Translations under genes and position numbers: made by a program
The notes under the pieces: model-generated
The model's database searches: none
What the model was told of the DNA's origin: nothing
What the model saw: only the letters and a program-made list of their open reading frames with translations
Shown: piece after piece, positions 1 to 64,000 of the stretch
Position numbering within the stretch: the stretch's first letter is position 1
How the letters are laid out: every line of letters begins with the position of its first letter
Assembly (NCBI GenBank): GCA_043800555.1
Contig: JAZDMX010000003.1
Coordinates: 33,947 to 97,946 of the forward strand
Source of the DNA: Candidatus Omnitrophota bacterium
GTDB lineage: Bacteria; Omnitrophota; Gorgyraeia; Gygaellales; Profunditerraquicolaceae
DNA length: 64,000 bases
Direction: 5' to 3'

Positions 1-872
1 CCAAACTAGCTTTAGCCGACAGCCGGCTGGAAATAAGCGAAGCTAATTCTTGCGACACAGGCATTGCCATAGGCACAACTTTTGGAAGCCTCTCCAGCAT
101 TTGCGACTTTGATAAAGAAGCGCTCATCGAAGGCGTCCGTTTCGTAAACCCCGCCTTTTTCCCTAATACCGTAATTAACTCTCCCGCAAGCCAAGTTTCC
201 ATAAAATTCAATATCAAAGGTTTTAATATTACTATATCCACCGGTTTTTCAGCAGGTTTAGACGCTATAAATTACGCCTTAAACGCTTTAAGGAACAATC
301 GGGCAAAAATAGCGTTAACCGGCGGAGTGGAAGAATTTTGTATCCAGTCATTTCTAGGTTTTTATAAGGCCGGCTGCCTTACTGATTGCCGGGGAATAGT
401 TTTAGGCGAAGGCTCCGGCATAATCGTGCTGGAAGAATTGGATTTGGCTCTTAAGCGTAAGGCCAGAATTTACGCTGAAGTCCTGGGTTTTGGCACTGCT
501 GTGCAGGATCTAAGGAAATCGATGCGGTTAAGCTTGGAAGAAGCAGGGCTTAAGCCGGAAGAAATCGATTATATAAACGCCGCGGCGAATTCAGCCGAAG
601 AGTTTGGCCTGGAAGAAGCAGGCGCAATCGCAGAGTTGTTTGGAAAAAGGGGGACGCCTGTAAGTTCTATCAAGCCGCTGGTTGGCGAGTCTTATAGCGC
701 TTCAGGCAGCCTGCAAGTTGCCGCGGCAATCAGCGCGATAGATAACCAGATGCTTCCCGGCAAGGCGCTTAATGATTCTCAAGCCCCCAAGATCGAGAAT
801 GTCCTGGTCAATGCCGCAGGCAAAACCGGTTCTAATTCCAGCTTGATAATTTCCAAATTTAAGGGATACTAA
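1..872 (+). CDS. beta-ketoacyl-ACP synthase-like protein, 5'-partial at window edge, predicted NON-catalytic (CLF/KS-beta-like): thiolase fold but Cys-His-His triad absent
   Basis: Reading frame from position 3 translates to a KAS fold. It aligns to FabF across NSPASQVSIKFNIKGFNITISTGFSAGLDAINYALNALRNNRAKIALTGGVEE. The active-site motif ATACTSG is replaced by STGFSAG (Cys to Phe). The NAHGT His motif is replaced by NAAANSA, and the GHxxGAAG His motif by GESYSASG. Stop TAA at 870-872. Confidence 0.75.
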   Translation, partial: KLALADSRLEISEANSCDTGIAIGTTFGSLSSICDFDKEALIEGVRFVNPAFFPNTVINSPASQVSIKFNIKGFNITISTGFSAGLDAINYALNALRNNRAKIALTGGVEEFCIQSFLGFYKAGCLTDCRGIVLGEGSGIIVLEELDLALKRKARIYAEVLGFGTAVQDLRKSMRLSLEEAGLKPEEIDYINAAANSAEEFGLEEAGAIAELFGKRGTPVSSIKPLVGESYSASGSLQVAAAISAIDNQMLPGKALNDSQAPKIENVLVNAAGKTGSNSSLIISKFKGY

Positions 873-877
873 GATAT

Positions 878-1621
878 ATGTTATTCAAAGATAAGGCAGC
901 TATAGTTACGGGCGGCTCAAGAGGCATAGGCAAGGCCTTAGTTTTAATGCTGGCGCAAGAAGGCGCGGATGTTGCTTTTACTTACGTTAAAAGCGTAGAA
1001 GATGCCGAAAAACTATGTTCTGAAATAATAAAGTTAGGCAGGAAGCCGTTTGCCCTGCAAATGGATGTGGCTGACTTTGACAAAGCCAGAGAATTGATAG
1101 AGAGAGTCAAAGAGAATTTCGGCAGGTTGGATGTATTGGTAAATAACGCCGGCATAATCCGGGATAAGGCCTTGATGATGATGTCCAAGGAGGACTGGTT
1201 GCAGGTCATCGATACCAACCTTAACGGGACCTTTAACGTTACCCGGAACGCCATTGTAACTTTCTTAAAACAAAAAAGCGGTTCCATCGTAAATATTACT
1301 TCGGTCAGCGGCGTTGCCGGCATGAGCCGGCAGACTAATTACGCCGCTTCCAAGGCCGGGATCATCGGTTTCACCAAATCCTTGGCCAAGGAAGTTGCGC
1401 CTTATAACATCAGGGTGAATGCGGTTGCCCCCGGTTTTATTGAAACCGATATGATTTCCGGTTTAAAAGATGAATATAAGGAAGAACTAAAGAAGAAGAC
1501 CCCATTGTCCAGGTTAGGAAGGGTTGAAGATGTTTCGGCAGCAGTGAGATTTTTGTTAAGCGAAGGAGCAAGTTTTATCACCGGTCAGACCATTATCGTT
1601 GATGGCGGTTTATTCATTTAA
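878..1621 (+). CDS. 3-oxoacyl-ACP reductase paralog (SDR family, FabG-like)
   Basis: 247 aa. TGGSRGIGKA Rossmann motif, NNAG, and YAASKAG catalytic Tyr/Lys motif. It is a second copy in addition to the housekeeping fabG at 11241. Confidence 0.85.
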   Translation: MLFKDKAAIVTGGSRGIGKALVLMLAQEGADVAFTYVKSVEDAEKLCSEIIKLGRKPFALQMDVADFDKARELIERVKENFGRLDVLVNNAGIIRDKALMMMSKEDWLQVIDTNLNGTFNVTRNAIVTFLKQKSGSIVNITSVSGVAGMSRQTNYAASKAGIIGFTKSLAKEVAPYNIRVNAVAPGFIETDMISGLKDEYKEELKKKTPLSRLGRVEDVSAAVRFLLSEGASFITGQTIIVDGGLFI

Positions 1622-1642
1622 TCTCACGGAAAGGGGGGTAAA

Positions 1643-1891
1643 ATGCTGGATTTGGAGGACGAAATAAGGAGCATGATCGCGGAGATTATTGAGAAAGACC
1701 CCGGCGAAGTTACTCTGGATGCCAAATTCTTCGAGGAATTGGAAATGGATTCGATGATGGCGCTTGAGATTATGGCCGGGATGGAGAAAAAATACAAAAT
1801 TACCATTCCCGAAGAAAAACTTACCAAGCTGACTACTTTAAGAGAAACTGTTACCGTTGCCAGGGAATATCTGGAAAATAAAAATGCTTAA
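1643..1891 (+). CDS. acyl carrier protein (dedicated ACP of accessory cluster)
   Basis: 82 aa, strong SD (AAGGGGGG) 8 nt upstream. LEMDSMMALE phosphopantetheine-attachment Ser motif. Distinct from housekeeping acpP at 12080. Confidence 0.85.
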   Translation: MLDLEDEIRSMIAEIIEKDPGEVTLDAKFFEELEMDSMMALEIMAGMEKKYKITIPEEKLTKLTTLRETVTVAREYLENKNA

Positions 1892-2321
1892 TATCGAAGA
1901 GATTCAAAATATCCTGCCTCAGAAATTCCCTTTTTTAATGATCGACCGGGTTTTGGAGCTGGAACCCGGCAGGAAGATCATCGCGTTAAAGAACATATCT
2001 ATTAATGAAAGTTTTTTTGGCGGGCATTTCCCGGGTATGCCGGTTATGCCGGGAGTTTTGATAATCGAAGCTATGGCCCAGGCTTCGATTATAATGCTCT
2101 ATTCGCCTAAAGATGCTCCCGCGGCCGATAAAACCGCTTATTACCTGGCTTCGGTAAAAGTGAGGTTCTTGCATCCTTTGACCGCGGGCGATCAATTGAA
2201 AATCGAAGTTGAGCCGATTAAAATAATTTCAGGAGCAGGTTTGGTCAAAGCCAGAGCAACTGTGGCTGGTAAAGAAGTTGCCAGCGCAGAATTAAGCTTT
2301 AGCGTTGCTAAGGCCCCGTAA
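1884..2321 (+). CDS. 3-hydroxyacyl-ACP dehydratase, FabZ-like hotdog fold
   Basis: Start ATG overlaps the ACP stop (ATGCTTAA). MLNIEEIQNILPQKFPFLMIDRVLE...FFGGHFPGMPVMPGVLIIEAMAQ matches the FabZ N-terminus and catalytic His region. Confidence 0.85.
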   Translation: MLNIEEIQNILPQKFPFLMIDRVLELEPGRKIIALKNISINESFFGGHFPGMPVMPGVLIIEAMAQASIIMLYSPKDAPAADKTAYYLASVKVRFLHPLTAGDQLKIEVEPIKIISGAGLVKARATVAGKEVASAELSFSVAKAP

Positions 2322-2324
2322 ATA

Positions 2325-3515
2325 ATGGATAAGCGCATTGTCATTACAGGGGTAGGCGTCGTATCTTCCATAGGAATAGGCAAAGAAGATTTTTGGGAAG
2401 CTTTAATCGCCGGGCAATCCGGAATAAGCAAAATTAGTTCTTTTGACACATCCGATTACCCTACCCATTACGGCGGAGAAGTAAAGAACTTTGAGCCTGA
2501 GAACAAAAATATCGGACGGGCCTCGAGCTTAGCCATAGCTTCGGCAAAGCTTGCCGTGAGTGACGCCGGGATCCAGTTAGATAATCTTAGTTCTCAGGAA
2601 ACCGGCGTAGTCATCGGTACCACTATGGGAGAATCTCAAGTTCTTGAAAAATTGAATGACGCTTGGGTAAAACAGGGGATAGAAGCGATAGACCCCAAAT
2701 TAATACCCCAGTATCCCTGCAATGTCCTTTCGTTAAATGTCGGCCAGGAATTAAAACTAGACGGCCCGAATTTTGTCATTCCTAATGCCTGCGCTGCCGG
2801 AAATTATGCCATAGGTTACGCTTATGATCTTATCCGTATGGGTAAGGCTAAAGCAATGTTAGCAGGAGGGTCGGATGCTTTTTCAAGGATAGCCTTCATA
2901 GGCTTTAACCGGCTTCTTGCCGTTGCTTTCGAGAAATGCCGTCCGTTTGATAAAAACAGAAAAGGGATGCTGGTGGCTGAAGGTTCCGGCATGCTCTTTA
3001 TTGAAACGCTGGATGCGGCTTTAAAAAGAGAGGCGAATATTTACGCTGAAATCTTAGGATACGGCTTAAGCTGCGATGCCCATCATATGACCGCGCCTTT
3101 TAGCGAAGGCATCAGCCAAGCCATTGACAAGGCGCTTAAGGCAAGCCAGACCCCCATAGATAAGGTGGATTATTTTAACGCCCATGGGACGGGAACGCCC
3201 GCCAATGACAAGGAAGAATGCCTGGCGATAAAAAAGGTTTTTGGCGATTATTATAAAAAATTACCGGTTAGTTCGATTAAATCCATGCTTGGGCATACCA
3301 TGGGAGCTGCTTCGGCAATCGAAGCGGTCACTTGCGCTTTAGCCGTCAAAAACGACATTATCCCTCCCACGATCAATTTTGAGACTCTGGATGCGGAGTG
3401 CGACATTGATTGCGTGCCGAATGTCGCTCGCAAGGCAAAGGTGGATGTCGCTTTGAACAACGCTTCTGCTTTTGGCGGCAATAACGCGTGTTTGGTGCTT
3501 AGTAAATATCAATAG
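2325..3515 (+). CDS. beta-ketoacyl-ACP synthase, KAS I/II (FabF/FabB) family, catalytically intact
   Basis: 396 aa. Active-site Cys in NACAAGNYAIG, His in NAHGTGTPANDKEE, His in GHTMGAASAIE. Starts 4 nt after the FabZ-like gene. Confidence 0.9.
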   Translation: MDKRIVITGVGVVSSIGIGKEDFWEALIAGQSGISKISSFDTSDYPTHYGGEVKNFEPENKNIGRASSLAIASAKLAVSDAGIQLDNLSSQETGVVIGTTMGESQVLEKLNDAWVKQGIEAIDPKLIPQYPCNVLSLNVGQELKLDGPNFVIPNACAAGNYAIGYAYDLIRMGKAKAMLAGGSDAFSRIAFIGFNRLLAVAFEKCRPFDKNRKGMLVAEGSGMLFIETLDAALKREANIYAEILGYGLSCDAHHMTAPFSEGISQAIDKALKASQTPIDKVDYFNAHGTGTPANDKEECLAIKKVFGDYYKKLPVSSIKSMLGHTMGAASAIEAVTCALAVKNDIIPPTINFETLDAECDIDCVPNVARKAKVDVALNNASAFGGNNACLVLSKYQ

Positions 3516-3518
3516 TGA

Positions 3519-3568
3519 GGGCGGCGCGTCATTTGACTAAACAAGCGCGGGGAAAATGATCGCCGCCC
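3519..3568 (+). terminator. GC-rich hairpin (GGGCGGCG...CGCCGCCC) downstream of KS gene; possible intrinsic terminator with weak U-tract
   Basis: 8-bp perfect GC stem at 3519-3526 / 3561-3568 with a large loop, followed by CTATTTTAT. The U-tract is interrupted, hence low confidence. Confidence 0.35.
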
Positions 3569-3609
3569 CTATTTTATATCCGCAACCTTACAGCCCTGCA
3601 ATTAATCAA

Positions 3610-3637
3610 TTTACCTTTTAATTTTTTATGGTATAAT
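3610..3637 (+). promoter_or_regulatory. putative sigma70 promoter (TTTACC-N16-TGgTATAAT, extended -10) for hydrolase/CrtI-like genes
   Basis: TATAAT at 3632-3637 preceded by TG at 3629-3630, and a -35-like TTTACC at 3610-3615. The first ATG (3647) is only 9 nt downstream, so either the mRNA is leaderless or the true start is the internal Met at 3683. Confidence 0.35.
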
Positions 3638-3646
3638 GCCACTCTT

Positions 3647-4483
3647 ATGGATAATGCAAAACTACGAAAATTTGATTTTCTTATGAAAGGCGATAATGGA
3701 AAAGCGGTTTTGTTGATTCACGGCATTACCGGTACGCCTTCTGAAATGAATTATTTAGGTAAGTCTTTGCACAAGGCTGGTTTTAGCGTGCTTTGCCGGA
3801 CCCTGCCAAAGCATTGCGGCTCCTTGAGGGAGCTAAAGAGCGTTACCTGGCAAGAGATAGCAGATTTTTGCATCAAAGACTTAGAAGGCTTAAAAAAAGA
3901 ATATCGCGATGTTTCTGTGGGCGGGTTATCTATGGGCGCTCTTATGTCGGTCCATCTTGCTTATAAGTACCCTGCTTTAGTCTCTAAGGTTGTTGCTTTG
4001 GCCCCTACCATATTCTATGACGGTTGGGCTGTCCCTAAGCATAAAATATTGATGGATATTTTATGGCACGTGCCTTTCTTGCGCAATAGTATTAATATAA
4101 GAGAGAGCTGGCCTTACGGGTTGAAGAATGAGCTTTTGAGGGCGGGCATAGAAAGGTTTTATCGTAACGCTAAAACAATAGGCAACGACGAAAAGGCGGC
4201 TATTTTCGGCAGTCCGTTTTTTCCAATGAGCTGCCTTTATCAGCACCACCTTTTTACTAAAGTGGTCAAAAAAGAGCTTTCCAGCGTCAAAACTCCTATT
4301 CTTATTATGCATGCCAAGGATGATGATATGACTAGCTCTAAAAACGCGCAATACATGTATAACAGAATCGCCTCTTCGCAGAAAAGCTTAATAATGCTCG
4401 ATGATAGTTATCATATGATAACTATCGATAAGCAAAAACATAAAGTTGCGGAGGAAGTGATTAAGTTCATTAGCGAGCCATAA
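3647..4483 (+). CDS. alpha/beta hydrolase, carboxylesterase Est/YvaK-like
   Basis: AVLLIHGITGTP oxyanion region, GLSMG nucleophile elbow, C-terminal Asp/His region (DDDMTS...SYHMI). An alternative start at 3683 (MKGDNGKAVLLIHG) matches the family N-terminus better. Confidence 0.75.
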   Translation: MDNAKLRKFDFLMKGDNGKAVLLIHGITGTPSEMNYLGKSLHKAGFSVLCRTLPKHCGSLRELKSVTWQEIADFCIKDLEGLKKEYRDVSVGGLSMGALMSVHLAYKYPALVSKVVALAPTIFYDGWAVPKHKILMDILWHVPFLRNSINIRESWPYGLKNELLRAGIERFYRNAKTIGNDEKAAIFGSPFFPMSCLYQHHLFTKVVKKELSSVKTPILIMHAKDDDMTSSKNAQYMYNRIASSQKSLIMLDDSYHMITIDKQKHKVAEEVIKFISEP

Positions 4484-4586
4484 ATGAATAGCGTTATTCG
4501 GAAGCGGCAATTATTTTTCGTCATCTTCTATCCTCTCGGATGAGCTTGAGATTTGACGTAAGCAGCGAAACCTTAATGGCGTTATT

Positions 4587-6095
4587 ATGCGAACAATGGA
4601 ATATGACGCGATTATAATCGGGGCAGGAGCCGCAGGATTGGCTTCTGCCGTTAAATTGTCCTGCCGGGGCAAAAAAATACTCTTAATCGAGAAGCAGCCC
4701 GTAGCCGGAGGCTTTTCCACTACCTTTAACAGGAAGGGTTTTGTTTTTGAGAGCGCTTTGCATTGCGTTGACGGCCTGCAGGAGGCAGGAGAGGTAAGGA
4801 AATTCATTGCAGAATACGGCATCGACAAAAAAATAAATTTTATCGAATTAACTAATTTTAGCCGGATTATCTATCCGGAGCATGATTTTACATCCGGTTT
4901 TGACCACGGGCATCTTATAGATTACCTTAAAGAGAAGTTCCCTCACGAGAAGAGCGGGATCACAAGGCTCTTTTTGGCTTTCGATAAATACTACCGTCAT
5001 TTTGACCGCTTTTACAATTCCAAATTACCTTCGTTTTTGAAGCTTACGTTGACCCCGATTTTGTATCCCGAAATCATCAGGACCGCCTTTATGACCGCGG
5101 ATCAATTTATTAGTAAACATATAAAAGACGTAAAGTTGAAAGGGATTATTACCGATATCTGGAGTTTTATCGGACTGCCGCCATCCAGGGTTTCGGCTTT
5201 TTATTACCTTATTGTCTTCCGGGGGTATTATTATCTGCCTACATTCTATATTAAAGGAAGCTCGAGCGAGCTTTTTAAGGCGATGGTTGAGAAAATAAGG
5301 GAGAATGGTTCCGAGGTGAAATTCAATACCGAAGTTTCCCGTATAGTTACCGAAGGCGGTAAAACCGTTAAAGCCATAGTTACCGATAAAGGAGAAATAT
5401 TTAACACCAGGGTTGTCATAAGTAACGCCAATCCCATAGATACATTTGACAGCCTTATAGATAACGCCGTAATTAAGGGCAAGTATCGTAAGAAGTTATC
5501 GGGTTTGGAGAAATCGATTTCCGCTACCCAGGTATATCTGGGGTTATCGCTGCCGGCGAAGGATTTAGGGATGGACCATTTTATGTTTTCCATAAATACC
5601 AACTATAGCCATGAAGAGGATCTCTCCTGTTGCCTTCGCGGCGATTATGATCATTGTTCTTTATCGTTGGTTGATCACGCCCAGGTGGAACCTGTTCTGG
5701 TGCCTAACGGGAAAGGCAGCCTTTTGATTATGGTCATGGATTCTTATGATAATTGGGATAATCTTTCTCCGGAAGAATATAAGGCTAAGAAGCAAGAGGC
5801 CGCTAAAAAGTTGATTAAACGGGCGGAAGAATATTTGCCGGGGCTAACCAGGGCTATTGAGGTCATGGAAATAGCTACTCCTAAGACTATGGAGCGCTAT
5901 GGTTCTTCGCCTAGAGGCGCTATCTACGGTTTTGCTCAGACTCCGGAGCAGTCAGTTTTTCGCCGGCTTCCCTTGAAAACAGATGTCAGGGGCTTATTCT
6001 TAACCGGCGCCTGGACCCAGCCCGGAGCCGGAATCCATGCTTGTTTTATCTCCGGAATGGATGTTGCAAGTTTAGCTTTGAAATTGTTAAAATGA
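4587..6095 (+). CDS. FAD/NAD(P)-dependent oxidoreductase, phytoene desaturase (CrtI/CrtD) family
   Basis: 502 aa. N-terminal dinucleotide-binding motif YDAIIIGAGAAGLASA...EKQPVAGG. Length and C-terminal GxWTQPGAG motif are typical of the CrtI-like amine-oxidase fold. Confidence 0.8.
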   Translation: MRTMEYDAIIIGAGAAGLASAVKLSCRGKKILLIEKQPVAGGFSTTFNRKGFVFESALHCVDGLQEAGEVRKFIAEYGIDKKINFIELTNFSRIIYPEHDFTSGFDHGHLIDYLKEKFPHEKSGITRLFLAFDKYYRHFDRFYNSKLPSFLKLTLTPILYPEIIRTAFMTADQFISKHIKDVKLKGIITDIWSFIGLPPSRVSAFYYLIVFRGYYYLPTFYIKGSSSELFKAMVEKIRENGSEVKFNTEVSRIVTEGGKTVKAIVTDKGEIFNTRVVISNANPIDTFDSLIDNAVIKGKYRKKLSGLEKSISATQVYLGLSLPAKDLGMDHFMFSINTNYSHEEDLSCCLRGDYDHCSLSLVDHAQVEPVLVPNGKGSLLIMVMDSYDNWDNLSPEEYKAKKQEAAKKLIKRAEEYLPGLTRAIEVMEIATPKTMERYGSSPRGAIYGFAQTPEQSVFRRLPLKTDVRGLFLTGAWTQPGAGIHACFISGMDVASLALKLLK

Positions 6096-6709
6096 GGATT
6101 ACTACCGGTAAGTTCAAGGGCAGGAATATTTGTATGCCCAAGGGCATACGTCCCACCCAAGGCAAAGTCCGAAAAGCTATTTTTGACATTCTCGGAGGCA
6201 TAGAAGGGCTTTCTTTCCTGGAGTTATTCGCCGGTTCAGGGGCAGTGGGCATAGAAGCAGCTTCGCGAGGGGCAAAACAAGTAGTTTTTGTCGAGAATAA
6301 CCCTAATGTCCTCAAAGTGTTATCTTCCAGCATATCCCGATTGCTGCCTACCGTGTATTTGGCTGCCGGCCAACTGGCTCAATACTGCGTATTGCCCCAG
6401 AGCGTTGAAAGCGCGCTAGGACGCTTCAACCGGGAGAAAAAGCGCTTCGATATTATTTTTTTGGACCCTCCTTACCATAATCCCTCGGGTTTCTACCCCG
6501 GAAAAGGGGCCTCCGGGGCCCCGGAATCAAAAAAAACCTTGCAAACTATTGAGGCTTATGATATATTAGCGCCCAATGGTTTAATAGTCGCGCAGCATTT
6601 TGAGAAGGATATCCTCCCCGTTGAGTTGGGAGTTTTAAGCCTGTTTAGGCAGTATAAATACGGCACTACAATTATATCCCTTTATAAAAAACATAGCTTG
6701 GCGGATTAA
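6092..6709 (+). CDS. rsmD: 16S rRNA (guanine966-N2)-methyltransferase RsmD
   Basis: ATGA overlap with the upstream stop. ...KGIRPTQGKVRKAIFDILGG...LELFAGSGAVGIEAASRGA...DPPY motifs. Conserved pairing with coaD downstream. Confidence 0.85.
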   Translation: MRITTGKFKGRNICMPKGIRPTQGKVRKAIFDILGGIEGLSFLELFAGSGAVGIEAASRGAKQVVFVENNPNVLKVLSSSISRLLPTVYLAAGQLAQYCVLPQSVESALGRFNREKKRFDIIFLDPPYHNPSGFYPGKGASGAPESKKTLQTIEAYDILAPNGLIVAQHFEKDILPVELGVLSLFRQYKYGTTIISLYKKHSLAD

Positions 6710-6753
6710 CTCAACCGGCGTATTAAATTCAATAGGCCTGATAAACCAAAAAT

Positions 6754-7242
6754 ATGTGCCAAATAGCCATATACCCCGGTACTTTTGACCCGGTAACTAA
6801 CGGTCATATTGACCTTATCAAGAGGGCGCAAGAGGTATTCCCTGAGATAATCGTAGCTGTTTCCGCTAATCCGCAGAAAGGCCCGCTTTTTGATATTAAA
6901 GAGAGAGTAGGTATGCTTAAAAAGGCTACCGTTAGCTTCAAAGGCGTTGAAGTCGTTGATTTTGACGGTTTGATTGTGGATTATGCGCGTAAACGTAAAG
7001 CCAAGGTCTTGATCAGGGGCTTAAGGATGATTTCGGATTTTGAATATGAATTCCAAATGGCTTTGACAAACAGGAAGCTTTCTCCTGATACCGAGACCAT
7101 TTTCCTTATGCCGCATGAATCATATAGTTACCTTTCTTCAAGGCTTTTGAAGGAAACAGCCGCCTTGGGGGCGGATTTATCGAACTTTGTCCCGAGTTTT
7201 GTCGAAAGGGCGCTTAAAGAAAAATTAGGCGCCAAACAGTGA
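6754..7242 (+). CDS. coaD: phosphopantetheine adenylyltransferase
   Basis: IAIYPGTFDPVTNGHIDLIKRA is the canonical CoaD N-terminus. 162 aa. Confidence 0.95.
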   Translation: MCQIAIYPGTFDPVTNGHIDLIKRAQEVFPEIIVAVSANPQKGPLFDIKERVGMLKKATVSFKGVEVVDFDGLIVDYARKRKAKVLIRGLRMISDFEYEFQMALTNRKLSPDTETIFLMPHESYSYLSSRLLKETAALGADLSNFVPSFVERALKEKLGAKQ

Positions 7243-7324
7243 ACCCGCCGAAAACAGGCGGACGCAGGTAACCGTTAGCATTTTATAACGGGGAGGCGTT
7301 GTTGTATGCGGGGTTTTTAACGGG

Positions 7325-7729
7325 ATGAAAGTCGATACACGAAAAATACCTGATGAAGGGTTAATTATTAGCGAAGAGTTTGGCCCCGAAGAATTAGACC
7401 TGGATACCGAGGTCATCAAGGTTTCCGGGCCGATAAAGGCAAGGGCAACCGTTTCAAAGAGTTATGGCGCTGTTGGCGTGATTTTGGCGCTGGAGGCGCC
7501 GATGGTTATAAACTGCAGCCGTTGCCTGGCAGAAATAAATACCGGTTTTAACAAGCAGGTTGAATTGCATTATGCCGTCGATAAGCTGGAGCCGGTAATT
7601 GAGTTGGATCCGTATATCCGGGAAGAAATAATCTTAAATTATCAAATTAATCCTTTATGCGGCATTAATTGTAAAGGTTTATGCCCTAAATGCGGCAGGA
7701 ATTTAAATGAAGGGGAATGTAACTGTTGA
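7325..7729 (+). CDS. yceD: YceD/DUF177 family protein (large-subunit rRNA accumulation protein), 4-Cys C-terminus
   Basis: Conserved position immediately upstream of rpmF-plsX. CxxC...CxxC motifs (CSRCLAEIN...CKGLCPKCG). Confidence 0.8.
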   Translation: MKVDTRKIPDEGLIISEEFGPEELDLDTEVIKVSGPIKARATVSKSYGAVGVILALEAPMVINCSRCLAEINTGFNKQVELHYAVDKLEPVIELDPYIREEIILNYQINPLCGINCKGLCPKCGRNLNEGECNC

Positions 7730-7771
7730 AAATGGATAACTTTAGTCAACGGTTATCTAGAGGAGGAAAAC

Positions 7772-7972
7772 GTGGCTCTACCTAAGAGAAGGCATTCGAA
7801 AACGCGCGGGCGAAAGCGCCGGACCCATTGGAAAGTAAAGGCGGCGGGCTTAAGCCCTTGCCCGCAATGCAAGCATCCGAAATTAGCGCATAGAGCTTGC
7901 TCTGTTTGCGGTTATTACAAAGGTAAACAGGTCATTGAGATTAAAGTAAAGGAAAAGAAGAAAAGAAGCTAA
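7772..7972 (+). CDS. rpmF: 50S ribosomal protein L32
   Basis: MALPKRRHSKTRGRKRRTHWK and a CPQCK...CSVCGYY zinc ribbon. SD GGAGGA upstream. Confidence 0.95.
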   Translation: MALPKRRHSKTRGRKRRTHWKVKAAGLSPCPQCKHPKLAHRACSVCGYYKGKQVIEIKVKEKKKRS

Positions 7973-8118
7973 AATCGAAGCGGAAAGCCGGAGTCCCGGT
8001 TGCAAATTGCCGAGATATCGTTTACCCAAAACAGCAATGCTTTGCGAACTTGAATATTGCTACGTTTGTCTGCTCGGCAGGCGGGGGTTTCGATATCCGG
8101 ATTTAAGAAGAGGGAAAT

Positions 8119-9108
8119 ATGAAGATAGTGGTAGATGCTATGGGAGGGGATTATGCGCCCGGAGTGGTTATTGATGGCACATTAGCGGCGGTTAAAGAAT
8201 ATGGCGCTGAAGTGACCTTGGTGGGGGATGAAGCTAAGATAAGCCCCTTGCTTAAGAAGTCAGGATATTCCGGCAGTAATGTTTCCATAGTGCACGCGCC
8301 GGAAGCAATCGAAATGTGCGAGCATGCCGCTTTAAGCGTGCGCAGAAAAAGAAATTCTTCTATTGTCATAGGGATAAATTTAGTCAAAACAGGGGCGGCC
8401 GGAGCTTTTTTTAGCGCCGGCAATACCGGGGCGGTGGTATGCGCTGCCACCTTGGGCCTGGGCCTTATCCCCGGGGTTGAAAGGCCCGGGATTGCCATCG
8501 TCACTCCTACCTTAAAAGGCATATCTTTAATCATCGATGTCGGGGCCAATATTGACCCCAAGCCTACCCAGCTTTTACAATACGCGATTATGGCGGATGT
8601 TTACAGCCGGACTATTTTGAATAAAACCAATCCTTCCATAGGGCTGTTGAATATAGGCGAAGAAGAAGCCAAGGGCACTGAATTTGTCCGCCAGACACAC
8701 GAGCTTTTGCAAAAGAGCAACCTTAATTTTGTGGGCAATGTCGAGGGCAAGGATCTTTTCTCGGGCAGGTGCGATATTATTGTTTGCGACGGATTTGTGG
8801 GTAACGTCGCTTTAAAAGTATCCGAAAGCGCCGCAGAAGCGATGCAGGTATTTTTAAAAAGGCATCTTTTAAGCAATCTTTTGGGTAAGATCGGGCTGCT
8901 TTTCTTGTTGCCAAGTTTAAAGCGTTTTAAGAAGGAGCTTGATTATACCGAATATGGCGGTGCCCCCCTGTTGGGAGTTAACGGCGTAACTATTATCGGC
9001 CACGGCCGTTCCAATGTCAAAGCTATTAAAAATGCCATAAGGGTAGCTAAGGAAGAAATAGAGCGTAAGTTCAACGAGAAAATCGTAGAGGCGATTAGCA
9101 AGAGATAA
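8119..9108 (+). CDS. plsX: phosphate acyltransferase PlsX
   Basis: MKIVVDAMGGDYAPGVVIDG N-terminus. 329 aa. Operon context rpmF-plsX-fabH. Confidence 0.95.
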   Translation: MKIVVDAMGGDYAPGVVIDGTLAAVKEYGAEVTLVGDEAKISPLLKKSGYSGSNVSIVHAPEAIEMCEHAALSVRRKRNSSIVIGINLVKTGAAGAFFSAGNTGAVVCAATLGLGLIPGVERPGIAIVTPTLKGISLIIDVGANIDPKPTQLLQYAIMADVYSRTILNKTNPSIGLLNIGEEEAKGTEFVRQTHELLQKSNLNFVGNVEGKDLFSGRCDIIVCDGFVGNVALKVSESAAEAMQVFLKRHLLSNLLGKIGLLFLLPSLKRFKKELDYTEYGGAPLLGVNGVTIIGHGRSNVKAIKNAIRVAKEEIERKFNEKIVEAISKR

Positions 9109-9277
9109 GTTGCCTGTTCCCTGATTCTTCAAAGTAGCCTGGCAGTTGTTGAAGAGGGCGGATGAATACGTTAGCAGGCGGCGGTTAGGGAAATCGTATA
9201 TACTGTAATTAACCGGGCATGATTTTAATAAGGTTTGAGGATATAAATATAATAATGGATAAGAAAGAAGGCAAGGG

Positions 9278-10255
9278 GTGAAAAAGGTAGGCATAATAGG
9301 CGTCGGCGAGTATCTGCCCGGAAAAGTTTTAGTTAACTCGGATTTAGAGAAAATGGTTGATACTTCTGATGAGTGGATTACTACGCGCACAGGCATAAAA
9401 GAACGAAGGCTTGCTTCTAGCGGAGAAGCCACTTCTGATTTAGCCATAAACGCCGCAAAAGAGGCCCTGGAAGATGCGCGTTTGGCGCCGCAAGATTTGG
9501 ATTTAATTATTGTTGCCACAATTACTCCCGATATGCCTTTTCCTTCAGTTGCTTCAATCTTGCAAAACACGCTCTCTGCGAGAAACGCGGCTTGTTTTGA
9601 CGTTTCTGCCGCTTGCGCGGGGTTTGTTTATGGCTTGTCAATCGCCAGCCAATTTATTGCCTGCGGAACATATAAGAACGCCTTGGTTATAGGCGCTGAG
9701 AAACTTTCCTCTGTCACTGATTGGAAAGACAGGAATACTTGCGTCTTATTCGGAGACGGGGCCGGAGCTTGCGTATTAGGCGAAGTGAAATCAGGCGGCA
9801 TAGTTTCTACATATCTTGGTTGTGACGGCTCGAATTTAGGCTTATTAAATCTTCCCGCCGGCGGCTCTAGAATTCCCGCTTCGCATGAAACGGTTGAGGC
9901 GCGCATGCATTATATCAAAATGCAAGGCAACGAATTATTCAAGATTGCCGTTAAAACTATGACCGAAGCAGCCGAAAGAGTCTTAAAACAGGCAGGCCTG
10001 AATTTTTCCGATGTAGACTTGATTATTCCTCACCAGGCGAATTCGCGGATTATTATGGCGGTTGCTAAGCGGCTTGGTTTGTCCGAAGACAAAATCTTCC
10101 TTAACATAGAGAAATATGGGAATATGTCCAGCGCTTCTACGGCCACGGCATTAGTTGAGGCGGCAAAAGAAGGCAGGATTAAGAAGGGGGATGTTGTCCT
10201 TTTGGATGCTTTCGGCGCGGGGCTGGTTTGGGGAGCTTCGGTCATCATATGGTAG
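9278..10255 (+). CDS. fabH: 3-oxoacyl-ACP synthase III
   Basis: GTG start. GIIGVGEYLPGKVLVNSDLEKMVDTSDEWITTRTGIKERR, active Cys in ACAGFVYGL, and the His/Asn region HQANSRII...GNMSSAS. Confidence 0.95.
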   Translation: MKKVGIIGVGEYLPGKVLVNSDLEKMVDTSDEWITTRTGIKERRLASSGEATSDLAINAAKEALEDARLAPQDLDLIIVATITPDMPFPSVASILQNTLSARNAACFDVSAACAGFVYGLSIASQFIACGTYKNALVIGAEKLSSVTDWKDRNTCVLFGDGAGACVLGEVKSGGIVSTYLGCDGSNLGLLNLPAGGSRIPASHETVEARMHYIKMQGNELFKIAVKTMTEAAERVLKQAGLNFSDVDLIIPHQANSRIIMAVAKRLGLSEDKIFLNIEKYGNMSSASTATALVEAAKEGRIKKGDVVLLDAFGAGLVWGASVIIW

Positions 10256-10302
10256 TTACGCATTGCCATTAAGGCGCTAACCCATAGCAAGATAATAGTG
10301 GG

Positions 10303-11216
10303 TTGCTAGATATGGAAGAAAAATTTGGATTTCTTTTTGCCGGGCAAGGCAGTCAATACGTGGGGATGGGTAAGGATTTATACGGGAATTTTCCCGAGTC
10401 CCGTTTGATATTTGACAGGGCGCAGGCATTATTGGATTTTGACCTCAAACAAATCTGTTTTGAGGGCCCGGAGGACCAATTAAAGGTAACCAAGATATCC
10501 CAGCCTGCGATTATCACTGTAAGTATTGCCGCTTTTGAGGCTTTTAAGGCTAAAAATAGGGTTACTCCCGGATTTATGGCGGGTTTAAGCCTGGGTGAAT
10601 ATAGCGCTTTAATCGCCTCTGGGAGCCTTACTTTTGAGGACGGCATCCGGTTAATTAAAAGAAGAGGCGAGTTGATGAATGCGGCAGCCGGGAAATACCC
10701 CGGAAAATGGCCGCTGTTTTGGATTTAGACGCTGTCAGGGTTAAAGAGATTTGCGCGGCAAGCGGCGCGGAAATAGCTAATTTAAATTCTCCCGGACAGG
10801 TTGTTATTTCCGGGAAAGCCGAGGCGATAGATAAAGCTGTTGTTTTATGCAACGAAGCCGGCGCAAAACGGGTGATCCCTCTGGAGGTAAGCGGAGCGTT
10901 CCACTCTTCTTTGATGTCAGAGGCTTCCGCCGGGTTAAAAGAAGAGCTGGATAAGATAGGTATTAGTGAGCCTATTGTTTCGGTAGTAAGCAATTATACA
11001 GCCTTACCTCAGGATAAAACCGCTCAGATCAGGGAGAATTTGGTGCGGCAGGTGTGTTCTCCGGTAAGATGGGAAGATTCAATGCGTTTTATGCTTTCGA
11101 AGGGGATTACGCAGTTTTACGAATTTGGCCCGGGAAAGGTGTTAAAAGGCCTTATGCGGCGCATTGATAGTAATGCGCGAGTAGTGAATATAGAGAGAAA
11201 AATTGACCTAGGGTAG
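10303..11216 (+). CDS. fabD: malonyl CoA-ACP transacylase FabD, interrupted by an apparent -1 frameshift in an A4 run at 10704-10707 (two ORFs 10303-10728 and 10707-11216)
   Basis: N-terminal ORF has FLFAGQGSQYVGMG and the GLSLGEYSAL active-site Ser. The C-terminal ORF continues MAAVLDLD...GAFHSS. Restoring one A (GGAAAAATGG) gives the expected ...AAAGKYPGKMAAVLDLD junction. Essential gene, so a homopolymer assembly error is likely. Confidence 0.85.
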
Positions 11217-11240
11217 TTAGGATGGCAGGGAGGCTTAAGA

Positions 11241-11984
11241 ATGAAACTGAAAGATAAGGTAGCTTTGATTACTGGCGGGGCCAGGGGCATAGGCCAGGCT
11301 ATTGCTATGGCTTTTGCCAAAGAGGGCGCGGATATCGTAGTTGCGGATGTCAGCGCGGAAGTGGCCCAGAAAGCGGCATTAGAAATAGAGGCTTTAGGCA
11401 GGAAGGCCCTTGCCTTGGAGATGGACGTTACGGATTACGCTCAGGTAGAAGCAGGCTTGAACAAAATTCTTGACAAATTTGGAAAGGTTGATATATTAGT
11501 TAACAACGCTGGGATTACTAAAGACAATCTTATACTTAGAATGCCTGAATCTGATTGGGATGCGGTGATAAATGTGAACCTGAAAGGCACTTTTAACTGC
11601 ATCAAGGCGGTTTCCCGGCCGATGATAAAGCAGAGGAGCGGCAAGATAGTGAGCATAGCTTCGATTATCGGCCTTATGGGGAATGCGGGGCAGGCTAATT
11701 ACGCTGCTTCTAAAGCGGGCATTATTGCTCTTACAAAGACCGTAGCTAAGGAATTGGCCAGCCGCAATATTAATGCCAACGCGGTAGCCCCCGGCTTTAT
11801 CCAAACCGAGATGACCGCCAAGCTTCCGGAGAGCGTTAAGGCCAAAATGCTGGAGGCAATACCGTTGGGTAAGCTGGGTTTACCCAAAGATGTGGCGGAT
11901 GCCTGCTTATTTTTAGTGTCCGAAGATTCCAGTTATATAACCGGACAAGTTATTACTGTTGATGGCGGGATGGTTATGGCATAA
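11241..11984 (+). CDS. fabG: 3-oxoacyl-ACP reductase
   Basis: MKLKDKVALITGGARGIGQAIA, NNAGITKD, YAASKAG. Housekeeping fab operon position. Confidence 0.95.
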   Translation: MKLKDKVALITGGARGIGQAIAMAFAKEGADIVVADVSAEVAQKAALEIEALGRKALALEMDVTDYAQVEAGLNKILDKFGKVDILVNNAGITKDNLILRMPESDWDAVINVNLKGTFNCIKAVSRPMIKQRSGKIVSIASIIGLMGNAGQANYAASKAGIIALTKTVAKELASRNINANAVAPGFIQTEMTAKLPESVKAKMLEAIPLGKLGLPKDVADACLFLVSEDSSYITGQVITVDGGMVMA

Positions 11985-12079
11985 AAAAGATCCCTTGTGT
12001 CCATGTTATTACCATGGGGTTCGGGATTAATTCGTCCGTTGCTGAATAGATGGCGGGCTCATTTAAGGAGGAAAAAAGA

Positions 12080-12319
12080 ATGGCAGTTCAAGAAAAAGTT
12101 AAGTCAATAATCGCGGAACAATTAGGGGTTAAGCCTGAAGAGGTTACTCCCGAGGCGTCTTTTGTCGATGATTTGGGCGCCGACTCATTGGATACCGTAG
12201 AGTTAGTCATGGCGTTAGAAGAGGAGTTTGGCATTGAGATACCCGATGAGGATGCCGAGAAAATAGCTACTGTCGGCGATGCCATCAAGTATATTGAAGA
12301 AAAGAGTGCTAGCAAATAA
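12080..12319 (+). CDS. acpP: acyl carrier protein
   Basis: SD AGGAGG 9 nt upstream of ATG at 12080. [29 protein letters not shown] is the canonical AcpP. Confidence 0.95.
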
Positions 12320-12344
12320 TCATTTTATATAGATATGAAATTAA

Positions 12345-12384
12345 CTTACCCCGCTATTTTTGTTTAGCGGGGTAAGTTTTTCCC
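12345..12384 (+). terminator. intrinsic terminator/attenuator after acpP
   Basis: Perfect 11-bp stem CTTACCCCGCT / AGCGGGGTAAG with loop ATTTTTGTTT, followed by TTTTTCC. This is the typical acpP-fabF partial terminator position. Confidence 0.6.
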
Positions 12385-12452
12385 GCTGCATCGTTTCTTT
12401 TGAAAGAAGGCAGCTGCCTGATTTTAAATAGTTTGGCGGGAAAGCGAGGGAT

Positions 12453-13694
12453 ATGGAGAATAGGGTAGTAATTACGGGTTTAGGGGTAATTTCTCCGGTA
12501 GGTAACGACATTACCGGTTTCTGGAAGTCGTTAAAGGAAGGCAAAAGCGGCGTAGGGCCGTTGACCAGCTTTGACCCTGCCAATTTTGATTCGCGGATTG
12601 CCGGTGAAGTAAAAGGATTTGACCCTTCTGCCTACGGCATAGATTCTAAAGATGCAAGGCGCACCGCTAAATTTGTGCAGTATGCCCTTGCTGCGGCTAA
12701 ACAGGCAGTAGCTTCTTCAGGTTTGGATCTGGATAAAGAGAATAAAGAAAGGTGCGGGGTTTTAATCGGTTCAGGCATAGGCAGCCTCTATACCATAGAA
12801 GAAGAGCATAAGATTTATTTGACTAAAGGCCCATCGCGGCTCTCCCCTTTCCTTATCCCTATGCTGATTGTGAATGAAGCAAGCGGTTTAGTGGGGATAA
12901 AATTCGGGTTTAAGGGCCCTAATTCCTGCGTAGCTACTGCTTGCGCTTCAGGTTCGCACGCAATAGGAGATGCGTTCAGGATTATAGAGCGCGGGGATGC
13001 GGATGTGATGATTTCAGGCGGCACGGAAAGTTGTATTGTAGCTACCGCTGTCGGAGGATTCTGTGCCCTAAAAGCCCTTTCCAAGAGGAATAGCGATCCG
13101 CAAAAAGCCAGCCGCCCGTTTGATAAAGAACGCGATGGTTTTGTTATGGCGGAAGGTTGCGGTTTAGTGGTTATGGAGAACCTAGAGCATGCCAAGAAAC
13201 GAAATGCTCCCATAATAGCTGAACTCGTTGGATTTGGGATGACTTGCGACGCTTACCATATAACTGCTCCGGATCCCGAAGGAGAGGGGGCCGGCAGGGC
13301 GATGAAATTGGCCCTGGCCGATGCCAAGCTTAACCCTCAGGACGTTGATTATATTAACGCGCACGGCACATCAACCAAGCTTAACGATAAGATTGAGACG
13401 TTTTCGATGAAAATGGCGTTTGGCGCTCACGCCAAAGAAGTAATGATCTCTTCAACTAAGTCTATGACAGGGCATTCTTTGGGGGCTGCCGGCGGGATAG
13501 AATTCGTGGTTTGTTGTTTGACGATAAAGGAAGGCGTTGTGCACCCCACGATTAATTATGAACACCCTGATTTTGAATGTGATTTAGACTATGTGCCTAA
13601 TTCCTCGCGCAAAGCAGATATCAAGGTATGCATGTCCAATTCTTTGGGGTTTGGAGGCCACAACGCCTCCCTCATTGCCAAGAAATTCGAATAG
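12453..13694 (+). CDS. fabF: 3-oxoacyl-ACP synthase II
   Basis: 413 aa. Cys in ATACASGSHAIGDAFR, His in NAHGTSTKLNDK, His in GHSLGAAGGIE. Confidence 0.95.
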   Translation: MENRVVITGLGVISPVGNDITGFWKSLKEGKSGVGPLTSFDPANFDSRIAGEVKGFDPSAYGIDSKDARRTAKFVQYALAAAKQAVASSGLDLDKENKERCGVLIGSGIGSLYTIEEEHKIYLTKGPSRLSPFLIPMLIVNEASGLVGIKFGFKGPNSCVATACASGSHAIGDAFRIIERGDADVMISGGTESCIVATAVGGFCALKALSKRNSDPQKASRPFDKERDGFVMAEGCGLVVMENLEHAKKRNAPIIAELVGFGMTCDAYHITAPDPEGEGAGRAMKLALADAKLNPQDVDYINAHGTSTKLNDKIETFSMKMAFGAHAKEVMISSTKSMTGHSLGAAGGIEFVVCCLTIKEGVVHPTINYEHPDFECDLDYVPNSSRKADIKVCMSNSLGFGGHNASLIAKKFE

Positions 13695-13731
13695 GCACAA
13701 AAGGGTGCCTTTCGCCTGTTTATAGCCAGAT

Positions 13732-15003
13732 ATGCCTTATACAATAACCGAAAAGATATTACTCTCCCATACCGATAAAAAAGACATAAAACCCGGTGAA
13801 TTTATCGAGGTTAATGTGGATATCGCTTTGGGCAATGATATTACCGCGCCGTTGGCTATCGGAGAATTCAAGAAAAGCGGGGTAAAACACGTTTTTGATA
13901 AAGACAAGATTGTCCTTGTCCCGGATCATTTTGCTCCGGCGAAGGATTTAAGGAGCGCTAATCAATGCAAGGTTTTGGCTGATTTCGCCAAAGAAGAAAA
14001 AATAAAAAACTATTTTGAAGTCGGTTGTATGGGCATTGAGCATGCGTTATTGCCGGAGAAGGGATTGGTGACTTCAGGAGACCTGGTTATTGGCGCGGAT
14101 TCCCATACTTGCACCTATGGCGCCTTAGGCGCGTATTCAACCGGTGTGGGATCTACGGATTTGGCCCGGGCGTTTATAGACGGTAAATGCTGGTTGAAGG
14201 TCCCGGGTTCAGTTAAATTTGTTTACAAGGGAAAGCTCAAAAAGTGGGTCGGCGGCAAAGACTTGATTTTGTTTACTATCGGCCAAATCGGGGTGGATGG
14301 CGCCCTGTATAAGGCCATGGAATTTTCTGGGCCGGTAATCAGAAACCTGAGCATGGATGATAGATTTTCAATGAGCAATATGGCTATTGAAGCCGGTGCT
14401 CGCGCCGGATTAATTGAACCTGACAATATTACTAAGGCTTATGTTAAGGGTAGGCCTAAGCCCCAAGGCCGAAAACCGCAATTCTACCAGTCGGATAAAG
14501 ACGCGCATTACGACCATATTTACCAGTGGGATATTTCCGGATTAGAGCCCCAGGTAGCTTGTCCGCACCTGCCAAGCAATATCAAGCCGGTGTCGGAATT
14601 AGGCAGGGTTAAGCTTGATCAGGTTGTTGTTGGTTCTTGCACTAACGGCAGGATATCGGATTTACGGATCAGCGCCAAGATATTAAAAGGGAAGAAAGTC
14701 GCCCCCGGGCTTAAGTTAATTATATTCCCGGCTACGCAGGAAATTTATCTGGAAGCGGTAAGAGAAGGATTGGCGGAAATTTTTGTCAGGGCCGGAGGAG
14801 TGTTTTCCACTCCTACTTGCGGGCCGTGTTTAGGCGGGCATATGGGGATTTTGGCCGAAGGCGAAGTTGCCTTGGCTACCACTAACCGTAATTTTATCGG
14901 GAGAATGGGCAGCCCTAAGAGTTTTGTCTATTTGTCTAATCCGGCAGTCGCCGCTAGCTCGGCGATTACAGGTAGAATCACTCACCCTGAGGAATTGGCG
15001 TAA
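13732..15003 (+). CDS. leuC: 3-isopropylmalate dehydratase large subunit (short archaeal-type LeuC / aconitase family)
   Basis: MPYTITEKILLSH...SHTCTYGALGA...GSCTNGR...TCGPCLGG show the aconitase-family Fe-S Cys ligands. 423 aa. Homoaconitase cannot be excluded from sequence alone. Confidence 0.9.
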   Translation: MPYTITEKILLSHTDKKDIKPGEFIEVNVDIALGNDITAPLAIGEFKKSGVKHVFDKDKIVLVPDHFAPAKDLRSANQCKVLADFAKEEKIKNYFEVGCMGIEHALLPEKGLVTSGDLVIGADSHTCTYGALGAYSTGVGSTDLARAFIDGKCWLKVPGSVKFVYKGKLKKWVGGKDLILFTIGQIGVDGALYKAMEFSGPVIRNLSMDDRFSMSNMAIEAGARAGLIEPDNITKAYVKGRPKPQGRKPQFYQSDKDAHYDHIYQWDISGLEPQVACPHLPSNIKPVSELGRVKLDQVVVGSCTNGRISDLRISAKILKGKKVAPGLKLIIFPATQEIYLEAVREGLAEIFVRAGGVFSTPTCGPCLGGHMGILAEGEVALATTNRNFIGRMGSPKSFVYLSNPAVAASSAITGRITHPEELA

Positions 15004-15173
15004 TTCTGGCTACCTTCCTGATTGGGAAGGAGGCCGTGGCGTTTCGTTACGCATATTGCTTTATACGGATGTTTGAGAGCATAGTTTGGGGAAAACGGGC
15101 AGGGTAAGGTTTCCCCCCGGGCTTGGCTCAGGAAGCGCAGGGGCTATCTACGCCCAGAGAAAGACGTAAAGAC

Positions 15174-15668
15174 ATGTTAATTAAAGGCAAGGTTCACAAA
15201 TTCGGAGATGACATCAATACCGATGATATTATTTCGGCCAAGTACCTGATTTCTACCGACGCAAAGGAGTTGGGTTCGCATTGCCTGGAGAGTATCGCCC
15301 CGGATTTTGCCGGAAAAGTAGCTTCCGGGGAGATCATCATAGCGGGAAAGAATTTTGGGTGCGGCTCAAGCAGGGAACATGCCCCGGTAGCTATCAAGGG
15401 CGCCGGGATCTCCGCGGTTATAGCTAAGAGTTTTGCCGCGATTTTCTTTAGGAACGCCATAAATATCGGGTTACCTTTTCTGGAATCGGAAGACGTGGAT
15501 AAGATAAGGCAGGGGGATTTGATTGAAATAGATTTAGACGGTGGTATAATAAACAATCTGACCCAAAATGTTACTTATAAAACGCAGAGTTTCCCCGGGT
15601 TCCTGCAGGAGTTGATAAGAGAGGGCGGCCTGATGAATTGGGTTAAAGCAAAAAAGGAGCGCAGATGA
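15174..15668 (+). CDS. leuD: 3-isopropylmalate dehydratase small subunit
   Basis: MLIKGKVHKFGDDINTDDIISAKYL is the LeuD/aconitase swivel-domain N-terminus. Start chosen at the internal Met matching the family start. Confidence 0.9.
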   Translation: MLIKGKVHKFGDDINTDDIISAKYLISTDAKELGSHCLESIAPDFAGKVASGEIIIAGKNFGCGSSREHAPVAIKGAGISAVIAKSFAAIFFRNAINIGLPFLESEDVDKIRQGDLIEIDLDGGIINNLTQNVTYKTQSFPGFLQELIREGGLMNWVKAKKERR

Positions 15669-15913
15669 TTAACGTAGAAAAGCAAAAGGTTAAAGTCTAC
15701 ATTATCACCGGGCAAGGCCTTTCGGTAAAAGGTTTCCTGCATATTGACCAGGGTATGCGGTTGAATGATTTCTTGAACAGCCGCAGGGATGATTTTCTGG
15801 CTGTTACCGAAGCCAGGATTAAATCCGCGGGCATGTTTTTATGGTTATCCCGCAGGCAAAAGGTGGTTTTTATCAATAAGAATTTTATTAGGCTTATTGA
15901 AGAATGTAAATAG
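15665..15913 (+). CDS. hypothetical 82-aa protein, translationally coupled (ATGA) to leuD
   Basis: ORF MINVEKQKVKVYIITGQGLSVKGFLHID... has no recognisable family. Sits between leuD and leuB. Confidence 0.4.
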   Translation: MINVEKQKVKVYIITGQGLSVKGFLHIDQGMRLNDFLNSRRDDFLAVTEARIKSAGMFLWLSRRQKVVFINKNFIRLIEECK

Positions 15914-16039
15914 ATCTATAATAGGGAAAAGCCCCGGATTTTTCGATTGCGGCGGTTAGAAGCAGGTTAAGGGGGGCAAAAATCAGGCATAGCCTCTAAA
16001 ATAATGCCTGAAGATAATTATGCCAGGAAAGAGGGAGTT

Positions 16040-17092
16040 ATGTATAAAATAGCGGTTATCCCCGGGGACGGTACCGGCCCGGAAGTAGTGCGCGAAGGGC
16101 TAAAGATTTTGCAGGCAGCCGGGAAAAAATTTAAATTTGAATACGAAACTAAAGAGTTTGATTTCAGCGGCAGGAGGTATTTAGAGACCGGTAAGCTGGT
16201 TAGCGACAAGGACATCGAGGAGCTAAGAAAGTATTGCGCGATTTATCTGGGCGCAGTAGGCGATCCCAATGTAAAACCCGGCATCATCGAGACAGGGGTT
16301 TTGTTGAAATTAAGGTTTGCCCTGGATCAGTATATAAACTTAAGGCCGGTAAAGCTTTATAATTCCAGTTTTTGCCCTTTGAAAGACAAAAAACCGGAAG
16401 ACATAGATTTTGTGGTTGTGCGTGAGAATTCCGAAGGCCTGTATAAAGGCATGGGCGAATTTAAGGATAAAGGGGCCAAGGATGAGGTTGCGATTCAGGT
16501 CTCCTATAATACCCGTAAAGGCGTGGAACGCTGTTTGCGTTATGCCTTTGAATTTACCCGTAAACGCAATAAAAGAAAGAAACTTCTTTTGTGCGGCAAG
16601 ACAAATGTTTTAACTTATTCCTGGGACCTTTGGCAGAGGGTTTTTAACGAAGTTGCTAAAGAGTATCCTGATGTGGCCACGGATTACGCCCATGTAGATG
16701 CTACGACGATGTGGTTTGTGAAGAACCCGGAATGGTTTGATGTAATCGTTACCGATAATATGTTTGGCGATATTATTACTGATTTAGGGGCCATGATCCA
16801 GGGGGGGATGGGGATTGCCTCTGGAGCTAACATCAACCCTGAAGGCGTATCCATGTTTGAGCCAATCGGCGGGAGCGCGCCGAAGTATACAGGCAAGAAT
16901 GTGATTAATCCGTTAGCCGCGATTTGTGCTGTTGGGATGATGCTGGAGAACCTTGGCGAGGTTGTGGCCGCTAAGGCAGTTGAGGATGCGGTTATTAAAT
17001 TTGCCAATCAAAAACTAAAAACGCTGGCTGCCGGGAAAATGGGTTATTCTACGGCTGAAGTTGGGGATTTGGTAGCGGAAAACCTTGCCTAG
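16040..17092 (+). CDS. leuB: 3-isopropylmalate dehydrogenase (isocitrate/isopropylmalate dehydrogenase family)
   Basis: MYKIAVIPGDGTGPEVV..., NLRPV, DNMFGDIITDLGAMIQGGMGIA. SD-like AGGAAAGAGGGAG upstream of 16040. Confidence 0.85.
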   Translation: MYKIAVIPGDGTGPEVVREGLKILQAAGKKFKFEYETKEFDFSGRRYLETGKLVSDKDIEELRKYCAIYLGAVGDPNVKPGIIETGVLLKLRFALDQYINLRPVKLYNSSFCPLKDKKPEDIDFVVVRENSEGLYKGMGEFKDKGAKDEVAIQVSYNTRKGVERCLRYAFEFTRKRNKRKKLLLCGKTNVLTYSWDLWQRVFNEVAKEYPDVATDYAHVDATTMWFVKNPEWFDVIVTDNMFGDIITDLGAMIQGGMGIASGANINPEGVSMFEPIGGSAPKYTGKNVINPLAAICAVGMMLENLGEVVAAKAVEDAVIKFANQKLKTLAAGKMGYSTAEVGDLVAENLA

Positions 17093-17133
17093 CGTTGCCG
17101 GGAGAGGGTTGAGTTGCCCGCGATAAGATAAAA

Positions 17134-18165
17134 ATGGGAAAATCCAAGTATAATGTTGCCGTAGTTGGCGCAGGCGTAGTGGGCATAGAGATGCTGCGTG
17201 TTTTAAAACAGCGTAATTTCCCGGTTGGAGAGTTACGCGTATTTGCCCGTTCAGCGCGGGATATAGATGTAGACGGGGATAAATATTCCGTAAAGCCCAT
17301 CAGCCCCGCGGGATTTGAGGGCATAGATATTGCTTTATTTGCCGGAACCGAAGGGGAAAAAGGAGCTGCGGTTGTTTATGCCGCAGAAGCGGTAAAAAGA
17401 GGCGCGGTAGTTATTGATAATGGCGCGGATTTCCGTATGGATCCGAAAGTGCCTCTGGTAGTCCCGGAAGTCAATGCCGCAGATGCCAAAAAGCACAAAG
17501 GCATTATCGCCAACCCGAATTGTTCGACCATACAGATGGCCGTAGCTTTAAACCCGATTCATAGAAAATCCGGCATAAAAAGGATTATTGTTACCACTTT
17601 ACAGGCTTCCAGCGGCGCCGGTAAGAGCGCTGTTGAACAGCTGAAGGAAGAAACCTTCTTGATAGCTCAAGCCGGCTTTAACGATTTGGATGTAAGCGTT
17701 GCAAATAAAGCCATGCCGCAGCAATTGGCTTATAATGTTTTCCCGCATATAGGTTCTTTTTCTGAGGGCGATTATACTAACGAAGAATGGAAGCTGGTTA
17801 GGGAGACCCATAAGATCCTGCACGCGCCCAAAATTAAGATCTCGGCGACTACGGTAAGGGTCCCGGTCAGGACCGGGCATTCCGAATCAGTCTATATCGA
17901 GACCTCCCGTTTTATCTCAGTTGACAGGGTTAAAGCTCTTCTTTCAAAAGCCCCCGGCGTAATTTTAATGGATCAGCCGGAAAAAAGCATTTATCCTATG
18001 CCTAAAGGCGTAGAGGGCAGGGATGAGGTTTTCGTCGGCCGTATCCGCAAGGATGCTTTTGTAAAGAACGGCCTCTGGTTGTGGGTGGTAGCGGATAACC
18101 TGCGTAAGGGTGCTGCTACTAATGCCGTGCAAATCGCCGAATGCGTAATATCAAGCTTGAAATAG
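17134..18165 (+). CDS. asd: aspartate-semialdehyde dehydrogenase
   Basis: YNVAVVGAGVVGIEMLRVL...NPNCSTIQM contains the active-site Cys, plus the C-terminal dimerisation region. Confidence 0.95.
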   Translation: MGKSKYNVAVVGAGVVGIEMLRVLKQRNFPVGELRVFARSARDIDVDGDKYSVKPISPAGFEGIDIALFAGTEGEKGAAVVYAAEAVKRGAVVIDNGADFRMDPKVPLVVPEVNAADAKKHKGIIANPNCSTIQMAVALNPIHRKSGIKRIIVTTLQASSGAGKSAVEQLKEETFLIAQAGFNDLDVSVANKAMPQQLAYNVFPHIGSFSEGDYTNEEWKLVRETHKILHAPKIKISATTVRVPVRTGHSESVYIETSRFISVDRVKALLSKAPGVILMDQPEKSIYPMPKGVEGRDEVFVGRIRKDAFVKNGLWLWVVADNLRKGAATNAVQIAECVISSLK

Positions 18166-18881
18166 AATACGACGGCTCAAATTACGCGGGTTGGCAGGTC
18201 CAGCCTAAAGAGCGCGGCAAGACAATCCAGGCGGTAATCGAGAGGAAACTCCGCAAGATCCTTCAGGAAAAAGTAAAATTAATTGCTTCGGGAAGGACTG
18301 ATTCCGGAGTGCACGCCTTGGCCCAGGTCGCCAATTTCCTCACTCATTCCGGCATCTCTTTATCCAAATTAAAACTAGGATTAAACGGGATCCTCCCCGA
18401 AGATATAAAGATTGTTAAAATATCCGGGGTCCCGCTATCTTTCCACAGCCGTTTCTCGGCAAAATCCAAAATTTACCGTTATACTATATTAAACCGCGGC
18501 TATTCTTCTCCTTTAATAAGGCACAGGGTTTATTTTTACCCTCATTTCTTGGATGTAGGGTTTATGCAAAGGGAAGCCTTGAGTTTGCTGGGCAGGCATA
18601 ATTTTAGCGCTTTCCAGGCATCCTTGGGAAAGGGCAGGAACCCGCTTAAGACAATAAAAAGGATTGATATTAAAAAGAAGAAGGATTGCCTGTATATCGA
18701 TATCGAAGCCGATGGGTTTTTGTATAATATGGCCAGGAACATTGTAGGGACCCTGCTTGAAATAGGCAGGGGGAGGCTGGCCCGGGGAGCAGTAAGAAAA
18801 ATATTGCTTTCCCGCAACCGCAGGCTCGCCGGCCAAACCGTTCCTTCAAGAGGCCTTTGCCTGTTAAGAGTAAAATACTAA
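18141..18881 (+). CDS. truA: tRNA pseudouridine(38-40) synthase
   Basis: MRNIKLEIEYDGSNYAGWQVQP...RTDSGVHALAQVANF contains the catalytic Asp. Confidence 0.9.
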   Translation: MRNIKLEIEYDGSNYAGWQVQPKERGKTIQAVIERKLRKILQEKVKLIASGRTDSGVHALAQVANFLTHSGISLSKLKLGLNGILPEDIKIVKISGVPLSFHSRFSAKSKIYRYTILNRGYSSPLIRHRVYFYPHFLDVGFMQREALSLLGRHNFSAFQASLGKGRNPLKTIKRIDIKKKKDCLYIDIEADGFLYNMARNIVGTLLEIGRGRLARGAVRKILLSRNRRLAGQTVPSRGLCLLRVKY

Positions 18882-20410
18882 TGCCGAATAAGCCCGTCAA
18901 GAATATATCCTGGGATTTCTTGTCCAAATTCATTATAGCTGTCTTTTTCTTCCTGCAATGCGTCCGTTGGAGCGTGTTATTGCAATCTATGGATATCTAT
19001 TATCACCTTTTGACCGCCTGGGGTTTTATTCAGGCAGGAGGTTATAGCGGCTGGGATTTCTGGCAGTTTGCTCCGGTAGGCAGGCCGCATATTTATCCGC
19101 CGTTTTTTCATCTGGTCCTGGCAGGTTTAATCAAAGCAGGGATAAGCCAGATAATCTTAGCGAAATTATGCGAGATTATCGCTCCCAGCTTGTTCCTCCT
19201 GGTTTTATGGAAGTTCGCCAGGGAGCGTTTTGACAGCTGTTTTGCTTTTTTTGTCAATCTGGCATTTTTCTCCTCGTTTTCATTCTATCTATCGCTGGCT
19301 AATCATATACCGGCAACGCTTACGTTCATATTCGGTATTTTAGCGGTCGATCAGTTTTTTAAAGGTAAGTTGCTGCGCTCCTCTATATTGCTCGCTTTAT
19401 GTTTTTATACGCATATCGGCTTATCCTGGTTTTTTGCCCTCACATTTATTTTCTACGCCTTCATTAATAAGGAAGAAAGAAAGGGCGCCGTATTTGTTTT
19501 AGGCGCGGCTTTAATTCTGGCATCTCCGATGATTATCAAAGAAGTTAACTGTTTAAAATATGTGAGCGCGCTCGGGCTGGATATGCACGAGAAATATTCA
19601 TCTAAAATAAAGGCCGCCGATCTGCTGTTTTCCCTGGCGGGCTTAGTCATTGCCTTAAGGCAAAGAGGCAGGTACGGCTTATTTGCGGCCTTTTTTGTTG
19701 CCAGCTCTATTTTCCTTGTTTATCCATACCGTTTCTTCTCCGCTGAAGGGTATTTCCCCGTGGTTATGCTTTTAGCGCTTTTTTTGAGCTGGTTGTATCG
19801 CAGGTTTAGGGGAAAAATCCTGCTTCTTGTAATCGCGTTATTCACGCTGGTATTTTCTCCCACCTTGTCTTTATATAAGAAAAATACCGTTAATAGCAGC
19901 TCAAGCTATAAGATCAATGTCTTTGACGCCGGGTTCGTTAATTTGCTTCTTGCAAAAGGCCAGATATTATGGTTTCCTAACGAGTATCTTGCTACGGCTA
20001 AACTGGTCAAAGATAATTCGCAAAAAGAAGATATAGTCTTTTGTTCGCTGGATTTTATCGGTTTGACTATATCCAGCCTTGCGGGCAGGGCAACCGCTAA
20101 CGCGCTTTTGCCCGAAATCAGGTTATTTAATGGCTACAACCCTTTTTTATCCTCCAAAATAATCATATTTACCCAGGTTGATGACCCTGTTGTTACCGGT
20201 AAGGCCATAAGCGCTTTAAAATTGATAAAGCTCGGAGAGAACGACTTCTTTGTCGTATACAGGAATCCGGCTTGCAAAGTGTCCGTCAATATCAGGAAAG
20301 CGCTTATCCCGTTTTGGCTTATTTCCATAATCGCAACGCTGGCCTTGTTGGCTTTCTGGCAGGCAGGTAAGATTGAAAAACCTTTAAATAAATTCATAAA
20401 AAAAGTTTGA
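18881..20410 (+). CDS. polytopic integral membrane protein (>=10 TM), possibly GT-C-like glycosyltransferase
   Basis: About 510 aa, very hydrophobic, no soluble catalytic motif recognised. Start is either 18857 or the second Met at 18881, which overlaps the truA stop. Confidence 0.45.
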   Translation: MPNKPVKNISWDFLSKFIIAVFFFLQCVRWSVLLQSMDIYYHLLTAWGFIQAGGYSGWDFWQFAPVGRPHIYPPFFHLVLAGLIKAGISQIILAKLCEIIAPSLFLLVLWKFARERFDSCFAFFVNLAFFSSFSFYLSLANHIPATLTFIFGILAVDQFFKGKLLRSSILLALCFYTHIGLSWFFALTFIFYAFINKEERKGAVFVLGAALILASPMIIKEVNCLKYVSALGLDMHEKYSSKIKAADLLFSLAGLVIALRQRGRYGLFAAFFVASSIFLVYPYRFFSAEGYFPVVMLLALFLSWLYRRFRGKILLLVIALFTLVFSPTLSLYKKNTVNSSSSYKINVFDAGFVNLLLAKGQILWFPNEYLATAKLVKDNSQKEDIVFCSLDFIGLTISSLAGRATANALLPEIRLFNGYNPFLSSKIIIFTQVDDPVVTGKAISALKLIKLGENDFFVVYRNPACKVSVNIRKALIPFWLISIIATLALLAFWQAGKIEKPLNKFIKKV

Positions 20411-20513
20411 CTTAACCCATAAATATGATATACTTCTTTCTCTATGGGTCGGTTGGCTAAGCTCAGGGTTAGCTTGGGCAGCCGGTAGACATGCGCAAGG
20501 AATTGTCCGAAAG

Positions 20514-20942
20514 ATGAAAACCTACACGGTAAAAAAAGAGGATATTAAAAGAGTCTGGTATTTAGTTGATGCCAAGGATAAAATATTGGGCAGGGTAGCG
20601 GCTAAAGTAGCAGCTATCTTAAGGGGCAAGCATAAAGCAATATTTAGCCTGCATATAGATACCGGGGATAGCGTTGTGGTGATAAACGCTGCGCAATTAA
20701 GGCTTACCGGAAGGAAAGCCAAGCAAAAGGTATACCGGCGTTATTCCGGCTATCCGGGTGGCTTAAGGGAAGTAACTTTTGAAAAGATGTTTACGCATAA
20801 GCCGGAAACCGTTTTTAAGCTTGCGGTCAGGCGCATGCTTCCCGGAGGAGCCTTAGGGCATGCCATGTTAAAGAAATTGAAGATTTACGCCGATGATAAG
20901 CATGCGCAGATGGCGCAAAAACCGCAAATTTTGGAGGTATAG
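20514..20942 (+). CDS. rplM: 50S ribosomal protein L13
   Basis: MKTYTVKKEDIKRVWYLVDAKDKILGRVAAKVA. Confidence 0.95.
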   Translation: MKTYTVKKEDIKRVWYLVDAKDKILGRVAAKVAAILRGKHKAIFSLHIDTGDSVVVINAAQLRLTGRKAKQKVYRRYSGYPGGLREVTFEKMFTHKPETVFKLAVRRMLPGGALGHAMLKKLKIYADDKHAQMAQKPQILEV

Positions 20943-20950
20943 ATAATTAA

Positions 20951-21346
20951 ATGAGCGCGACAGTTAAATATACAGCCGTAGGAAGACGCAAGGAATCAGT
21001 GGCCAGGGTAATACTTGTTCCCGGCAAAGGCGGTTTTATGGTCAATAAGCGTCCGTATGAGAAATATTTCTTGAGAGAAACCGATAGGATTATTGTAAAG
21101 CAGCCGTTGGATGTAACTAATAATGTGAATAAATACGATGTTATTGCTAATATTGCCGGTGGCGGGCTTACCGGGCAGGCAGGGGCCTTAAGGTTAGGCA
21201 TTTCCAGGGCGCTGGTTTCTATTGACCCGGCGTTAAAGGATATATTGCGCAAGCAGAGTTATTTAACCCGCGATCCTCGCGCAAAAGAACGCAAGAAGTA
21301 TGGGCAGAAAGGCGCGCGTAAACGCTTCCAATGGACTAAGAGGTAA
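20951..21346 (+). CDS. rpsI: 30S ribosomal protein S9
   Basis: GRRKESVARV...GGGLTGQAGALRLGISRAL...RDPRAKERKKYG. Confidence 0.95.
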   Translation: MSATVKYTAVGRRKESVARVILVPGKGGFMVNKRPYEKYFLRETDRIIVKQPLDVTNNVNKYDVIANIAGGGLTGQAGALRLGISRALVSIDPALKDILRKQSYLTRDPRAKERKKYGQKGARKRFQWTKR

Positions 21347-21390
21347 AATGGCAGTATATAGCATATAGCCTGCAGGGAGAAACAATAAAA

Positions 21391-21420
21391 GGCCTCGCTT
21401 TCCAGCGGGGCCTTTTATTT
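21391..21420 (+). terminator. rho-independent terminator after rpsI
   Basis: 8-bp stem GGCCTCGC / GCGGGGCC (one G-U pair) with a 6-nt loop, followed by TTTTATTTT. Confidence 0.6.
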
Positions 21421-21590
21421 TATCTTCCGACGAGAAAATGCTTGCCCTGTCAAAAACTTTATGCTAAAATACAAGCAAATATTTTAAGGCCTTAGCCCGA
21501 TGCGAAATGCCCGACGGGTGACTGCGGCATAAACGTTTTTAAGGGGGCGTGGCTACGGCGGGATTTTACTCTAAGATTGGGAATATATTC

Positions 21591-22628
21591 ATGGCATATA
21601 ACAGCAAGCTAAATGTCGGGATCGTGGGAGTGACCGGGTATACGGGAGAGGGGCTGATCCGGATCCTGCTTAGGCATCCAGCAGTTAAGATTTCCGGGCT
21701 TTTCTCAAGTAGCGCCTGCGGTAAAACAATTTCGGAAATATTCCCCGAGTTTAGGGCTAAGGCGGGTTTAGTTTGTTTGAGGCCGGATGTAAAAAACATC
21801 ATTGATAAATGCGATCTTGTATTTTTAGCTTTGCCGCATACCGCTTCCATGGGTTTAGCGCCGCAGTTGCTTAAGGCGGGTAAAAGAGTAATTGATTTAA
21901 GCGCCGATTACAGGCTTAAAGACTTTAAGGTTTATGAAAAGTTTTACCAGTATAAGCATGTTGATAAGGAAAACTTAAAAGATTCTGTTTACGGGTTGCC
22001 TGAATTGTGCAGGGCTCAAATCAAAAAGGCTCTGATTGTCGCTAATCCCGGTTGTTATCCGACGGCAGCGATATTGGCGTTAGCCCCGCTAGTAGCTTTA
22101 GGGGCGGTAGATTTTAACTCGATAATTATCGATGCTAAATCCGGCGTAAGCGGCGCCGGAAGGAATAAAGCCAAAGAGTTCTTCTCTTCGCCGGACAAAG
22201 AGGATTTCAGGGCTTATAAGGTTGGCGTGCACCAGCATGCCCCGGAAATCAACCAGGCGCTATCGAAACTGGCGGGTAAAAAGATTAATGTGACCTTTGT
22301 CCCGCATCTATTGCCGGTGAAGGCGGGAATATTGGAGACGATCTATGTGCAGAAAACCCATGGCCCTAAGCCTGTAGCTTGCAGCTTGGTTAGCTTATAC
22401 AAGAGATTTTACAAGAAAGAGCCGTTTGTAAGAATAAGGGATGAAGGAGATTTTCCCGGGTTAAAGGATGTAGTCGGGACGAATTTTTGCGATATCGGAA
22501 TAAAGGATAGCGCTAAAAGCGCGGTTATAATTTGCGTCATTGATAACCTCTTAAAAGGGGCTTGCGGACAGGCAGCGCAGAATATGAATATAATGTATGG
22601 GTTTCCGGAAACAATGGGGTTGTTATGA
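21591..22628 (+). CDS. argC: N-acetyl-gamma-glutamyl-phosphate reductase
   Basis: LNVGIVGVTGYTGEGLIRIL..., active Cys in ANPGCYPTA. Confidence 0.9.
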   Translation: MAYNSKLNVGIVGVTGYTGEGLIRILLRHPAVKISGLFSSSACGKTISEIFPEFRAKAGLVCLRPDVKNIIDKCDLVFLALPHTASMGLAPQLLKAGKRVIDLSADYRLKDFKVYEKFYQYKHVDKENLKDSVYGLPELCRAQIKKALIVANPGCYPTAAILALAPLVALGAVDFNSIIIDAKSGVSGAGRNKAKEFFSSPDKEDFRAYKVGVHQHAPEINQALSKLAGKKINVTFVPHLLPVKAGILETIYVQKTHGPKPVACSLVSLYKRFYKKEPFVRIRDEGDFPGLKDVVGTNFCDIGIKDSAKSAVIICVIDNLLKGACGQAAQNMNIMYGFPETMGLL

Positions 22629-22763
22629 GCACAAATAATGAATAAGCAAGCGCCAAATCTCCGCAACCAAAAGCTTGCTTATTGAGGTATCGGGTAGCGG
22701 AACTTATTTGGCGATTAGGGTTTGGGAAATCGGCGGTCAAGTTTATTTTAATTTCTAACTAAA

Positions 22764-23900
22764 ATGAAGATATCTAAAAAAGCGGTCCTTCCGGCAGGTT
22801 TTAAAGCAAGCGGGATATCCTGCGGGATTAAGAAATCAGGTAAGCCGGACCTGGCCCTGTTTTTTTCGGAAATACCCGCGAAAGCCGCTTGCGTATTTAC
22901 AACCAATAGCATATTGGCTGCGCCGGTTGTTTTGAGTAAAAGTTATTTAAAAGTTAGCGGTTCTTTTCAGGCGATTATCGCTAACAGCGGGAACGCAAAT
23001 TGTTTTACCGCCAGCCAGGGGTTAAAAGACGCGCAAGAAACCTCGCTATTTTTAGGCAAGGCGCTGGGATTGAAAAAAGAGGGCGTTTTGGTCGCTTCCA
23101 CCGGGATAATCGGAAAGAAGCTGCAAACCGCCAAGATTAGGGCCGGCATGCCTAAATTAGTCAAGGAATTGTCCCCCAGCGGAATCCATGCGGCGAAAAA
23201 GGCGATCCTGACCACGGATACTTTTACTAAAGAAGCTTCGGTTAATTTGAAGATAGGCTCTAAGCGCGTAACTATCTGCGGAGTAGCTAAGGGGGCCGGG
23301 ATGATCGCTCCGGACATGGCGACTCTTTTGGTTTTTATTTTTACGGACGCTTTTATAACCAGGGGGGCGCTTAACCGGGCTTTGAGAGCGGCGGTAAAAG
23401 GTTCTTTTAACAGCATAACCGTTGATGGCTGCATGAGTACCAATGATTCGGTTATGCTTTTGGCAAACGGAGCCAGCGGCAGCGTTTTAATCCAGGGGGG
23501 TAAGCGCCTGGATTTGTTTATCCAAGGGCTAAGCGCCCTTTGCCTGGACTTAGCTAAGATGATTGTTAAGGATGGCGAAGGCGCAAGCAAATTTATCCGG
23601 ATCAAGGTAAGTTCTGCCAGGAATTACGGAGAAGCCAAGGTAGTAGCGTTAAATATAGCCAATTCCAATCTTTTTAAAACAGCTGTTTACGGCCAGAACC
23701 CTAATTTCGGGAGAATTGCCGCTGCCGCGGGGGCAAGCGGGGTAGGCGTTAAAGAGAAGGATTTTAAAGTTAAGGTTAGTTCTCTGAAAAAGAAAGATAT
23801 AAATGTGGAAGTCGCATTGAATCAAGGCCAGGCAAGCGCTATAGTTTATACTTCGGACCTTACGCCTGAGTATATTAAAATTAATGCGGAATACAATTAA
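22764..23900 (+). CDS. argJ: bifunctional glutamate N-acetyltransferase / amino-acid acetyltransferase ArgJ
   Basis: PAGFKASGISCGIKK..., self-cleavage Thr region ...GMIAPDMATLLVF. Confidence 0.9.
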   Translation: MKISKKAVLPAGFKASGISCGIKKSGKPDLALFFSEIPAKAACVFTTNSILAAPVVLSKSYLKVSGSFQAIIANSGNANCFTASQGLKDAQETSLFLGKALGLKKEGVLVASTGIIGKKLQTAKIRAGMPKLVKELSPSGIHAAKKAILTTDTFTKEASVNLKIGSKRVTICGVAKGAGMIAPDMATLLVFIFTDAFITRGALNRALRAAVKGSFNSITVDGCMSTNDSVMLLANGASGSVLIQGGKRLDLFIQGLSALCLDLAKMIVKDGEGASKFIRIKVSSARNYGEAKVVALNIANSNLFKTAVYGQNPNFGRIAAAAGASGVGVKEKDFKVKVSSLKKKDINVEVALNQGQASAIVYTSDLTPEYIKINAEYN

Positions 23901-23911
23901 GCGAGGTTAAA

Positions 23912-24766
23912 ATGGAAGAGGCAATCAGAAAGGCGGATGTATTAATCGAAGCGCTGCCGTATATCAAGAAGTTCCATAAGAAAGTAATCGTTATAAAGTA
24001 TGGCGGGAGCATTTTAGGGGAAGAAAAAATCCGTAAAGGCGTTTTGGAAGATATTGTCTTTTTGAATTTTATGGGGTTAAGGCCCGTATTGGTGCATGGA
24101 GGCGGCCCGAATATAAGCGATAGGATGCGGCATTCCGGCAAAAAGACCGAATTTGTGGACGGAATGAGGGTCACCGATGAAGAAACGTTGTTCGTTGTGG
24201 AAGAAGAATTGCAGGCCTTAAACGATAAAATCGTTAAGGAAATATCGGAATTAGGGGCAAAGGCTGTCGGGCTAAATGGAAAGAACGGTTTGCTTATTCA
24301 GGCTGAAAAGAAAAAGGCAAAGGTGGACCTCGGGTTGGTGGGCAATATTATCGGGGTTAACTCCGGGATAATCCTGGAAGAATTAAAGAAAGACAGGATT
24401 GCGGTTATTCTTCCTATGGCTTGCGCCAAAGATAAGAAAACATATAATGTCAACGCGGATGAAGCAGCCGCCAGCGTGGCCAGGGCGCTTGAGGCGGAAA
24501 AGTTCGTTTTGTTGACTAATGTCAAAGGCATCTTGCGTAATCCCGATGACTTGCATTCGTTTATTTCAACATTGACGACTAAGGAGGCCAGGGGTTTAGT
24601 CGAAGATAAAGTTATTCAACAGGGGATGATCCCTAAGGTTAAGGCCTGTATCGATGCTTTGGAAAAAGGGGTCAAGAAGACGCATATTATTGACGCGCGT
24701 GTTCCGCACGGGCTGTTGCTTGAAATTTTTACGGATAAGGGCATTGGGACGGAGATAGTGCAATGA
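23912..24766 (+). CDS. argB: acetylglutamate kinase
   Basis: VIVIKYGGS..., amino-acid kinase fold, 284 aa. Confidence 0.9.
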   Translation: MEEAIRKADVLIEALPYIKKFHKKVIVIKYGGSILGEEKIRKGVLEDIVFLNFMGLRPVLVHGGGPNISDRMRHSGKKTEFVDGMRVTDEETLFVVEEELQALNDKIVKEISELGAKAVGLNGKNGLLIQAEKKKAKVDLGLVGNIIGVNSGIILEELKKDRIAVILPMACAKDKKTYNVNADEAAASVARALEAEKFVLLTNVKGILRNPDDLHSFISTLTTKEARGLVEDKVIQQGMIPKVKACIDALEKGVKKTHIIDARVPHGLLLEIFTDKGIGTEIVQ

Positions 24767-24814
24767 ATGGATGATGGATTTTTCTTGCCTCCGTCATCCC
24801 AAGCGAACCATAAA

Positions 24815-26074
24815 ATGAAAATCGAAGACATTTTTCAAGCCTATAATGATTATATAATGCCCACATATACCAAGTCCCCTTTGGTTTTTGTAAAGGGAAA
24901 GGGCTCTAAGCTTTGGGATATCCATAATAAGGCATATCTGGATTTTTTCCCGGGTTGGGGCGTGGGCAGCCTCGGCCATTGCCATCCCAAGGTTATGCAG
25001 GCAGTGCGGGATCAGGTATCTAAACTTATTTTTATACCGAATAACTATTATAATATCCCGCAGGCGAAATTAGCCAGAGAAATAGCCTATTGGTCATATC
25101 CTTCGAAGGTATTCTTTTGTAATTCCGGAGCAGAGGCGAATGAAGCCGCCTTTAAGCTTGCCAGAAAATTTGGCGCTTCGGCTAAGCCCAAAACCGATGG
25201 CCAGCCAGGCCCTGAGCCTGCCGCCGGAGAGGATACAAGCAGCGGGTGCAACAGATACGAAATCATTACTTTTGAGAATTCTTTTCACGGGAGGACATTG
25301 GCTACGCTCGCTGCGACGGGACAGAAAAAATACCAGGAGGGCTTTAACCCTTTGCCCGCAGGTTTTAAAACCGTCAAGTTTAACGATTTGCAAGCGGTTA
25401 GCAACGCTGTCAGCGATAAGACAGTCGCCATAATGTTGGAGCTTGTCCAGGGCGAAGGCGGAATAAATGTCGCGGATAAAGATTTTGTTTTAGGGCTAAG
25501 AAAATTATGCGATGAAAAGAAACTGTTATTTATTGCAGATGAGATCCAGACCGGGATGGCCAGGACCGGAAAATTATTCTGTTACCAGCATTATTGCGTG
25601 ATTCCGGATATAATGACTTTAGCCAAGGCGTTGGGCGGGGGCCTGCCAATCGGCGTAATGGTAGCAAAGAAAGAGATTGCCGATACCCTGGGGCCCGGAA
25701 CGCACGCTTCGACTTTCGGGGGTTCTCCGGTTATAGCCCGGGCTGCGTTGGCAGTATTTAAGGCCATACAGGAAGAAAAAATGCTCAAGAACGCCAAGCT
25801 TATGGGAGAATACCTGTTTACAAAATTGAATATCTTAAAGGAAAAGCATTCCGTAATAAAGGAAATAAGGGGATTGGGATTAATGGCCGGAATCGAATTA
25901 AATACCGCGGGGAAAAATATAGTTGAGAAATGCGTCGAAAGGGGCCTTTTGATCAATTGCACGCACGTAAATGTCTTAAGGTTGATGCCGGCGTTAAACG
26001 TTACGAAGAAAGAAATAGATAAGGCAGTTTCCATCTTAGGGGCGGTTCTGAACTCGTACGGAAATTGTCCTTAA
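24815..26074 (+). CDS. argD: acetylornithine aminotransferase (class III PLP)
   Basis: ...[14 protein letters not shown]..., [15 protein letters not shown]-Lys region [13 protein letters not shown]. Contains an extra Pro/Gly-rich insertion (about 25170-25260). Confidence 0.85.
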
Positions 26075-26129
26075 GGAAGCGGCGGCGTTGCTTCGTTTTG
26101 AGAAGAGCCCCTATCTGAGTGAGGGAAGA

Positions 26130-27056
26130 ATGAAAAAAGACCTGCTTACGATAAAAGATTTAACTACGAAAGAAATCGAAGGGTTATTCAGCCTTACCGA
26201 TAAGTTAAAAAGGAATAAGTTAAAATTCAGAAAAGTTTTAGCCGGTAAGACCATCGCGCTTGTTTTTCAGAAGCCTTCGAACCGGACCAGGGTTTCTTTT
26301 GAGGTAGGGATGTTTCAGTTGGGGGGAAACTCTCTGTATTTGTCCCCGGATGAGATAAGCCTGGGAGTAAGAGAATCTGTGGCCGACGTAGCCAAGACCT
26401 TATCCAGGTATGTAGACGGGATAGTTTTAAGGACATTTGAACATAATAATTGCATAGAGCTGGCAAAATTTGCGGCCATACCGGTAATCAACGGCCTTTC
26501 GGATTTTTCGCACCCTTGCCAGGCGTTGGCGGATCTATACACGATAAAGGAAAAGCTAAAGGCCCTCAAAGGCGTAACTTTGGCTTACGTGGGAGATGGA
26601 AATAATGTTTGCAATTCCCTGCTTTTGGCTTGCGCTAAGTTAGGCGTAAACATGAATGTGGGTTGCCCGAAAGGTTATGAACCGGATTCTCCGGTATTAA
26701 GGGATTCTAAGGCTATCGGAGATGCCACCGGGGCTTCTATCGATTTGTTCGATAAGGCGCCCAGCGCGGTGAAGAATGCGGATGTGATTTATACCGATGT
26801 TTGGGCAAGTATGGGGCAGGAAGATGAGTCTCAGAAGAGGAAAGAGGCGTTTAAGGATTTTCAGGTTAATATGGATTTAGTGAAATTAGCCAAGAAAGAT
26901 GTTTTGGTCATGCATTGCCTGCCCGCGCATAGGCAAGAAGAGATAACCGATGAGGTGCTGGATAGCAAAAATGCGGTTGTGTTCGATGAAGCCGAAAACA
27001 GGATGCATGTGCAGAAGGCGATTTTGATGAAACTATTAGGGGAGATAATTAGATGA
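26130..27056 (+). CDS. argF: ornithine carbamoyltransferase
   Basis: STRTR-type motif ([10 protein letters not shown]) and HCLPA motif ([10 protein letters not shown]). Confidence 0.9.
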
Positions 27057-28234
27057 AGAAAGTAGTATTGGCGTATTCGGGCGGTTTGGATACATCCTGT
27101 ATAGTCAGGTGGTTAAAAGACAAAGGCTATGAGGTAATCTGTTTTATGGCGGACTTGGGCCAGGGTTTGGGTAAAGGTGAAAACTTGGGCGCAATAGAGG
27201 CCAGGGCCTTAGCTGCCGGAGCAAGCAAGGTTTATATCAAGGACCTGCAGGATGAATTCGTCCAGGATTTTATTTTGCCAAGTTTACGGGCTAATACAGT
27301 TTATGAGGGTAAATATTTATTGGCGACTGCTTTGGGCAGGCCTTTAATCGCTAAGTATCTCGTGCAGATAGCCCATAAAGAAAAAGCCGATGCCGTGGCC
27401 CACGGATGCACCGGAAAAGGCAATGACCAGGTAAGGATTGAAGTTGCTTGCGCAATCCTTGATTCCGGCTTAGAGGTTATTGCCCCGCTAAGATCCTGGG
27501 AATTTAAGTCCCGGGAAGAAGAGATTGAGTATGCCAAAATGCATAATATCCCCATAGGCGTTACCAGGAAAAAACCGTATAGTATCGACAGGAATATATG
27601 GGGCATTAGCATTGAAGCAGGCGTTTTGGAGGATTTGACTCAAGAGCCTCCGGAAGACGCCTACCTGATTACTAAGAGCCCTATAACTCAAGCGACTTAT
27701 CCTAAATATACCGAGGTTTATTTTGAAAAAGGCGTGCCGAAGAAAATCGACGGTAAAACTTACAAATTAAAAACCCTGATTAGCCATTTGAATGAAATAG
27801 GCGGCTTGCATGGCGTTGGCAGGTCGGACATGGTCGAGAATAGGCTGGTCGGAATAAAGTCCAGGGAGATCTATGAAGCCCCGGCAGCGACTATTTTACA
27901 TATCGCGCATAAAGAGTTGGAAGCGCTTGTGTTGGACCGGGAACTGGCGCATTTTAAAGATATTATCAGCCTTAAATATTCGGAATTGGTGTATAATGGG
28001 CTCTGGTTTTCTCCCTTAAGGGAAGCGCTGGATGGCTTTGTGCAATCCACGCAGGAAAATGTTACCGGTTCAATCCGGCTGAAGTTGTTCAAGGGGAATT
28101 GTGTGGCCGTAGGAAGAAAATCAAGAAATTCCCTTTATAAGAAAGAGTTGAGCACTTACGGCAAGGAAGATAAGTTTGACCAGAAACTGGCCGAAGGGTT
28201 CATTAAAATCTGGTCTATGCCGTATAAGAGATAG
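27053..28234 (+). CDS. argG: argininosuccinate synthase
   Basis: [17 protein letters not shown]-loop. 393 aa. Confidence 0.95.
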
Positions 28235-28289
28235 TATAACGGACAGCAGCAGAAAGCTAAAGACAGGGAAGGGCAAATCGAGGATTAAA

Positions 28290-29651
28290 ATGGCAAAGAA
28301 ACTTTGGGGCGGAAGATTTGACAAGAAAACAGATCCTTCGGTAGAGGAATTCGCGAAATCCATACACTATGATTATAAATTAGCCGAGTATGATATTATC
28401 GGCTCAAGGATTCATGTCGCGATTCTTAAGAATTCAGGTTATTTGACTAATGCCGAAGCGATAAAGCTGGCCAAGGCATTGGATTTTATCGCTAAGAGCA
28501 TTACAAACGGGACATTCAGGTATGATAGGGATGCCGAAGATATACATACGGATATCCAGAACCTTCTACAGGAGAGAGTTAAAGATTTGGCGTTAAAACT
28601 GCATACTGCAAGATCGAGAAATGATCAAGTAGTGTTTGCTACTAAGCTTTATTGCCATTGCGCTGCGCTAGAAGTGGACCTAAAGGTCAAGGAATTGTCC
28701 TGGTGCCTGAAAGAATTGGCCTTGAAAGATGATAATAGAAGCACAATTATCCCGGGTTTTACGCATATGCAGCATGCTCAGCCGGTTTATCTAAAAGATT
28801 ACCTTTGGGCATACAGGGATATGTTGGGAAGGGATTCCCGGAGGCTGGATAATATTGCTTCAAACCTGACGGTAAACATGGGCGCAGGCGCTTTAGCGGG
28901 GACGCCGATAAATGCAGTTGAATACAGCAAAGTTATAGCGAGGGTTTTAAAGACATATAAGGGATTCGCTAAGGGGTTGAGGGTAAGCGCGATTACTAAT
29001 TCCCTGGATACGGTTAGCGACAGGGATTTTATAATAGAAATTATCAGCGCGTTATCTATCTTAGCAACGCATCTATCCCGGTTCTCCGAGGATCTGATTA
29101 TCTGGTCTACTAAGGAATTTGATTTCGTGGAAATAGATGAGGCTTTTTGCACCGGCAGTTCGCTTATGCCGCAAAAGAAGAATCCGGATGTTTTAGAGCT
29201 AATCCGGGGCTATACCGGAAGATTGTATGGCAATCTGGTAAGCGTATTAACAATGATGAAGGGCTTGCCTTTAGCCTATAACAGGGATATGCAGTTGGAC
29301 AAAGAGCCCCTTTTCAATTCATTTGAGATAATCTCTTCGGAATTAAAAGTATTTACGGGCCTGATTAAGGCGCTGAAATTCAATAAAGCCAAAATAGAAG
29401 AGCAATTACAGGATGAGTCCTTGTATGCCACGGACTTGGTTTATTACCTGGTAGATAGGAAAATACCGTTTAAGAGCGCGCATACTATTATCGGAAAACT
29501 GGTAAAATATTCAATCGATAACGATATTCAAATCAAAGATATGCCGGAAGGCTTGCTTAGAAAATTCTCCGGGAAATTTGTTAAAAAAGAAATAGTTAAA
29601 TTATTTGATCCGCTGGTTTCAGTGGGGTCAAAGAAGTCGGTTAAGAGGTAA
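28290..29651 (+). CDS. argH: argininosuccinate lyase
   Basis: MAKKLWGGRFDKK N-terminus, GSSLMPQKKNPD fumarate-lyase signature. Confidence 0.95.
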   Translation: MAKKLWGGRFDKKTDPSVEEFAKSIHYDYKLAEYDIIGSRIHVAILKNSGYLTNAEAIKLAKALDFIAKSITNGTFRYDRDAEDIHTDIQNLLQERVKDLALKLHTARSRNDQVVFATKLYCHCAALEVDLKVKELSWCLKELALKDDNRSTIIPGFTHMQHAQPVYLKDYLWAYRDMLGRDSRRLDNIASNLTVNMGAGALAGTPINAVEYSKVIARVLKTYKGFAKGLRVSAITNSLDTVSDRDFIIEIISALSILATHLSRFSEDLIIWSTKEFDFVEIDEAFCTGSSLMPQKKNPDVLELIRGYTGRLYGNLVSVLTMMKGLPLAYNRDMQLDKEPLFNSFEIISSELKVFTGLIKALKFNKAKIEEQLQDESLYATDLVYYLVDRKIPFKSAHTIIGKLVKYSIDNDIQIKDMPEGLLRKFSGKFVKKEIVKLFDPLVSVGSKKSVKR

Positions 29652-29703
29652 GAGCCGTAGCTGTTGCGCATAACTGCTTACAATATGAGAGGATAGCGGG
29701 CAA

Positions 29704-30948
29704 ATGCACGAATTCAAATATTTCCGTAATCAGCTTTACTGCGAAAAATTAAAAGTAGCGGACTTGGCTGAAAAATTCGGCACCCCGCTTTATGTTTATA
29801 GCTATAAAACCTTAACCGGGCATTTCTTGAAATTAAAATCCGCCTTTCGTTTTGTTAAGCCGCTTATTTGTTATTCGGTAAAGGCTAATTCCAACCTAGC
29901 TATTCTTAAGGCACTGGTTAATAAAGGCGCCGGGCTGGATATTGTTTCGGGAGGAGAATTATTCCGGGCTAAGAAAGCCAGGTGCCCTACGGAAAAAATA
30001 GTTTATGCCTCGGTAGGCAAAACAACTTATGAAATCGAAGAAGCGATCAAATCGGGTATTTTGTTTTTTAATGTGGAGTCTTTCCCGGAATTAAAGAATA
30101 TCCAGCATATTGCCCGCCGGCTTAAAAGGCGGGTAAACGTGGCCTTACGGATAAATCCGGATGTTGAGCCTAAGACCCATAAATATATTACTACCGGTAA
30201 GCTTACTAATAAATTCGGGATAGACTTTAAGTCTGCCAAGCGGATAATTTTATTGGCAAGGGGTTTCTCGCACGTAAAAATATTCGGGCTCCATATCCAT
30301 ATCGGCTCTCAGATTACTACGGGAGAGCCTTTTGTGGCGGCGATAACCAGGGTGGTCAGGTTTATCTCGGCGCTGAAAAACGACGGGATAAACCTGGAAT
30401 ATTTGAATATCGGGGGAGGCCTAGGGATTGTTTATGATAAAGAATCTCCGCAAACCGCGAGGAAATTCGCGGCAAGAATATTGCCTTTGCTAAGAAAATC
30501 CGGGCTAAAGATTATTATGGAGCCGGGTAGATTTATCGCCGGTAATTCCGGCATACTGGTAACCAGGGTGCTTTATGTAAAGAACACGCCAAAAAAGAAA
30601 TTTATTATCGTAGACGGCGGGATGAATGATTTGATCCGCCCGGCATTATATGAGGCCTTCCATCAAATAGCCCCTCTCAGGAAAGCAGGGGGTAAGCACA
30701 AGGCAGAGAAAGCGGATGTGGTTGGCCCAATCTGCGAGTCAGGAGATTTTTTTGCCAAAGACAGGCCTTTGCCTTTGGTGGAAGAGGGTGACTACTTGGC
30801 GGTAATGGGCGCCGGGGCTTATGGATTCAGTATGGCGAGTAATTACAATTCCCGCTGTCGTCCCCAGGAAGTAATGGTAAATAGAGATAAAATGATTGTA
30901 ATCCGTAAAAGAGAATCTTACGAGGACCTGGTCCGCAATGAAATATAG
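29704..30948 (+). CDS. lysA: diaminopimelate decarboxylase
   Basis: PLYVYS...CYSVKANSN contains the PLP-Lys, plus GGGLGI and EPGR motifs. Confidence 0.9.
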   Translation: MHEFKYFRNQLYCEKLKVADLAEKFGTPLYVYSYKTLTGHFLKLKSAFRFVKPLICYSVKANSNLAILKALVNKGAGLDIVSGGELFRAKKARCPTEKIVYASVGKTTYEIEEAIKSGILFFNVESFPELKNIQHIARRLKRRVNVALRINPDVEPKTHKYITTGKLTNKFGIDFKSAKRIILLARGFSHVKIFGLHIHIGSQITTGEPFVAAITRVVRFISALKNDGINLEYLNIGGGLGIVYDKESPQTARKFAARILPLLRKSGLKIIMEPGRFIAGNSGILVTRVLYVKNTPKKKFIIVDGGMNDLIRPALYEAFHQIAPLRKAGGKHKAEKADVVGPICESGDFFAKDRPLPLVEEGDYLAVMGAGAYGFSMASNYNSRCRPQEVMVNRDKMIVIRKRESYEDLVRNEI

Positions 30949-31008
30949 CGACGTTAACATTGCTTGTTTTTGTTTCGATTGGGATAAAGGGGTTAGCAAA
31001 GAATAAAA

Positions 31009-31812
31009 ATGAAAAGAAAAATAAAATTTACGAAGATGGTAGCAACCGGTAACGACTTTGTGGTCCTGGAAGTTGGCCCGGGCCTTAAGGTTTTGAATCT
31101 CAAGCTTTTGGCCAAGAAAATCTGCGACAGGAAATACGGCGTAGGAGCTGACGGGTTGCTCGTTTTGGGAAACTCAAAGAGAGCTGATATAAAAATGCGT
31201 ATTTTTAACGCTGACGGCTCAGAAGCTGAGATGTGCGGTAACGGCGCCCGCTGCGCAGCGTTATATATCCAGCATCCGGCGTCAAAGATAGAGACTAAAG
31301 CCGGCATTATCGATTCTTTAGCGCAAAAGGACAGGGTTAGAATAAGATTCACCGTTCCGCATAGTTTGAAATTGGGAATACCTGTATCGATAAACGGGTG
31401 CCATATAAAAACTAATTTTATAAATACCGGAGTCCCGCATGCGGTAATATTTGTTGATGGCCTTGATAAAATTGATGTAGCGGCTATCGGGAGCCAAATC
31501 CGTTATAGCAAGGAATTTGCGCCAAAAGGCACGAATGTGGATTTTGTAGAAATATCGGGGAATGATTCTATAAACGTGAGGACGTATGAAAGAGGGGTTG
31601 AAGATGAGACTCTGGCCTGCGGGACGGGAAGCGTTGCTTCGGCTCTGATTTTTGGCCTGCTTTCTTCCGATTTGACTCATTGCAAAATAAACGTGCGCAC
31701 CCGAAGCGGTGAAGCGTTGAGGGTTTATTTCGATAAAAAGGTAAATAGTTTTAGCAATGTCTGGCTGGAAGGCAAGGCAGAAATAGTTTATAAGGGGGAA
31801 TATTATGTTTAA
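31009..31812 (+). CDS. dapF: diaminopimelate epimerase
   Basis: FTKMVATGNDFVVLE, catalytic Cys in MCGNGARC and in LACGTGSVAS. Confidence 0.9.
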   Translation: MKRKIKFTKMVATGNDFVVLEVGPGLKVLNLKLLAKKICDRKYGVGADGLLVLGNSKRADIKMRIFNADGSEAEMCGNGARCAALYIQHPASKIETKAGIIDSLAQKDRVRIRFTVPHSLKLGIPVSINGCHIKTNFINTGVPHAVIFVDGLDKIDVAAIGSQIRYSKEFAPKGTNVDFVEISGNDSINVRTYERGVEDETLACGTGSVASALIFGLLSSDLTHCKINVRTRSGEALRVYFDKKVNSFSNVWLEGKAEIVYKGEYYV

Positions 31813-32683
31813 AGGCTCTATCGTAGCCATCGTTACGCCTTTTAAAAGCGGTAAAGTCGATGAAAAAAAGCTTAGGGAATTAATCGAATCCCAGATTAAG
31901 AATGGGTCTAGCGGTATTGTGCCTTGCGGGACTACCGGGGAATCCGCGACTTTGTCTTTTGAAGAGCACGAGAGGGTTATCGCGATTACCATCGAACAGG
32001 CAGCTAAAAGGGTCCCGGTCATTGCCGGGACAGGTTCTAATTCTACCGAAGAAGCGATAACTTTGACCAGGCAGGCTGCAGAGGCAGGCGCAAGCGCCTC
32101 TTTACAGGTCTCGCCGTATTATAACCGTCCGACGCAAAAAGGCCTGTACGAGCATTTTAAAGCGGTTGCCCAATCAGTAAAAATCCCGGTAATCCTTTAT
32201 AATATTTCCGGGCGCACCGGCGTCAATATTGAACCGGAGACAATCGCCAGATTAGCCATTGATTGTAAAAATATCGTAGCGGTAAAAGAAGCTTCGGCTA
32301 ACTTGGACCAGATGTCGCGCATAAAAGCGCTTTGCCCGGATAATTTCGAGTTAATTTCAGGCGATGACAGTTTGACCCTTCCGGTATTGAGTATCGGAGG
32401 CACAGGGATAATTTCCGTGGCTGCCAACATCGTTCCCAGGGATGTGGCGGATTTAGTCGGCGCTTTTGAAAAAGGGGAAATTAAAAAAGCCCAATGCCTG
32501 CATTATAAACTACTTCCGTTAGTCAAAGCCTTGTTTATCGAGACTAACCCTATCCCGGTAAAGACCGCGCTCGGATTATTAGGCATGTGTGAGCCCGATT
32601 TAAGGCTGCCGATGTGCGCGATGTCGCCTGAGAATTTAGAGAGGCTAAGGAAAGCGTTGAAAGATTACGGACTTTTAAAGTAA
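31805..32683 (+). CDS. dapA: 4-hydroxy-tetrahydrodipicolinate synthase
   Basis: SIVAIVTPF...GIVPCGTTGES...VKEAS contains the Schiff-base Lys. Confidence 0.9.
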   Translation: MFKGSIVAIVTPFKSGKVDEKKLRELIESQIKNGSSGIVPCGTTGESATLSFEEHERVIAITIEQAAKRVPVIAGTGSNSTEEAITLTRQAAEAGASASLQVSPYYNRPTQKGLYEHFKAVAQSVKIPVILYNISGRTGVNIEPETIARLAIDCKNIVAVKEASANLDQMSRIKALCPDNFELISGDDSLTLPVLSIGGTGIISVAANIVPRDVADLVGAFEKGEIKKAQCLHYKLLPLVKALFIETNPIPVKTALGLLGMCEPDLRLPMCAMSPENLERLRKALKDYGLLK

Positions 32684-32696
32684 GGAGAATAGATAA

Positions 32697-33410
32697 ATGA
32701 TTAAATTAGGCATAGCCGGGGTTTGCGGGAAAATGGGCAGGCGGATCTTCGAGTTGGCCTCCCTGGATAAAGATTTTGAATTGACTTTGGCCCTGGAGAA
32801 AAAAGGGACTCCCGCTATCGGCAGAGATATAGGTAAGCTCAAGATATCCTCAAGTATCGATGGTATTTTTCTTACGGATGTATTTGTTGATTTTACAGCC
32901 CCCGACGCAACCCAGGCCAGCCTGGATTATGCCGCAAAATACAGGAAAGCCCTTGTTTTAGGGACCACGGGTTTAAGCGATGCTCAAATAAAGAAAGTCG
33001 AAGAGGCCTCGGGGGTTATCCCGGTAGTGTTTTCGCCGAATATGGCTATCGGAGTGAATGTCTTGTTTGAGATGCTGCCGCAAATAGCTAAGAAATTAGG
33101 CCCGGACTATAGCCTTGAAATAGTGGAAGCCCATCATAAGGCTAAGAGAGATTCGCCATCCGGCACAGCCAGGAAAATGATCGAAGTTCTAGCCGAAGCT
33201 ACCGGCAGGCAGGTCCCGGCGCACGCTATCCGGCTGGGGGATATTATCGGAGATCATACAGTCATATTCTGCGGAAACTCTGAACGCATCGAAATAAAAC
33301 ATCAGGCGCATTCGCGGGATTTATTTGTCCTGGGGGCCTTAAGGGCGGCAAAATGGGTTTTTGGAAAGCCCGCCGGGTTGTATTCAATGCAAGATGTATT
33401 GAAGCAATAG
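32697..33410 (+). CDS. dapB: 4-hydroxy-tetrahydrodipicolinate reductase
   Basis: MIKLGIAGVCGKMGRRI..., EIVEAHHKAKRDSPSGTA. Confidence 0.9.
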   Translation: MIKLGIAGVCGKMGRRIFELASLDKDFELTLALEKKGTPAIGRDIGKLKISSSIDGIFLTDVFVDFTAPDATQASLDYAAKYRKALVLGTTGLSDAQIKKVEEASGVIPVVFSPNMAIGVNVLFEMLPQIAKKLGPDYSLEIVEAHHKAKRDSPSGTARKMIEVLAEATGRQVPAHAIRLGDIIGDHTVIFCGNSERIEIKHQAHSRDLFVLGALRAAKWVFGKPAGLYSMQDVLKQ

Positions 33411-33457
33411 GCAGCGCATAATATGTAGTTCAGGGAGAGAAGCTGATGGGAGAGATT

Positions 33458-34615
33458 ATGTTTAAATTATCTAAGAAGCTGCAAGAATTGCCTCCGTATT
33501 TATTCTTAGAGATTGATAAAGCCAAGAGAAAAGCGCGCGCCGAAGGCCGTGACATTATTGATCTGGGTATAGGGGATCCGGACCAGCCTACCCCCAAGCA
33601 CATAATTGAGGTATTATGCCGGGCAGCTAATGACCCGGCCAATCATCGTTATGCCCTGGATCAAGGAATGCCTGTCCTGCGCCGCGCAATCCAGGCATGG
33701 TATAAACGTAGGTTTGATGTTTGCCTTGACCCGGATTCCGAGACGCTTCCGCTAATAGGTTCAAAGGAGGGGATTGCCCATTTCCCTCTGGCCTTTTTAA
33801 ACCAAGGAGATTATTCTCTTGTCCCTGACCCTTGTTACCCCCCGTATAAAGGAGGGACGATCTTAGCCGGCGGTAAGCCGCATATTATGCCGCTTCTTGA
33901 AAAAAATGCCTTTCTCCCGGATTTAAAGAAAATACCTTTAAGCGTCCGCAATAAAGCTAAAATAATATTTGTCAATTATCCCAATAATCCAACCTCTGCG
34001 GTTGCCGGCGGCTCTTTTTACAAAGAACTGATTGCTTTCGCCCGCAAAAATGGGATTATTATTATTTCCGACCTTGCTTATTCTGAAATATGTTATGACG
34101 GGTATAAGCCGCCGAGCATCTTTGAATTTTCCGGGGCGAAGGATGTGGCAGTGGAATTCCATTCCTTATCCAAAACCTATAATATGACTGGTTGGCGCTT
34201 AGGCTGGGCTTGCGGCAACCGGAAGCTTATTTCTGCTTTAGCTAAAGTCAAATCGAATATAGATTCCGGGGTTTTTTCGGCTGTGCAACTAGCCGGGATT
34301 ACCGCGCTTAGCGGGCCTCAGGAGCATCTTGAGCATATGCGCGTTCTTTATCAGGAGAGGCGCGACGCGATCATAAGGGGTTTAAATGCTTTGGGTTGGC
34401 TGGCGTTTAACCCAAAAGCAACATTTTATGTTTGGATAAAGGTCCCCCGGGGTACAGATTCGATAAAATTCTCCGGGTTATTGCTTGAGAAAGCGAATAT
34501 TGTCGTAACGCCCGGGGTCGGTTTCGGAAAATACGGCCAGGGTTACATCCGTATGGCTCTTACAGTCAGCAGAGAGCGTATAAGAGAAGCGTTGGACAGG
34601 TTAAGGCAAATTTAG
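33458..34615 (+). CDS. dapL: LL-diaminopimelate aminotransferase (DapL-type, class I aminotransferase)
   Basis: LPPYLF N-terminal motif, SLSKTYNMTGWRLGW PLP-Lys region. Pathway context dapA-dapB-dapL-dapF-lysA with no dapD/dapE in the cluster. Confidence 0.8.
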   Translation: MFKLSKKLQELPPYLFLEIDKAKRKARAEGRDIIDLGIGDPDQPTPKHIIEVLCRAANDPANHRYALDQGMPVLRRAIQAWYKRRFDVCLDPDSETLPLIGSKEGIAHFPLAFLNQGDYSLVPDPCYPPYKGGTILAGGKPHIMPLLEKNAFLPDLKKIPLSVRNKAKIIFVNYPNNPTSAVAGGSFYKELIAFARKNGIIIISDLAYSEICYDGYKPPSIFEFSGAKDVAVEFHSLSKTYNMTGWRLGWACGNRKLISALAKVKSNIDSGVFSAVQLAGITALSGPQEHLEHMRVLYQERRDAIIRGLNALGWLAFNPKATFYVWIKVPRGTDSIKFSGLLLEKANIVVTPGVGFGKYGQGYIRMALTVSRERIREALDRLRQI

Positions 34616-34647
34616 CCTTTCTTCTTAATGGTAATGTTGAAAATTTT

Positions 34648-35049
34648 ATGGCCATTTGTTATTTAGGGATAGGGTCAAACCTGGGAAATAGGAGAAAAAA
34701 CCTGGAGCAAGCCGTAAGGATGGTTAATCTCTTAAAGGATACGAAAGCCCTGAAACTATCGTCATTTATCGAAACTGATCCTATTGGCGGCCCACCCACC
34801 CAGCCAAAATTCTTAAACGCCTCTCTTAAAATAAGCACAAAACTTTTGCCTTTAAAGCTTCTAAAAGAGTTAAAAAGAATCGAGAAGAAGCTTGGACGGT
34901 TAAAGGTTGTTCGTAACGGGCCACGGATAGTAGATTTGGATATTTTGCTTTATGCGGACAAGGTAATCAAAACGGATGAACTTATTGTCCCGCATCCGCG
35001 TATGTTTGCCCGGGGCTTTGTAATCCGGACATTGGCACAGGTAATTTAG
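34648..35049 (+). CDS. folK: 2-amino-4-hydroxy-6-hydroxymethyldihydropteridine pyrophosphokinase (HPPK)
   Basis: YLGIGSNLGNR...GPRIVDLDILLY...VPHPRMFARGFV. Confidence 0.85.
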   Translation: MAICYLGIGSNLGNRRKNLEQAVRMVNLLKDTKALKLSSFIETDPIGGPPTQPKFLNASLKISTKLLPLKLLKELKRIEKKLGRLKVVRNGPRIVDLDILLYADKVIKTDELIVPHPRMFARGFVIRTLAQVI

Positions 35050-35172
35050 TTTGCTTATATCTAAAACGGGCAGGGTTTTGCAAAATGCTGCCGGCTAGCC
35101 GGCCTTGTAATAAGTGCGATAATGTTTGAGGCATAATGATAAGCATAATTTTAATTTGAAAGAGGGTAGGGG

Positions 35173-36018
35173 ATGAAAGTAGTAAAGCTGGCGTCAGTTT
35201 TGTATAAAAGCCTAAAAATACTCAGGATGTCCGGTAAAAGCATTGGTTTTGTCCCGACTATGGGCGCTTTGCATGAGGGGCACTTAAGCTTGATTCGCCA
35301 GGCCCGTAAGGAGAATGATACGGTCGTGGTAAGTATATTTATAAACCCGGCGCAGTTTGGCCCGAAAGAAGACTTCAGGAGGTACCCGCATCCGTTGGAT
35401 AACGATCTTTGGCTTTGCAAGAAAGAGAAAGCGGATTATGTTTTCCTCCCCGGGCAAAAAGAAATGTACGGGGAAGCCTTTTCTACTTATGTAAATGTTG
35501 AATCTTTAAGCCAAACCCTTTGCGGAAAAACCCGGCCCGGGCATTTCCGGGGAGTCGCTACCATAGTTGCCAAGTTTTTCAATATAATCCAGCCGAACAA
35601 CGCTTATTTCGGGCAGAAAGACGCCCAACAGGCGGTTATTATCAAGCGGATGGTCGAAGATTTGAATATTCCGGTTAGGATAAGGATTATGCCTGTAGTG
35701 CGCCAGGATTGCGGTCTGGCTTTGAGTTCAAGGAATACCTATCTGAACAACTCCCAGAGAGAAAGCGCCTTAGTTTTATACAAGGCCTTAAGCCTTGCCA
35801 GGCTATCGGTTAAGTCCGGACAGAGGGATGCATCCAGGCTCAAGAGTAGGATGAGCCGCCTAATAAGGGCTGATAAAAACACCAGGATCGATTATATAGA
35901 TATAGTCGATGCGGGCAATTTAAATAGGCTCGATAAAATCAGGGGGGCTTGTTTTATCCTCTTAGCCGTATACATAGGGAAAACCCGACTCATAGATAAT
36001 ATTTTGATAAATGCATAA
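35173..36018 (+). CDS. panC: pantoate--beta-alanine ligase
   Basis: IGFVPTMGALHEGHLSLI HIGH motif, ...GQKDAQQ. Confidence 0.9.
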   Translation: MKVVKLASVLYKSLKILRMSGKSIGFVPTMGALHEGHLSLIRQARKENDTVVVSIFINPAQFGPKEDFRRYPHPLDNDLWLCKKEKADYVFLPGQKEMYGEAFSTYVNVESLSQTLCGKTRPGHFRGVATIVAKFFNIIQPNNAYFGQKDAQQAVIIKRMVEDLNIPVRIRIMPVVRQDCGLALSSRNTYLNNSQRESALVLYKALSLARLSVKSGQRDASRLKSRMSRLIRADKNTRIDYIDIVDAGNLNRLDKIRGACFILLAVYIGKTRLIDNILINA

Positions 36019-37912
36019 TTTAATCCATAGCCCAAAGTTAAAATATTTCTTTGTCCTCGCCTTGCTTCTTTTGTTAGGTTTTAGCGCGTATTCCAATTCA
36101 TTTAAGAACGAATTTGTTTATGATGATAACTCTGTGATAGTAAAGAACGTTTTTATCCAGCATCCCAGGTATTTGCCGCGCATTTTTAAAAGCGATGTTT
36201 TTCCGTATGCTTATGAAGCGCCGCTTTATTACCGGCCTGTGCCGGTATTTACCCATGCCCTGGAGTATCGTTTATGGAAGCTGGACCAGCGCGGGTATCA
36301 TTTTGACAATACGCTCCTGCATTGTTTCAACGGGTTTTTGATTTTTATCCTTATCAATATGCTTTTCGGAGGTTTTGGGCTGGCGCTCTTAACCAGCGTT
36401 TTATTTGTAATACATCCGATACAAACTTCTTGCGTTAATTGGATTGTTTGCCGCGATAACCTGCTTTTTTCATTTTTCGGGCTATTAAGCATTATTTCAT
36501 ACCTGGCGTTCTTAAGAAAAAAAGAGGGGTATAAGTTATTATTATCTTTATTATTTTTTTCATTAAGTTTCTTATGCAAGGATATCGCGGTTTTATTCAT
36601 CCCGCTTCTTTTGCTTTGTTTAGCCAAGGAGAAGAAGGTTAACCGGGCGCATCTAAGAGGTTTGCTGCCGTTTGTGCTCATCTTTATCGTTTATTTACTG
36701 CTAAGGGTATTTGTAATCGGGGCTTCATTCCAGATAAACAAATACGGCCATCTCGAATACGGATTTTGGCTTAGTTGCCTTAATTTCTTTAATATAATCT
36801 TGCGTTACCTCGGTTTATTAATAGCGCCTTTGGACCTCCATATAGGCAGGCTCACGCCATTCTTGACATCTTGCCAGGCCCCCGGGGCCATTTTTGTCAT
36901 GCTTGTTACCGCAGCGCTGTCCGTTTTTATCGCCTGGAGCCTGAAAAGGGGAAAGGAGGTGTTTTGGTTTGGGGCCCTTTGGTTTGTCATTTCGATTGTT
37001 TTTGTTTTTAAGGCCATGTATATAAGGGTTTATTATGGCGCGCTTATGTCGGAGCTCTGGCTTTACCTGCCGTCGGCGGGAGTCTTCCTTATAGCCGCCT
37101 ACCTCTTGCTTAAGCTAGCCAACCGCAGGGTTTTATTCATATCCTTAACAACAGGCCTGTGCCTTGTTTACATCGTGTTATCAGTATATAACAACCGGTT
37201 TTGGAGAAATGAGTTTACCTTGTTCGGGAAAACATTACGCTCTTGCGATTTTGCTAATGATATCAGGATAAATTTGGCCTACGCTTATAATGAATCAGGC
37301 GACTACGTATCGGCAGAAAAAGAATTATTAAAGGCCTTGAAGCAAAAACCCACGGCAAATGAATATGAAGCGCTGGGTGATTTTTATTTTACGAGGCAAG
37401 AGTCTCGGAAGGCGCTGGAGATGTATACCCGGGCTCTTGAGTTTAGGGCCAATCCGGTCATATTGAATAATATCGGAGCTATTTATGGGCTTTCCGGAGA
37501 TGATAAGCGGGCGTTTGATTATTTTACCTCTGCTTTAAGATTAAACGGTACCCTGCATTTAACTTATGGCAATCTCGGGGCATACTATTTGAAGAATCAC
37601 CGGTATAAAGAAGCGGAGCGTTGTTTTCTAAGGGCTTCCGAGTTAAACCCGGCGAGAATAGATTATTTCATCAAGCTGGGTTCTATTTATGTTTCGCGGG
37701 GTTCATTTGCCAAGGCTAAAAAATCGCTTGCCTTGGCCCTAGAGATTAATCCTGATTCTGCCGAGGCGTTGATTGATCTGGGGAACATATATTCGGCTGA
37801 AGGAGGCCTTAACACGGCGGCGTATTATTGGAAGAGGGCTTTGTCCTTGGATCCGGATAATAAGAGCCTGAAAGATGCTCTGGTTAAGGCCGGTTTAAGG
37901 GCAACGGAATAA
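36011..37912 (+). CDS. membrane protein with N-terminal polytopic (PMT/ArnT-like, GT-C) domain and C-terminal TPR repeats
   Basis: 633 aa. About 10 TM segments, then TPR-type repeats (AYAYNESGDYVSAEK..., ALEINPDSAEALIDLGNIY...). Confidence 0.6.
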   Translation: MHNLIHSPKLKYFFVLALLLLLGFSAYSNSFKNEFVYDDNSVIVKNVFIQHPRYLPRIFKSDVFPYAYEAPLYYRPVPVFTHALEYRLWKLDQRGYHFDNTLLHCFNGFLIFILINMLFGGFGLALLTSVLFVIHPIQTSCVNWIVCRDNLLFSFFGLLSIISYLAFLRKKEGYKLLLSLLFFSLSFLCKDIAVLFIPLLLLCLAKEKKVNRAHLRGLLPFVLIFIVYLLLRVFVIGASFQINKYGHLEYGFWLSCLNFFNIILRYLGLLIAPLDLHIGRLTPFLTSCQAPGAIFVMLVTAALSVFIAWSLKRGKEVFWFGALWFVISIVFVFKAMYIRVYYGALMSELWLYLPSAGVFLIAAYLLLKLANRRVLFISLTTGLCLVYIVLSVYNNRFWRNEFTLFGKTLRSCDFANDIRINLAYAYNESGDYVSAEKELLKALKQKPTANEYEALGDFYFTRQESRKALEMYTRALEFRANPVILNNIGAIYGLSGDDKRAFDYFTSALRLNGTLHLTYGNLGAYYLKNHRYKEAERCFLRASELNPARIDYFIKLGSIYVSRGSFAKAKKSLALALEINPDSAEALIDLGNIYSAEGGLNTAAYYWKRALSLDPDNKSLKDALVKAGLRATE

Positions 37913-37918
37913 TTTAGT

Positions 37919-38737
37919 ATGAAGAAAAAAATTGGCATAGTTGGCTGCGGAGCGATAGGATCATCTTTAGCAAAGGCGATTGTAGCTAGCTTTGCTCAAG
38001 AGGCGAAGCTTTGCTCGCTATATGATTTGAATGGCGGGCTTTCCATGCGTTTATCAAGAGAGGTTTCCGGAAGCCCCGGGTTGTCGATGGAAAATCCGGG
38101 GCAGTTGATTAAGAAGTCAGACCTGGTAATTGAAGCGGCTTCGGCAAAAGTATCCTGGGGCATAGCTAAGGCGGTTTTATCTAGCGGTAAAGATGTTATG
38201 ATTATGAGCGTAGGGGGAGTATCAAACCGCCTCAAGGAGTTAACCTCTTTGGCCAGGAAGAATAACGCGCGGGTATATATTCCCAGCGGCGCTATTGCCG
38301 GCATAGATGCGCTAAAGGCCGCGGGTGTCGGGAGGATAAATAAGGTAGTCCTTACTACTACCAAAAATCCGCTTTCATTCAAAGGAGTCAAATACCTGGA
38401 AGATAAAAGAATAGATTTAGCCGGGATTAAGAAGGAAACTGTGTTATTTTCCGGGAAAGCGGCTGAGGCGGTTAAATATTTCCCCCAGAATATCAATGTT
38501 GCCGCGGTCTTAAGTTTAGCGGGGATAGGCGAAAACAAAACGCAGGTGAGAATAATTGTTTCTCCCAAGGTTGCCAAGAATACGCATGAAATCAGGATAG
38601 AGTCTCCCGCGGCCAGTATTTTTACCCGCACGGAAAATACCTTGCATCCGGATAATCCGAAGACTTCTTTTCTGGCGGTTTTATCGGCGGTAGCCATGTT
38701 GAGAAATATCCTGGAACCGGTCAGAATCGGGACCTGA
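37919..38737 (+). CDS. nadX: L-aspartate dehydrogenase (NadX/DUF108 family)
   Basis: KIGIVGCGAIGSSLAKAI Rossmann N-terminus. About 270 aa and a C-terminal domain typical of aspartate dehydrogenase. Confidence 0.7.
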   Translation: MKKKIGIVGCGAIGSSLAKAIVASFAQEAKLCSLYDLNGGLSMRLSREVSGSPGLSMENPGQLIKKSDLVIEAASAKVSWGIAKAVLSSGKDVMIMSVGGVSNRLKELTSLARKNNARVYIPSGAIAGIDALKAAGVGRINKVVLTTTKNPLSFKGVKYLEDKRIDLAGIKKETVLFSGKAAEAVKYFPQNINVAAVLSLAGIGENKTQVRIIVSPKVAKNTHEIRIESPAASIFTRTENTLHPDNPKTSFLAVLSAVAMLRNILEPVRIGT

Positions 38738-38795
38738 TCCGGGTTTTGTGCGGGATTATAAACTACATTAACACAGAAAGGGGGTGAATACAAAT

Positions 38796-39035
38796 ATGGC
38801 AGAGAAAATAGCAAAGCTGGGAGTAATGAGGCAGAAGGGGTTCCTCTATTACATTGACTAGCAAGGCGATGTCTCCTGCGCCAAGATGGCAAGTGGCGCT
38901 AAAAAGGGAGGCAGCCCGAAAAAGGTAGCTAAGTGCTGCATCAAGAGAAAAGAAGGTTACCTTTATTTCTTGGATAAGCAAGGCGATGTCTCCTGCGCCA
39001 AGATGAAAAGAGGCGGTAAGAAGAGAAAGAAATAA
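38796..39035 (+). CDS. small Lys-rich protein built from a duplicated module (G[FY]LY[YF][IL]DKQGDVSCAKM), interrupted by an in-frame TAG at 38859-38861 (sub-ORFs 38796-38861 and 38886-39035)
   Basis: SD AAAGGGGG before ATG 38796. Contains a 27-nt perfect direct repeat CAAGGCGATGTCTCCTGCGCCAAGATG (38862-38888 and 38977-39003). The first copy reads ...TTGACTAGCAAGG where the second reads ...TTGGATAAGCAAGG. Ends in KRGGKKRKK. Not in the ORF track because the pieces are under 60 aa. Confidence 0.3.
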
Positions 39036-39043
39036 GAAAATGA

Positions 39044-39109
39044 GGCAATGGGGACGTTTCTACTTTCCTAATAATGGAATTCTAGAAAAGTAGAAACGTC
39101 CCCATTGCC
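39044..39109. repeat. palindromic hairpin repeat, copy A (intergenic): GGCAATGGGGACGTTTCTACTTT-loop19-AAAGTAGAAACGTCCCCATTGCC
   Basis: Perfect inverted repeat arms 39044-39066 / 39087-39109. Same core as the copies at 46.4, 57.3, 61.0, 61.7 and 63.3 kb. Followed by a CCCCATTTTTCC mini-motif. Confidence 0.85.
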
Positions 39110-39176
39110 TCCGTCCCCATTTTTCCTGATTTTTTCAGGGATTTACAGGGGCGCCCCCTTTTGTTATAATAATCCT

Positions 39177-39938
39177 ATGTTAGAAGGTAAAAAAGTCATA
39201 GTTGTAATGCCCGCTTATAATGCCGAACAAACTATAGAGCGGACTTATCTGGATATTCCCAGAGGCTTGGTAGACCAAGTGTTAGTTGTGGATGACCATA
39301 GCTGCGATAAGACCGTGGAAATCTGCAATAAACTTGGTTTGCCTGTCTTTGTACATGAGGATAATCGTGGTTATGGGGCCAATCAAAAGACCTGCTACAA
39401 AGAAGCCCTGAAAATGGGCGCAGATGTGGTTATTATGCTCCATCCGGATTATCAATATCCCCCTAAATTAATAAACGCAATGGCCAGCCTGGTGGCTTCG
39501 GGGATGTTCGATGTTGTTTTAGGCTCAAGAATACTGGGTGGCCTGGCTTTAAAAGGCGGCATGCCGCTGTATAAATATATTTCCAACAGGATCCTCACGT
39601 TTTTTGAGAATATCGTTTCAGGCGCAAAGCTTTCCGAATACCATACAGGGTATAGGGCATTTTCCCGGCAGGCCCTGCTTAGCCTGCCTTTAATGGAAAA
39701 CTCCGATGATTTCATTTTCGATAACCAGGTGCTTGCCCAGGCAATCCGCTTTGGTTACAAAATCGGCGAGTTAACGGCGCCTTCTTGCTACGCAAAAGAT
39801 TCCTCTTCTATATCCCTTAGAAGAAGCGTAGTTTATGGTTTTGGCGTTATCCTAACAACTTTGGCGTTATTTCTGGACAGGTCAAATTTAGTTAAATCCC
39901 GTTTATTCAATCCCCATGGCCGCAAGATCGAGTTATAG
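39177..39938 (+). CDS. family 2 glycosyltransferase (polyprenyl-phosphate sugar synthase, DPM1/ArnC-like)
   Basis: VIVVMPAYNAE...VVDDHSCDKT...DADV-like GADVVIMLHPD motifs, C-terminal TM anchor. A TATAAT sits 9 nt upstream of the ATG. Confidence 0.85.
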   Translation: MLEGKKVIVVMPAYNAEQTIERTYLDIPRGLVDQVLVVDDHSCDKTVEICNKLGLPVFVHEDNRGYGANQKTCYKEALKMGADVVIMLHPDYQYPPKLINAMASLVASGMFDVVLGSRILGGLALKGGMPLYKYISNRILTFFENIVSGAKLSEYHTGYRAFSRQALLSLPLMENSDDFIFDNQVLAQAIRFGYKIGELTAPSCYAKDSSSISLRRSVVYGFGVILTTLALFLDRSNLVKSRLFNPHGRKIEL

Positions 39939-41115
39939 GCTGGTTTTATTTTTAATTATCGCGGTAGCCATCACGTTGGTTTCTCTGACTTTCAAGAACA
40001 TCCATTTTGCCGCAAGCGCCGATGAAGGCTATTATTTCAGCTATGCTTCATCCATAGCGGATAGAGGGGTATCCGGATTTAGCGCGCTTTTCCAAGGTTA
40101 CCTTGAGAACCAACGGCACTGGCTTTATCCTAATCCGTTACGCGTAGGTTTCATCGGCCTATCGGCAATCTGGCTAAAAATAACCGGCGTTTCATTTATG
40201 AATATGGCCTATCTTTCTTTGGCCTTTTTTGTGCTTTTTCTGCTTACCTCTTATTATTTCTCGAGGAGATATCTAGGGGAGAAAATGGCCTTGCTTTTTG
40301 TAACGCTCCTGGCTTTTTCCCCGATTCAACTGGCTATGAGCAGGCGCGCGTTAATGGATAGCGCGGTAAATTTCTTTTCTTATTTATCAATATGGTTGTT
40401 TTGGGATTTTCTTAAGAAGAAGGGCCGGTTAAAATTAATATTTTTTATTGGCGCGTATTCATTCAGCATCCTTGTTAAGGAAACCGCGCTTCTTTTAGCC
40501 GTTTCTTTCCTGATTCTCTTACTGGTTGATAGGTTTGTTTATAAGAATAAATGCAGCCTAAAAGAATTTTCATCGGTATTATTGCTTCCGCCTTTTATCG
40601 CTTTAGCGGCGTATGCGCTATTGGGGTGTCTGCCGTATATCTTCGATACCGTTAAAATCATCTTAAATTCCCCGCAGGCTAATTCTTACGCGCTTTTATT
40701 CGGTTCAGGCCCGTGGTACCGCTATTTAATCGATTATATGGTTCTTTCGCCCTGGGTAGTCATTTTGTCTATCGGTTTTATTTTTTATTTTATCCTGGAT
40801 AAGGCAAATAATGAGCTAGCCGCATATTTTGTGGTTATATTCTTGGTCAATTTGGCCCTTTTCAATTTCTTCACCAAGAACTTGCGCTACGTGATGATCC
40901 TGGATTTGCCATTACGTTTATTCTCGCTTCTTATGCTCAATATTGTTGCCAATAAATTCTTCCCGCGCCAGGCGATCAAGATAGTTTCTGCCTTGGCAAT
41001 AGTCCTTGTTTTGTCCGATTACCTTAATTTTTATCATTTATTTGTCCAGGAAAGCATATATGACCCCGTAAGCTTTTATCTGCTTAAGGCCAGGCGCATC
41101 ATCCCTTTTAATTAA
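39916..41115 (+). CDS. polytopic membrane protein, putative GT-C glycosyltransferase (ArnT/PMT-like) partner of the GT2
   Basis: 399 aa, multiple TM segments. Overlaps the GT2 gene by 23 nt, which implies co-translation. Confidence 0.5.
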
Positions 41116-41130
41116 TAAAATATAAATAAC

Positions 41131-43923
41131 ATGCAAAGTGAATTTATCGATATTCGCGGGGCCAAGGAACATAATCTTAAAGATATAAGCCTTAAGTTGC
41201 CCCGCAATAAGCTTATAGTGGTAACCGGTTTATCCGGCTCAGGAAAATCAAGCCTTGCCTTTGATACAATTTACGCTGAGGGCCAGCGCAGGTTTGTTGA
41301 AAGCCTCTCCAGTTACGCCCGTCAATTCCTGGAACAACTTCAGAAACCGGATATAGAGTATATTTCCGGCTTATCTCCTACAATCGCCATTGAGCAGAGA
41401 TCTGCCGGCAGCAATCCCCGTTCCACTGTTGCGACGCAAACGGAGATTTACGATTATTTAAGGTTAATATTTGCGCGTATCGGAAAGATATTTTGTTATC
41501 AATGTTGCTCTCCGATAGAAAGGCAGAGCTCGCAGGAGATCATTGAAAGAATTTTGTCTCTACCCGCCGGATCCGATATTCTTGTGCTTGCCCCGCTTGT
41601 GAGAGGGAGAAAAGGCGAACATAAAGACGTGTTCAAGTTGATCCAAAAGTCGGGATTTGTCAGGGTACGCCTTGACGGTAAAATATATGAATTACCCGTA
41701 AATTCTAAGTTAGCCAAATACAAAACACATAATATAGAAGTCGTGGTTGACCGGCTCATTCTTAAAGAGGGTGTCAAAAACCGGCTGGTCGATTCGGTTG
41801 AAACAGCGCTAAAAGTCGGCAAAGGCATTGTGATAATAAACGCTAAAGAGGACATTGTTTTTAGCGAGCAATATGCCTGTTCTAAATGCGGGATAAACTA
41901 CGCGGAGGTTGAGCCGCGTATTTTTTCGTTCAATTCTCCTTACGGCGCTTGCCTGGAATGCAATGGTTTGGGAACGAAGATTAAATTTGATCCCGATCTG
42001 GTCGTGCCTGACCGGAGTAAATCCATAAATGCAGGGGCTATTGGCCCGTGGAAAAGAGGGGGCAGGGGGTATATACTTTATTATCGTTGGCTTATCCGGC
42101 AGTTGGCAAGAGAATTGCGTTTTGATTTAGATGCGCCGTTTAATAAGCTATCCAAAGAAAGCCAGCGCGCGATACTTTATGGATCGGAAGAAATCATCGG
42201 CAGCAAGCCCTATGAAGGAGTAATCCCGCATCTAGAAAGGCTCTTTCGGGAATCCGATAGCGATTATCTGAAGGAAGAGATATCCAGGTTTATGTTAAGC
42301 TCGGCTTGTCCGGCCTGTAGGGGCGCCCGCCTTAAAAAAGAGAGCTTGGCAGTCAGGATCAATAAAAAGAATATTTGGGAAATCACGCAGATGTCTATTA
42401 AAGAAGCGTATAATTTCTTTAGTAACCTGGAATTGGGCCAAAAAGATAAACTGATCGGGCATCAGGCCTTAAAAGAAATAATCCAGAAATTAAGGTTCTG
42501 TATTGACGTGGGGCTGGATTACCTTACCTTGGACAGAAAGAGCGCGACTTTATCAGGAGGAGAAGCGCAAAGGATCCGCCTGGCCACCCAGGTTGGCTCG
42601 GGTTTAGTCGGAGTTTTATATGTGTTGGATGAGCCCAGTATCGGGCTTCATCAGCGCGATAATAATAAGCTGCTGGATACCCTTAAGTCACTGAGGGATT
42701 TGGGCAATACCTTGCTTGTAGTCGAGCATGATGAGTCAACTATACTTAGCGCGGATTACATCGTGGATTTGGGCCCCGGGGCCGGCCGGGCCGGAGGGGA
42801 AGTGGTCTTCTCCGGCACAAAAGATGAGCTAATGGAAGATAAAAAATCTTTGACTGCTAAATACTTGAGGCGGGAATTAAAAATTGATTTACCCAAGCTA
42901 AGGAGAAGCTGGAAAGGCAAAAGGTTTTTGGAGGTAATAGGCGCCCGGGAGCATAACCTTAAAAATATCGATGTGAAATTTCCTTTAGGCACTTTTATCG
43001 GAGTTACCGGCGTATCGGGTTCGGGAAAGTCCACTCTTATCGACGATATATTGTTCAGGGCCCTGGCCCGGAAACTTTATAAGTCAAAAGAAAAACCCGG
43101 GTTATTCAGAAAAATCGCAGGGATCGAATATATCGATAAAGTAATCGTTGTTGATCAGTCTCCGATAGGCAGGACCCCGCGTTCAAACCCGGCTACTTAC
43201 ACAGGAGTTTTTAGCTATATCCGCGATATTTTCAGCCAGCTTCCTGAGTCCAAAGTCCGCGGCTACAGGCCCGGCAGGTTTTCTTTTAACGTTAAGGGCG
43301 GCCGCTGCGAGGCGTGCATGGGCGACGGGATAAAAAAGATTGAAATGCATTTTTTGCCCGATGTATACGTCAAATGCGATATATGCAAAGGCTTGAGGTT
43401 TAACGAAGCGACCTTGGCCGTAAAATATAAAGGCAAGTCTATCGCTGGCGTATTGGGGATGACCGTAGAGGAAGCCCTCGGCGTATTCAATAATATACCC
43501 AAAATACATAATACGCTTTCTTATTTATATGATGTTGGTTTGGGCTACATCCAGCTGGGGCAAGCCGCAACCACTTTATCCGGGGGAGAGGCGCAGAGGA
43601 TTAAGCTCTCCAGCGAGTTAAGCAAGCGCTCTACCGGAAGCACGCTCTATATCCTTGATGAACCGACTACGGGCCTGCACTTTGCCGATGTAGCCAAGCT
43701 GATCGGTGTTTTACAGAAACTGGTAGATAAAGGCAATACCGTTATTGTCATCGAGCATAATTTAGAGGTGATTAAGAGCGCGGATTACATTATTGACCTG
43801 GGCCCTGAAGGCGGAGATAAGGGGGGAGAGCTTGTTGTGCAGGGTAGCCCGGAAGAATTGGTTAAGAACAAGGAATCGCACACAGCGAAGTTTCTTAAGC
43901 AGGCGTTAGATAATAATGTTTAA
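41131..43923 (+). CDS. uvrA: excinuclease ABC subunit A
   Basis: 930 aa. Two ABC modules ([12 protein letters not shown]..., [10 protein letters not shown]...), LSGGEAQRI signatures, zinc-finger Cys clusters. Confidence 0.97.
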
Positions 43924-46366
43924 GCCTAAATCCCCCAGATCCAAATCCGAATTAATCCTTGATTACCCACTCCCTGGGTGGAATCTTAGAATACGGAGTT
44001 TATTCGTAGCCGGGATTTTGTCATTGGTTATTGTAGCGCAGTTAGCCTTTGGAAATTTTATTTTTTCTTCTTTTGCCGATGCGCCTGCCAGGGAAGAAGA
44101 GGCTTTGTTCCTGGCCCAAAAAGCGTATGAAGACGGTTATTATGATGTCAGCCTGGGGTTATTAGAGCGTTTCTTGAGGGATTATCCGGATTCTTCCAGG
44201 ACAATCGAAGCAAACCTGTTGATCGGAGAGTGTTTTTTTTACCAGAATAAGCTTAAGCCTGCCTTGGCAAAATTCGATGAACTGTTAAAATCCCCCGCGG
44301 CCAAACCTATAAAAGACGCTCTTTATTATTGGATTGCCGAGATCAATTTCAAGGTGAATAATTATGGCGCGGCGATTCCCTATTATGAAAAAGTAATTAA
44401 GGAATTTCCCGGTTCTTCTTATGTCCCGATAGCGTATTATTCTTTAGGGTGGTGTTTGTTCCAGGAGGGAAGATTCGAAGAGGCTTTGCATTATTTTACG
44501 TCTTTAAGCAGGGAATACCCCGAAAACCCCCAAAGTAAAGACGCGGCATTTAAGATTATAGAGTGTTTATATAACCTTAAGGATTATCATGGCCTAAAAG
44601 ATAAAACCGATTTGGCAATCAGGGAGTTTTCCCAGGATCCCCTTAAGGCGCCTTACCTTTATTTTTATTTGGGCGAAGCTAACTATTATTTGGGGAATTT
44701 TACCGCTTCGGTTGAGGCGTATTCCAAGGGGCTGGATGCTAACCCCGATAATAAAATACAGGCTTTGACCAGGCTTGATTTGGGTTGGGCATATCTTAAG
44801 CTGAAGCGCTATAAGGACGCCGAAGATGTTTTTGCGGGGTTAAAGCGGGAGGACTTGGAAAAACGCAACCTGGAGGTTTTATTGTTAGGCAGGGCTACCC
44901 TTTTAATGGAAACCAACCGCATAAATCAGGCAAAAAAGACATATGAGGAATTATCGAATTTGACCAGCGACCCTTTAATCGCCCTTCAGGGGCTCATGGG
45001 TAAGGCGGATGCTCTGTATGGCCTGGCGGATTACCCGGAGGCCTCAAAAGTTTTTCGCGAAGCTCTGACGAAAATCGATCCTAAGGATAAAGCCAGCGCT
45101 CAAATCGCGGATAAGCTACGCTACAGTTTGGGTAAGTCATTATTGAATGAGGGCAGGATTAAAGAGGCCATTGATGAATTCCGTAAGGTTGTTGATTCCG
45201 GGAGCGACGATATGTTCAAGATCAATGCCCTTTGCCAGATAGGGGACGCCTATCAGGATGAAGCAAATTATAAGAAAGCGCAAGAAACATACGATTTCTT
45301 CCTAAAGCGCTACCCGGATTCTTCCTGCAGCGATTATGCCCTATACCAGCTAGGTTCGGTTTATTTAAAAGACTCCCGGATCGAAGAAGCGATTTTAAGC
45401 CTCGAGGCGTTCGAAAAGAGGTTCCCTGCATCTAATTTCCTTGATGATGCCGCTTATACCCTTGGCTTAGCTTATTTTAATAAACGGGATTATACTTCGG
45501 CTGAACATGAGCTTAAGAGGTTCCAGGCTGGCCTTAGCTCAAGCGATACAAGGCCTAAAGCGCTTTACCTTTTGGGGAATTGTTTTTATAATTCGGGGGA
45601 TTATGCTTCAGCCCTACAGGTTTTTAAAGAAATTCCCCGCTCCGGGTGCGGGACGCTTGATGCCGGATTGCTCCAAAAGGCTGAATACGGGCAAGCGGAT
45701 TCTCTTTACCAGATGGGCAAGGAAGAGGAGGCTTTAGCAAGGTTTAAGGCATTGCGTTCAAAATACCCTGATTCAAGTTTTACTCCTGACATTATCTGGT
45801 GGCTGGGGATTTATTATTACCGGCATAAAGAACCTGATTTGGCAGGTCGCTATTTTTTGTCTATTATACAGGATTTTCCCAAGAGCGGCTTATTGCCCGA
45901 TGCTTATTATGCCCTGGGCCTTACTTATATAGATAAGGACAAGAATAAAGAGGCTTTGGATTATCTTGAGAAAGCCCTTAGTTTTAATAAGGCGGATGTA
46001 AATCCCAAGGCAGCCGTTGCTTTAGCCGAATTATTTTCCAAGTCAGGCGATTATGACAATGCTTTGCTTTATTACCGTAGCAGCATAAATGGAGCGCCTT
46101 TAGAAGATTTACCGGCCTTGCATTTTAAAATAGCTGAAATTGAAGAGGCTAAAGGCAATCTTGATGAAGCGGAAAAGGAATACTTCCAAGCAACTAAGTT
46201 ATCGGGCAAGGCCGATGCTTTTACCGTAAAGGCGCTTTTCAGGCTGGGCAGGGCCTATGAAGATAAAGGTAATTATCAGGAGGCTATAAAGGCTTATACC
46301 ATTATATTGAACATGAATTTGCCTGAATCTAAATATGCCGCAGAAAGGATTAATCAGCTTAAGTAA
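43916..46366 (+). CDS. large tetratricopeptide-repeat protein with N-terminal signal/TM anchor
   Basis: 816 aa. N-terminal hydrophobic helix, then about 15 or more TPR-like repeats (AxxYxxGxxyy... periodicity throughout). Confidence 0.7.
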   Translation: MFKPKSPRSKSELILDYPLPGWNLRIRSLFVAGILSLVIVAQLAFGNFIFSSFADAPAREEEALFLAQKAYEDGYYDVSLGLLERFLRDYPDSSRTIEANLLIGECFFYQNKLKPALAKFDELLKSPAAKPIKDALYYWIAEINFKVNNYGAAIPYYEKVIKEFPGSSYVPIAYYSLGWCLFQEGRFEEALHYFTSLSREYPENPQSKDAAFKIIECLYNLKDYHGLKDKTDLAIREFSQDPLKAPYLYFYLGEANYYLGNFTASVEAYSKGLDANPDNKIQALTRLDLGWAYLKLKRYKDAEDVFAGLKREDLEKRNLEVLLLGRATLLMETNRINQAKKTYEELSNLTSDPLIALQGLMGKADALYGLADYPEASKVFREALTKIDPKDKASAQIADKLRYSLGKSLLNEGRIKEAIDEFRKVVDSGSDDMFKINALCQIGDAYQDEANYKKAQETYDFFLKRYPDSSCSDYALYQLGSVYLKDSRIEEAILSLEAFEKRFPASNFLDDAAYTLGLAYFNKRDYTSAEHELKRFQAGLSSSDTRPKALYLLGNCFYNSGDYASALQVFKEIPRSGCGTLDAGLLQKAEYGQADSLYQMGKEEEALARFKALRSKYPDSSFTPDIIWWLGIYYYRHKEPDLAGRYFLSIIQDFPKSGLLPDAYYALGLTYIDKDKNKEALDYLEKALSFNKADVNPKAAVALAELFSKSGDYDNALLYYRSSINGAPLEDLPALHFKIAEIEEAKGNLDEAEKEYFQATKLSGKADAFTVKALFRLGRAYEDKGNYQEAIKAYTIILNMNLPESKYAAERINQLK

Positions 46367-46438
46367 GCCTTCAATAACGGTTATTTGATCTATTCTTTGC
46401 CCGAAATCCGCTATTTTAACGGGGCAGTTCCGGAAAAC

Positions 46439-46544
46439 GGGGATGGGAAAAATGGGGACGTTTCTACTTTTCAAGAAATAAGCTCGGAAAAGTAGAAACG
46501 TCCCCAATTTTTCCCCCCATTTTTCCCATCCCCATTTTTCCCTG
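46439..46544. repeat. palindromic hairpin repeat, copy B (intergenic), with extended/tandemly reiterated CCCCATTTTTCC outer arms
   Basis: Core GGGGACGTTTCTACTTTT 46454-46471, 16-nt loop, AAAAGTAGAAACGTCCCC 46488-46505. Left flank GGGGATGGGAAAAATGGGG is mirrored on the right by CCCCAATTTTTCC-CCCCATTTTTCC-CATCCCCATTTTTCCC. Confidence 0.85.
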
Positions 46545-46655
46545 TTTTTTTCAAGAGGAATCTTTTGCAGGCATTCTTTAAAACCAGAAATAGGGCGTTT
46601 CTATCCTGGTAAGCATGAGGCATTTTTCTTGCCAGCCCGGATTCGTAAATAGTAG

Positions 46656-46683
46656 TTGACAAAGAACGCAGCTATTATAAAAT
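46656..46683 (+). promoter_or_regulatory. putative sigma70 promoter TTGACA-N16-TAAAAT upstream of the type IV pilus module
   Basis: Consensus -35 TTGACA at 46656-46661 and TAAAAT at 46678-46683. 18 nt upstream of the wHTH gene start at 46702, whose SD is GGAGGA. Confidence 0.4.
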
Positions 46684-46701
46684 AAAATCCTGGAGGAAAA
46701 A

Positions 46702-46908
46702 ATGATTACAGAAATCGGAATAGTTGCCGGTGAAATATGGCATTTTTTGGATCAACGCTCAGAGGTTAGCTTGACTGAATTGGTTAAGGATATAGATAAA
46801 TCCCGGGATAATGTCCTTATGAGCCTTGGCTGGCTGGCTAGAGAAGGCCATGTGCTTCTGCGGCAAACCGGAAATGATTACAGAGTCTCTTTAAGGAAAG
46901 ATGCCTAG
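46702..46908 (+). CDS. small winged-helix DNA-binding-like protein (DUF2582-like), first gene of pilus module
   Basis: 68 aa. ...LTELVKDIDKSRDNVLMSLGWLAREGHVLL... HTH-wing pattern. SD GGAGGA 7 nt upstream. Confidence 0.45.
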   Translation: MITEIGIVAGEIWHFLDQRSEVSLTELVKDIDKSRDNVLMSLGWLAREGHVLLRQTGNDYRVSLRKDA

Positions 46909-47320
46909 CGTCAAAAACCCTCAAAAAGGCGTAATATTGCTTATTGTTTTAGCAACTGTTTTGGTAGTTATTATTTTATCCGGCGTTGTTTTGAGCATTA
47001 TAACCAATCAGGGTAGTTTAACCCGTCATAAAATAAGCAGGACTAAGGCTTATTATGCGGCTAGAGGCATAATGAACTATACCCTAGATATGCTAAGGTC
47101 AGGCACTTGGGCCGCAAGTTCAACCAGTAACAGGTACGCCTGCTTAGGGAATTGCTCTGGTTTAGGCGTAACTTCTCCTACTTACACTATACCCGTTGAT
47201 AGCGATATACCTTATAATATTTTAGTTACCATTTATCCTTTGAATCGCGCCGATAATGCCATTTTAAACGGTAAAGTAACACAGTTAAATATAAAGACCG
47301 ATTACACCTATATTCCATAA
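46901..47320 (+). CDS. PilX/GspK-like pilus-associated protein (PilX_N-type N-terminal hydrophobic domain)
   Basis: QKGVILLIVLATVLVVIILSGVVLSII then SRTKAYYAARGIMNY resembles the PilX N-terminal domain. Start overlaps the upstream stop. Confidence 0.5.
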   Translation: MPSVKNPQKGVILLIVLATVLVVIILSGVVLSIITNQGSLTRHKISRTKAYYAARGIMNYTLDMLRSGTWAASSTSNRYACLGNCSGLGVTSPTYTIPVDSDIPYNILVTIYPLNRADNAILNGKVTQLNIKTDYTYIP

Positions 47321-47532
47321 GTAAATAGCCGCATTTCCTCGATTAACTTCCGGTAAGTATATAATAGTCTAAGTAAATAGCATCTTGATAGCAGCAGCAA
47401 ATTAAGGGGCTGTTGCTCTTGTTTTATCTTATCATAAGTAAGTATAAGTAAGTATAGATAAGAAAACACTTGACAATATGAATGTTTTATGTTTTAATTA
47501 AGTCCATTATTGAATATTATGAAATACAGTGA

Positions 47533-47748
47533 ATGAAAATGAAGAGGCTTATAGATATTGAAGAGTTGGCAGATTATTTAAGGTTAAAGAAGCAGACCAT
47601 ATATAATTGGTTGAGCCAAGGGAAGATTTCTGGCATCAAGGTTGGCGGAGTCTGGAGATTTGACCTTAAGGATGTGGATAATTGGCTTAAAAGCAGTAAA
47701 CGCATGCTTCGTCAGACAAACACGCCAAAAGCAAAAGGAAGCTTATGA
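47533..47748 (+). CDS. helix-turn-helix DNA-binding protein (excisionase/MerR-like HTH_17)
   Basis: 71 aa. LADYLRLKKQTIYNWLSQGKISGIKVGGVWRFDLKDVDNWL is an HTH_17-type motif. Stop overlaps the pilM start (ATGA). Confidence 0.6.
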   Translation: MKMKRLIDIEELADYLRLKKQTIYNWLSQGKISGIKVGGVWRFDLKDVDNWLKSSKRMLRQTNTPKAKGSL

Positions 47749-49295
47749 GTGATTTAGGCATATATTTTGGGCCCAAGGCAATCGATGTTACCGAGGTAAA
47801 GGGGAAGAAGCTGGTGAATAATCTGCAGATTCCTCTTTTGGGGATTGCCGGCAATGAATTGGAAGAAAAGGTCCCTACGGAAATTAAGCTGGTTGCTTCA
47901 TTCAATGACGCATTCAGGAGAAACAGAATTGAGGCCAAGGAGGCTTGCCTTTGCCTTTCCGGCAAAGATTTAATAATCCGGACTTTTGAAATACCGGTTT
48001 TGCCTAAGGAGGAGCTACAGGGCGCCGTAGTTTTTGAGGCCAAAAAATACATACCCTTTAAAATCGAAGAGCTTATTTCGGACTATCAGATTGAGCTGGA
48101 TAAGCTAAGCCATACAAATACGGTTTTATTTATGGGTATCAAGAAAGATGCTTATGATAAATATTTTTCCATTCTTAATCAGTTAAATATCAAAGTAAAT
48201 TCAATTGAATATTCGGGGTTTAGCGTCTTAAGGGTATTGAAATTGGCCGGGATAGGCAGCAGCGGGGTAATGGGAATGCTCTGCCTTGATTCCCGCGTTC
48301 AGGATGAAATTAATTTCATCGTTTTAGATAACGGTTTCCCGCTATTTAGCCGCGATATAAACCTGGCAAGCGCTCCGGAGGAAGAATCCGGAGAGTCCGC
48401 GGGGGCTGTTCCCCTGTTTTCGGATAAGCTTAAAGCGGAGGTTCGCGTATCTTTGGATTATTACCACCGTAAATTTCCCGCTAAGCCTCTAAAAAATATT
48501 TTCGTGGTTTCCAATCCCGATTGGCGGCAGGAACTTGAAGTTGTCATAAGTGATTTGGGTTTATCCAGTAAGTTCATCGATGTTGCCAAAGTCTTCAATA
48601 AGCCGTTGGCATTTTCTTCAAGCTTTGCCAAGAGCTATAGCGCGGCAGTATCCAGGGTTGTTCCAACAAGGATTAGGCTTAATTTGATTGAAAGCTGGGA
48701 AAGGGCGCTTAAGCCGGTAAAAACCGCCACCGGCTTGGGCCTGGAGTCTTTATTAAAGAGCATAAAGTTGGATTCTCGCGTGATTATTTCCGCTGTTTTA
48801 ATTTGCGCCGGAGTCTTTATTTACGGTTTTTTTCAAACCAGCCCCCTGAAACAGGATTTAAAGATTGTGATTAACAAGAGGGTTAATGCCGGAGGGGCCA
48901 ACGCCGAAGCCAGCTCCGAAACTCTCGACAGTATTGCGCTGGATCAGGAGAAAACGCTGGAAAGCCTCAGCAGCCTTATCAAGAAACAGTTGTATGCCAC
49001 GGAAGTGCTAGGGGTTATTCCCCGCGTCCTTCCCAACGGAGTATGGCTTACAAAGTTTTCCCTAAGCCATAAAGATAATTCGGCCGAGCTTGCCCTGGAA
49101 GGGATGAGTTATCTGGGTGACAGCAATAACGAATATCAGGCGGTAAATAAATTCTATAATGACTTAAAAGAAGATCCGGATTTTGCTAAATATTTTAAAA
49201 GCGTGAATATAATCTCCATAGACCATGCGCAATTCGCCCAGGCAACGGTGACTACATTCCTGATATCTTGCAAAGCCTACAGAGAGGCAAAATAA
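47745..49295 (+). CDS. pilMN: type IV pilus assembly protein PilM fused to PilN
   Basis: The N-terminal ~330 aa has the actin-like ATPase fold of PilM (VVFEAKKYIPFKIEEL...). The C-terminal ~180 aa has a single TM (VIISAVLICAGVFIYGFF) plus a PilN-like periplasmic domain. Confidence 0.8.
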   Translation: MSDLGIYFGPKAIDVTEVKGKKLVNNLQIPLLGIAGNELEEKVPTEIKLVASFNDAFRRNRIEAKEACLCLSGKDLIIRTFEIPVLPKEELQGAVVFEAKKYIPFKIEELISDYQIELDKLSHTNTVLFMGIKKDAYDKYFSILNQLNIKVNSIEYSGFSVLRVLKLAGIGSSGVMGMLCLDSRVQDEINFIVLDNGFPLFSRDINLASAPEEESGESAGAVPLFSDKLKAEVRVSLDYYHRKFPAKPLKNIFVVSNPDWRQELEVVISDLGLSSKFIDVAKVFNKPLAFSSSFAKSYSAAVSRVVPTRIRLNLIESWERALKPVKTATGLGLESLLKSIKLDSRVIISAVLICAGVFIYGFFQTSPLKQDLKIVINKRVNAGGANAEASSETLDSIALDQEKTLESLSSLIKKQLYATEVLGVIPRVLPNGVWLTKFSLSHKDNSAELALEGMSYLGDSNNEYQAVNKFYNDLKEDPDFAKYFKSVNIISIDHAQFAQATVTTFLISCKAYREAK

Positions 49296-49296
49296 G

Positions 49297-49821
49297 ATGG
49301 CACAATCCGGCGAGCAGCTAGATAAATATAAGAACAAGGCAATAAACGCGGCGATAATCGCCATAGCCTTGATTATCGCCTACAATATTTACAAAGGCAG
49401 CCTTTCTACCAGCGACGCTTTGAGGGCAAGGATAGATGAGGAAGAGAAAAAGAGCGTTGAATTGGAAAAAATTGACAGGATAGATAAGAAGATCTCTGCT
49501 TACAAGAAGCTGCTTCCCGATAAAGAGGCTAGTTTGGTTATGGATGATATCGTAGGCATTGCTAAGTCTTCGGGCATAAAGATTTTATCTGTTAAGCCGG
49601 CGCAGGAAGAACTAGCCGGGGACTACATTAAGAATAATTTTGATGTCAGCTTAAGCGCGCCGCATTATGACGATTTGGCAAAATTCATTAATATGCTTGA
49701 GACCTCCGGCAGTGTTTATATGGTTGATAGCCTGGATATAGATAATAAAAGCAGCCTGGATAGCAGTGAGTTAACCGTTAGTTTGCGTATAAGTTCGGTT
49801 ATCGCGACAGGGCAGAAATAA
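49297..49821 (+). CDS. pilO: type IV pilus assembly protein PilO
   Basis: 174 aa. N-terminal TM (AAIIAIALIIAY), coiled-coil, then a PilO-like domain. Position between pilN and pilP. Confidence 0.7.
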   Translation: MAQSGEQLDKYKNKAINAAIIAIALIIAYNIYKGSLSTSDALRARIDEEEKKSVELEKIDRIDKKISAYKKLLPDKEASLVMDDIVGIAKSSGIKILSVKPAQEELAGDYIKNNFDVSLSAPHYDDLAKFINMLETSGSVYMVDSLDIDNKSSLDSSELTVSLRISSVIATGQK

Positions 49822-49824
49822 AAA

Positions 49825-50340
49825 ATGAAAAAAGATTGCGGTATGATTATTTTTGGTGCAGGCTTATCTTTAATGCTAGCGTTTTCATCTAGGGCATTCG
49901 CCGCGCCAAAATTTGATTTTACTCCGTCAACAGAGCTGGGGGCGGATGAGATAGCCAAGAAGTCTTCGGTTTTGTATAATTCCAGCAAAGAAGAGGCCAC
50001 CCGGCCGGCAGTCGTGTATCTTAGCCGGGGGTTAAAAGACCCCTTTAAGCCTTTTGTAACAGAGAAGAAGGCGGAGGATATAAAGAATGCCTTAAAAGAA
50101 GTGAAACCTTTGCCGGAAATGAAAGTGCAGGGTTTGATCTGGGGAGGAGTTTTTCCTCAGGCGATCATAAATAACAAAGTCGTAAAGGTAGGGGATAGCA
50201 TAGGGGAGGTAAAAATTACGGCAATAAGCGCAAAAGGAGTAACTGTGCTTTTTGCCAACATGCAGCATGAATTGTCTTCTCCGGTTGTTACGGGCCAACA
50301 GCAGGACGCTAAAAATAAAGGAGGCAGTGATGAAAATTAA
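49825..50340 (+). CDS. pilP: type IV pilus assembly protein PilP-like (signal peptide, periplasmic)
   Basis: Signal peptide ending AFA. DPFKPF motif and a C-terminal beta domain (VQGLIWGG...VKVGDSIGEVKITAI) typical of PilP. Confidence 0.65.
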   Translation: MKKDCGMIIFGAGLSLMLAFSSRAFAAPKFDFTPSTELGADEIAKKSSVLYNSSKEEATRPAVVYLSRGLKDPFKPFVTEKKAEDIKNALKEVKPLPEMKVQGLIWGGVFPQAIINNKVVKVGDSIGEVKITAISAKGVTVLFANMQHELSSPVVTGQQQDAKNKGGSDEN

Positions 50341-51922
50341 TTTTAAATTATTCGCTTTCATATTTTTCCTTTTTAACATTATATCTATTCCGGGAGCCGG
50401 CGCTTATGAGCCGGAGTCTCTTGCGCCCGATAAAGATGTTTTTATCTCTATGGACTTGCAGGACGCTTCCTTAAAAGACGTATTAAAACTTCTTTCAATC
50501 CAATCCGGCCTGAATTTTGTTGCTTCTGAGGCGGTTCAGGACAGGAATATAACTCTTTATATGGATAAGGTGCCTTTAAAGGAGGCGATGGATAAAATAT
50601 TTAAGGCGAATAACCTAACTTATGATTTAGATAAGCTGTCCAGTATATTTATCGTTAATGACTGGGGAAAACCCGCGATCCAGACAGTGACAAGAGTTTT
50701 TTACCTGAAACACGCCACTGTTTCTTCTTCCTCTTTGAAGGAGGAGATGAAAAATAGCATGAGCGGAACTTCCTCTACTTTGAGTACTTCGGGCTCTTCA
50801 AGTGATTCGGGTAGCTCTTCTTCCGGGTCCTCTTCAAGCAGCTCTAGCGATACTGGAAAATGGAAGGTAGAGGAGAATACGGGGATTACCCAGGTGGTAA
50901 AGAATATTTTATCCAAGGATGGTTCGGTAATTGAAGATTTTCGCACTAATAGCCTTACGGTTACGGATATACCCAGCAAGATGGAGGTGGTGGCCCGGGT
51001 AATCGCTTCTTTGGATGTTTCTGTCCCGGAAGTTATGCTTGAGGTTGAGATCCTGGATGTAAGCAAGAATGTTGTGGATCAAATCGGTTTTAAATTCGGC
51101 CAAACGCCTTTCAGCGTGGCTGTAAAGGGCGCTAGCATAAGCACCGAGTATCCTTTTGCCCCGTCTATGTATTCCTTCAGGGATGTCGCCAAAACCCTTA
51201 CTTCCGGGTCTATAGATATAAGCAACGGGAGTAACGGAACGAGTATTTATAATATGCAGCTGGATTTCTTAAGGACGCAAACCGATACCAAATTTCTGGC
51301 CCGCCCTAAAATATTAACTTTGAATAATGAGACTGCCGAAGTCAAAATTACTACTGATGAAGCTATAGGCGTTACAAGCGTTACGGAAGGCCAGGGTACT
51401 TCTTCTTCGACAACCACTACGGCGGAACGTTATGAAACCGGTGTTTCGTTAAGAGTAACGCCGCAGATTGACCTTGAAGCCAGAGAGGTTTTGATGTTTG
51501 TCTGCCCGCAGGTTTCCGAAGCCTCGACTACAAGCGCTTCTTTTACCAGCAATGGCCAGGTATACACGTTTCTTAATCCCGAAGTCCGCAGCACTAAGAC
51601 TACCGTGCGGATCAAAGATGGCGAAACCGTAGTCCTTGGCGGTTTAATTCGCAACCAGAATACCACTGTAATAACCAAGCTTCCCGTATTGGGAGATATA
51701 CCTTTATTAGGGGCTTTATTCAGGCATAAGAATCAATCTCCCGGCAGAGAGCGCGAGCTTTTGGTGTTCATTACTCCGCATATCATGAAAAACGGCAAGG
51801 TTGATTCAATCCCGGATAATAAGATTCCAGCCTTTCCCTTAAGGGAGCAAGCCAAGGTTATCCCTTTGACCCGGCAGCAAAACATCAGCGCTTACTTGAA
51901 TAATTTCGAAACTAAACGTTAG
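50330..51922 (+). CDS. pilQ: type IV pilus secretin PilQ
   Basis: Signal peptide, Ser-rich linker, secretin C-domain (ARPKILTLNNETAEVKI...GETVVLGGLIRN...LPVLGDIPLLGALFR...LLVFITPHI). Confidence 0.9.
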   Translation: MKINFKLFAFIFFLFNIISIPGAGAYEPESLAPDKDVFISMDLQDASLKDVLKLLSIQSGLNFVASEAVQDRNITLYMDKVPLKEAMDKIFKANNLTYDLDKLSSIFIVNDWGKPAIQTVTRVFYLKHATVSSSSLKEEMKNSMSGTSSTLSTSGSSSDSGSSSSGSSSSSSSDTGKWKVEENTGITQVVKNILSKDGSVIEDFRTNSLTVTDIPSKMEVVARVIASLDVSVPEVMLEVEILDVSKNVVDQIGFKFGQTPFSVAVKGASISTEYPFAPSMYSFRDVAKTLTSGSIDISNGSNGTSIYNMQLDFLRTQTDTKFLARPKILTLNNETAEVKITTDEAIGVTSVTEGQGTSSSTTTTAERYETGVSLRVTPQIDLEAREVLMFVCPQVSEASTTSASFTSNGQVYTFLNPEVRSTKTTVRIKDGETVVLGGLIRNQNTTVITKLPVLGDIPLLGALFRHKNQSPGRERELLVFITPHIMKNGKVDSIPDNKIPAFPLREQAKVIPLTRQQNISAYLNNFETKR

Positions 51923-51936
51923 GCTTCCTTAAATCC

Positions 51937-53669
51937 ATGTTGAATAAAGGAAAATATTTGAGGTTAGGCGAACTTCTTATCAAGGAAGGTTTGCTTACCG
52001 ATGCCCAATTGGAAAAGGCCATATCCTCCCAGCGGCAGGAAGGCGGCAGGTTGGGCGAGGTTTTAGTCAAGCTTGGCATGATTAAAGAAGACCAGATGGT
52101 GGCTGTTTTAGGCAAACAGCTCAATGTCCCCTATTTCTCGCTGGGGACCGGCATGCTTAAACCGGCTATGGATCAAGAGCTCGAGCGGCTTATTTTGCAT
52201 GATTTTGCCATGAAAAATACCGTTCTTCCCTTATCCCGCACCTTGCGCTCTTTAACCGTGGCTATGTCCGATCCTTTGGATTTGATTCTTGTTGATAATT
52301 TAAGCAAGCTGACTAATTGCGAGATTAATCCTGTTATCGCCACAAATCCGATATTATCAAGGCGATCGGGGATTTTTACGGTAAATCCACCATGTTAAAG
52401 CAGGCGGTGGAGGATACTTATGATGTTTCCGCGGCTGAACTTGCTTCTGCGGGAATAATCTCCGAAGATGAGGCTGATCAGGAATTAAGCCTGGACAGGC
52501 TGGTTGCCCGGGCAGAAGAAGCTCCGGTTGTAAAACTGGTTGATTTAATCATCCGCCAGGCAATTGATGAACGTGCCTCGGATATCCATATCGAACCGTT
52601 TAAAGATAAGATATCTTTGAGATACCGTATTGACGGTAAGCTCTATGAAATACCTCCTCCGGCAAAACACCTGCATATGCCGATTATCTCGCGCATTAAG
52701 ATTTTATCAAAACTGGATATTGCCGAGAAACGCCTTCCTCAGGACGGAGCGTTTTTGGTAAAAATTGGAGATAGGCCTATAGATATTCGCGTTTCTTCCA
52801 TACCCACGATATATGGCGAGAAAGTGGTAATGAGGCTGCTTGACCGCAGCCAGGTGGTTTTGGATCTGGGTAAATTGGGTTTTGAGCCAAAGCAGCTGGA
52901 GTTTATGCGAAAATTCATAAGAACGCCTTACGGATTAATTTTTCTGACCGGCCCTACGGGCAGCGGCAAAACTACTACTTTATATGCCATATTAAGCGAA
53001 ATAAAAGACCCCGGGAAGAATATCGTTACTATCGAAGATCCAGTAGAGTATAAGCTGGATGGCATTAATCAGGTGCAGGTTAAGCCCGAGATAGGCCTTA
53101 CTTTTGCTACGGCTTTACGCAGTTTCTTAAGGCAGGACCCCGACATAATGCTTGTCGGGGAAGTGCGCGATTTGGAGACCGCCCAGATATGCGTGCGTTC
53201 GGCGCTTACAGGACATTTGGTTTTAAGCACATTGCATACTAATGACGCGCCTACTGCCGTAAGCCGCCTCATGGATATTGGCATTGAGCCGTATATGTTA
53301 TCTTCTTCCCTGGTAGCGGTAATCGGCCAGCGTTTAGTTAGAAAACTGTGCCTGGAATGCAAGGAAGCGTATGAACCAAAGCAGGAGGAGCTCAAGAATA
53401 TAAAATTAAAAGCGGATTTAATTTATAAGGCCAAAGGATGCGCCAGTTGCAATAATACAGGGTATCGAGGCAGGATTTCCATTTCGGAGGTTATGTATGT
53501 AAATGAAGAGATAAAGAGTTTAATCAGCCAGAGAGCGTCGTTCCAGAAGATAAGGGATGCTGCCAGGGCAATCGGCATGCAGACTCTGTATGAGTCCGCC
53601 CTGAAGAAAGTCGAAGAAGGGTTGACTTCTCTGGAAGACGCGCTTTCGGTTACCTTAGGAGCTGAGTAA
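51937..53669 (+). CDS. pilB: type IV pilus assembly ATPase PilB (GspE family), interrupted by an apparent -1 frameshift in an A run at 52344-52346 (ORFs 51937-52398 and 52392-53669)
   Basis: T2SSE_N domain in ORF1. ORF2 has Walker A GPTGSGKTT, Asp box, Walker B, His box and a tetra-Cys motif (CLEC...CASC). Adding one A restores ...EINPVIATKSDIIKAIGDFYGKSTMLKQ... across the junction. Confidence 0.85.
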
Positions 53670-54913
53670 TGGCTAAATTCTTTTATATAGCCCGGAATAA
53701 AGCCGGGAATAAAGTAAGCGGGATAGAGGAAGGCGCGAACCAGGATGAAGTAATCAACCGCCTGCAGGGCAAAGATTTTATAATAATAAGTATTTCTTCC
53801 GGCTCCAGCCAGGAATCTCCTGCTCCTGCCAACTCAATTGCCGCTTCAAAAGGCAAAACCAGCCCCCAGCATAATCGGATTAACGGTTCCGACCTCACTC
53901 TTTTTTGCCGTCAGTTAGCCACGCTTCTGGGCGCCGGGGTAACGATCTTAAAGAGCTTAAATATAATTGCGCAGCAGGTTGCCAGCAAGCGGCTTTACAT
54001 TGTAATTAAAGATTTGGAAAAGAACATGGAAGCCGGATTAAGTTTTCATGAAGCGATGGCCAAGCACCCTACGGTATTCACTGAACTTTGGGTCCATTTG
54101 GTGGAGAGCGGGGAGGCCAGCGGAAACCTGGCTGTTGTTTTAAGCCGGTTAGCCAGTTATCTTGAGAGAGACGCGGCTTTTAAGAAAAAGATTGTATCGG
54201 CTCTGATTTATCCGGCGATATTGTTTTCGGCCGGTATATTGGCGTTATTGTTTATGAGTATTAAGATAATCCCTACTTTTGCCGAGATCTTCGGCAATTT
54301 TAATATCAAGATGCCTTTTTTGACCCTTGTTTTGATATATATAAGTAAGTTTATCCGGTCATATTATTTGTTGATGATCGGCGGGTTATCCGCGCTGGTC
54401 TGGCTTTTGCGCAGGTATATCTCGACTAAGGCCGGAAAGAGAAACTTTGAAGAGTTTCTTTTGAGGCTGCCTGTTTTTGGCGAAGCTTTTCGGACCATGA
54501 TTATCGAACGGTTTACTTCTGAAATGTCGACTCTCGTGGAAAGCGGGGTGCCGATACTTTATTCCCTTGAAATAGCCGAACGCAGCGTCAACAGCGTTAT
54601 TTTGGGGGAGATCATCCGTAATATTAAAGATGATGTCCGTTCCGGCAAAGCCTTGGGGCTTTCTTTGGAGAGAGGCAACTTTTTTGACCCGATGGCAGTC
54701 CAGATGATAAATATAGGCGAAGAGATCGGGGAGCTTTCCAATATGTTCAAGCGCTTAAACGCTTTTTATCAGGAATACCTGGATACGTTTCTGACGCGTT
54801 TTACCGCGATGTTTGAGCCGATCATGCTTGTCGGTATAGGCGCCGTTATCGGTATAATGGTTATCGGCATGTTCCTGCCGATATTCGAGATTGCCCAGAT
54901 TGGCACTAAATAA
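53669..54913 (+). CDS. pilC: type IV pilus inner-membrane platform protein PilC (GspF family)
   Basis: 414 aa. Two GspF repeats (...LATLLGAGVTILKSL... / ...ESGVPILYSLEIA...), 3 TM. Confidence 0.9.
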   Translation: MAKFFYIARNKAGNKVSGIEEGANQDEVINRLQGKDFIIISISSGSSQESPAPANSIAASKGKTSPQHNRINGSDLTLFCRQLATLLGAGVTILKSLNIIAQQVASKRLYIVIKDLEKNMEAGLSFHEAMAKHPTVFTELWVHLVESGEASGNLAVVLSRLASYLERDAAFKKKIVSALIYPAILFSAGILALLFMSIKIIPTFAEIFGNFNIKMPFLTLVLIYISKFIRSYYLLMIGGLSALVWLLRRYISTKAGKRNFEEFLLRLPVFGEAFRTMIIERFTSEMSTLVESGVPILYSLEIAERSVNSVILGEIIRNIKDDVRSGKALGLSLERGNFFDPMAVQMINIGEEIGELSNMFKRLNAFYQEYLDTFLTRFTAMFEPIMLVGIGAVIGIMVIGMFLPIFEIAQIGTK

Positions 54914-55049
54914 GAAAATACTTGCAATTTTCTGAGAATTGCATTAACATATATACGTGTTAAGGGCGGTATATTATAATTTATAATTTAGTTACACCCG
55001 GAGCTAATCGTTTGTTAGCCGGTGTTACCCTTGCGGGTAAGGAGGAAAA

Positions 55050-55460
55050 ATGAGGATGAAGAGAAGATGGAGCGGTTTTACGTTAATTGAACTTATTATA
55101 GTCATTGTAATTATCGGCATTTTGGCTTTAGTCGCTTTACCGCGTTATTTTGCCAACATTGAGAATGCCAGAAAAGCAGAAGCTTTGTCTACGATGCGTT
55201 CTTACCGCGAGGCCGAGTTAGCCTATTACGCCAAGAATGGAGCATATGTGGCCGTAGCAGCCTCTGGCGCGCTTAGAGTGGATATTGATGGCGATGGAGT
55301 GGCTGATATCTCAGTAGATGCCAATTCAAGCAATTTCACTTTTGCCGCCACTACCGCAGGCGTTATTACCGCGACCCATACGGCTACGGGAGGCACAGTT
55401 AATTATTATATGTGCGTGGAGAGCGGTAAGGCGGGCACAGGGACAGCTTCTTGTCCGTAA
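55050..55460 (+). CDS. type IV prepilin (class III signal: RRWSG|FTLIELIIVIVIIGILA)
   Basis: Gly-1/Phe+1/Glu+5 prepilin peptidase motif and hydrophobic alpha1 helix. 136 aa with C-terminal Cys pair. Confidence 0.8.
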   Translation: MRMKRRWSGFTLIELIIVIVIIGILALVALPRYFANIENARKAEALSTMRSYREAELAYYAKNGAYVAVAASGALRVDIDGDGVADISVDANSSNFTFAATTAGVITATHTATGGTVNYYMCVESGKAGTGTASCP

Positions 55461-55506
55461 TCCAGTAAACTTACGTGACGGAGTTATAGCAGCGAACGCA
55501 AAATAT

Positions 55507-55890
55507 ATGGCTAAAACAAACAAGAAAAACGCGTTTACTCTACTAGAGCTGCTTATTGTAATAACTTTAGTTGGTATTTTGGCTGTTATAGTTATGACTA
55601 GGTACGGGGCAGTCGCGGAAAACGCCCGCTCGGCGGAAGCATACGCTGTTTTAGCTGAGGTCGCTGCTTCGGAAAGCGGCTATTACGTGGAAAATAACGC
55701 GTATACAACTACCTGGTCGAATTTAGACAGGTATGCTGCTGCTCCCCCAAGCGATAATTTTACCTATACCCTTAATTCCGGTTATTACGGTAAGGCCGCG
55801 CCAAAATCAGGGCGGGGGACGAAGACCTATTATATGTGTTTTGACGGAACGAACAAAGGGACAGCTATCCCATCGTGTTCGACTCCTTAA
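55507..55890 (+). CDS. type IV prepilin (KKNA|FTLLELLIVITLVGILA)
   Basis: Prepilin N-terminus with Glu+5. 127 aa, C-terminal Cys pair (YYMCFDGTNKGTAIPSC). Confidence 0.8.
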   Translation: MAKTNKKNAFTLLELLIVITLVGILAVIVMTRYGAVAENARSAEAYAVLAEVAASESGYYVENNAYTTTWSNLDRYAAAPPSDNFTYTLNSGYYGKAAPKSGRGTKTYYMCFDGTNKGTAIPSCSTP

Positions 55891-55891
55891 G

Positions 55892-56350
55892 ATGAATAAG
55901 AAAATCCCGCTAGAGAAAAGTATTGGTGAAAAAGGCTTTTCTCTGGCGGGATTTACTTTATTGGAATTGCTTCTGGTGGTTACGGTTATAGTGATCCTAG
56001 CCTTAATAGCCATTCCCGGATACAATAAGTCTAAGAACAGGGCAATAGGCAAGGAAGCTGTTGCCAATCTCAAGCTTATAGCCGCGGCAGAGCGGATATA
56101 TAAGATGGAGAATGATTCCTATATTACATGCGTATGCACAAATTCTACTACTTGCGCAGCGTCTACCGGATGTAATTCCCGCCTTAGGCTGATGTTGAAT
56201 ACGTCAAACTGGCAATATGGAGTGACCGGTTCTGCCACAGCCGTTACCGTTACGGCTACTTACAAGTTAAATAGCAGTTGCAAGTATAATATTTACAGCT
56301 CAAACTTCGATTTAGACCCTGTAAAATCAGGCGCAGCAAGTTGCCCTTAG
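55892..56350 (+). CDS. type IV prepilin (SLAG|FTLLELLLVVTVIVILA)
   Basis: Prepilin N-terminus with Glu+5. 152 aa, several Cys. Confidence 0.8.
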   Translation: MNKKIPLEKSIGEKGFSLAGFTLLELLLVVTVIVILALIAIPGYNKSKNRAIGKEAVANLKLIAAAERIYKMENDSYITCVCTNSTTCAASTGCNSRLRLMLNTSNWQYGVTGSATAVTVTATYKLNSSCKYNIYSSNFDLDPVKSGAASCP

Positions 56351-56354
56351 GCGG

Positions 56355-56732
56355 ATGATGAATAAAAAAGCCCTAAGCCTGCTGGAAATAATTATTTCTA
56401 TGGTGATATTAGCTATGGTCATTGCCGGCGTAGCTAGTGTTTTTGTGGCGGGTAAGAGGTTTATACTGCATAACCGCTCCCGGATGGCCGGAAGCGAGTT
56501 AGGCAAGGTATTCCTGGATCCTCTGCAGGCTTATATCAGGCAGGACACCTGGGCCGGAAGTAATTGTTTTAATACCAATAATGCCAGTAACCCCGCTAGT
56601 ATGGCTAGTTGCCCTTCAGTCCCTGTAACTTATACCATCGGTTTTTTGACTTATACCCCTCAATATTACATTAGTAATATTAATACCAATATTAAGAAAG
56701 TGAAAATGGTGGTGAGCTGGCCTTCTGAATAA
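56355..56732 (+). CDS. minor (pseudo)pilin, prepilin-like N-terminus (KKA|LSLLEIIISMVILAMVIAG)
   Basis: Glu+5 retained, non-canonical Ala-1/Leu+1. 125 aa. Confidence 0.65.
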   Translation: MMNKKALSLLEIIISMVILAMVIAGVASVFVAGKRFILHNRSRMAGSELGKVFLDPLQAYIRQDTWAGSNCFNTNNASNPASMASCPSVPVTYTIGFLTYTPQYYISNINTNIKKVKMVVSWPSE

Positions 56733-57340
56733 TGCGCGTTGACCTTCGTCAATCCTTAACCCTGGTGGAGTTATTAATCGCCATATCGTTATTGGCGGTA
56801 ATGATCTTGGGTGTTAGTAACATCGATGTTTTCAGCCGGTATCATCTTATTACCACTGACCACCGGGCCAAGCTGCAAAATGATGTTTCGCTTTGCCTTG
56901 AACATATGACTAAGAAGTTGTCTGGCGCCATAGGCAATGAAACGCTTTATGGGGCGAATTCCGCGGTATTCATCAGCCCGAATTCTACAAACACCGCTGT
57001 TTTATCGGTATTAGCGGACGCAAACGGCAGCGGCCAGAGGGAGCTTATCGGAGGGGATTATTGGATTGGGTATAATTTTGACTCTAGCGCAAAACAGTTT
57101 AGATATTGCGGTCAATGCACCAGCTCCTTATGTTCTTCATGTTCTGTGGCGCAAGAGGTCCTAGCCAGGAACATAACCGCATTTTCAGCCTCTAAAGATT
57201 TTTCCCGGGGAAACTATATAAACGTTACTCTTACCGCTTGCAGCGATCCTACGGGGGCAACTGCTTCCTGCGGATCTTCTAATAACCCCGCAGTTACTAT
57301 GTCCACCAGTATTACCTTGCCCGCAGTTGCCGCTAACTAG
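56732..57340 (+). CDS. minor (pseudo)pilin, prepilin-like N-terminus (RQS|LTLVELLIAISLLAVMILG)
   Basis: Glu+5 retained. 202 aa. Last gene of the pilin block. Confidence 0.65.
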   Translation: MRVDLRQSLTLVELLIAISLLAVMILGVSNIDVFSRYHLITTDHRAKLQNDVSLCLEHMTKKLSGAIGNETLYGANSAVFISPNSTNTAVLSVLADANGSGQRELIGGDYWIGYNFDSSAKQFRYCGQCTSSLCSSCSVAQEVLARNITAFSASKDFSRGNYINVTLTACSDPTGATASCGSSNNPAVTMSTSITLPAVAAN

Positions 57341-57343
57341 AGT

Positions 57344-57413
57344 GGGAAAATGGGGACGTTTCTACTTTTCCGGCAGCTAAACTCAGGAAAAGTAGAAACG
57401 TCCCCATTTTCAT
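57344..57413. repeat. palindromic hairpin repeat, copy C (intergenic, between pilin block and tRNA-Ala)
   Basis: GAAAATGGGGACGTTTCTACTTTT 57344-57369, 18-nt loop, AAAAGTAGAAACGTCCCCATTTTC 57388-57413. Perfect 24-nt arms. Confidence 0.85.
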
Positions 57414-57429
57414 GATATAATAAAAATAC

Positions 57430-57502
57430 GGGCCTGTAGCTCAGCTGGGAGAGCGCCTCGTTCGCAACGAGGAGGTCAGCGGTTCGATCCCGCTCAGGTC
57501 CA
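57430..57502 (+). tRNA. tRNA-Ala (anticodon CGC)
   Basis: 73-nt cloverleaf. Acceptor GGGCCUG/CAGGUCC with the G3:U70 Ala identity pair, D-arm GCTCAGCTGGGAGAGC, anticodon stem CCTCG/CGAGG with loop TTCGCAA, T-arm GGTTCGATCC. No encoded CCA. Confidence 0.9.
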
Positions 57503-57609
57503 TAAATAATTTTTCCTGAATTTTCCGGGATACTCAAGCCAACCTAGTCAGGCGGCAGGCTAAGCAATCCCTAAGCCGTTTCCCCGGCAAAAATCCAAGG
57601 CAGTGCGGC

Positions 57610-58833
57610 ATGAAGAATATTGGCGAATTAATTTTAAGCGTAGTTTTCCTTGTTGCTCTGATTTTGTTTTGTGTTTTCCTGCCCGGTTTGTTTGATTCTC
57701 AACAATTAACCCGTTTGATGCATTCCGGTTTAAAGCCCGGGGTTTGCCCTGTCCGGGATGCGGTATTCCCCTTGGACCCTTTGAATGGCCCGGGATCGAG
57801 CTCTTTGTTAGAAGCCGGTGAAGTGTTGAAAGAGGCGTCTTTTTATCAGAAATTGGAAAAAAACGCCGTCCAATGCCGGCTTTGCCCCCGCCGCTGCGTG
57901 ATCCCGGATGGCTTACGGGGCTATTGCGGCGCGCGCCAAAACCGTAACGGAGTATTGTATACTTTGGTTTATGCTAAGCCCGTGGCAATACATATTGACC
58001 CTATAGAGAAGAAGCCTTTGTTCCATTTCTTGCCGGCTACAACCGTTTATTCGGTAGCTACCGCCGGATGCAACTTAAAATGTAAATTCTGCCAGAACTG
58101 GGAGATATCCCAGAGTAAGCCCGAAGACCTCGAGTATGTTTATCTTGAACCTAAAGATTTAGTAAGAAAGGCCAAGGAGTCAGGCTCGCCGGCAATAGCC
58201 TATACTTATAACGAGCCGACTGTATTCTATGAATATATGCTTGAGACTGCAAGGCTCGCCCGCCAGGAAGGCTTAAAGAACGTTATGCATTCTAACGGCT
58301 ATATAAACGAAGAGCCGCTTAGGGCTTTGGCTAAATTCCTTGACGCGGCTAACATTGACCTTAAGGGTTTTAGCGACGATTATTACGCTAAAATTGCCGA
58401 GGGCTCGCTCGGCCCGGTTTTAAATTCCTTAAAAATATTAAAAGAAGAAGGCGTGCATATAGAGATAACCACCTTGCTCCTTTCGGGTTTTAATGACGAT
58501 GCGCAGGGCCTAAGGAAGCTGTGCCTGTGGATTAAGGAAAATTTGGGGGCGGATACCCCTTTGCATTTCTCGAGGTTTTTCCCGATGTATAAACTAATGA
58601 GCCTTGCGCCGACTCCCGTAGAATCGCTTGAAAAGGCCAGGGAGATCGCTATTGATTGCGGATTACGTTATGTCTATATCGGAAATGTCCCGGCTAACCC
58701 GGCAGAAAATACCTATTGCCCTAAATGCAAAAAGCTTATTATTGAACGAAGAGGTTTTTTTGTCGTCCAGAATAACCTGGAAGACGGCAAATGCAAGTTC
58801 TGCGGCGAGAAAATCGCAGGAGTGTGGAAATGA
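57610..58833 (+). CDS. AmmeMemoRadiSam system radical SAM enzyme
   Basis: CRLCPRRC N-terminal Cys motif, and CNLKCKFC radical-SAM CxxxCxxC. The family-typical start aligns near 57823 (GTG/TTG, ...KEASFYQKLEKNAVQC). The ORF as drawn adds an about 70-aa N-terminal extension with a predicted TM helix. Confidence 0.85.
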   Translation: MKNIGELILSVVFLVALILFCVFLPGLFDSQQLTRLMHSGLKPGVCPVRDAVFPLDPLNGPGSSSLLEAGEVLKEASFYQKLEKNAVQCRLCPRRCVIPDGLRGYCGARQNRNGVLYTLVYAKPVAIHIDPIEKKPLFHFLPATTVYSVATAGCNLKCKFCQNWEISQSKPEDLEYVYLEPKDLVRKAKESGSPAIAYTYNEPTVFYEYMLETARLARQEGLKNVMHSNGYINEEPLRALAKFLDAANIDLKGFSDDYYAKIAEGSLGPVLNSLKILKEEGVHIEITTLLLSGFNDDAQGLRKLCLWIKENLGADTPLHFSRFFPMYKLMSLAPTPVESLEKAREIAIDCGLRYVYIGNVPANPAENTYCPKCKKLIIERRGFFVVQNNLEDGKCKFCGEKIAGVWK

Positions 58834-60470
58834 CAATAAAAAGGGATTGTCGCCATAGGCTGCTCCGGAAGCCGGGTAGCTTCCTGTTGCTTCGGCATTG
58901 TTTTGCCCTGTTTCGCAGGCGCCTTGTATTTTTGGCAACTACTGGTTTCTTAGTTTCTGTTTTGAGTTTTGGCGTTTGCCATTCGTTATATGCCGGAGGC
59001 ATAAAAGAGCCTTGCGTTGCCGGGACATTTTATCCCGAAGACCCCGGAGAGCTTTCTAAGATGATTGACGCATTCTTGGAAGAAGCAAATCCTGAAACGG
59101 GGCCGGTTGGCCGGGTTTTCGCCTTAATTTCTCCTCATGCCGGTTACGGCTATTCGGGTAAAGTCGCGGGGTTCGGCTACAAGCTTATCAAGGCCAAAGA
59201 GTATAAAACGGTGGTAATTTTAGGTACGAGCCATCACTATGCCTTTAGCGGAATTTCGGTTTATCCCGGCGGCGTATTCAAAACTCCGCTTGGAGGAATT
59301 CCGGTAGATGATGAATTTACCCAAAAATTGCTCAATAAAGGCCCGGCTGTAACATTCGTCCCGGAGGCCTTTCAAGAAGAGCATAGCGTTGAAGTGCAGC
59401 TGCCGTTTTTACAAAAGACGCTGGATAATTTCAAGATTGTCCCGGTAGTCATTGGCGACGTTTCTTTATCTACCTGCCAGAAGTTTGCCGCTTTGCTTAA
59501 GGAATCAATTAATACGCGTAATGATGTTTTGTTGGTTGTTTCTACCGATATGTACCACGGATATGATTATGAGGAGGCGGATAAAACCGATAACCTTACC
59601 TTGGCCGCTATAAAGAACATGGACGCGCAAGCCCTTTATTACGGGATTCGTGATGAGAAAATGCAGCTTTGCGGAGGTTTCGGGGTTGTAACCGCCCTTA
59701 TTTTAGCCAAAAGCATGGGCTATGATAAAGCGGTATTATTAAAACATACAAACTCTGCGGAAGTTACCAATAATATGAAAAAAGGTATCTGGACCGTAGG
59801 TTATTCAAGCTGGGCTATTGGCGCTTCTATGGGATCCAGCGTCAATGGCGGGCAGAGTCGAACCAGTGGCGCTTCTTTAGGGCCCAGCGCCAATCCGGGA
59901 GGAGAAGCCATGTTTAATAAAGGTCAGAGGAAGCGGTTGCTTGAGATTGCGCGCGCTGCTATAGAGGCATATTTAAAGAATGGCAAGGTTTTAGAGATTA
60001 CCGAGACGGACCCTGCTTTGGCAAAGACTACAGGAGCTTTTGTTACCCTTAATGAACACGGGGATTTGCGCGGTTGTATAGGAAGCCTCCTGGGGACAGA
60101 ACCGTTGTATTTAACCGTGCGGGATATGGCGGTTGAGGCTGCTACGGGCGATTCCCGCTTTAACCCGGTAAAGCTGCCGGATTTAAAGAATATTGAGATT
60201 GAAGTATCCGTTTTATCTCCTATGCAGAAAATCGACGATCCTGGCCTGATTAAGCTTGGGGTCCACGGTGTTTTAGTGCGGCAAGGCTACAAGAGCGGGG
60301 TATTCCTTCCCCAAGTAGCTACGGAAACAGGATGGTCAAAAGATGATTTTATGTCGAATTTGTGCGTCCATAAAGCGGGCCTTGCCCCCGATGCCTGGAA
60401 AGATAGATCTACCGAAATTTATATTTTTACGGCGGAAGTGTTTTCCGAGAAAGAGATGAGCGGTGGTTAA
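58830..60470 (+). CDS. fused AmmeMemoRadiSam system protein B (MEMO1 family) + protein A (AMMECR1 domain), with N-terminal Arg-rich/hydrophobic extension
   Basis: ATGA overlap with the radical SAM gene. N-terminal half has MEMO1 motifs (VAGTFYPEDP...ISPHAGYGYSG...ILGTSHH...DMYHGYD). C-terminal about 190 aa is AMMECR1 (GAFVTLNEHGDLRGCIGS...GVLVRQGYKSGVFLPQVA). The first about 50 aa (RRRLVFLATTGFLVSVLSFGVCHSLYA) look like a signal peptide or membrane anchor. Confidence 0.85.
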   Translation: MTIKRDCRHRLLRKPGSFLLLRHCFALFRRRLVFLATTGFLVSVLSFGVCHSLYAGGIKEPCVAGTFYPEDPGELSKMIDAFLEEANPETGPVGRVFALISPHAGYGYSGKVAGFGYKLIKAKEYKTVVILGTSHHYAFSGISVYPGGVFKTPLGGIPVDDEFTQKLLNKGPAVTFVPEAFQEEHSVEVQLPFLQKTLDNFKIVPVVIGDVSLSTCQKFAALLKESINTRNDVLLVVSTDMYHGYDYEEADKTDNLTLAAIKNMDAQALYYGIRDEKMQLCGGFGVVTALILAKSMGYDKAVLLKHTNSAEVTNNMKKGIWTVGYSSWAIGASMGSSVNGGQSRTSGASLGPSANPGGEAMFNKGQRKRLLEIARAAIEAYLKNGKVLEITETDPALAKTTGAFVTLNEHGDLRGCIGSLLGTEPLYLTVRDMAVEAATGDSRFNPVKLPDLKNIEIEVSVLSPMQKIDDPGLIKLGVHGVLVRQGYKSGVFLPQVATETGWSKDDFMSNLCVHKAGLAPDAWKDRSTEIYIFTAEVFSEKEMSGG

Positions 60471-61179
60471 AATAGTTGCGAGCAGCTTTATTTTGGGGCT
60501 TGCGCTCGGCAGTGGGCCGTGCTTAGCTAGTTGCGGCCCGCTGTTTTTGACTTATATAGCCGGTTCCGGCAAGGGAGTTTTAAAAAGCCTGGAGTCTTAC
60601 TTTTTATTTTCAGCGTCGCGGATATTCGTTTACTTGATTTTAGGCTTATTATGCTTTTTTTTCGGCAGGTTAATCTTTGTGAGATTAGGGGATATTTTCA
60701 AGTTTATTTTGTTTGGCGCGGGCCTCTTTGTTGTTTCCCTTGGCATACTTATGGTTTTGGGTAAGGGAGTAAATTCGGCCCATTGCTCTTTTTTGCGGGA
60801 ACGTATTCTTGAAAAAGACAGTAAAGGCGTAGTCATCCTTGGGTTATTTGCTGGGCTATTGCCCTGCGCGCCTCTAATAGCTATGTTCACCTTTACGGGG
60901 TTAACCGCTAAAAGCGCCTTCGAGAATTTATTGTATTCTTTTGCATTCGGTTTAGGGACAGCTATTTCTCCGCTTATAGTTTTAGCCGGGCTGGCAGGCT
61001 TACTCCCCGCGCTCTTCAGGAAAAAGGGGGACGTTTCAAAAAAGGGGGACGTTTCTACTTTTCCCAATACTAGCTATAGAAAAGTAGAAACGTCCCCCTT
61101 TTTCTTGAGGCTGTTCCATATTATTTGCGGTTTGATTATGGTATTCTTAGGGATTCAGCTAATTCGGAGAATATTTTAA
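60463..61179 (+). CDS. integral membrane protein with paired TM cysteine motifs (GSGPCLASCGP ... LLPCAPL; CcdA/DsbD-like thiol-disulfide or metal transporter family?) carrying an in-frame repeat insertion
   Basis: 6-7 predicted TM helices. Residues about 186-214 (RKKGDVSKKGDVSTFPNTSYRKVETSPFF) are encoded by repeat copy D. The hydrophobic reading frame resumes after it (LRLFHIICGLIMVFLGIQLI). Confidence 0.5.
   Translation: MVKIVASSFILGLALGSGPCLASCGPLFLTYIAGSGKGVLKSLESYFLFSASRIFVYLILGLLCFFFGRLIFVRLGDIFKFILFGAGLFVVSLGILMVLGKGVNSAHCSFLRERILEKDSKGVVILGLFAGLLPCAPLIAMFTFTGLTAKSAFENLLYSFAFGLGTAISPLIVLAGLAGLLPALFRKKGDVSKKGDVSTFPNTSYRKVETSPFFLRLFHIICGLIMVFLGIQLIRRIF
61021..61103. repeat. palindromic hairpin repeat, copy D (inside CDS, in-frame), with an extra 5' partial arm duplication
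   Basis: AAAAAGGGGGACGTTTC (partial) then AAAAAAGGGGGACGTTTCTACTTTT, 17-nt loop, AAAAGTAGAAACGTCCCCCTTTTTC. Belongs to the five-G / AAAAAG-flank subtype. Confidence 0.85.
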
Positions 61180-62001
61180 ATGAATAAATTTTTCTGTAAG
61201 GATTCGGATATGCAGGAGGACAAAATCAACATTTCAAATAAGGAGGATGTCCACCATATAAAGAATGTCCTTAGGCTAAAGCAGGGCGGAAAGGTTGAAG
61301 TCTCTGATGAATCGGGCAATGTTTATGCCTGCGAAATCTTCCGGATAGACGATAACGTCCATTTGGTTGTTAAGAATAAAATTTGCTCTACCGGTATAGA
61401 CCGGGGGATAGAATTAACTGTGGCAGTCGCTATCCCCAAGAAGGCCAAGATAGACGATATCATAGATAAGCTGGTCCAATTGGGGGTGCGCAGGGTTATC
61501 CCTTTGAAAACGGAACGCGTGATAGTGAAACTGGATAAGCAAAAGGAAGCCGACCGTTTTCTGCGCTGGAAGAAGATTGCGCTTTGCGCGGCTAAGCAGT
61601 GCAAAAGGAGCGATTTAGCTGTTATTGAGCCGGTTAGGAGCTTTAAGGACGTTGTCGCGGATTCAAGCAGGTTTGATTTAAAGCTTATTCCGTATTTGGG
61701 AGGGGAACGGAGAACTCTTAGGGATGTTTTAGCAAAGGGGGACGTTTCTACTTTTCTTGAGCCTGGTGCCAGAAAAGTAGAAACGACCCCCTTTGCTTTG
61801 AAAAGTAGAAACGTCCCCCTTTTTTCTAAAGTAATGGTTTTAATCGGGCCGGAAGGCGATTTTTCCGAAGAAGAGGTTCAGTTGGCTTTATCCGCGGGGT
61901 TTATCCCGGTTACGCTGGGAAGTTTAGTTTTACGCGTGGATACCGCTGCTATTGCCGTAGCCGGTTTCATCAGGCTGTTTTTAGGTCAGGAGCGGTTTTA
62001 A
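61180..62001 (+). CDS. rsmE: 16S rRNA (uracil1498-N3)-methyltransferase RsmE, carrying an about 30-aa in-frame repeat insertion
   Basis: PUA-like N-terminus and SPOUT C-terminal domain (VLIGPEGDFSEEEV...LGSLVLRVDTAAIAVAG). The segment KGDVSTFLEPGARKVETTPFALKSRNVPLFS is encoded by repeat copy E, between conserved blocks. Confidence 0.8.
   Translation: MNKFFCKDSDMQEDKINISNKEDVHHIKNVLRLKQGGKVEVSDESGNVYACEIFRIDDNVHLVVKNKICSTGIDRGIELTVAVAIPKKAKIDDIIDKLVQLGVRRVIPLKTERVIVKLDKQKEADRFLRWKKIALCAAKQCKRSDLAVIEPVRSFKDVVADSSRFDLKLIPYLGGERRTLRDVLAKGDVSTFLEPGARKVETTPFALKSRNVPLFSKVMVLIGPEGDFSEEEVQLALSAGFIPVTLGSLVLRVDTAAIAVAGFIRLFLGQERF
61731..61826. repeat. palindromic hairpin repeat, copy E (inside rsmE, in-frame): one left arm plus two right arms
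   Basis: GCAAAGGGGGACGTTTCTACTTTT, loop, AAAAGTAGAAACGACCCCCTTTGC (one mismatch, flank-complementary), then a second right arm AAAAGTAGAAACGTCCCCCTTTTTT. Confidence 0.85.
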
Positions 62002-62056
62002 ATTCCGGCTGGCTAATGGTTGGCCTTAGCCGTTATCCGGGAGTTCTTGCGATCTT

Positions 62057-63301
62057 ATGAAGATAAAATTTTATACCCTTGGCTGCAAAGTAAACCAATA
62101 TGATACCCAGAGTATCCGGGAGCGTTTTCTGGCGCATGGGTTCAAGGAGGCGCGCGGGCCAGGCAAAAGCGATTGTTATCTTATAAATACTTGCACCGTT
62201 ACGGCTATGGCCGACCAGAAATCCCGCAGGCTGATCCGGCATTGTATCAGCGAAAACCCGCAGGCCAAAGTAATAGTAACCGGTTGCATGGTTAAGAATG
62301 ATTCCGGAGAGTTAGCCGGAATTCGCGGCGTGAGCCTGATTATCAGTAAAAGTTTTTTTAGCGAAGGGATAAGCGATTTTTCTTCGCATACCCGGGCGTT
62401 TTTAAAGATTCAGGATGGTTGCGATAATTTTTGCTCCTATTGCAAGGTGCCTTTGGCGCGCGGCAGGTCAAGAAGCAGGCCCTTAACGGATGTAATTAAA
62501 GAAGCCCGGGCCCTAGCCGAAAAAGGCTTCAAGGAAATAGTCTTAACCGGTATATGCCTGGGTTCTTACGGCAAGGATCTCGGAAAAGGCATAGGGCTGG
62601 CAATGGTTATCGAAGAGATGGAGAAGATAGAAGGGTTATCGCGTATCCGTTTGAGTTCTATCGAGGCCGGCGATATTACCGAGCCATTGATCGATAAGAT
62701 GTCTAAATCCAAGAAGCTTTGCCGGCATTTGCATATTCCTCTCCAAAGCGGGGATGATGATATCTTAAAGAAGATGCGGCGTAAGTATTCGCGTAAATTT
62801 TATCTTGATCTTATTAAGAGGATAAAAGCCAAGATCCCGCAAATAGCCATTACTACTGATTGCCTTGTCGGCTTCCCGGGGGAGAAAGAAAGAAATTTCA
62901 GGAATACCCTGGATTTAATCAATAGTATCCTGCCTTTAAGGGCGCACATTTTTCCTTATTCTCCCAGAAAGGGAACAAGCGCTTATCTAAAGGCGGTTCA
63001 TCTTGGTTTTTCATCGCCCGAGCTTGTTAGAAGGCGTGTCGCTGTCCTTAAATCCGCGGCCAGCCTGTGTTCCGATAAGTATAAAAAGCGCTTCTTAGGC
63101 CGCACAATGCTTGTTCTTTTTGAAGGTAAATCCAGGGCAATGAGGGGGTGCTGGGAGGGTTATACTGATAATTATATTAAGGTTATTTTCAGGTCCCGGC
63201 GTAATTTAAAGAACAGGCTGGTATATGTCAAGCTTAAGGGTATTTTTGGCGATGCCGTATTGGCTTCCCGGAAAAAGGGGGACGTTTCTACTTTTTTCTA
63301 G
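62057..63301 (+). CDS. mtaB: tRNA (t6A37) methylthiotransferase MtaB (MiaB/RimO radical-SAM methylthiotransferase family)
   Basis: MTTase N-domain YTLGCKVNQYDT...INTCTVT, radical SAM CxxxCxxC in DGCDNFCSYCKVP, C-terminal TRAM domain. The last 9 codons (KKGDVSTFF) and the TAG stop come from repeat copy F. Confidence 0.85.
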   Translation: MKIKFYTLGCKVNQYDTQSIRERFLAHGFKEARGPGKSDCYLINTCTVTAMADQKSRRLIRHCISENPQAKVIVTGCMVKNDSGELAGIRGVSLIISKSFFSEGISDFSSHTRAFLKIQDGCDNFCSYCKVPLARGRSRSRPLTDVIKEARALAEKGFKEIVLTGICLGSYGKDLGKGIGLAMVIEEMEKIEGLSRIRLSSIEAGDITEPLIDKMSKSKKLCRHLHIPLQSGDDDILKKMRRKYSRKFYLDLIKRIKAKIPQIAITTDCLVGFPGEKERNFRNTLDLINSILPLRAHIFPYSPRKGTSAYLKAVHLGFSSPELVRRRVAVLKSAASLCSDKYKKRFLGRTMLVLFEGKSRAMRGCWEGYTDNYIKVIFRSRRNLKNRLVYVKLKGIFGDAVLASRKKGDVSTFF

Positions 63302-63338
63302 GCTTAGCGCCGGAAAAGTAGAAACGTCCCCCTTTTTC
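63271..63338. repeat. palindromic hairpin repeat, copy F (forms the 3' end and stop codon of mtaB)
   Basis: GAAAAAGGGGGACGTTTCTACTTTT 63271-63295, 18-nt loop containing TAG, AAAAGTAGAAACGTCCCCCTTTTTC 63314-63338. Confidence 0.85.
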
Positions 63339-63348
63339 TATTTTCTCC

Positions 63349-63377
63349 TTGACAAAATCGGCTTGGGATGGTATAAG
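63349..63377 (+). promoter_or_regulatory. sigma70-type promoter TTGACA-N17-TGgTATAAG (extended -10) for the pilA-like gene
   Basis: Consensus -35 at 63349-63354, 17-nt spacer, TG at 63369-63370, TATAAG at 63372-63377. Located immediately after repeat F and about 150 nt upstream of the pilin start. Confidence 0.55.
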
Positions 63378-63529
63378 TAAACAGTAAATTTGAAGGGGGC
63401 TTTGCGCAAAAGTTTTAAATAACCTCTTAAAAAGTAACCCGGAAGTTATAATTTTACAATAACCAGAAGGGGTTAAGCAGAAAACGCGCGGGAAGCCAAT
63501 CTTACCTTAGAAAGGGGGATTTTAAAGAC

Positions 63530-63931
63530 ATGAATAGAAAAGGTTTTACGCTTGTTGAAATTATGATCGTTGTGGCGATTATCGCATTATTGGCAGCTAT
63601 TGCTATACCTAACTTATTAAGCGCCAGGATGACCGCTAATACGGCAGCAGCTAAGGCCAACATCCGTAGTTTATCTACAGCCTGCGAAACGTATTCAACC
63701 GCAAACAGCGGCGCGTATCCGACCACGGTAGCTGAATTAACTACTTTTATCAGTTCCGCAGCTTCTTATTGCGCTGACGCAGCCGGCACAGCTGCTACGG
63801 TTCAGGGTTACCAATACCATTGTACTTTGGGGACAGGCAGCTATACGTTAGTGGCTAATCCGGTTACCGTAGGCACAACCGGCACTACGACATATACCGC
63901 TACTACAGGAGGAGTGCTTACGCCATTATAA
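63530..63931 (+). CDS. pilA: type IVa major pilin PilA-like (NRKG|FTLVEIMIVVAIIALLAAIAIP)
   Basis: Canonical class III signal peptide with Gly-1/Phe+1/Glu+5. 133 aa, Thr/Gly/Ala-rich C-terminal region with a Cys pair. SD AAGGGGG upstream. Confidence 0.85.
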   Translation: MNRKGFTLVEIMIVVAIIALLAAIAIPNLLSARMTANTAAAKANIRSLSTACETYSTANSGAYPTTVAELTTFISSAASYCADAAGTAATVQGYQYHCTLGTGSYTLVANPVTVGTTGTTTYTATTGGVLTPL

Positions 63932-63957
63932 GAGCGCTTCTTGTGAAGAGTTAGAAA

Positions 63958-63992
63958 AGAGGAGAGGAGAAATTTCTCTCCTCTTTTTTTTA
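63958..63992 (+). terminator. rho-independent terminator after pilA
   Basis: About 11-bp stem AGAGGAGAGGA / TTTCTCTCCTCT (one G-U pair) with a GAAAT loop, followed by TTTTTTTT. Confidence 0.7.
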
Positions 63993-64000
63993 CAGGTTAT

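What the first reader, a model, noticed from the sequence alone, without database searches (positions are those of the whole stretch)
1..6095. Accessory ACP-dependent FAS/PKS-like module with a triad-less KS (CLF-like) partner and a CrtI-family desaturase
This module is separate from the housekeeping plsX-fabHDG-acpP-fabF operon at 8.1-13.7 kb. It encodes, in order, a KS-like protein in which all three catalytic residues are replaced (Cys to Phe, His to Ala, His to Glu), a FabG paralog, its own ACP, a FabZ-like dehydratase and a fully catalytic KS. An Est-like alpha/beta hydrolase (possible thioesterase/release step) and a CrtI/phytoene-desaturase-family FAD oxidoreductase follow on their own promoter. 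A catalytic KS plus a non-catalytic KS is the KS-alpha/KS-beta (chain-length factor) logic of type II PKS. It is also found in aryl-polyene and other specialised-lipid clusters. Fab-like genes combined with CrtI-like oxidoreductases have been proposed for unusual hydrocarbon or lipid tails. The module is truncated at the window edge, so more genes probably lie upstream.
Basis: partly seen in the sequence, partly recalled or inferred. Interest (0 to 1): 0.6.

Follow-up and report, generated by a model that had tools for sequence, protein, structure and literature searches.

The report
Ladderane-cluster-like fatty acid module, Omnitrophota
This is a real accessory fatty-acid-building gene set in an uncultured Omnitrophota bacterium; its closest studied relatives are the proteins of the "ladderane" gene cluster of anammox bacteria, yet it lacks the radical-SAM enzyme of that cluster, so features described as anammox-specific are shared with bacteria not known to make ladderanes.

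Summary
Window 1-6095 encodes a triad-less KS (Cys->Phe, His->Ala, His->Glu; only ~82 N-terminal codons are cut off), FabG, ACP, FabZ and a catalytic KS. An esterase-type hydrolase and a CrtI-like flavoprotein follow after a hairpin.

The organism is a Candidatus Omnitrophota MAG. The best solved-structure match of all four FAS-like proteins is an anammox "Cluster I" protein: amxFabFmut, amxFabF2, amxACP or amxFabZ. amxFabF2 and amxFabFmut were recently shown to form a KS/chain-length-factor-like heterodimer. The diagnostic residues are shared: KSβ His->Glu and the FPNTV tunnel motif, and FabZ Ile69 with a hydrophobic residue at 115. In an NJ tree the anammox proteins fall inside the KSα clade (94% bootstrap) and the KSβ clade (100%).

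The differences are an own FabG, an esterase, a divergent flavoprotein and no B12 radical-SAM enzyme. In close relatives recG lies directly upstream, so the module is not truncated.

The most likely function is a self-priming, CLF-controlled, short- or medium-chain acyl-ACP line for an unknown specialised lipid or metabolite. It is probably not ladderane.

antiSMASH "ladderane" hits and KS-CLF catalogue entries in Omnitrophota are already published, so I rate this a new variant of a known kind.

The parts
1..875 (+). KSβ: triad-less beta-ketoacyl synthase homologue of the amxFabFmut clade. The first ~82 codons lie outside the window.
   Evidence: Frame-3 translation. P0001 is 100% identical and 371 aa (NCBI MFH0854982.1). 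The residue states are Cys->Phe, His->Ala, His->Glu, with Lys kept and the FPNTV motif present. The best PDB hit is 9s5h_C at 249 bits, against 163 for the best FabF. The KSβ clade has 100% bootstrap.
878..1621 (+). FabG2: 3-oxoacyl-ACP reductase paralogue (KR).
   Evidence: TIGR01830 scores 307.5 bits, above the cut-off of 297.75. It is 49% identical to the window's housekeeping FabG. It is conserved in the 5-gene core of Omnitrophota loci.
1643..1891 (+). ACP2: dedicated acyl carrier protein (DSM motif).
   Evidence: PP-binding domain. It scores below the acyl_carrier equivalog cut-off (54 against 70.45). The three best PDB hits are all anammox amxACPs at 66, 60 and 58 bits; the next hit scores 44. 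It is 33% identical to AcpP.
1884..2321 (+). FabZ2: 3-hydroxyacyl-ACP dehydratase with the amxFabZ hallmark residues.
   Evidence: FabA/FabZ HMM matches. The best PDB hits are amxFabZ structures 7qv0_A and 8ayb. It has Ile at the amxFabZ-69 position (AQASII) and Ile at 115, with catalytic His and Glu kept. The start ATG at 1884 overlaps the ACP stop.
2325..3515 (+). KSα: catalytic beta-ketoacyl synthase of the amxFabF2 clade.
   Evidence: Cys-His-His-Lys and the gate Phe are intact. The best PDB hit is 9s5h_B at 514 bits (E 2e-153), against Iga11 at 341 and FabF at 323. It is 59-60% identical to Kuenenia and Brocadia amxFabF2. The KSα clade has 94% bootstrap.
3518..3575 (+). GC-rich hairpin followed by a U-run; a terminator-like element after the 5-gene core.
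   Evidence: RNA fold of -26.4 kcal/mol, z = -2.4 against shuffles; sequence.
3610..3637 (+). Promoter-like hexamer pair TTTACC-16-(TG)TATAAT, ending 9 nt before the hydrolase ATG.
   Evidence: 10 of 12 matches, with TG. This is a consensus match only; the regional count is not above chance.
3647..4483 (+). alpha/beta hydrolase of the Est30 / monoacylglycerol-lipase type, with Ser (GLSMG), Asp and His.
   Evidence: Hydrolase_4 and Abhydrolase domains. The best PDB hits are Geobacillus/Bacillus MGL, Est30 and FphH, and the triad residues align. It lies directly upstream of the window-type flavoprotein in 8 of 8 loci examined.
4587..6095 (+). CrtI/CrtISO-like FAD oxidoreductase (amine-oxidase superfamily); an Omnitrophota-wide family. 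Its stop overlaps the rsmD ATG at 6092.
   Evidence: Amino_oxidase domain. carot_isom scores 180 bits and crtI_fam 175 bits, both below their cut-offs. The best PDB hit is Pantoea CrtI 4dgk, E 1e-23, over the full length; the best Foldseek hits are 4rep and 4dgk, but the model is poor. It is 28-32% identical to the anammox PDH. There are 120 or more Omnitrophota relatives at 52% identity or higher.

Best explanation
This is a dedicated type II FAS-like assembly line of the same kind as the core of anammox 'Cluster I'. The steps below are inferred from homologues, except where marked as shown in the sequence.

1. Heterodimer. KSα (2325-3515) and the inactive KSβ (<1-875) form a KS/chain-length-factor-like heterodimer. 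The single active site is on KSα. Residues of KSβ (the FPNTV motif) line and limit the acyl tunnel.
2. Priming and elongation. The pair can prime itself by decarboxylating malonyl-ACP2, so it does not need FabH. It then elongates chains held on the module's own ACP (1643-1891).
3. Reduction and dehydration. FabG2 reduces the 3-keto group. FabZ2, whose tunnel is narrowed by Ile69, dehydrates.
4. Missing activities. No acyltransferase or enoyl reductase is encoded in the module (shown). Malonyl loading must therefore come from the housekeeping FabD. The enoyl bond is either reduced in trans or left in place.
5. Chain length. The shared tunnel residues suggest a short or medium chain, roughly C6-C10.
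6. Transcription. The five genes are translationally coupled and end at a terminator-like hairpin (shown).
7. Tailoring. The esterase-type hydrolase and the CrtI-like flavoprotein that follow are a fixed pair that usually sits next to the module in Omnitrophota. They most likely release, re-esterify or redox-tailor (desaturate, isomerise or saturate) the product.
8. Product. The module lacks the B12 radical-SAM enzyme of the anammox cluster (shown), so the end product is probably an unknown specialised lipid or small acyl metabolite, not a ladderane.
For: Homology to the characterised anammox proteins:
- The best solved-structure match of each of the four FAS-like proteins is an anammox Cluster I protein, by wide margins for KSα (514 against 341 bits) and KSβ (249 against 163 bits).
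- amxFabF2 and amxFabFmut co-purify, are active only together, decarboxylate malonyl-ACP and make acetoacetyl-ACP. They cross-link faster with C8 than with C16 probes, and Phe135 and Val139 of amxFabFmut affect this preference (bioRxiv 10.64898/2026.05.19.726425).
- amxFabZ converts substrates up to C8 efficiently, and its tunnel carries Ile69 (PMC10139942).

Shared diagnostic residues:
- KSβ has His2->Glu in all 35 KSβ sequences but one, and the FPNTV motif.
- FabZ has Ile69 and a hydrophobic residue at 115.
- KSα has Met337 and Phe394.

Phylogeny: the KSβ clade has 100% bootstrap and the KSα clade 94%. Both include the anammox proteins.

Operon structure: junctions of 2, -8 and 3 nt, followed by the hairpin.

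Conservation of the core: the five-gene core recurs in about 25 non-anammox loci, including Velamenicoccus archaeovorus.

The hydrolase/flavoprotein pair:
- It is adjacent to the module in 6 of 8 loci and within 6 kb in 7 of 8, in different flanking contexts.

Absence of the radical-SAM enzyme: there is no B12-rSAM in the window or beside any Omnitrophota module.
Against: - Nothing here is biochemical for the Omnitrophota proteins. Heterodimer formation, chain length and saturation state are all inferred from homologues that are 44-60% identical.
- Even for the anammox heterodimer, elongation beyond acetoacetyl-ACP was not seen in vitro. Its modelled tunnel could hold C12-C16.
- The hydrolase/flavoprotein pair appears to be a separate transcription unit.
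- The pair is missing next to the module in the closest GTDB relative, L029.
- The pair occurs without a nearby module in L164.
- The flavoprotein is no closer to the anammox PDH (about 30% identity) than expected for distant paralogues.
- The hydrolase resembles lipid esterases rather than acyl-ACP thioesterases.
- Whether the genome has another FabZ, or a FabI, is unknown.
Confidence: 0.6

Rival explanations
1. The five genes form a highly reducing type II PKS-like polyene line (KS/CLF + KR + DH + ACP, no ER), as in ishigamide or aryl-polyene pathways. It would make a conjugated polyenoyl-ACP. This would then be tailored, or coupled to an amine by the FemAB-like/GNAT enzyme seen in relatives.
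For: - The gene content equals the minimal HR type II PKS set, and no ER is encoded.
- The second-best PDB hit of KSα is the ishigamide KS Iga11, at 341 bits against 323 for the best FabF.
- amxFabF2's closest structural neighbour is also Iga11.
- A FemAB-like acyltransferase lies between KSα and the hydrolase in 5 of 8 related loci. Class-III aminotransferase and arginase-like genes recur nearby.
Against: - KSβ is not related to PKS CLFs. It scores 86 bits against Iga12 and 100 against ActCLF, but 163 against FabF.
- The KR passes the FabG equivalog cut-off but fails the flexirubin FlxB cut-off.
- The DH is a FabZ with the amxFabZ marks, not an ApeI/ApeP pair.
- The window has no AMP-ligase, LPLAT, glycosyltransferase, LolA/MMPL export genes or FemAB-like gene.
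- A housekeeping enoyl reductase acting in trans cannot be excluded.
Confidence: 0.2
2. The module is part of, or a back-up for, primary fatty acid or lipid A acyl-chain synthesis. For example, it might supply the cell's FabZ activity or 3-hydroxyacyl chains. It would then not be a specialised pathway.
For: - It sits between recG and rsmD-coaD-yceD-rpmF-plsX-fabH..., only 2 kb from the housekeeping operon.
- The housekeeping operon and the rest of the 64 kb window contain no fabZ or fabI.
- FabG2 and FabZ2 pass the NCBIfam FabG and FabZ cut-offs.
- In L050 and L056 a module-type FabZ and KSα lie inside the plsX-fabH-fabD operon.
- PagL, ArnE/F-like and DegT genes lie near the module in L165, L166 and L081.
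Against: - A complete fabH-fabD-fabG-acpP-fabF set is present as well.
- The module has its own divergent ACP, 33% identical to AcpP and below the ACP equivalog cut-off.
- A catalytically dead KS subunit under clear purifying selection, and the narrowed FabZ tunnel, both argue for a specialised chain.
- In L081 the module lies away from the FAS operon.
- In many Gram-negative bacteria fabZ lies with the lpx genes elsewhere in the genome, so its absence from this window is uninformative (general knowledge).
Confidence: 0.12
3. The module makes ladderane lipids, or the same ladderane precursor, in Omnitrophota.
For: - The KSα, KSβ, ACP and FabZ are homologous to the putative ladderane Cluster I and share its diagnostic residues.
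- antiSMASH labels such Omnitrophota clusters 'ladderane' (PMC9902471).
Against: - The B12 radical-SAM enzyme is the most conserved Cluster I protein in the anammox loci compared here, at 85-88% identity. It is absent from the window and from all Omnitrophota loci examined. No Omnitrophota sequence is named among its 120 best relatives.
- Ladderanes have been reported only from anammox bacteria.
- The role of Cluster I itself in ladderane synthesis is unproven.
Confidence: 0.04
4. The hydrolase and the CrtI-like flavoprotein are functionally unrelated to the KS module. They would be a separate two-gene unit, for example for lipid or isoprenoid turnover, that merely tends to lie nearby.
For: - A terminator-like hairpin and a promoter-like site separate them from KSα.
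- The flavoprotein's stop overlaps the rsmD start.
- L164 has the pair with no module within 9 kb.
- L029 has the module without the pair.
- Other Omnitrophota modules carry different tails: a fatty-acyl reductase, a methyltransferase, a LuxD-like acyltransferase or PDH-like flavoproteins.
Against: - The pair is adjacent to the module in 6 of 8 loci. These span 52-78% flavoprotein identity and different flanks. In L081 the gaps are only 26 and 10 nt.
- 24 contig lengths are shared between the two hit lists.
- A flavoprotein of the same superfamily also follows the KS genes in anammox and in other Omnitrophota and Nitrospira loci.
Confidence: 0.3

Closest known systems
Anammox 'Cluster I' (KustE3603-3608: amxACP, amxFabZ, amxFabF2, amxFabFmut, phytoene-dehydrogenase homologue, B12 radical-SAM), the putative ladderane cluster
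   Same: - The catalytic KS and the triad-less KS belong to the same two clades (94% and 100% bootstrap).
- KSα is 59-60% identical and KSβ about 44%.
- KSβ shares His->Glu and the FPNTV tunnel motif.
- FabZ shares Ile69 and a hydrophobic residue at 115.
- The ACP is closest to amxACP.
- A CrtI-superfamily flavoprotein lies downstream.

   Different: - The gene order differs: KSβ-FabG-ACP-FabZ-KSα here, ACP-FabZ-KSα-KSβ-PDH-rSAM in anammox.
- This module has its own FabG and an esterase.
- The KSβ active-site residue is Phe here and Val or Ile in the anammox loci aligned here (Thr in Scalindua according to the preprint).
- The flavoprotein is only about 30% identical to the PDH.
- There is no B12 radical-SAM.
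- The host is an Omnitrophota bacterium, a phylum from which no ladderanes have been reported.

Highly reducing type II PKS, e.g. ishigamide Iga10-Iga13/Iga16 (PDB 6kxd-6kxf)
   Same: It has a KS/CLF heterodimer plus KR, DH and a discrete ACP, with no ER. Iga11 is the second-best structural-database match of KSα.
   Different: KSβ is not homologous to Iga12 beyond the general KS fold (86 bits). The CLF-like subunit arose independently from a FabF-like ancestor. No polyene product or amide-forming enzyme is encoded in this window.
Aromatic type II PKS KSα/CLF (e.g. actinorhodin, PDB 1tqy)
   Same: It uses the same heterodimer logic: one active and one inactive KS, with decarboxylative self-priming.
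   Different: The CLF active-site Gln is not present (Phe here). Similarity is low, at 116 and 100 bits. There are no cyclases or aromatases, and the chain is fully processed by KR and DH.
Aryl-polyene / flexirubin clusters
   Same: They also combine an accessory KS pair, KR, DH and ACP next to primary metabolism genes in Gram-negative bacteria.
   Different: There is no AMP-ligase, LPLAT, glycosyltransferase, LolA/MMPL export set or ApeI/ApeP dehydratase pair. FlxB scores 257 bits, below its cut-off of 340.
Canonical bacterial FAS II (FabF, FabG, FabZ, AcpP)
   Same: The folds and chemistry are the same. FabG2 and FabZ2 pass the NCBIfam equivalog cut-offs.
   Different: KSα (425 bits against a cut-off of 493.75) and ACP2 (54 against 70.45) fail the FabF and ACP equivalog cut-offs. 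One KS subunit is catalytically dead. A separate complete housekeeping operon lies 2 kb downstream.

Membership tests
Anammox Cluster I-type FAS module (putative ladderane cluster) | Catalytic KS of the amxFabF2 clade | tested here: met
   9s5h_B scores 514 bits (E 2e-153), against 341 for the next hit. It is 59-60% identical. The KSα clade including the anammox proteins has 94% bootstrap.
Anammox Cluster I-type FAS module (putative ladderane cluster) | Triad-less KS of the amxFabFmut clade (Cys lost, His1 lost, His2->Glu, Lys kept, Phe135/Val139 tunnel residues) | tested here: met
   9s5h_C scores 249 bits, against 163 for the next hit. The residue states are F/A/E/K, with the FPNTV motif conserved. 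The clade has 100% bootstrap.
Anammox Cluster I-type FAS module (putative ladderane cluster) | FabZ with Ile at position 69 (Gly in canonical FabZ) and a hydrophobic residue at 115 (Arg/Lys in canonical FabZ) | tested here: met
   The window FabZ2 has Ile and Ile; all 27 anammox amxFabZ have Ile and Val. The second anammox FabZ copy has Thr and Arg. E. coli FabZ (sequence from memory) has Gly and Arg. The definition comes from PMC10139942.
Anammox Cluster I-type FAS module (putative ladderane cluster) | Dedicated ACP of the amxACP type | tested here: met
   The top three PDB hits are amxACPs (7qv0_D, 7auf_A, 9s5i_E) at 58-66 bits; the next hit scores 44. The 3-10 helix reported for amxACP could not be judged from sequence.
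Anammox Cluster I-type FAS module (putative ladderane cluster) | Phytoene-dehydrogenase homologue (kuste3607 type) adjacent | tested here: inconclusive
   A flavoprotein of the same superfamily is present, but it is only 28-32% identical (about 200 bits). The anammox PDH is closer to the tail flavoproteins of other Omnitrophota and Nitrospira loci, at 33-36%. Over the N-terminal 128 aa the window protein is equally distant from kuste3336 and kuste3607.
Anammox Cluster I-type FAS module (putative ladderane cluster) | Cobalamin-dependent radical-SAM enzyme (kuste3608 type) adjacent | tested here: not met
   The only tblastn hit in the window is a MiaB-like rSAM at 62057-63301, 26% identical over 177 aa. 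None lies beside any Omnitrophota module. Every named hit among its 120 best database relatives is a Brocadiales or other Planctomycetota protein, plus one Acidobacteria protein.
Anammox Cluster I-type FAS module (putative ladderane cluster) | KSα/KSβ heterodimer with malonyl-ACP decarboxylase activity; ladderane lipids in the organism | not testable with these tools
   This needs co-expression with pull-down, enzyme assays and lipidomics.
Aromatic type II PKS KS/CLF | CLF belongs to the PKS CLF clade and carries the active-site Gln; cyclase and aromatase genes nearby | tested here: not met
   The active-site residue is Phe. ActCLF scores 100 bits and Iga12 86 bits, both below FabF at 163. There are no cyclase or aromatase domains in the window.
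Aryl-polyene / flexirubin cluster | AMP-ligase starter enzyme, ApeI/ApeP dehydratase pair, LPLAT, glycosyltransferase, LolA/MMPL export genes | tested here: not met
   None is found in 1-6095 or in the flanking genes. The KR scores below the FlxB cut-off (257 against 340).
Highly reducing type II PKS (ishigamide type) | KS/CLF + KR + DH + ACP without ER, producing a polyene | tested here: inconclusive
   The gene content matches, and KSα is slightly nearer to Iga11 than to FabF. KSβ is unrelated to Iga12. The product's saturation state is untestable here.
CrtI phytoene desaturase family (TIGR02734) / carotenoid isomerase (TIGR02730) | Score above the curated family cut-off; carotenoid pathway context | tested here: not met
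   It scores 175 bits against a cut-off of 238, and 180 against 587. No phytoene synthase or other crt genes were seen in the window. The anammox homologues do not complement crtI (PMC4790861). Fold and sequence are nonetheless CrtI-like.
Housekeeping FAS II | FabF and ACP equivalog scores; the only copy in the genome region | tested here: not met
   KSα scores 425, below 493.75; ACP2 scores 54, below 70.45. A separate fabH-fabD-fabG-acpP-fabF operon lies at 9278-13694.

The most novel reading that the evidence does not exclude
The Omnitrophota module and the core of anammox Cluster I descend from one ancestral CLF-controlled FAS line that makes a short or medium acyl-ACP. If so, the traits published as anammox-specific or ladderane-specific are not tied to ladderanes. 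These traits are the amxFabF2/amxFabFmut heterodimer, FabZ Ile69 and amxACP. The truly anammox-restricted step would then be the B12 radical-SAM enzyme, with its partner flavoprotein, acting on a precursor that Omnitrophota, some Nitrospirota and others also make and turn into a different, still unknown lipid or signal.
Probability: 0.4. Interest if true: 0.7.

Novelty: new variant of a known kind. Interest (0 to 1): 0.5.

Why it matters
Ladderane biosynthesis is a long-standing open problem. Its only genetic handle is Cluster I, which recent structural papers describe as found exclusively in ladderane producers.

This window, together with about 25 related loci, shows that four of the six Cluster I proteins have close relatives in Omnitrophota and a few other phyla. 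These relatives carry the diagnostic residues, and the loci lack the B12 radical-SAM enzyme.

This has three consequences:
- It narrows the search for the cyclobutane-forming step.
- It offers simpler homologous systems for working out what the KS/CLF-FabZ-ACP core actually makes.
- It warns that antiSMASH 'ladderane' calls outside Brocadiales do not indicate ladderanes.

It also flags an uncharacterised, phylum-wide lipid or metabolite pathway in Omnitrophota.

Tried and rejected
- Exact-sequence look-ups of the window's KS and of P0001 found nothing on record. Upstream context therefore came from relatives.
- The P0005 contig had no DNA file.
- The metagenome scan with the flavoprotein alignment was wasted. 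The chosen peptide pattern was the generic FAD motif, and only relatives at 30% identity or less came back.
- I tried to test the reported electrostatic asymmetry of the heterodimer interface by linear net charge. It does not reproduce the asymmetry even for the anammox sequences, so it is uninformative.
- The AlphaFold model of the flavoprotein was poor (pLDDT 69, pTM 0.58). Foldseek only repeated the CrtI/CrtN result and showed no fatty-acid isomerase among the 50 listed matches.
- Rfam found no riboswitch or other RNA in 1-14000.
- Only the N-terminal 128 aa of kuste2804, kuste2805 and kuste3336 could be recovered from a supplement. Their relation to the window proteins is therefore only roughly assessed: Cluster I is closer than the kuste2802-2805 cluster.
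- I considered biotin (BioC/BioH-like) and lipoate precursor supply and did not pursue them. No bio or lip genes are nearby, and the BioH match is only generic alpha/beta-fold similarity (29 bits against a cut-off of 207).
- An ornithine-lipid-like reading is noted but left as speculation. It rests on the FemAB-like gene, the aminotransferase and arginase-like neighbours in relatives, and a weak OlsI match. None of those neighbour genes is in this window.

Full report
**1. What is in the sequence**

Window 1-6095 carries seven co-directional genes on the + strand.

| Gene | Coordinates | Basis |
|---|---|---|
| KS-like protein (KSβ) | <1-875 | PF00109/PF02801 |
| FabG | 878-1621 | TIGR01830, 307.5 bits, above cut-off |
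| ACP | 1643-1891 | PP-binding |
| FabZ | 1884-2321 | TIGR01750, 156 bits; the ATG overlaps the ACP stop by 8 nt |
| Catalytic KS (KSα) | 2325-3515 | PF00109/PF02801 |
| alpha/beta hydrolase | 3647-4483 | Hydrolase_4 |
| Amine-oxidase/CrtI-like flavoprotein | 4587-6095 | PF01593 |

The first ORF runs off the window start. A 100% identical, 371-aa database protein from a 304-kb NCBI contig of a Candidatus Omnitrophota MAG shows that only ~82 codons are missing. NCBI accessions MFH0854982 (KSβ) to MFH0854988 (flavoprotein) are consistent with seven consecutive genes.

The catalytic KS keeps Cys-His-His-Lys and the gate Phe.

The housekeeping plsX-fabH-fabD-fabG-acpP-fabF operon lies at 8119-13694. 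The paralogues are only 33-49% identical to their housekeeping counterparts.

**2. Operon structure**

The junctions KSβ/FabG, ACP/FabZ and FabZ/KSα are 2, -8 and 3 nt, so the five genes are tightly coupled.

The KSα stop is followed by a GC-rich hairpin (-26.4 kcal/mol, z = -2.4) and a U-run. A TTTACC-16-TGgTATAAT match ends 9 nt before the hydrolase ATG. This is a consensus match only; the regional count is not above the shuffled expectation.

The flavoprotein stop overlaps the rsmD ATG. The hydrolase and flavoprotein are therefore probably transcribed apart from the five-gene core, together with rsmD-coaD. No Rfam family matches in 1-14000.

**3. Upstream boundary**

In three relatives recG lies directly upstream of KSβ: the 81%-identical P0005 contig, L029 (84-89% identical) and L083.

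In L165, L056 and L073, recG is followed directly by rsmD-coaD (in L165 and L056 also by yceD and plsX). In the window's lineage the module therefore looks inserted between recG and rsmD.

**4. Identity of the proteins**

A search of all PDB sequences gave an unexpected and consistent answer.

| Window protein | Best PDB match | Next-best match |
|---|---|---|
| KSβ | 9s5h chain C, 249 bits | best FabF, 163 bits |
| KSα | 9s5h chain B, 514 bits, E 2e-153 | Iga11 341 bits; FabF 323 bits |
| ACP | 7qv0_D, 7auf_A, 9s5i_E (58-66 bits) | 44 bits |
| FabZ | 7qv0_A, 8ayb (135 bits) | P. aeruginosa FabZ, 122 bits |

I identify these entries with the anammox 'Cluster I' proteins amxFabFmut, amxFabF2, amxACP and amxFabZ. 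The basis is the structures described in the papers and the 95% identity of my typed 9s5h_B sequence to the Cluster I KS of Brocadia loci. The papers are bioRxiv 10.64898/2026.05.19.726425 and PMC10139942. Cluster I (KustE3603-3608) is the candidate ladderane cluster. It encodes an ACP, a FabZ, FabF2, FabFmut, a phytoene-dehydrogenase homologue (PDH) and a B12 radical-SAM enzyme.

The preprint reports the following about amxFabF2 and amxFabFmut:
- They are inactive alone and co-purify.
- Together they decarboxylate malonyl-ACP and form acetoacetyl-ACP.
- They react faster with C8 than with C16 cross-linking probes.
- Phe135 and Val139 of the inactive subunit affect this preference.

The JBC paper shows that amxFabZ prefers substrates up to C8. 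It carries Ile69 in the tunnel (Gly in canonical FabZ) and a hydrophobic residue at 115 (Arg or Lys in canonical FabZ).

**5. Diagnostic residues**

KSβ family. Across 35 KSβ sequences from fetched loci, the Cys is replaced by Phe, Tyr or Leu in non-anammox proteins and by Val or Ile in anammox proteins. His1 is replaced by Asn, Ser, Ala, Gly, Thr, Cys or Tyr. His2 is Glu in all but one (Asp), and Lys is kept. The FPNTV motif that contains Phe135 and Val139 is conserved in most, including the window protein.

FabZ. All module-linked FabZs have Ile (three have Ala) at position 69, and a hydrophobic residue or Thr at 115; the window protein has Ile and Ile. This matches the 27 anammox amxFabZs (Ile, Val). 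It differs from the second anammox FabZ copy (Thr, Arg) and from E. coli FabZ (Gly, Arg; sequence from memory).

KSα. It shares Met337, Phe203 and Phe394 with amxFabF2.

**6. Related loci and phylogeny**

A scan of GTDB species genomes used an alignment of amxFabF2 and the window KS. It returned 29 anammox loci at 87-95% identity to amxFabF2. After a gap, Omnitrophota and a few other MAGs followed at 57% or less. They include Candidatus Velamenicoccus archaeovorus LiM, Thermodesulfovibrionia, Nitrospira and Spirochaetales. Ordinary FabFs came last.

The gene maps show two architectures:
- Anammox: ACP-FabZ-KSα-KSβ-PDH-rSAM.
- Non-anammox: a conserved five-gene core, KSβ-FabG-ACP-FabZ-KSα, sometimes with FabG first.

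An NJ tree with 200 bootstraps gives a KSβ clade at 100% and a KSα clade at 94%. Each contains the anammox proteins. Monophyly of the non-anammox sequences is not supported (4-14%). The position of the anammox branch inside the radiation is unresolved: it groups with the window-type KSα in 50% of replicates.

The window KSα is as similar to Kuenenia amxFabF2 (59%) as to Velamenicoccus KSα (59%).

Partial sequences from a supplement indicate that Cluster I is closer to the window proteins than Kuenenia's kuste2804/2805 pair is.

**7. What differs from Cluster I**

(a) The radical-SAM enzyme. The anammox B12-rSAM is the most conserved Cluster I protein (85-88% identity across genera). It has no counterpart next to any Omnitrophota module or anywhere in the window. 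The only radical-SAM genes in the window are a MiaB-like enzyme (62057-63301) and an AmmeMemoRadiSam-type enzyme (57610-58833).

(b) The module has its own FabG.

(c) The flavoprotein is only 28-32% identical to the anammox PDH. The PDH is slightly closer (33-36%) to the flavoproteins that follow KSα in other Omnitrophota and Nitrospira loci. The window protein scores below the crtI_fam and carotenoid-isomerase cut-offs. Its best PDB and Foldseek matches are CrtI and CrtN, although the model was poor. kuste3607 and kuste3336 did not replace CrtI in a lycopene pathway (PMC4790861).

(d) The hydrolase is an Est30 / monoacylglycerol-lipase-type esterase with an intact Ser-Asp-His triad.

**8. Is the hydrolase/flavoprotein pair part of the system?**

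The flavoprotein belongs to a well-conserved Omnitrophota family, with 120 hits at 52% identity or higher. I examined eight loci that carry it.

| Feature | Loci |
|---|---|
| Hydrolase directly upstream of the flavoprotein | 8 of 8 |
| FemAB-like gene on the opposite strand before the hydrolase | 5 of 8 (not in the window) |
| Five-gene module adjacent | 6 of 8 |
| Module within 6 kb | 7 of 8 |
| No module within 9 kb | 1 of 8 (L164) |

The flanks differ between loci. L081 has an aminotransferase upstream and a GGDEF protein downstream. L083 and the window have recG and rsmD.

In the other direction, L029 has the module without the pair. Velamenicoccus-type loci carry other tails:
- a fatty-acyl reductase (9 loci);
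- PDH-like flavoproteins;
- methyltransferases;
- a LuxD-like acyltransferase;
- a 7TM-GAF histidine kinase (about 15 loci).

The core is therefore constant and the tailoring end is modular. The window's pair is a frequent partner of the core, but not an obligatory one.

**9. Most likely mechanism**

Shown in the sequence:
- the gene content;
- the dead triad in one KS and the intact triad in the other;
- a dedicated ACP;
- the narrowed FabZ tunnel;
- the absence of an AT, an ER and a radical-SAM enzyme.

Inferred from the characterised homologues:
- KSα and KSβ form a CLF-like heterodimer.
- The heterodimer self-primes from malonyl-ACP2 and builds a chain on ACP2.
- FabG2 and FabZ2 process each round.
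- FabD is borrowed from the housekeeping operon.
- Chain length is probably short to medium.
- The esterase and flavoprotein release or tailor the product.

The product is unknown. Ladderane is unlikely without the radical-SAM enzyme. My confidence in the enzymology is about 0.6.

Rivals:
- a polyene-forming, highly reducing type II PKS-like line (0.2);
- a contribution to primary or lipid A fatty acid synthesis (0.12);
- true ladderane synthesis (0.04).

Separately, the esterase/flavoprotein pair may be functionally independent of the core (0.3).

**10. Comparison with what is known, and novelty**

The system works like a KS/CLF line. However, KSβ is not a member of the PKS CLF clade: ActCLF scores 100 bits and Iga12 86 bits, both below FabF, and there is no active-site Gln.

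It is not an aryl-polyene cluster, because the accessory genes are missing and the FlxB score is below cut-off.

It meets four of the six gene-level criteria of anammox Cluster I. It fails the radical-SAM criterion, and the PDH criterion is inconclusive.

Earlier literature already lists antiSMASH 'ladderane' BGCs in Omnitrophota and other phyla, with unknown function (PMC9902471). It also lists KS-CLF-like pairs in Candidatus Omnitrophica (PMC10132072). Rattray et al. noted rare similar clusters in deltaproteobacteria (PMC2649909).

In the library I could search, I found no description of two points:
- the protein-by-protein correspondence with Cluster I, including the 'anammox-specific' residues;
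- the consistent absence of the radical-SAM enzyme.

This qualifies the statement that the cluster is found exclusively in ladderane producers. I therefore rate it a new variant of a known kind, with moderate interest (0.5).

**11. Limits**

- The trees are NJ on about 400 columns.
- Only 21-kb neighbourhoods were seen for relatives.
- The rest of this MAG could not be fetched, so the presence of another FabZ, of FabI, or of a distant Cluster-I-type rSAM in this genome is untested.
- No experiment on any Omnitrophota protein exists to my knowledge.

Noticed in passing
window 10303-11216 (frameshift near 10704-10707): The housekeeping fabD is split into two ORFs (10303-10728 and 10707-11216). 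One A is missing in the run 'ggaaaatgg'; with one more A the protein would read ...GKMAAVLDLD... in frame. The relative L083 has an intact 305-aa FabD. This is either an assembly error or a real frameshift. It matters because the accessory module has no acyltransferase of its own.
   Followed up: partly
L039 11221-14500; also L032, L035, L036, L037, L041, L042, L044, L050, L056: In Velamenicoccus-type Omnitrophota loci the five-gene module is followed by a fatty-acyl reductase (NAD_binding_4, 9 loci) and a 7TM (HisKA_7TM)-GAF histidine kinase (about 15 loci). Some loci also add a methyltransferase, a nitroreductase or a LuxD-like acyltransferase-methyltransferase fusion. The recurrent sensor kinase next to a lipid-building module is unexplained.
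   Followed up: partly
L050 4718-6390; L056 9546-11206: In two genomes a module-type FabZ and a KSα sit inside the plsX-fabH-fabD operon, followed by the reductase and the kinase. In this FabZ the catalytic His is replaced by Ser. No KSβ, FabG2 or ACP2 is visible in these loci.
   Followed up: no
L041 11208-12521; L045 5710-7014: A third, very divergent KS-like ORF (25-27% identical to KSα) directly follows KSα in two loci. It branches outside the KSα, KSβ and FabF clades.
   Followed up: no
window 1-6095 versus L165, L056, L073: recG-rsmD-coaD (continuing into yceD and plsX where visible) is a conserved block in other Omnitrophota. In the window, the P0005 contig and L083 the module with its pair lies between recG and rsmD; in L029 recG also lies directly upstream of the module. 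This suggests an insertion into that block.
   Followed up: partly
L165 1268-2853 and 10500-13399; L166 3324-6583 and 10700-12804; L081 2097-5172: Recurrent neighbours of the window-type module in relatives are an MtnX-like HAD phosphatase, a class-III aminotransferase, an arginase-like protein, a FemAB-like/GNAT protein, small ArnE/F-like EamA proteins, a DegT-type aminotransferase and PagL. Together they hint at an envelope aminolipid or lipid A modification context. None of these genes is in this window.
   Followed up: partly
window 57610-60470: A radical-SAM gene is followed by a Memo/AMMECR1 fusion, i.e. an AmmeMemoRadiSam-type system. It is unrelated to the module.
   Followed up: no
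window 13732-35000: A long co-directional run of amino-acid biosynthesis genes follows fabF: a leuC-like aconitase-family gene, an isopropylmalate-dehydrogenase-type gene, asd, truA, argC/J/B/D/F/G/H, lysA, dapF, dapA, dapB and an aminotransferase, with panC just beyond at 35173-36018. The strong strand bias and positive GC skew across the whole window fit a leading-strand location.
   Followed up: no

Follow-up and report, generated by a model that had tools for sequence, protein, structure and literature searches.

The 64,000-nt stretch of DNA analysed here (the window), which comes from a Candidatus Omnitrophota MAG, carries six hairpin elements of a single family within 25 kb. They are probably non-autonomous hairpins of the REP/REPIN or TIRtron type that a HUH transposase of the Y1 class moves in trans, and on this reading the Omnitrophota repeats add a further case to an already known class of selfish DNA rather than founding a new one. 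The elements, their extra pieces and the genes concerned are:

39042..39111, unstranded: copy A, hairpin with 29-nt arms (GAGGCAATGGGGACGTTTCTACTTTCCTA and its reverse complement) and 12-nt loop
39112..39126, unstranded: extra right-arm terminus CGTCCCCATTTTTCC, directly after copy A
46432..46544, unstranded: copy B, with core hairpin 46448-46511 (25-nt arms, 14-nt loop)
57346..57411, unstranded: copy C, 26-nt perfect arms, 14-nt loop
57430..57502, + strand: tRNA-Ala(CGC), right-hand neighbour of copy C
60463..61179, + strand: DsbD_2 family membrane protein (PF13386), host gene of copy D
61020..61037, unstranded: truncated left arm GAAAAAGGGGGACGTTTC, directly before copy D
61038..61104, unstranded: copy D, 25-nt perfect arms, 15-nt loop, inside the DsbD_2 ORF
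61180..62001, + strand: RsmE 16S rRNA methyltransferase (PF04452 and PUA_4), host gene of copy E
61731..61797, unstranded: copy E, inner hairpin, 27-nt arms (96% complementary), 13-nt loop, inside RsmE
61800..61826, unstranded: second, outer right arm of copy E (GAAAAGTAGAAACGTCCCCCTTTTTTC)
62057..63301, + strand: MtaB-like radical-SAM methylthiotransferase (UPF0004 and Radical_SAM), host gene of copy F
63271..63338, unstranded: copy F, 25-nt perfect arms, 18-nt loop

A sequence-only reading of the window had already reported six copies of one hairpin element, and direct reading, an inverted-repeat scan and a motif count confirm all of them in place. The arms read GAAAAWGGGG(G)ACGTTTCTACTTTT. 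With up to two mismatches allowed, ACGTTTCTACTTTT matches the window 14 times against 0.67 expected, a count reached in none of 100 shuffles, and 13 of the 14 matches fall inside the six elements. The first 39 kb had been described as free of copies, and the lone match there is indeed an isolated one with two mismatches, at 3460. Arms are 25-29 nt long and 96-100% complementary (direct reading and inverted-repeat scan), the nested copy B giving 80% over 41 nt in the scan, and the loops measure 12-18 nt. By these readings the paired part of copy B spans 46432-46527 and that of copy D 61039-61103, slightly less than the limits listed above. Predicted folding is very stable throughout (-44.7 to -62.5 kcal/mol, z = -7.5 to -11.7), with copy B at -62.5 kcal/mol and copy A at -47 kcal/mol (z -11.7). 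The proposed division into two subfamilies also stands, copies A-C having (A)ATGGGG and copies D-F AAAGGGGG. The loops had been described as variable. They are not unrelated sequence, however: those of C, E and F and of copies from other genomes share a diverged consensus of approximately CCGGCRYTAGACTCAAG, in either orientation. They have diverged far more than the arms, and simple copy-and-decay gives no account of that.

Around the six hairpins lie further pieces which had been only partly described, namely the arms before D, after E and after A, and the nested outer arms of B. The core of copy B is enclosed by imperfect outer arms (GGAAAACGGGGATGGGAAAAATGGGG... and ...CCCCAATTTTTCCCCCCATTTTTCCCATCCCCATTTTTCCC), and the terminus after copy A looks like the footprint of a second or nested element. 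Copies A and B are intergenic, A between an Asp-dehydrogenase-like gene and a GT2 glycosyltransferase gene (Pfam context) and B 3' of a TPR gene (43916-46366). Copy C separates the stop of a pilin-like gene (56732-57340) from tRNA-Ala; its right arm and TATAAT (57393-57421) together make up a promoter-like site that lies 9 nt before the tRNA gene.

Hairpins of the same or a variant kind recur elsewhere among Omnitrophota and on further metagenome contigs. Metagenome contig L010 has the same element, with its GAAAATGGGG foot and with a truncated left arm that stops at the same GTTTC point as the one before copy D, and variants occur in loci L025, L031, L014, L006, L012 and L015. Among the variant families, GGGGACGGTTCTAT.. 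in L025 and L031 and GGGGACGGTTCTCT in L010, the arms still pair, 3 of the 19 stem pairs being changed on both sides; the predicted pairing thereby shows a hairpin maintained through compensatory arm changes.

Three copies had been said to be embedded in protein-coding genes in frame. This holds for D and E, both of which read ..KGDVSTF..RKVET(S/T)P..; copy D with its truncated arm is translated as ..RKKGDVSKKGDVSTFPNTSYRKVETSPFF.. and the inner hairpin of E as ..AKGDVSTFLEPGARKVETTPFA.., while the outer right arm of E is read in another frame (..KSRNVPLF..). Copy F overlaps the 3' end of the MtaB-like ORF and supplies its last 10 codons (RKKGDVSTFF) and the TAG stop at 63299-63301, and is therefore C-terminal, not embedded. 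The in-frame tolerance itself is borne out in real genes by orthologues of about 70% identity that lack the inserts in DsbD_2, RsmE and MtaB. The DsbD_2 orthologues of L026 and L027 are 22-23 aa shorter at the site of D, RsmE orthologues of 243-244 aa (68-70% identity) lack the insert segment, and MtaB of L027, L025 and L031 ends ..AA without the RKKGDVSTFF tail; conserved sequence downstream of the inserts remains in frame. Presence and absence among these aligned orthologues shows the copies to be inserts and not ancestral sequence. In RsmE, which is 100% identical to NCBI MFH0855048.1 (Candidatus Omnitrophota MAG), the insert is modelled as a disordered surface loop: in an AF2 model residues 194-211 have pLDDT <50 and form a coil between H190-193 and E217-222. 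Ancestral element-encoded segments had been named as a finding that would refute the mobile-family reading, and at RsmE the evidence goes partly that way: translated palindromes occupy the RsmE loop of approximately 14 of the approximately 92 orthologues parsed, and the variant hairpin families of related Omnitrophota often lie in this same loop. The site is thus a recurrent hot spot or an old insert that is turning over, rather than a unique recent hit.

The observation made by the sequence-only reading is confirmed, and its interpretation, which includes one family of inserted, selfish-looking palindromic elements, is partly supported; the single family is among the supported parts. The bias towards one reading frame which it proposed is not demonstrable: the TAG in the right arm always closes one of three frames, copy D has only one of six frames open, and there are only three to four independent sites. 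That such insertion is uncommon elsewhere was overstated, since in-frame intragenic REPs are reported in several phyla, with the greatest abundance in Opitutus terrae and Rickettsia conorii (PMC3733652).

The link to a transposase came from an unbiased 18-mer scan of metagenomes, which returned locus L012, where a Y1_Tnp homologue has a palindrome on either side. Upstream, approximately 90 nt before the gene, the palindrome has the exact window arm and is readable up to a run of N (975-1012); the downstream one (1683-1725) has two mismatches per half and overlaps the stop codon. The related Y1 genes of L028, L029, L030, L033 and L034 are each flanked by inverted repeats with the outer end GGGGACGTT, so that repeats starting in this way flank six of the six examined members of the L012 Y1 clade; L028 has an additional dispersed inverted pair 10 kb away. 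As read from these assembled loci, the arm sequence is shown to be physically associated with Y1 genes elsewhere. The proteins of the clade carry (T/N)H(F/L)HLL as their HuH motif and RYIE(L/R)NP as a Y motif of class 2 (motif table in PMC6006769). Their best NCBIfam model is 'REP-associated tyrosine transposase' (NF047646), against which they score 47-74 bits, under its 80-bit cut-off. L012 and its Y1 relatives are labelled as Pseudomonadota or Deltaproteobacteria MAGs (GC 42-57%), not Omnitrophota. Within Omnitrophota, L025 and L031 have a Y1_Tnp gene flanked by GGGGACGCTCCCC.. and ..GGGGAGCGTCCCC, placed between the pilin cluster and tRNA-Ala or downstream genes, which is the slot of copy C. 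These flanking repeats share only GGGGACG with the dispersed hairpins of the same loci. L032, approximately 97% identical to L031, has neither the Y1 gene nor the RsmE hairpin, and tblastn detected no Y1 gene in the 64-kb window.

For the window we infer trans-mobilisation by a Y1 enzyme, together with a cleavage position and any terminator role, along the following lines. The element consists of two inverted arms of approximately 25 nt, GAAAAW-GGGG(G)ACGTTTCTAC-TTTTC, around a short, faster-evolving loop, and as ssDNA or RNA it folds into a hairpin of high predicted stability. A class-2 Y1 (HUH) tyrosine transposase of the RAYT/TIRYT kind, encoded outside the window or since lost, would recognise, on single-stranded DNA, the hairpin that the GGGGACGTT...AACGTCCCC ends form, and would copy or move the elements in trans. 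The extra arms, truncated identically after GTTTC, suggest a cut near TTC|TAC. Most copies land just 3' of genes, where the G/C-rich foot and T4-6 could serve as a terminator or mRNA-end stabiliser. Copies in ORFs would survive only with a stop-free frame and in a dispensable surface loop or protein end, adding approximately 10-30 residues (..KGDVSTF..RKVETSP..).

An unlikely alternative is that the hairpins are MITEs of a DDE-type IS (ISNCY or a family with similar ends), whose transposase would bind the 18-nt motif. In Anaerolineales MAG loci L001 and L002 a 1.4-kb element, its boundaries set by comparison of the two loci, carries a tandem pair of CAAAGTAGAAATGTC(A/C)CC motifs at either end. 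Its product is a 454-aa transposase of the ISNCY family (NF033594, 480 bits, cut-off 250), and an inverted exact copy of the window 18-mer adjoins the left end of the element. However, the GGGG end of the motif points inward there and the tip is GTTAGCC, whereas the window hairpins have GGGG on the outside and lack a GTTAGCC tip. No ISNCY homologue was found in the window or any Omnitrophota locus, the surroundings of copies C and F show no direct duplication of a target site, and the Omnitrophota hairpins adjoin Y1 genes, not DDE genes.

Still less credible is that they are fixed functional elements of the host, serving as intrinsic terminators in both directions, as stems that stabilise mRNA or as sites of protein binding. 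Four of the six copies directly follow the 3' end of a + strand gene, the stems fold very stably and have a G/C-rich foot followed by T4-6, with A-runs mirroring the T-runs on the opposite side, and REPs as a class are typically found shortly after ORFs and are believed to function at the RNA level (PMC3733652). Yet a terminator would do harm within the conserved ORFs that contain two of the copies, and in relatives the corresponding sites are either empty or taken by another hairpin family. A terminator scan, limited to loops of 3-8 nt, for that reason flagged none of the copies, and a position-conserved terminator-like hairpin nearby (63953-63989) is quite unlike them. Mobile copies may in addition have a secondary role as terminators.

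Local duplication or gene conversion within the 25-kb stretch could be read from the clustering of all six copies after 39 kb without any, and from the D-F subfamily sitting in three adjacent genes within 2.3 kb, but it is very improbable: the flanks are unrelated genes, and the element recurs on L010 with variants on the other loci named above. True homology to Rickettsia palindromic element (RPE) families is the least probable reading, for although the elements are palindromic and tolerated in frame, and RPE-4 and RPE-6 are classed as CGTC-tagged REPs while the arms here end CGTCCCC, the host phylum differs and CGTC REPs are described as having stems of 8-9 bp and loops of 4-5 nt, together with an unpaired CGTC tag and a CCA tail, and as lacking an associated transposase (PMC3733652), whereas the window hairpins hold CGTC within a 25-bp stem and their motif flanks Y1 genes.

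Compared with known systems, bacterial MITEs (Correia/NEMIS, RUP, ERIC) and the L002 ISNCY element are similarly non-coding with inverted-repeat ends and possible terminator or promoter side effects, and the latter has the same 18-nt motif in its ends, but the window elements differ in motif polarity, in having no visible target-site duplication and in having no parent DDE element in the Omnitrophota loci. RPEs and the intragenic REPs of Opitutus terrae, Thauera and Xanthomonas recB (PMC3733652) are likewise in-frame palindromes in housekeeping genes, adding approximately 20-30 residues, and as in the RsmE loop different REPs may lie near one site of one gene across related species; sequence family, size and host phylum differ, and RPEs have no known transposase. 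TIRtrons, RAYT-like genes flanked by TIRs sharing GGGGWSAS, some families of which are dispersed as dimers (Di Nocera et al., 2013, PMC3733652; TIRYT subclass 2.1, Quentin et al., 2018, PMC6006769), resemble the present loci in their Y1 genes and GGGG-starting TIRs at similar distances. The second family of L025 (GGGGACAC..) fits that consensus at 8/8 positions and the window arm (GGGGACGT) at only 6/8, and the Y1 proteins here are short (196-217 aa), the one tested lacking, by Pfam, the C-terminal HTH that is described for subclass 2.1. REP/REPIN-RAYT systems (Nunvar, 2010; Bertels and Rainey, 2011, PMC3116915; PMC3337134) share short hairpin-forming palindromes mostly just 3' of genes, a Y1 (HUH) gene between inverted repeat copies (L012 with the window arm, five further clade members with the GGGGACGTT core) and, in two Omnitrophota lineages, a Y1 gene in a conserved syntenic slot, as expected of a vertically inherited RAYT. 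The window arms also contain GTAG, but inside a 25-bp stem and without a strong small palindrome, whereas in a canonical REP the GTAG is left unpaired as a tag 5' of a small imperfect palindrome; the Y1 proteins fall below the NCBIfam RAYT cut-off, and REPIN-RAYT pairs are described as strictly vertical while the exact window arm also occurs outside the phylum. The earlier label 'RPE-like' holds only as an analogy; the closest documented kind is a REP/REPIN or TIR repeat with Y1 (RAYT/TIRYT) transposases.

The core arm ACGTTTCTACTTTT, with at most 2 mismatches allowed (<=2), is matched 14 times in the whole window, where 0.67 matches are expected, and 13 of the 14 pair up at six places from 39 to 63.4 kb. 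The six hairpins (copies A-F) were delimited by direct reading and an inverted-repeat scan; partial arms lie beside copies A and D:

39042-39111, copy A hairpin
39112-39126, extra arm terminus at copy A
46432-46527, copy B hairpin, nested
57346-57411, copy C hairpin
61020-61037, truncated left arm beside copy D
61039-61103, copy D hairpin
61731-61797, copy E hairpin, with a second right arm at 61800-61826
63271-63338, copy F hairpin

Arm count, direct reading and inverted-repeat scan agree that this is a real repeat family, correctly described in the sequence-only reading. The same holds for its two subfamilies (A-C with ..ATGGGG, D-F with ..AAAGGGGG) and for its absence from the first 39 kb of the window, where nothing comparable was found and genes and spacers are ordinary. 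The arms (consensus GAAAAWGGGGACGTTTCTACTTTT) are 25-29 nt long, 96-100% complementary and separated by loops of 12-18 nt. Folding energies of the single-stranded copies range from -44.7 to -62.5 kcal/mol, 7.5-11.7 standard deviations below shuffles; a single arm alone shows at most a weak GAAAA/TTTTC foot pairing. The loops of C, E and F, of the element on metagenome contig L010 and of two copies in the Omnitrophota relative L025 derive from a common diverged consensus, in either orientation. The arms are near-invariant whereas the loops are strongly diverged, which calls for selection or conversion acting on the arms. An unrelated hairpin with a 19-bp stem (AAATCCCGCTAGAGAAAAG-15-CTTTTCTCTGGCGGGATTT) occurs once in the window, at 55902-55954 inside the pilin-like gene cluster. 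Apart from tRNA, no Rfam family was matched in the window.

Copies A, B and C lie between genes, a short way 3' of a + strand gene in each case; C has a pilin-like gene on one side and tRNA-Ala on the other. Copy D is inside the gene of a DsbD_2 membrane protein and copy E inside that of RsmE, both in-frame with the conserved downstream sequence preserved. Three copies had been placed inside ORFs; this stands for D and E, but F overlaps the end of the MtaB-like radical-SAM enzyme gene and supplies its final ten codons and stop. Altogether, four of the six copies are found just 3' of ORFs. The proposed bias towards one reading frame cannot be demonstrated, as the TAG of the right arm closes one frame, D is open in 1/6 frames and only 3-4 sites are independent. 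Near copy C, the right arm (TAGAAA) and a TG-extended TATAAT 17 nt downstream make up a 10/12 sigma-70-like promoter match (57393-57421) that ends 9 nt before tRNA-Ala; by sequence, copy C may have donated a -35 box to the tRNA gene.

NCBI MFH0855048.1, encoded on a 304-kb contig of a Candidatus Omnitrophota MAG, has 100% identity to the RsmE product of the window, whose closest orthologues (68-70% identity, 243-244 aa) are without the 29-residue segment encoded by copy E. Similarly, DsbD_2 genes without the D segment are present in the relatives L026 and L027, and the F-encoded MtaB tail is absent in L027, L025 and L031. In the AlphaFold model of the window RsmE (mean pLDDT 81.5), insert residues 194-211 are below pLDDT 50 and are modelled as coil, with a helix of the SPOUT fold before and a strand after it. 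The orthologues without these segments, together with the low-pLDDT coil of RsmE, lead to the conclusion that the three genic copies are insertions tolerated at a loop or protein end. Ancestral conservation of the RsmE and MtaB segments, which the sequence-only reading had named as evidence against itself, is not what these orthologues display; in RsmE, though, the translated palindromes at the same loop of other orthologues (below) partly fit that condition, and the site is a recurrent hot spot or an old insert under turnover rather than a unique recent hit. In the L031/L032 pair of relatives, 97% identical, the RsmE difference is a replacement of 63 nt vs 27 nt and not a precise insertion, and the DsbD_2 junctions are too diverged for placing insertion boundaries. 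An example peptide predicted from the translated inserts is GDVSTFLEPGAR. No word-sharing candidates for further in-frame copies were obtained with a 53-aa tandem peptide profile, and a 31-position peptide profile run against 1.84 billion representatives returned a single spurious repetitive protein, P0181.

The RsmE loop carries different hairpins in different relatives. L025 (GCA_030650425.1) has two copies of AAAAAAGGGGACGGTTCTATTTTT-loop-AAAAATAGAACCGTCCCC, one of them at the same RsmE loop as copy E; L031 has GGGGACGGTTCTATT-15-AATAGAACCGTCCCC in RsmE and L027 yet another hairpin. The loop is minimal in 56 of about 92 parsed orthologues, and about 14 of the 92 contain translated palindromes such as DGSIANGHKNRTVP. 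Since the palindromes sit at slightly different codons, the loop appears to be a recurrent landing site. The orthologue P0092 (280 aa) has an insert, ..RESGDLKKMDSRFHGNDV.., in the same loop; it resembles the peptide strings that result from translation of a repeat element, and seems to belong to yet another family of palindromic repeats. A second family of L025, GGGGACACTTTCC.., has three copies, one nested in a third variant just after MtaB, the position of F in the window; at L025 12030-12150 a GGGACCGTTTCTATTTT / AAAATAGAAACGGTCCC element has this copy in its loop. This nesting, like the layering of the feet in copy B of the window, suggests that hairpin loops may themselves be insertion targets. 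The MtaB orthologue of L027 is extended at its N-terminus by 34 residues (..INPSTTLRVNSEPFDYAQD.., 4655-4760), overlapping the palindrome CCATTAACCCT-12-AGGGTTAATAG (4662-4695); this may reflect either in-frame reading of another hairpin family or a wrongly called start. Among 12 aligned hairpins, 3/19 stem pairs are changed on both sides with pairing kept. Contig L010 carries a near-exact window element, including a truncated left arm that stops after GTTTC like the one at D.

No Y1 gene (HUH tyrosine transposase) was detected by tblastn within the 64-kb window. A metagenome scan using the arm sequence alone as query retrieved contig L012, in which a Y1 (IS200-like) transposase gene, identified by tblastn and Pfam, lies between two loop-less palindromes. 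The upstream palindrome is built from the exact arm of the window and the downstream one has 2 mismatches per half. This locus belongs to a phylum other than Omnitrophota, and homologues of its Y1 protein are annotated as 'transposase' in Pseudomonadota or Deltaproteobacteria MAGs. At five loci with relatives of this protein (L028, L029, L030, L033 and L034) the Y1 genes lie between inverted repeats, about 150 nt away on the upstream side and 40-70 nt on the downstream side, with the outer end GGGGACGTT. The flanking units of L028, L029, L033, L034, L025 and L031 are small hairpins, for example GGGGA-CGTT-TCCCC. Flanking inverted repeats were present at all eight Y1 loci examined (8/8); they start with GGGGACGT or GGGGACGC and match GGGGWSAS at 6-7/8 positions, and the dispersed L025 family GGGGACAC matches at 8/8.

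The Y1 proteins are 196-217 aa long, and HuH and RYIE(L/R)NP Y motifs are found in all six aligned (6/6). The Pfam Y1_Tnp match is 2.8e-17, and the best NCBIfam model is NF047646, 'REP-associated tyrosine transposase', at 47-74 bits, below its 80-bit cut-off. In the L025 protein Y1_Tnp is the sole Pfam domain, with no C-terminal HTH found by Pfam. In L025 and L031 a related Y1 gene bounded by GGGGACGCTCCCC.. / ..GGGGAGCGTCCCC is located immediately 3' of the pilin cluster, the slot of copy C in the window; in L031 it directly precedes tRNA-Ala. The Y1 flanks and the dispersed hairpins of these two loci agree just in GGGGACG. L032, 97% identical to L031, is without both the Y1 gene and the RsmE hairpin. 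Replaced segments distinguish L031 from L032 at just three points over 20 kb of about 97% identity: the Y1 gene and its inverted repeats (L031 5961-6725 vs L032 6567-6641), the spacer 3' of tRNA-Ala (L031 6801-6867 vs L032 6717-6867), which contains other small hairpins in L032, and the RsmE hairpin. A Memo/AMMECR1 fusion gene is adjacent to or near the Y1 gene in Omnitrophota (L025 6501-9962; L031 6077-9356) and also in L033 (6982-9082), an unrelated contig of 57% GC; this may be coincidence.

This anatomy and these associations fit the published REP/REPIN-RAYT systems (RAYT, REP-associated Y1), especially the TIRtron, a Y1 gene with terminal inverted repeats. The six elements are therefore probably hairpins of REP type that a class-2 Y1 enzyme mobilises in trans. 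Such an enzyme would act on the single-stranded hairpins and might cleave near TTC|TAC, a hint taken from the common truncation point of the extra arms at D and in L010.

A role in transcription could exist beside mobility. In B-F, T4-6 comes after the stem foot GGGG(G)ACG/CGTCCCC(C), and a candidate side role as terminator or stabiliser is plausible at gene ends, where four of the six copies lie, the other two being inside ORFs. A terminator scan flagged no copy, which follows from its loop limit of 3-8 nt against the long loops of these hairpins. Another hairpin, AAAAGAGGAGAG..loop..CTCTCCTCTTTTTT, is conserved in position 3' of the pilin gene that follows MtaB at four Omnitrophota loci (window 63953-63989; L025 12753-12787; L031 12597-12631; L032 12558-12596) and, unlike the mobile hairpins, has the look of a true intrinsic terminator kept in place.

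The hairpins could also be MITEs derived from a DDE insertion sequence of the ISNCY family, given that such an element in an Anaerolineales MAG has, at both ends, two subterminal copies of the arm motif in tandem. In these ends, however, the motif has the opposite polarity to that in the window hairpins, from which the ISNCY tip GTTAGCC is absent. Moreover, there are no direct repeats around copies C and F, and an ISNCY gene was found neither in the window nor in the Omnitrophota loci; we regard this origin as unlikely. In the MAG (JAYVUA01; L001 3880-3976 and L002 1817-3224) the 1.4-kb element is multi-copy and encodes a 454-aa transposase. Its ends consist of GTTAGCC and two tandem CAAAGTAGAAATGTC(A/C)CC, and the repeats encode the C-terminus of the transposase (..KSRNVPAASPGDISTL..). 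The same 15 nt (GAAATATTTAATTCT) stands at the left flank in L001 and at the right flank in L002, and may represent a long target duplication.

CRISPR-like, attC-like and guide-RNA readings of constant arms around a variable loop were rejected, since arrays, cas genes and an integrase are all absent, and the loops are diverged copies of one sequence and not unrelated inserts. A host-derived loop, with arms around target DNA, was considered because the F loop aligned with the empty-site sequence of L027 and L031, and was discarded as this loop matches element loops at other loci in reverse orientation. Viral contigs contained single arms only, at chance level, and thus give no sign of a phage vector.

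REP-type hairpins associated with a Y1 enzyme, of the REPIN or TIRtron kind, would probably then extend to Omnitrophota, an uncultivated phylum for which no account of such elements was found in the literature searched. They offer clean cases of elements persisting in-frame in housekeeping proteins (RsmE, DsbD-like, MtaB), with one protein loop, that of RsmE, as a recurrent landing site phylum-wide. In Omnitrophota proteins, strings like ..KGDVSTF..RKVETSP.. and ..DGSIANGHKNRTVP.. are to be taken as translated palindromes, not functional motifs, and they inflate apparent divergence. The hairpins can also serve as strain markers, and assemblies may break at them.

The arm motif has four settings. 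It flanks class-2 Y1 genes in proteobacteria-like contigs, makes up dispersed hairpins of Omnitrophota and 64%-GC contigs, and provides the subterminal repeats of the ISNCY DDE element in Chloroflexota; in the fourth, different hairpin families occur repeatedly at the same RsmE loop across Omnitrophota. When GTDB species representatives were scanned for the exact 18-mer, just five single-arm loci emerged, two of which are the ISNCY element. That the ~18-nt arm (AAAGTAGAAAYGTCCCC) is a recognition module common to several phyla and transposase classes seems unlikely. Should it reflect horizontal spread of a REP-Y1 system, or convergence of two unrelated transposases on a single end sequence or its exchange between them, this would run against the view that REPIN-RAYT pairs are strictly vertical, lineage-private partners.

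Among known systems, Rickettsia palindromic elements (RPEs) had been the proposed counterpart. The likeness stands for palindromes in-frame in intact ORFs (D and E, with F extending a C-terminus), and in-frame intragenic REPs are commonest in Opitutus terrae and Rickettsia conorii (PMC3733652, PMC6006769). It fails for the host, which is Candidatus Omnitrophota and not Rickettsiales, and for the architecture, which is unlike that of the CGTC-1/-4 REPs (= RPE-6/-4) when compared by description. By definition REPs carry at one unit end a conserved tetranucleotide tag, GTAG or CGTC, that stays unpaired (PMC3733652); in the window arm (AAAAGTAGAAACGTCCCC), in contrast, GTAG and CGTC both lie within the paired stem and an unpaired terminal tag is absent. 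The TIRYTs of subclass 2.1 have a long protein with a C-terminal HTH (PMC6006769), unlike the short Y1 proteins here. REPINs are reported to be non-autonomous elements that exploit a RAYT, and the window arms resemble them in forming one large hairpin. TIRtrons are RAYT-like genes with flanking inverted repeats and a common GGGGWSAS; dimers are dispersed for some of their repeat families, and REPs are mostly just 3' of ORFs (PMC3733652, PMC6006769). A REP population would comprise tens to hundreds of mostly extragenic copies spread through a genome; in the window four of six copies are just 3' of ORFs, and the six are crowded into 25 kb with none in the other 39 kb. Finally, RYIE(L/R)NP of the Y1 proteins matches YI..NP, the Y pattern of class-2 (TnpA-REP) enzymes (PMC6006769, Table 1).

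Follow-up and report, generated by a model that had tools for sequence, protein, structure and literature searches.

In the Omnitrophota, the AmmeMemoRadiSam system is encoded by a translationally coupled three-gene operon, in which the gene for the radical SAM enzyme (amrS) is followed by a gene that fuses the MEMO1-like protein B to the AMMECR1-like protein A (amrBA) and by a gene for a DsbD_2/CcdA-like membrane protein. Conserved leaders for export or membrane targeting, present on both enzymes, suggest that this supposedly cytosolic system works at or beyond the membrane. To judge from these sequence features, there is about an even chance that the operon represents an extracytoplasmic or membrane-bound variant of AmmeMemoRadiSam, with an exported B-A protein, an outward-facing AmrS, and the DsbD_2 protein as a conduit. 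A membrane or periplasmic location had been raised in the original prediction, and it is the reading that the comparative data favor.

Results

Operon organization and gene identities

The window, the whole 64,000-nucleotide stretch of DNA analyzed here, carries the three genes on its forward strand, and their identities are virtually certain. The first, amrS (57610-58833), encodes a 407-aa protein that matches TIGR04337 at 378.9 bits (cut-off 220) and PF04055 at 86.5 bits, contains the cluster motif CxxxCxxC as CNLKCKFC, and is 100% identical to an NCBI entry (P0121) named 'AmmeMemoRadiSam system radical SAM enzyme [Candidatus Omnitrophota bacterium]'. Only residues 77-406 align to TIGR04337, with about 75 additional residues N-terminal to the match. 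The amrS stop codon (TGA, 58831-58833) overlaps the ATG of amrBA at 58830 (ATGA). Signature families for all three AmmeMemoRadiSam components scored above their cut-offs, in adjacent and co-oriented genes, and the gene order is kept in 43 of 62 species loci with sufficient flanking sequence. Directly upstream lies a gene for tRNA-Ala(CGC) (57430-57502, forward strand; ARAGORN, Rfam tRNA 65.6 bits), a conserved neighbor among relatives, where over-extended amrS calls run into it (the N-terminus of P0078, for example, reads 'MGERYIRIVEVAGSNP'). The operon is flanked by rsmE and mtaB, both of which encode RNA-modification enzymes.

The second gene, amrBA (58830-60470, forward strand), encodes 546 aa. 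Its ATG is preceded by AGGAG at 7 nt and is also the start annotated by NCBI (P0001, 100% identical). The 559-aa length originally given for the fusion would need an ATG at 58791, inside amrS, and the 13 extra codons are the out-of-frame 3' end of amrS; gene callers over-extend many B-A proteins in this way ('MENVNFAERKLKVSG', 'MQVLRR...'). The Memo domain (residues 59-329; 59004-59816) matches TIGR04336 at 259.5 bits (cut-off 26), PF01875 at 212 bits, and the MEMO1 structures 3BCZ and 7KQ8 at E=3e-21, and residues H103, H135, D240, H243, and C281 are invariant. The AMMECR1 domain (residues 369-538; 59934-60443) matches TIGR04335 at 180.8 bits (cut-off 99), PF01871 at 185.9 bits, and PH0010 (1VAJ) at E=6.7e-37, with an invariant LRGCIG motif (R414-G415-C416-I417-G418). 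Between them lies a low-complexity linker (59817-59933), in which a repeat search identified a tandem duplication of 48 nt (59819-59846 and 59867-59894) that has enlarged it; the linkers of relatives are shorter, and AlphaFold2 confidence falls below a pLDDT of 50 at residues 335-358. No stop separates the TIGR04336 and TIGR04335 matches. These alignments, together with the ATGA junction, confirm the prediction that B and A form a single polypeptide whose gene is translationally coupled to that of the radical SAM enzyme.

The fusion is, however, no exception, as had been supposed, but commonplace. It is intact in 77 of 80 Omnitrophota species genomes, the best 120 database matches are all B-A fusions, and the proteins listed in RefSeq as 'amrB' are fused in Ideonella (464 aa) and in Segatella (491 aa) as well; JGI already names such proteins 'protein B/protein A'. 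The fusion had also been taken to support a physical B-A complex. The AlphaFold2 model has no confident interface between the two domains (pTM 0.57), so it is the fusion itself that hints at such a complex.

A coupled membrane protein

The third gene (60463-61179, forward strand) encodes a DsbD_2/CcdA-like polytopic membrane protein that matches PF13386 at 74.9 bits and PF02683 at 28.4 bits. It begins at a GTG within the end of amrBA, and this 8-nt overlap with the amrBA stop recurs in locus L001. The cysteine motifs GPCxxxCGP and PCxP lie in two helices and are at least 90% conserved in 35 sequences. The gene is found only at loci with amrS: both genes occur at 39 loci, amrS alone at 4, the DsbD_2 gene alone at none, and neither at 19 (Fisher p=2e-12, in a test that ignores kinship). 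The amrS-less loci differ in the type of leader on B-A, which suggests more than one loss. Within the DsbD_2 gene, a repeat search and alignment revealed an in-frame palindromic repeat element (61039-61103); the 22-aa segment derived from it is a gap in over half of the 35 aligned sequences, and the repeat is not part of the AmmeMemoRadiSam system.

Leaders of B-A and AmrS

Both N-terminal leaders are very probably translated. Their features recur beyond chance in the 120 best database homologues of each protein and in 77 (B-A) and 49 (AmrS) species loci, upholding the original claim that both genes carry conserved N-terminal extensions. Signal-peptide and topology calls were made by heuristics (charge, hydropathy, and the residues at -3 and -1). 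In B-A, the putative signal peptide spans residues 1-56 (58830-58997, forward strand) and consists of an Arg/Lys-rich n-region, an h-region (LVFLATTGFLVSVLSFGV), and CHSLYA, with cleavage predicted before GG; residues 32-56 read LVFLATTGFLVSVLSFGVCHSLYA and are preceded by a net charge of +9. Heuristically, the basic n-region, uncharged h-region, and small -3/-1 residues are those of a Sec/signal peptidase I substrate, and by the same heuristics every B-A homologue examined (the best 120 and the 77 species loci) has a Sec-type signal peptide. Across those 77 loci, position -1 is Ala in 53, Ser in 7, and Gly in 3, position -3 is C/S/L/V/A, and the site falls 3 residues ahead of a conserved (I/V)K.P. 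In the AlphaFold2 model, residues 18-54 form one helix that stands apart from the fold. Export of the fused protein is therefore predicted, and we consider it likely. The Tat-like character first proposed for this leader fared less well: FRRRLVF in the window protein fits a minimal RRx-hydrophobic-hydrophobic pattern and the h-region is moderate (2.16), but the pattern occurs in only 3 of 77 relatives, and the twin-arginine look is not conserved.

The AmrS leader (residues 1-28, MKNIGELILSVVFLVALILFCVFLPGLF; 57610-57693, forward strand) contains a hydrophobic segment at residues 7-28, LILSVVFLVALILFCVFLPGLF, with a maximum 12-residue Kyte-Doolittle hydropathy of 3.55. Its pattern, MKNxx(K/R)LIL...FLP..., is kept in at least 115 database homologues and 49 species loci; all Omnitrophota AmrS share a very hydrophobic MKNxx(K/R)LIL...LP...A(Q/E) leader, constant in length and varying by synonymous and hydrophobic-for-hydrophobic changes. 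The N-flank is more positively charged than the C-flank in 87 of 115 leaders, and a signal-peptidase-I-like site is present at 45 of 49 species loci, versus 21 of 49 in shuffles. In the window copy, the n-region has a net charge of 0 against +1 in the C-flank, and LFD/SQQ replaces the usual Ala/Ser cleavage site; its topology signal therefore appears weak or even reversed. The window leader (MKNIGE...) has no Arg and hence no RR motif. Omnitrophota AmrS leaders contain RR in 4 of 49 cases, and their median hydrophobicity (2.95, versus 1.53 in the Tat-signal clade described below) is far too high for Tat.

Between leader and core, length comparison with relatives (367 aa, versus 407 aa for the window copy) delimits a lineage-specific insert of about 40 aa (120 nt; 57694-57822, forward strand), which stands where relatives have 'SLEQ'. 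No DNA similar to it was found elsewhere in the window or in 86 loci. The insert, like the coupled DsbD_2 gene, had been overlooked in the original prediction.

Rearranged loci and related clades

In the triple fusion P0078 (854 aa, six contigs), a single N-terminal leader precedes AmrS, which joins mature B-A directly; no second hydrophobic segment occurs between AmrS and B-A in the triple fusions. Three amrS-less loci (P0013, P0007, and P0016) encode an intact B-A after an amrS-type leader, MKNISRLILS...LPNLYAQDIKEP, and P0005 is a fourth protein with a leader of this type. Since the amrS-type leader drives B-A where amrS is absent, it would seem to serve an exported protein.

Of 120 members of the sister clade of Omnitrophota AmrS (50-54% identical, versus 41-47% for the leaderless AmrS of Ideonella and Trichlorobacter), 105-112 have a canonical Tat signal; they come from Latescibacteria, Eisenbacteria, Zixibacteria, Brocadiales, Caldithrix, and Proteobacteria. 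These genes adjoin lipobox B-A fusions, Tat-signal DUF362 proteins, and a multihaem cytochrome. Among about 89 full-length fused B-A clusters nearest the window A domain, most have a signal or lipoprotein leader (at least 59 scored as bearing one) and about 10 clearly do not, and many B-A fusions outside the Omnitrophota carry lipoboxes. A TM-anchored triple fusion adjoins a UbiA prenyltransferase, a hint of a lipid. The distant triple fusion P0401 has basic, Lys-rich residues after its TM helix, which suggest a cytoplasmic domain. AmrS and B-A need not share a compartment, because Segatella has a leader on B-A and none on AmrS.

Discussion

Relation to known systems

The window shares all three families of AmmeMemoRadiSam (NCBIfam TIGR04335/04336/04337; RefSeq amrA/amrB/amrS), but both proteins have leaders outside the family models, the coupled DsbD_2 protein adds a fourth part, and AmrS contains a unique 40-aa insert. 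A close parallel is the clade of AmrS with Tat signals (for example Latescibacteria DG_63 AMJ46_05260 and Eiseniibacteriota CP070702.1). There too AmrS has a fused B-A with a leader as its partner, and an extracytoplasmic location is predicted for the whole system; in that clade, however, the leader is a twin-arginine RRxFLK signal rather than a hydrophobic Sec/SRP-type one, and the partner is a Tat-signal DUF362 protein or multihaem cytochrome rather than DsbD_2. Human MEMO1 (3BCZ, 7KQ8) and AMMECR1 and archaeal PH0010 (1VAJ) and MM0484 (1ZQ7) have the same folds as the window domains, with the Memo His/Asp/Cys site and the LRGCIG motif in common, but they are separate, leaderless, cytosolic or nuclear proteins. 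We know of no radical SAM partner for the eukaryotic pair.

The nearest solved radical SAM relative of AmrS is the pyruvate formate-lyase activating enzyme (3C8F, E=6e-6), the name that JGI gives to AmrS. Matches to glycyl-radical activase families reach only about 50 bits, far below cut-offs of 131-250; AmrS, unlike those activases, has an extra N-terminal CxxCxxxC...C and a C-terminal CxxC...CxxC, and no glycyl-radical enzyme is encoded near amrS. The DsbD_2 protein resembles CcdA/DsbD transporters (DsbD_2, PF13386) in being polytopic with PC-type cysteine motifs in two helices, and no thioredoxin-like periplasmic partner was seen. Because the family also includes permeases, with a weak match of the window protein to ArsG (1.8e-4), electron transfer is something we infer. 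A radical SAM enzyme that acts for Sec-exported proteins, the sulfatases, already exists in the anaerobic sulfatase-maturating enzyme; that enzyme is a soluble, leaderless, SPASM-domain protein, whereas AmrS lacks a SPASM domain and bears a leader of its own.

A possible extracytoplasmic machine

In the proposed extracytoplasmic or membrane-bound variant, the fused Memo-AMMECR1 protein would be exported by Sec, cut by signal peptidase I after ...LYA, and act in the periplasm. AmrS would reach the membrane through its SRP/Sec-type leader, which is very hydrophobic, and would face the same outer side as B-A; in the source genome, it would probably be held by an uncleaved signal-anchor and the 40-aa tether. 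The paired cysteine motifs in the TM helices of DsbD_2 could pass reducing power across the membrane and keep the Cys-rich AmrS functional, or the protein may instead pass a metal or small molecule. Together, the three proteins would act on a substrate in the envelope. An isoprenoid or lipid of the membrane, or else B-A itself, is the likeliest candidate, and RNA, the usual guess for AMMECR1, is less likely. The older RNA hypothesis for AMMECR1 (PMC4075521) does fit the rsmE and mtaB flanks, since both are cytoplasmic enzymes of RNA modification.

The placement of the radical SAM domain itself outside the cytoplasm is put forward tentatively, at slightly less than an even chance. Sec exports unfolded, cluster-free protein, and we know of no periplasmic route of Fe-S assembly, nor of any source of SAM or low-potential electrons that a radical SAM enzyme could draw on outside the cytoplasm; all of these count against an exported AmrS. 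Somewhat more tentative is the wider proposal that the whole machine is periplasmic across a large bacterial superclade, with radical SAM chemistry outside the cytoplasm. Under this proposal, Omnitrophota would use Sec-type leaders and a dedicated DsbD-like membrane conduit, and Latescibacteria, Eisenbacteria, Zixibacteria, anammox Planctomycetes, and others would use Tat signals and DUF362/cytochrome partners.

Much of the difficulty disappears if B-A is exported while AmrS stays tethered to the inner side of the membrane (N-out/C-in), next to the translocon. Drawing on SAM and reductant from the cytoplasm, AmrS would there modify B-A, or a small precursor, ahead of export or while export proceeds; no SAM or Fe-S supply would then be needed outside. 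We regard this split arrangement, for which the sulfatase system is a model, as possible but rather unlikely. The window AmrS fits it, with its unfavorable charge balance, missing cleavage motif, and flexible 40-aa tether, as do the Lys-rich P0401, the leaderless Segatella AmrS, and the kinship of AmrS to the protein-activating PFL-AE/NrdG family; in one published system, too, a periplasmic effector is reported to be matured by a radical SAM enzyme (PMC13128918). It is harder to reconcile with triple fusions that keep AmrS and mature B-A behind one leader, with the positive n-region and Pro...Ala|Gln/Glu site of most Omnitrophota AmrS leaders, which resemble cleaved signal peptides, with the use of amrS-type leaders by B-A where amrS is absent, and with sister-clade Tat signals that export the enzyme itself.

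It is improbable that both leaders are uncleaved anchors holding a cytoplasm-facing AmrS/B-A complex that works on a membrane lipid (isoprenoid or quinone), with DsbD_2 merely a membrane partner or transporter. The hydrophobicity of AmrS leaders and the UbiA neighbor would suit such an arrangement, and Burroughs and colleagues are said to have linked Memo systems to isoprenoid modification in 2019. But n-regions as strongly basic as those of B-A (+9 here) will not be translocated, and the mature part then has to lie outside; a pure anchor would not be expected to keep Ala at -1 and a small residue at -3 directly ahead of the mature domain, and the lipoboxes of many non-Omnitrophota fusions also speak against it. 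Least credible, and already largely refuted, is the idea that the extensions are untranslated, with amrS starting at GTG 57823 or TTG 57826, as originally suggested, amrBA at an internal TTG, and both products ordinary cytosolic proteins. Just a weak AAGG lies 9 nt before ATG 57610, the TIGRFAM models start at residues 77 (AmrS) and 59 (B-A), and gene callers do over-extend B-A proteins. Yet the 31-32-codon leader upstream of the internal amrS start is kept in every relative, the open frame, length, MKN start, and hydrophobicity persist through synonymous changes, AGGAG stands ahead of ATG 58830, and the leader survives gene fusion or loss.

Implications

Conservation of MEMO1 and AMMECR1 extends from archaea to humans, both have links to human disease, and to our knowledge neither has a known biochemical function. 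The main functional clue is their bacterial partnership with a radical SAM enzyme. Export or membrane signals on both partners, in hundreds of bacterial species and with a Tat-signal sister clade, place a testable constraint on the location of the substrate, namely the envelope, and challenge the view that radical SAM chemistry takes place only in the cytoplasm. They also nominate new components for reconstitution: the DsbD_2 membrane protein, DUF362 proteins, and multihaem cytochromes. If the machine is indeed periplasmic, the substrate of Memo and AMMECR1 would be an envelope molecule rather than RNA, and a route for SAM, or a substitute for it, would have to exist outside the cytoplasm.

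Operon structure and genomic context

Directly upstream of the operon lies a tRNA-Ala gene (57430-57502). The first gene, amrS (57610-58833, forward strand), encodes the 407-aa radical SAM protein AmrS, which scores 378.9 bits with TIGR04337 (cut-off 220), in an alignment confined to residues 77-406. Its TGA overlaps the ATG of amrBA at 58830 on the same strand—the ATGA coupling that had been predicted—and this annotated start follows an AGGAG 7 nt upstream. The product, B-A, joins Memo (B; TIGR04336, residues 59-329) and AMMECR1 (A; TIGR04335, residues 369-538) in one frame with no intervening stop, so that the predicted single polypeptide stands, at 546 aa rather than 559 aa. The longer form would begin at an ATG (58791) inside amrS in another frame, and its 'MQVLRRENRRSVE' is the 3' end of amrS read out of frame. 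The two window proteins, which come from a metagenome-assembled Candidatus Omnitrophota genome, match NCBI entries at 100% identity (P0121 for AmrS, P0001 for B-A). By all sequence criteria, these genes belong to the AmmeMemoRadiSam system. A third gene, missing from the original prediction, starts at GTG 60463 on the forward strand, with an 8-nt overlap of the B-A stop that recurs in a relative's locus (L001), and encodes a 238-aa CcdA/DsbD-like membrane protein (DsbD_2, PF13386; 60463-61179). It is followed by rsmE and mtaB.

The operon sits within a phylum-wide synteny block (window ~55050-57340 and 63530-63931; relatives' loci L001, L004 and L006), in which T2SS/type IV pilus ATPase and platform genes, 4-5 prepilin-like genes, tRNA-Ala, amrS-amrBA-dsbD2, rsmE, mtaB and a prepilin-like gene follow in order. 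One Omnitrophota species genome (L020) carries a tandem amrS pair (2335-3339 and 3938-4933) upstream of B-A. The only Rfam match in the tRNA-amrS interval was the tRNA, with no riboswitch or other RNA, and promoter and terminator scans of the region gave counts at background level. The top sigma-70-like match of the region (57393-57421; TAGAAA-17-TATAAT, preceded by a TG) stops 9 nt short of tRNA-Ala and overlaps the 3' arm of a palindromic element.

This element belongs to a repeat family of ~65 nt, with window copies at 39050-39103, 46454-46505, 57346-57411, 61039-61103, 61731-61824 and 63271-63338. Each has a near-perfect 25-26-bp stem, GAAAA(A/T)GGGGACGTTTCTACTTTTCC, and a variable 13-18-nt loop; the arms gave 13 matches where 0.01 were expected. 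Two copies lie in frame within genes, adding 22 aa to DsbD_2 and ~24-29 aa to rsmE, reminiscent of the Rickettsia palindromic elements, which are also in frame, and another straddles the mtaB stop. The repeat-derived segments correspond to gaps in over half of 35 aligned DsbD_2 sequences and in >80% of 69 rsmE orthologues. Exact matches to a 20-mer of the repeat are confined to 5 JGI metagenome contigs, with 0 among the other loci compared.

The B-A fusion is common

Although separate proteins were originally taken as the norm, the B-A fusion is neither new nor rare: Omnitrophota have it as a rule, and RefSeq Betaproteobacteria and Bacteroidota have it too. Both Pfam domains were present in 120/120 best database matches to B-A, and JGI already uses the name 'protein B/protein A' for such fusions. 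When each species was represented by one genome, scanning yielded at least 577 loci; the top 80 were nearly all from Omnitrophota, and 77 of these 80 had B and A in a single uninterrupted frame. Beyond Omnitrophota, two proteins that RefSeq names 'amrB' are likewise fused, at 464 aa in Ideonella dechloratans and 491 aa in Segatella hominis. The 150 cluster representatives nearest the window A domain include ~89 full-length fusions, 17 stand-alone A proteins and a single full amrS-B-A triple fusion (P0297); P0295 (861 aa), a candidate for another, proved to carry another 400-aa N-terminal domain joined to B-A.

An AlphaFold2 model of B-A is confident for both domains (mean pLDDT 86.5) and gives no confident fixed interface between them, since the pTM is only 0.57 and the linker (335-358) is disordered. 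This low-complexity linker is longer in the window genome through an imperfect 48-nt tandem duplication (59819-59894; 82% identity). Solved relatives exist for the Memo part (MEMO1; 3BCZ, 7KQ8) and the A part (archaeal AMMECR1-like proteins; 1VAJ, 1ZQ7), whereas the sole solved relative of AmrS is the distant PFL-activating enzyme (3C8F).

Conserved leaders on B-A and AmrS

The N-terminal extension predicted for B-A is genuine, since a leader of one plan—a basic n-region, ~20 uncharged residues and a short c-region—is found in 120/120 database relatives and 77/77 species loci. The c-region stops 3 residues before a conserved (I/V)K(E/Q)P; Ala occupies position -1 in 53/77 and Ser or Gly in 10/77, and position -3 is C/S/L/V/A. 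Sequence drift with constant leader properties is typical of Sec signal peptides that undergo cleavage. The suggestion of a Tat-like leader fared less well: FRRRLVF in the window protein fits a minimal Tat pattern, but just 3/77 relatives share it. Numerous public B-A entries (within P0022-P0119) begin 'MENVNFAERKLKVSG', 'MQVLRR...' or 'MQILPGGDQG'. These N-termini are the conserved amrS 3' end (…DGKCKFCGEKI.GVW) in another frame and therefore reflect systematic gene-caller over-extension; the window counterpart is 58791-58829.

A typical AmrS relative has 367 aa and the N-terminus MKNxx(K/R)LILxxxFLFxLIxxCFYLPxxxA(Q/E)xxLKEALFYQKL. Its leader retains frame, a length of 31-32 codons and hydrophobicity amid synonymous changes, which supports the predicted AmrS extension as genuine and excludes the internal GTG/TTG start proposed with it. 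With a median of 2.95 for maximum 12-residue hydropathy, the leaders are very hydrophobic, and 87/115 hold more positive charge ahead of the hydrophobic run than behind it. A signal-peptidase-like site ends the leader in 45/49 species loci, against 21/49 shuffles. A possible lipobox at a semi-conserved Cys (...SCIFLP) was rejected by eye as inconsistent at -1. The window AmrS leader is atypical, with an n-region net charge of 0 and LFD/SQQ at the expected cleavage site, and only this AmrS carries an in-frame 120-nt (40-aa) insert at the leader-core junction (57694-57822), absent from all relatives. No DNA similar to the insert was found in the window or in the relatives' loci compared, and a mobile or repeat element was rejected, no second copy appearing anywhere searched.

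A proposed shared compartment and membrane partner

Three observations suggest that AmrS and B-A occupy the same compartment: the single leader of a triple fusion, a leader swap in loci lacking amrS, and a sister clade with Tat signals. The triple fusion, P0078 (854 aa, assembled on six contigs), has one leader ahead of AmrS, and the AmrS C-terminus (...GEKIAGVW) directly joins mature B-A (DYIKQPNA...) without a further hydrophobic segment. In the P0013, P0007 and P0016 loci, amrS is lost and B-A is intact behind an amrS-type leader (MKNISRLILS...LPNLYAQDIKEP); P0005 has a leader of the same type. The amrS-type leader therefore serves a protein that elsewhere always depends on a signal peptide. 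The differing B-A leader types among amrS-less loci suggest that amrS was lost more than once. Loss of amrS is accompanied by loss of the DsbD_2 gene at L006 (5001-6473) and on the P0007 and P0016 contigs, where B-A is fused to an amrS-type leader; two of these three loci have a gene for an IS200-like Y1 transposase immediately upstream.

Across 62 species loci with adequate flanks, 39 have both amrS and the DsbD_2 gene, 4 have amrS alone, 0 have DsbD_2 alone and 19 have neither (Fisher p=2e-12, kinship ignored). The DsbD_2 motifs GPCxxxCGP and PCxP are at least 90% conserved, which fits a thiol or metal relay of CcdA/DsbD type; permeases also occur in the family (weak ArsG match).

In the sister clade, the nearest AmrS clade outside Omnitrophota (P0410-P0529), a canonical twin-arginine (Tat) signal (e.g., CNRREFLKNCGLLTGIAAGSLVVPSLTAPARA|Q) is found in 105/120 by a strict pattern (RRxF[LIVM]) and in up to 112/120. 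These proteins are 50-54% identical to the window AmrS, compared with 41-47% for leaderless AmrS, and come from Latescibacteria, Eisenbacteria, Zixibacteria, Brocadiales, Planctomycetia, Caldithrix and Proteobacteria (e.g., L090, 7726-8895; L093, 5001-6200). Their loci have a lipobox leader on the fused B-A and an adjoining DUF362 protein with its own Tat signal; in one case (L094) the end of a multihaem cytochrome gene lies 30 nt upstream. Since Tat carries proteins that are already folded and loaded with cofactor, export of the radical SAM enzyme itself is a straightforward prediction for this clade.

Site of action

From sequence and heuristic topology, we read the operon as encoding an extracytoplasmic or membrane-bound AmmeMemoRadiSam variant. 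B-A would be exported and then cleaved, and AmrS would be directed to the same side, in the window probably as an uncleaved anchor with a 40-aa tether. DsbD_2 may be the route by which reducing power—or else a metal or a small molecule—crosses the membrane, and the substrate would be an envelope component rather than RNA. The weak point of this reading is biochemical. To our knowledge, there is no source of SAM or low-potential electrons outside the cytoplasm, and we know of no periplasmic route for Fe-S assembly; as the Omnitrophota AmrS leaders are of Sec type, an exported AmrS would be an apo-protein and unfolded. Hence the chief competing model, in which AmrS acts before export while tethered to the membrane on its inner face. 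The charge pattern of the window AmrS leader itself favors such an arrangement, as do the basic residues after the TM helix in P0401 and, in Segatella, a leader on B-A only; the evidence for a shared compartment speaks for AmrS on the same side as exported B-A.

In another lineage, the locus L091 holds a TM-anchored amrS-B-A triple fusion (5001-7517), divergent from its UbiA prenyltransferase, NAD-dependent epimerase and acyltransferase gene neighbors (minus strand, 3974-4840)—a lipid/isoprenoid context. Burroughs et al., in 2019, reportedly also proposed isoprenoid modification for Memo-AMMECR1 systems, an idea that the UbiA gene fits. Published proposals for AMMECR1 center on RNA base modification (PMC4075521), and Burroughs et al. 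2019 is the source that PMC7159879 gives for 'Memo-Ammecr1 systems'. A literature search returned nothing on AmmeMemoRadiSam leaders or localization, or on exported radical SAM enzymes; a mention in Burroughs et al. 2019 is possible.

The predicted leaders are genuine and, in combination with DsbD_2 as partner and the sister clade with its Tat signals, mark out a new form of a known system, with a surprising and testable implication for where that system acts.
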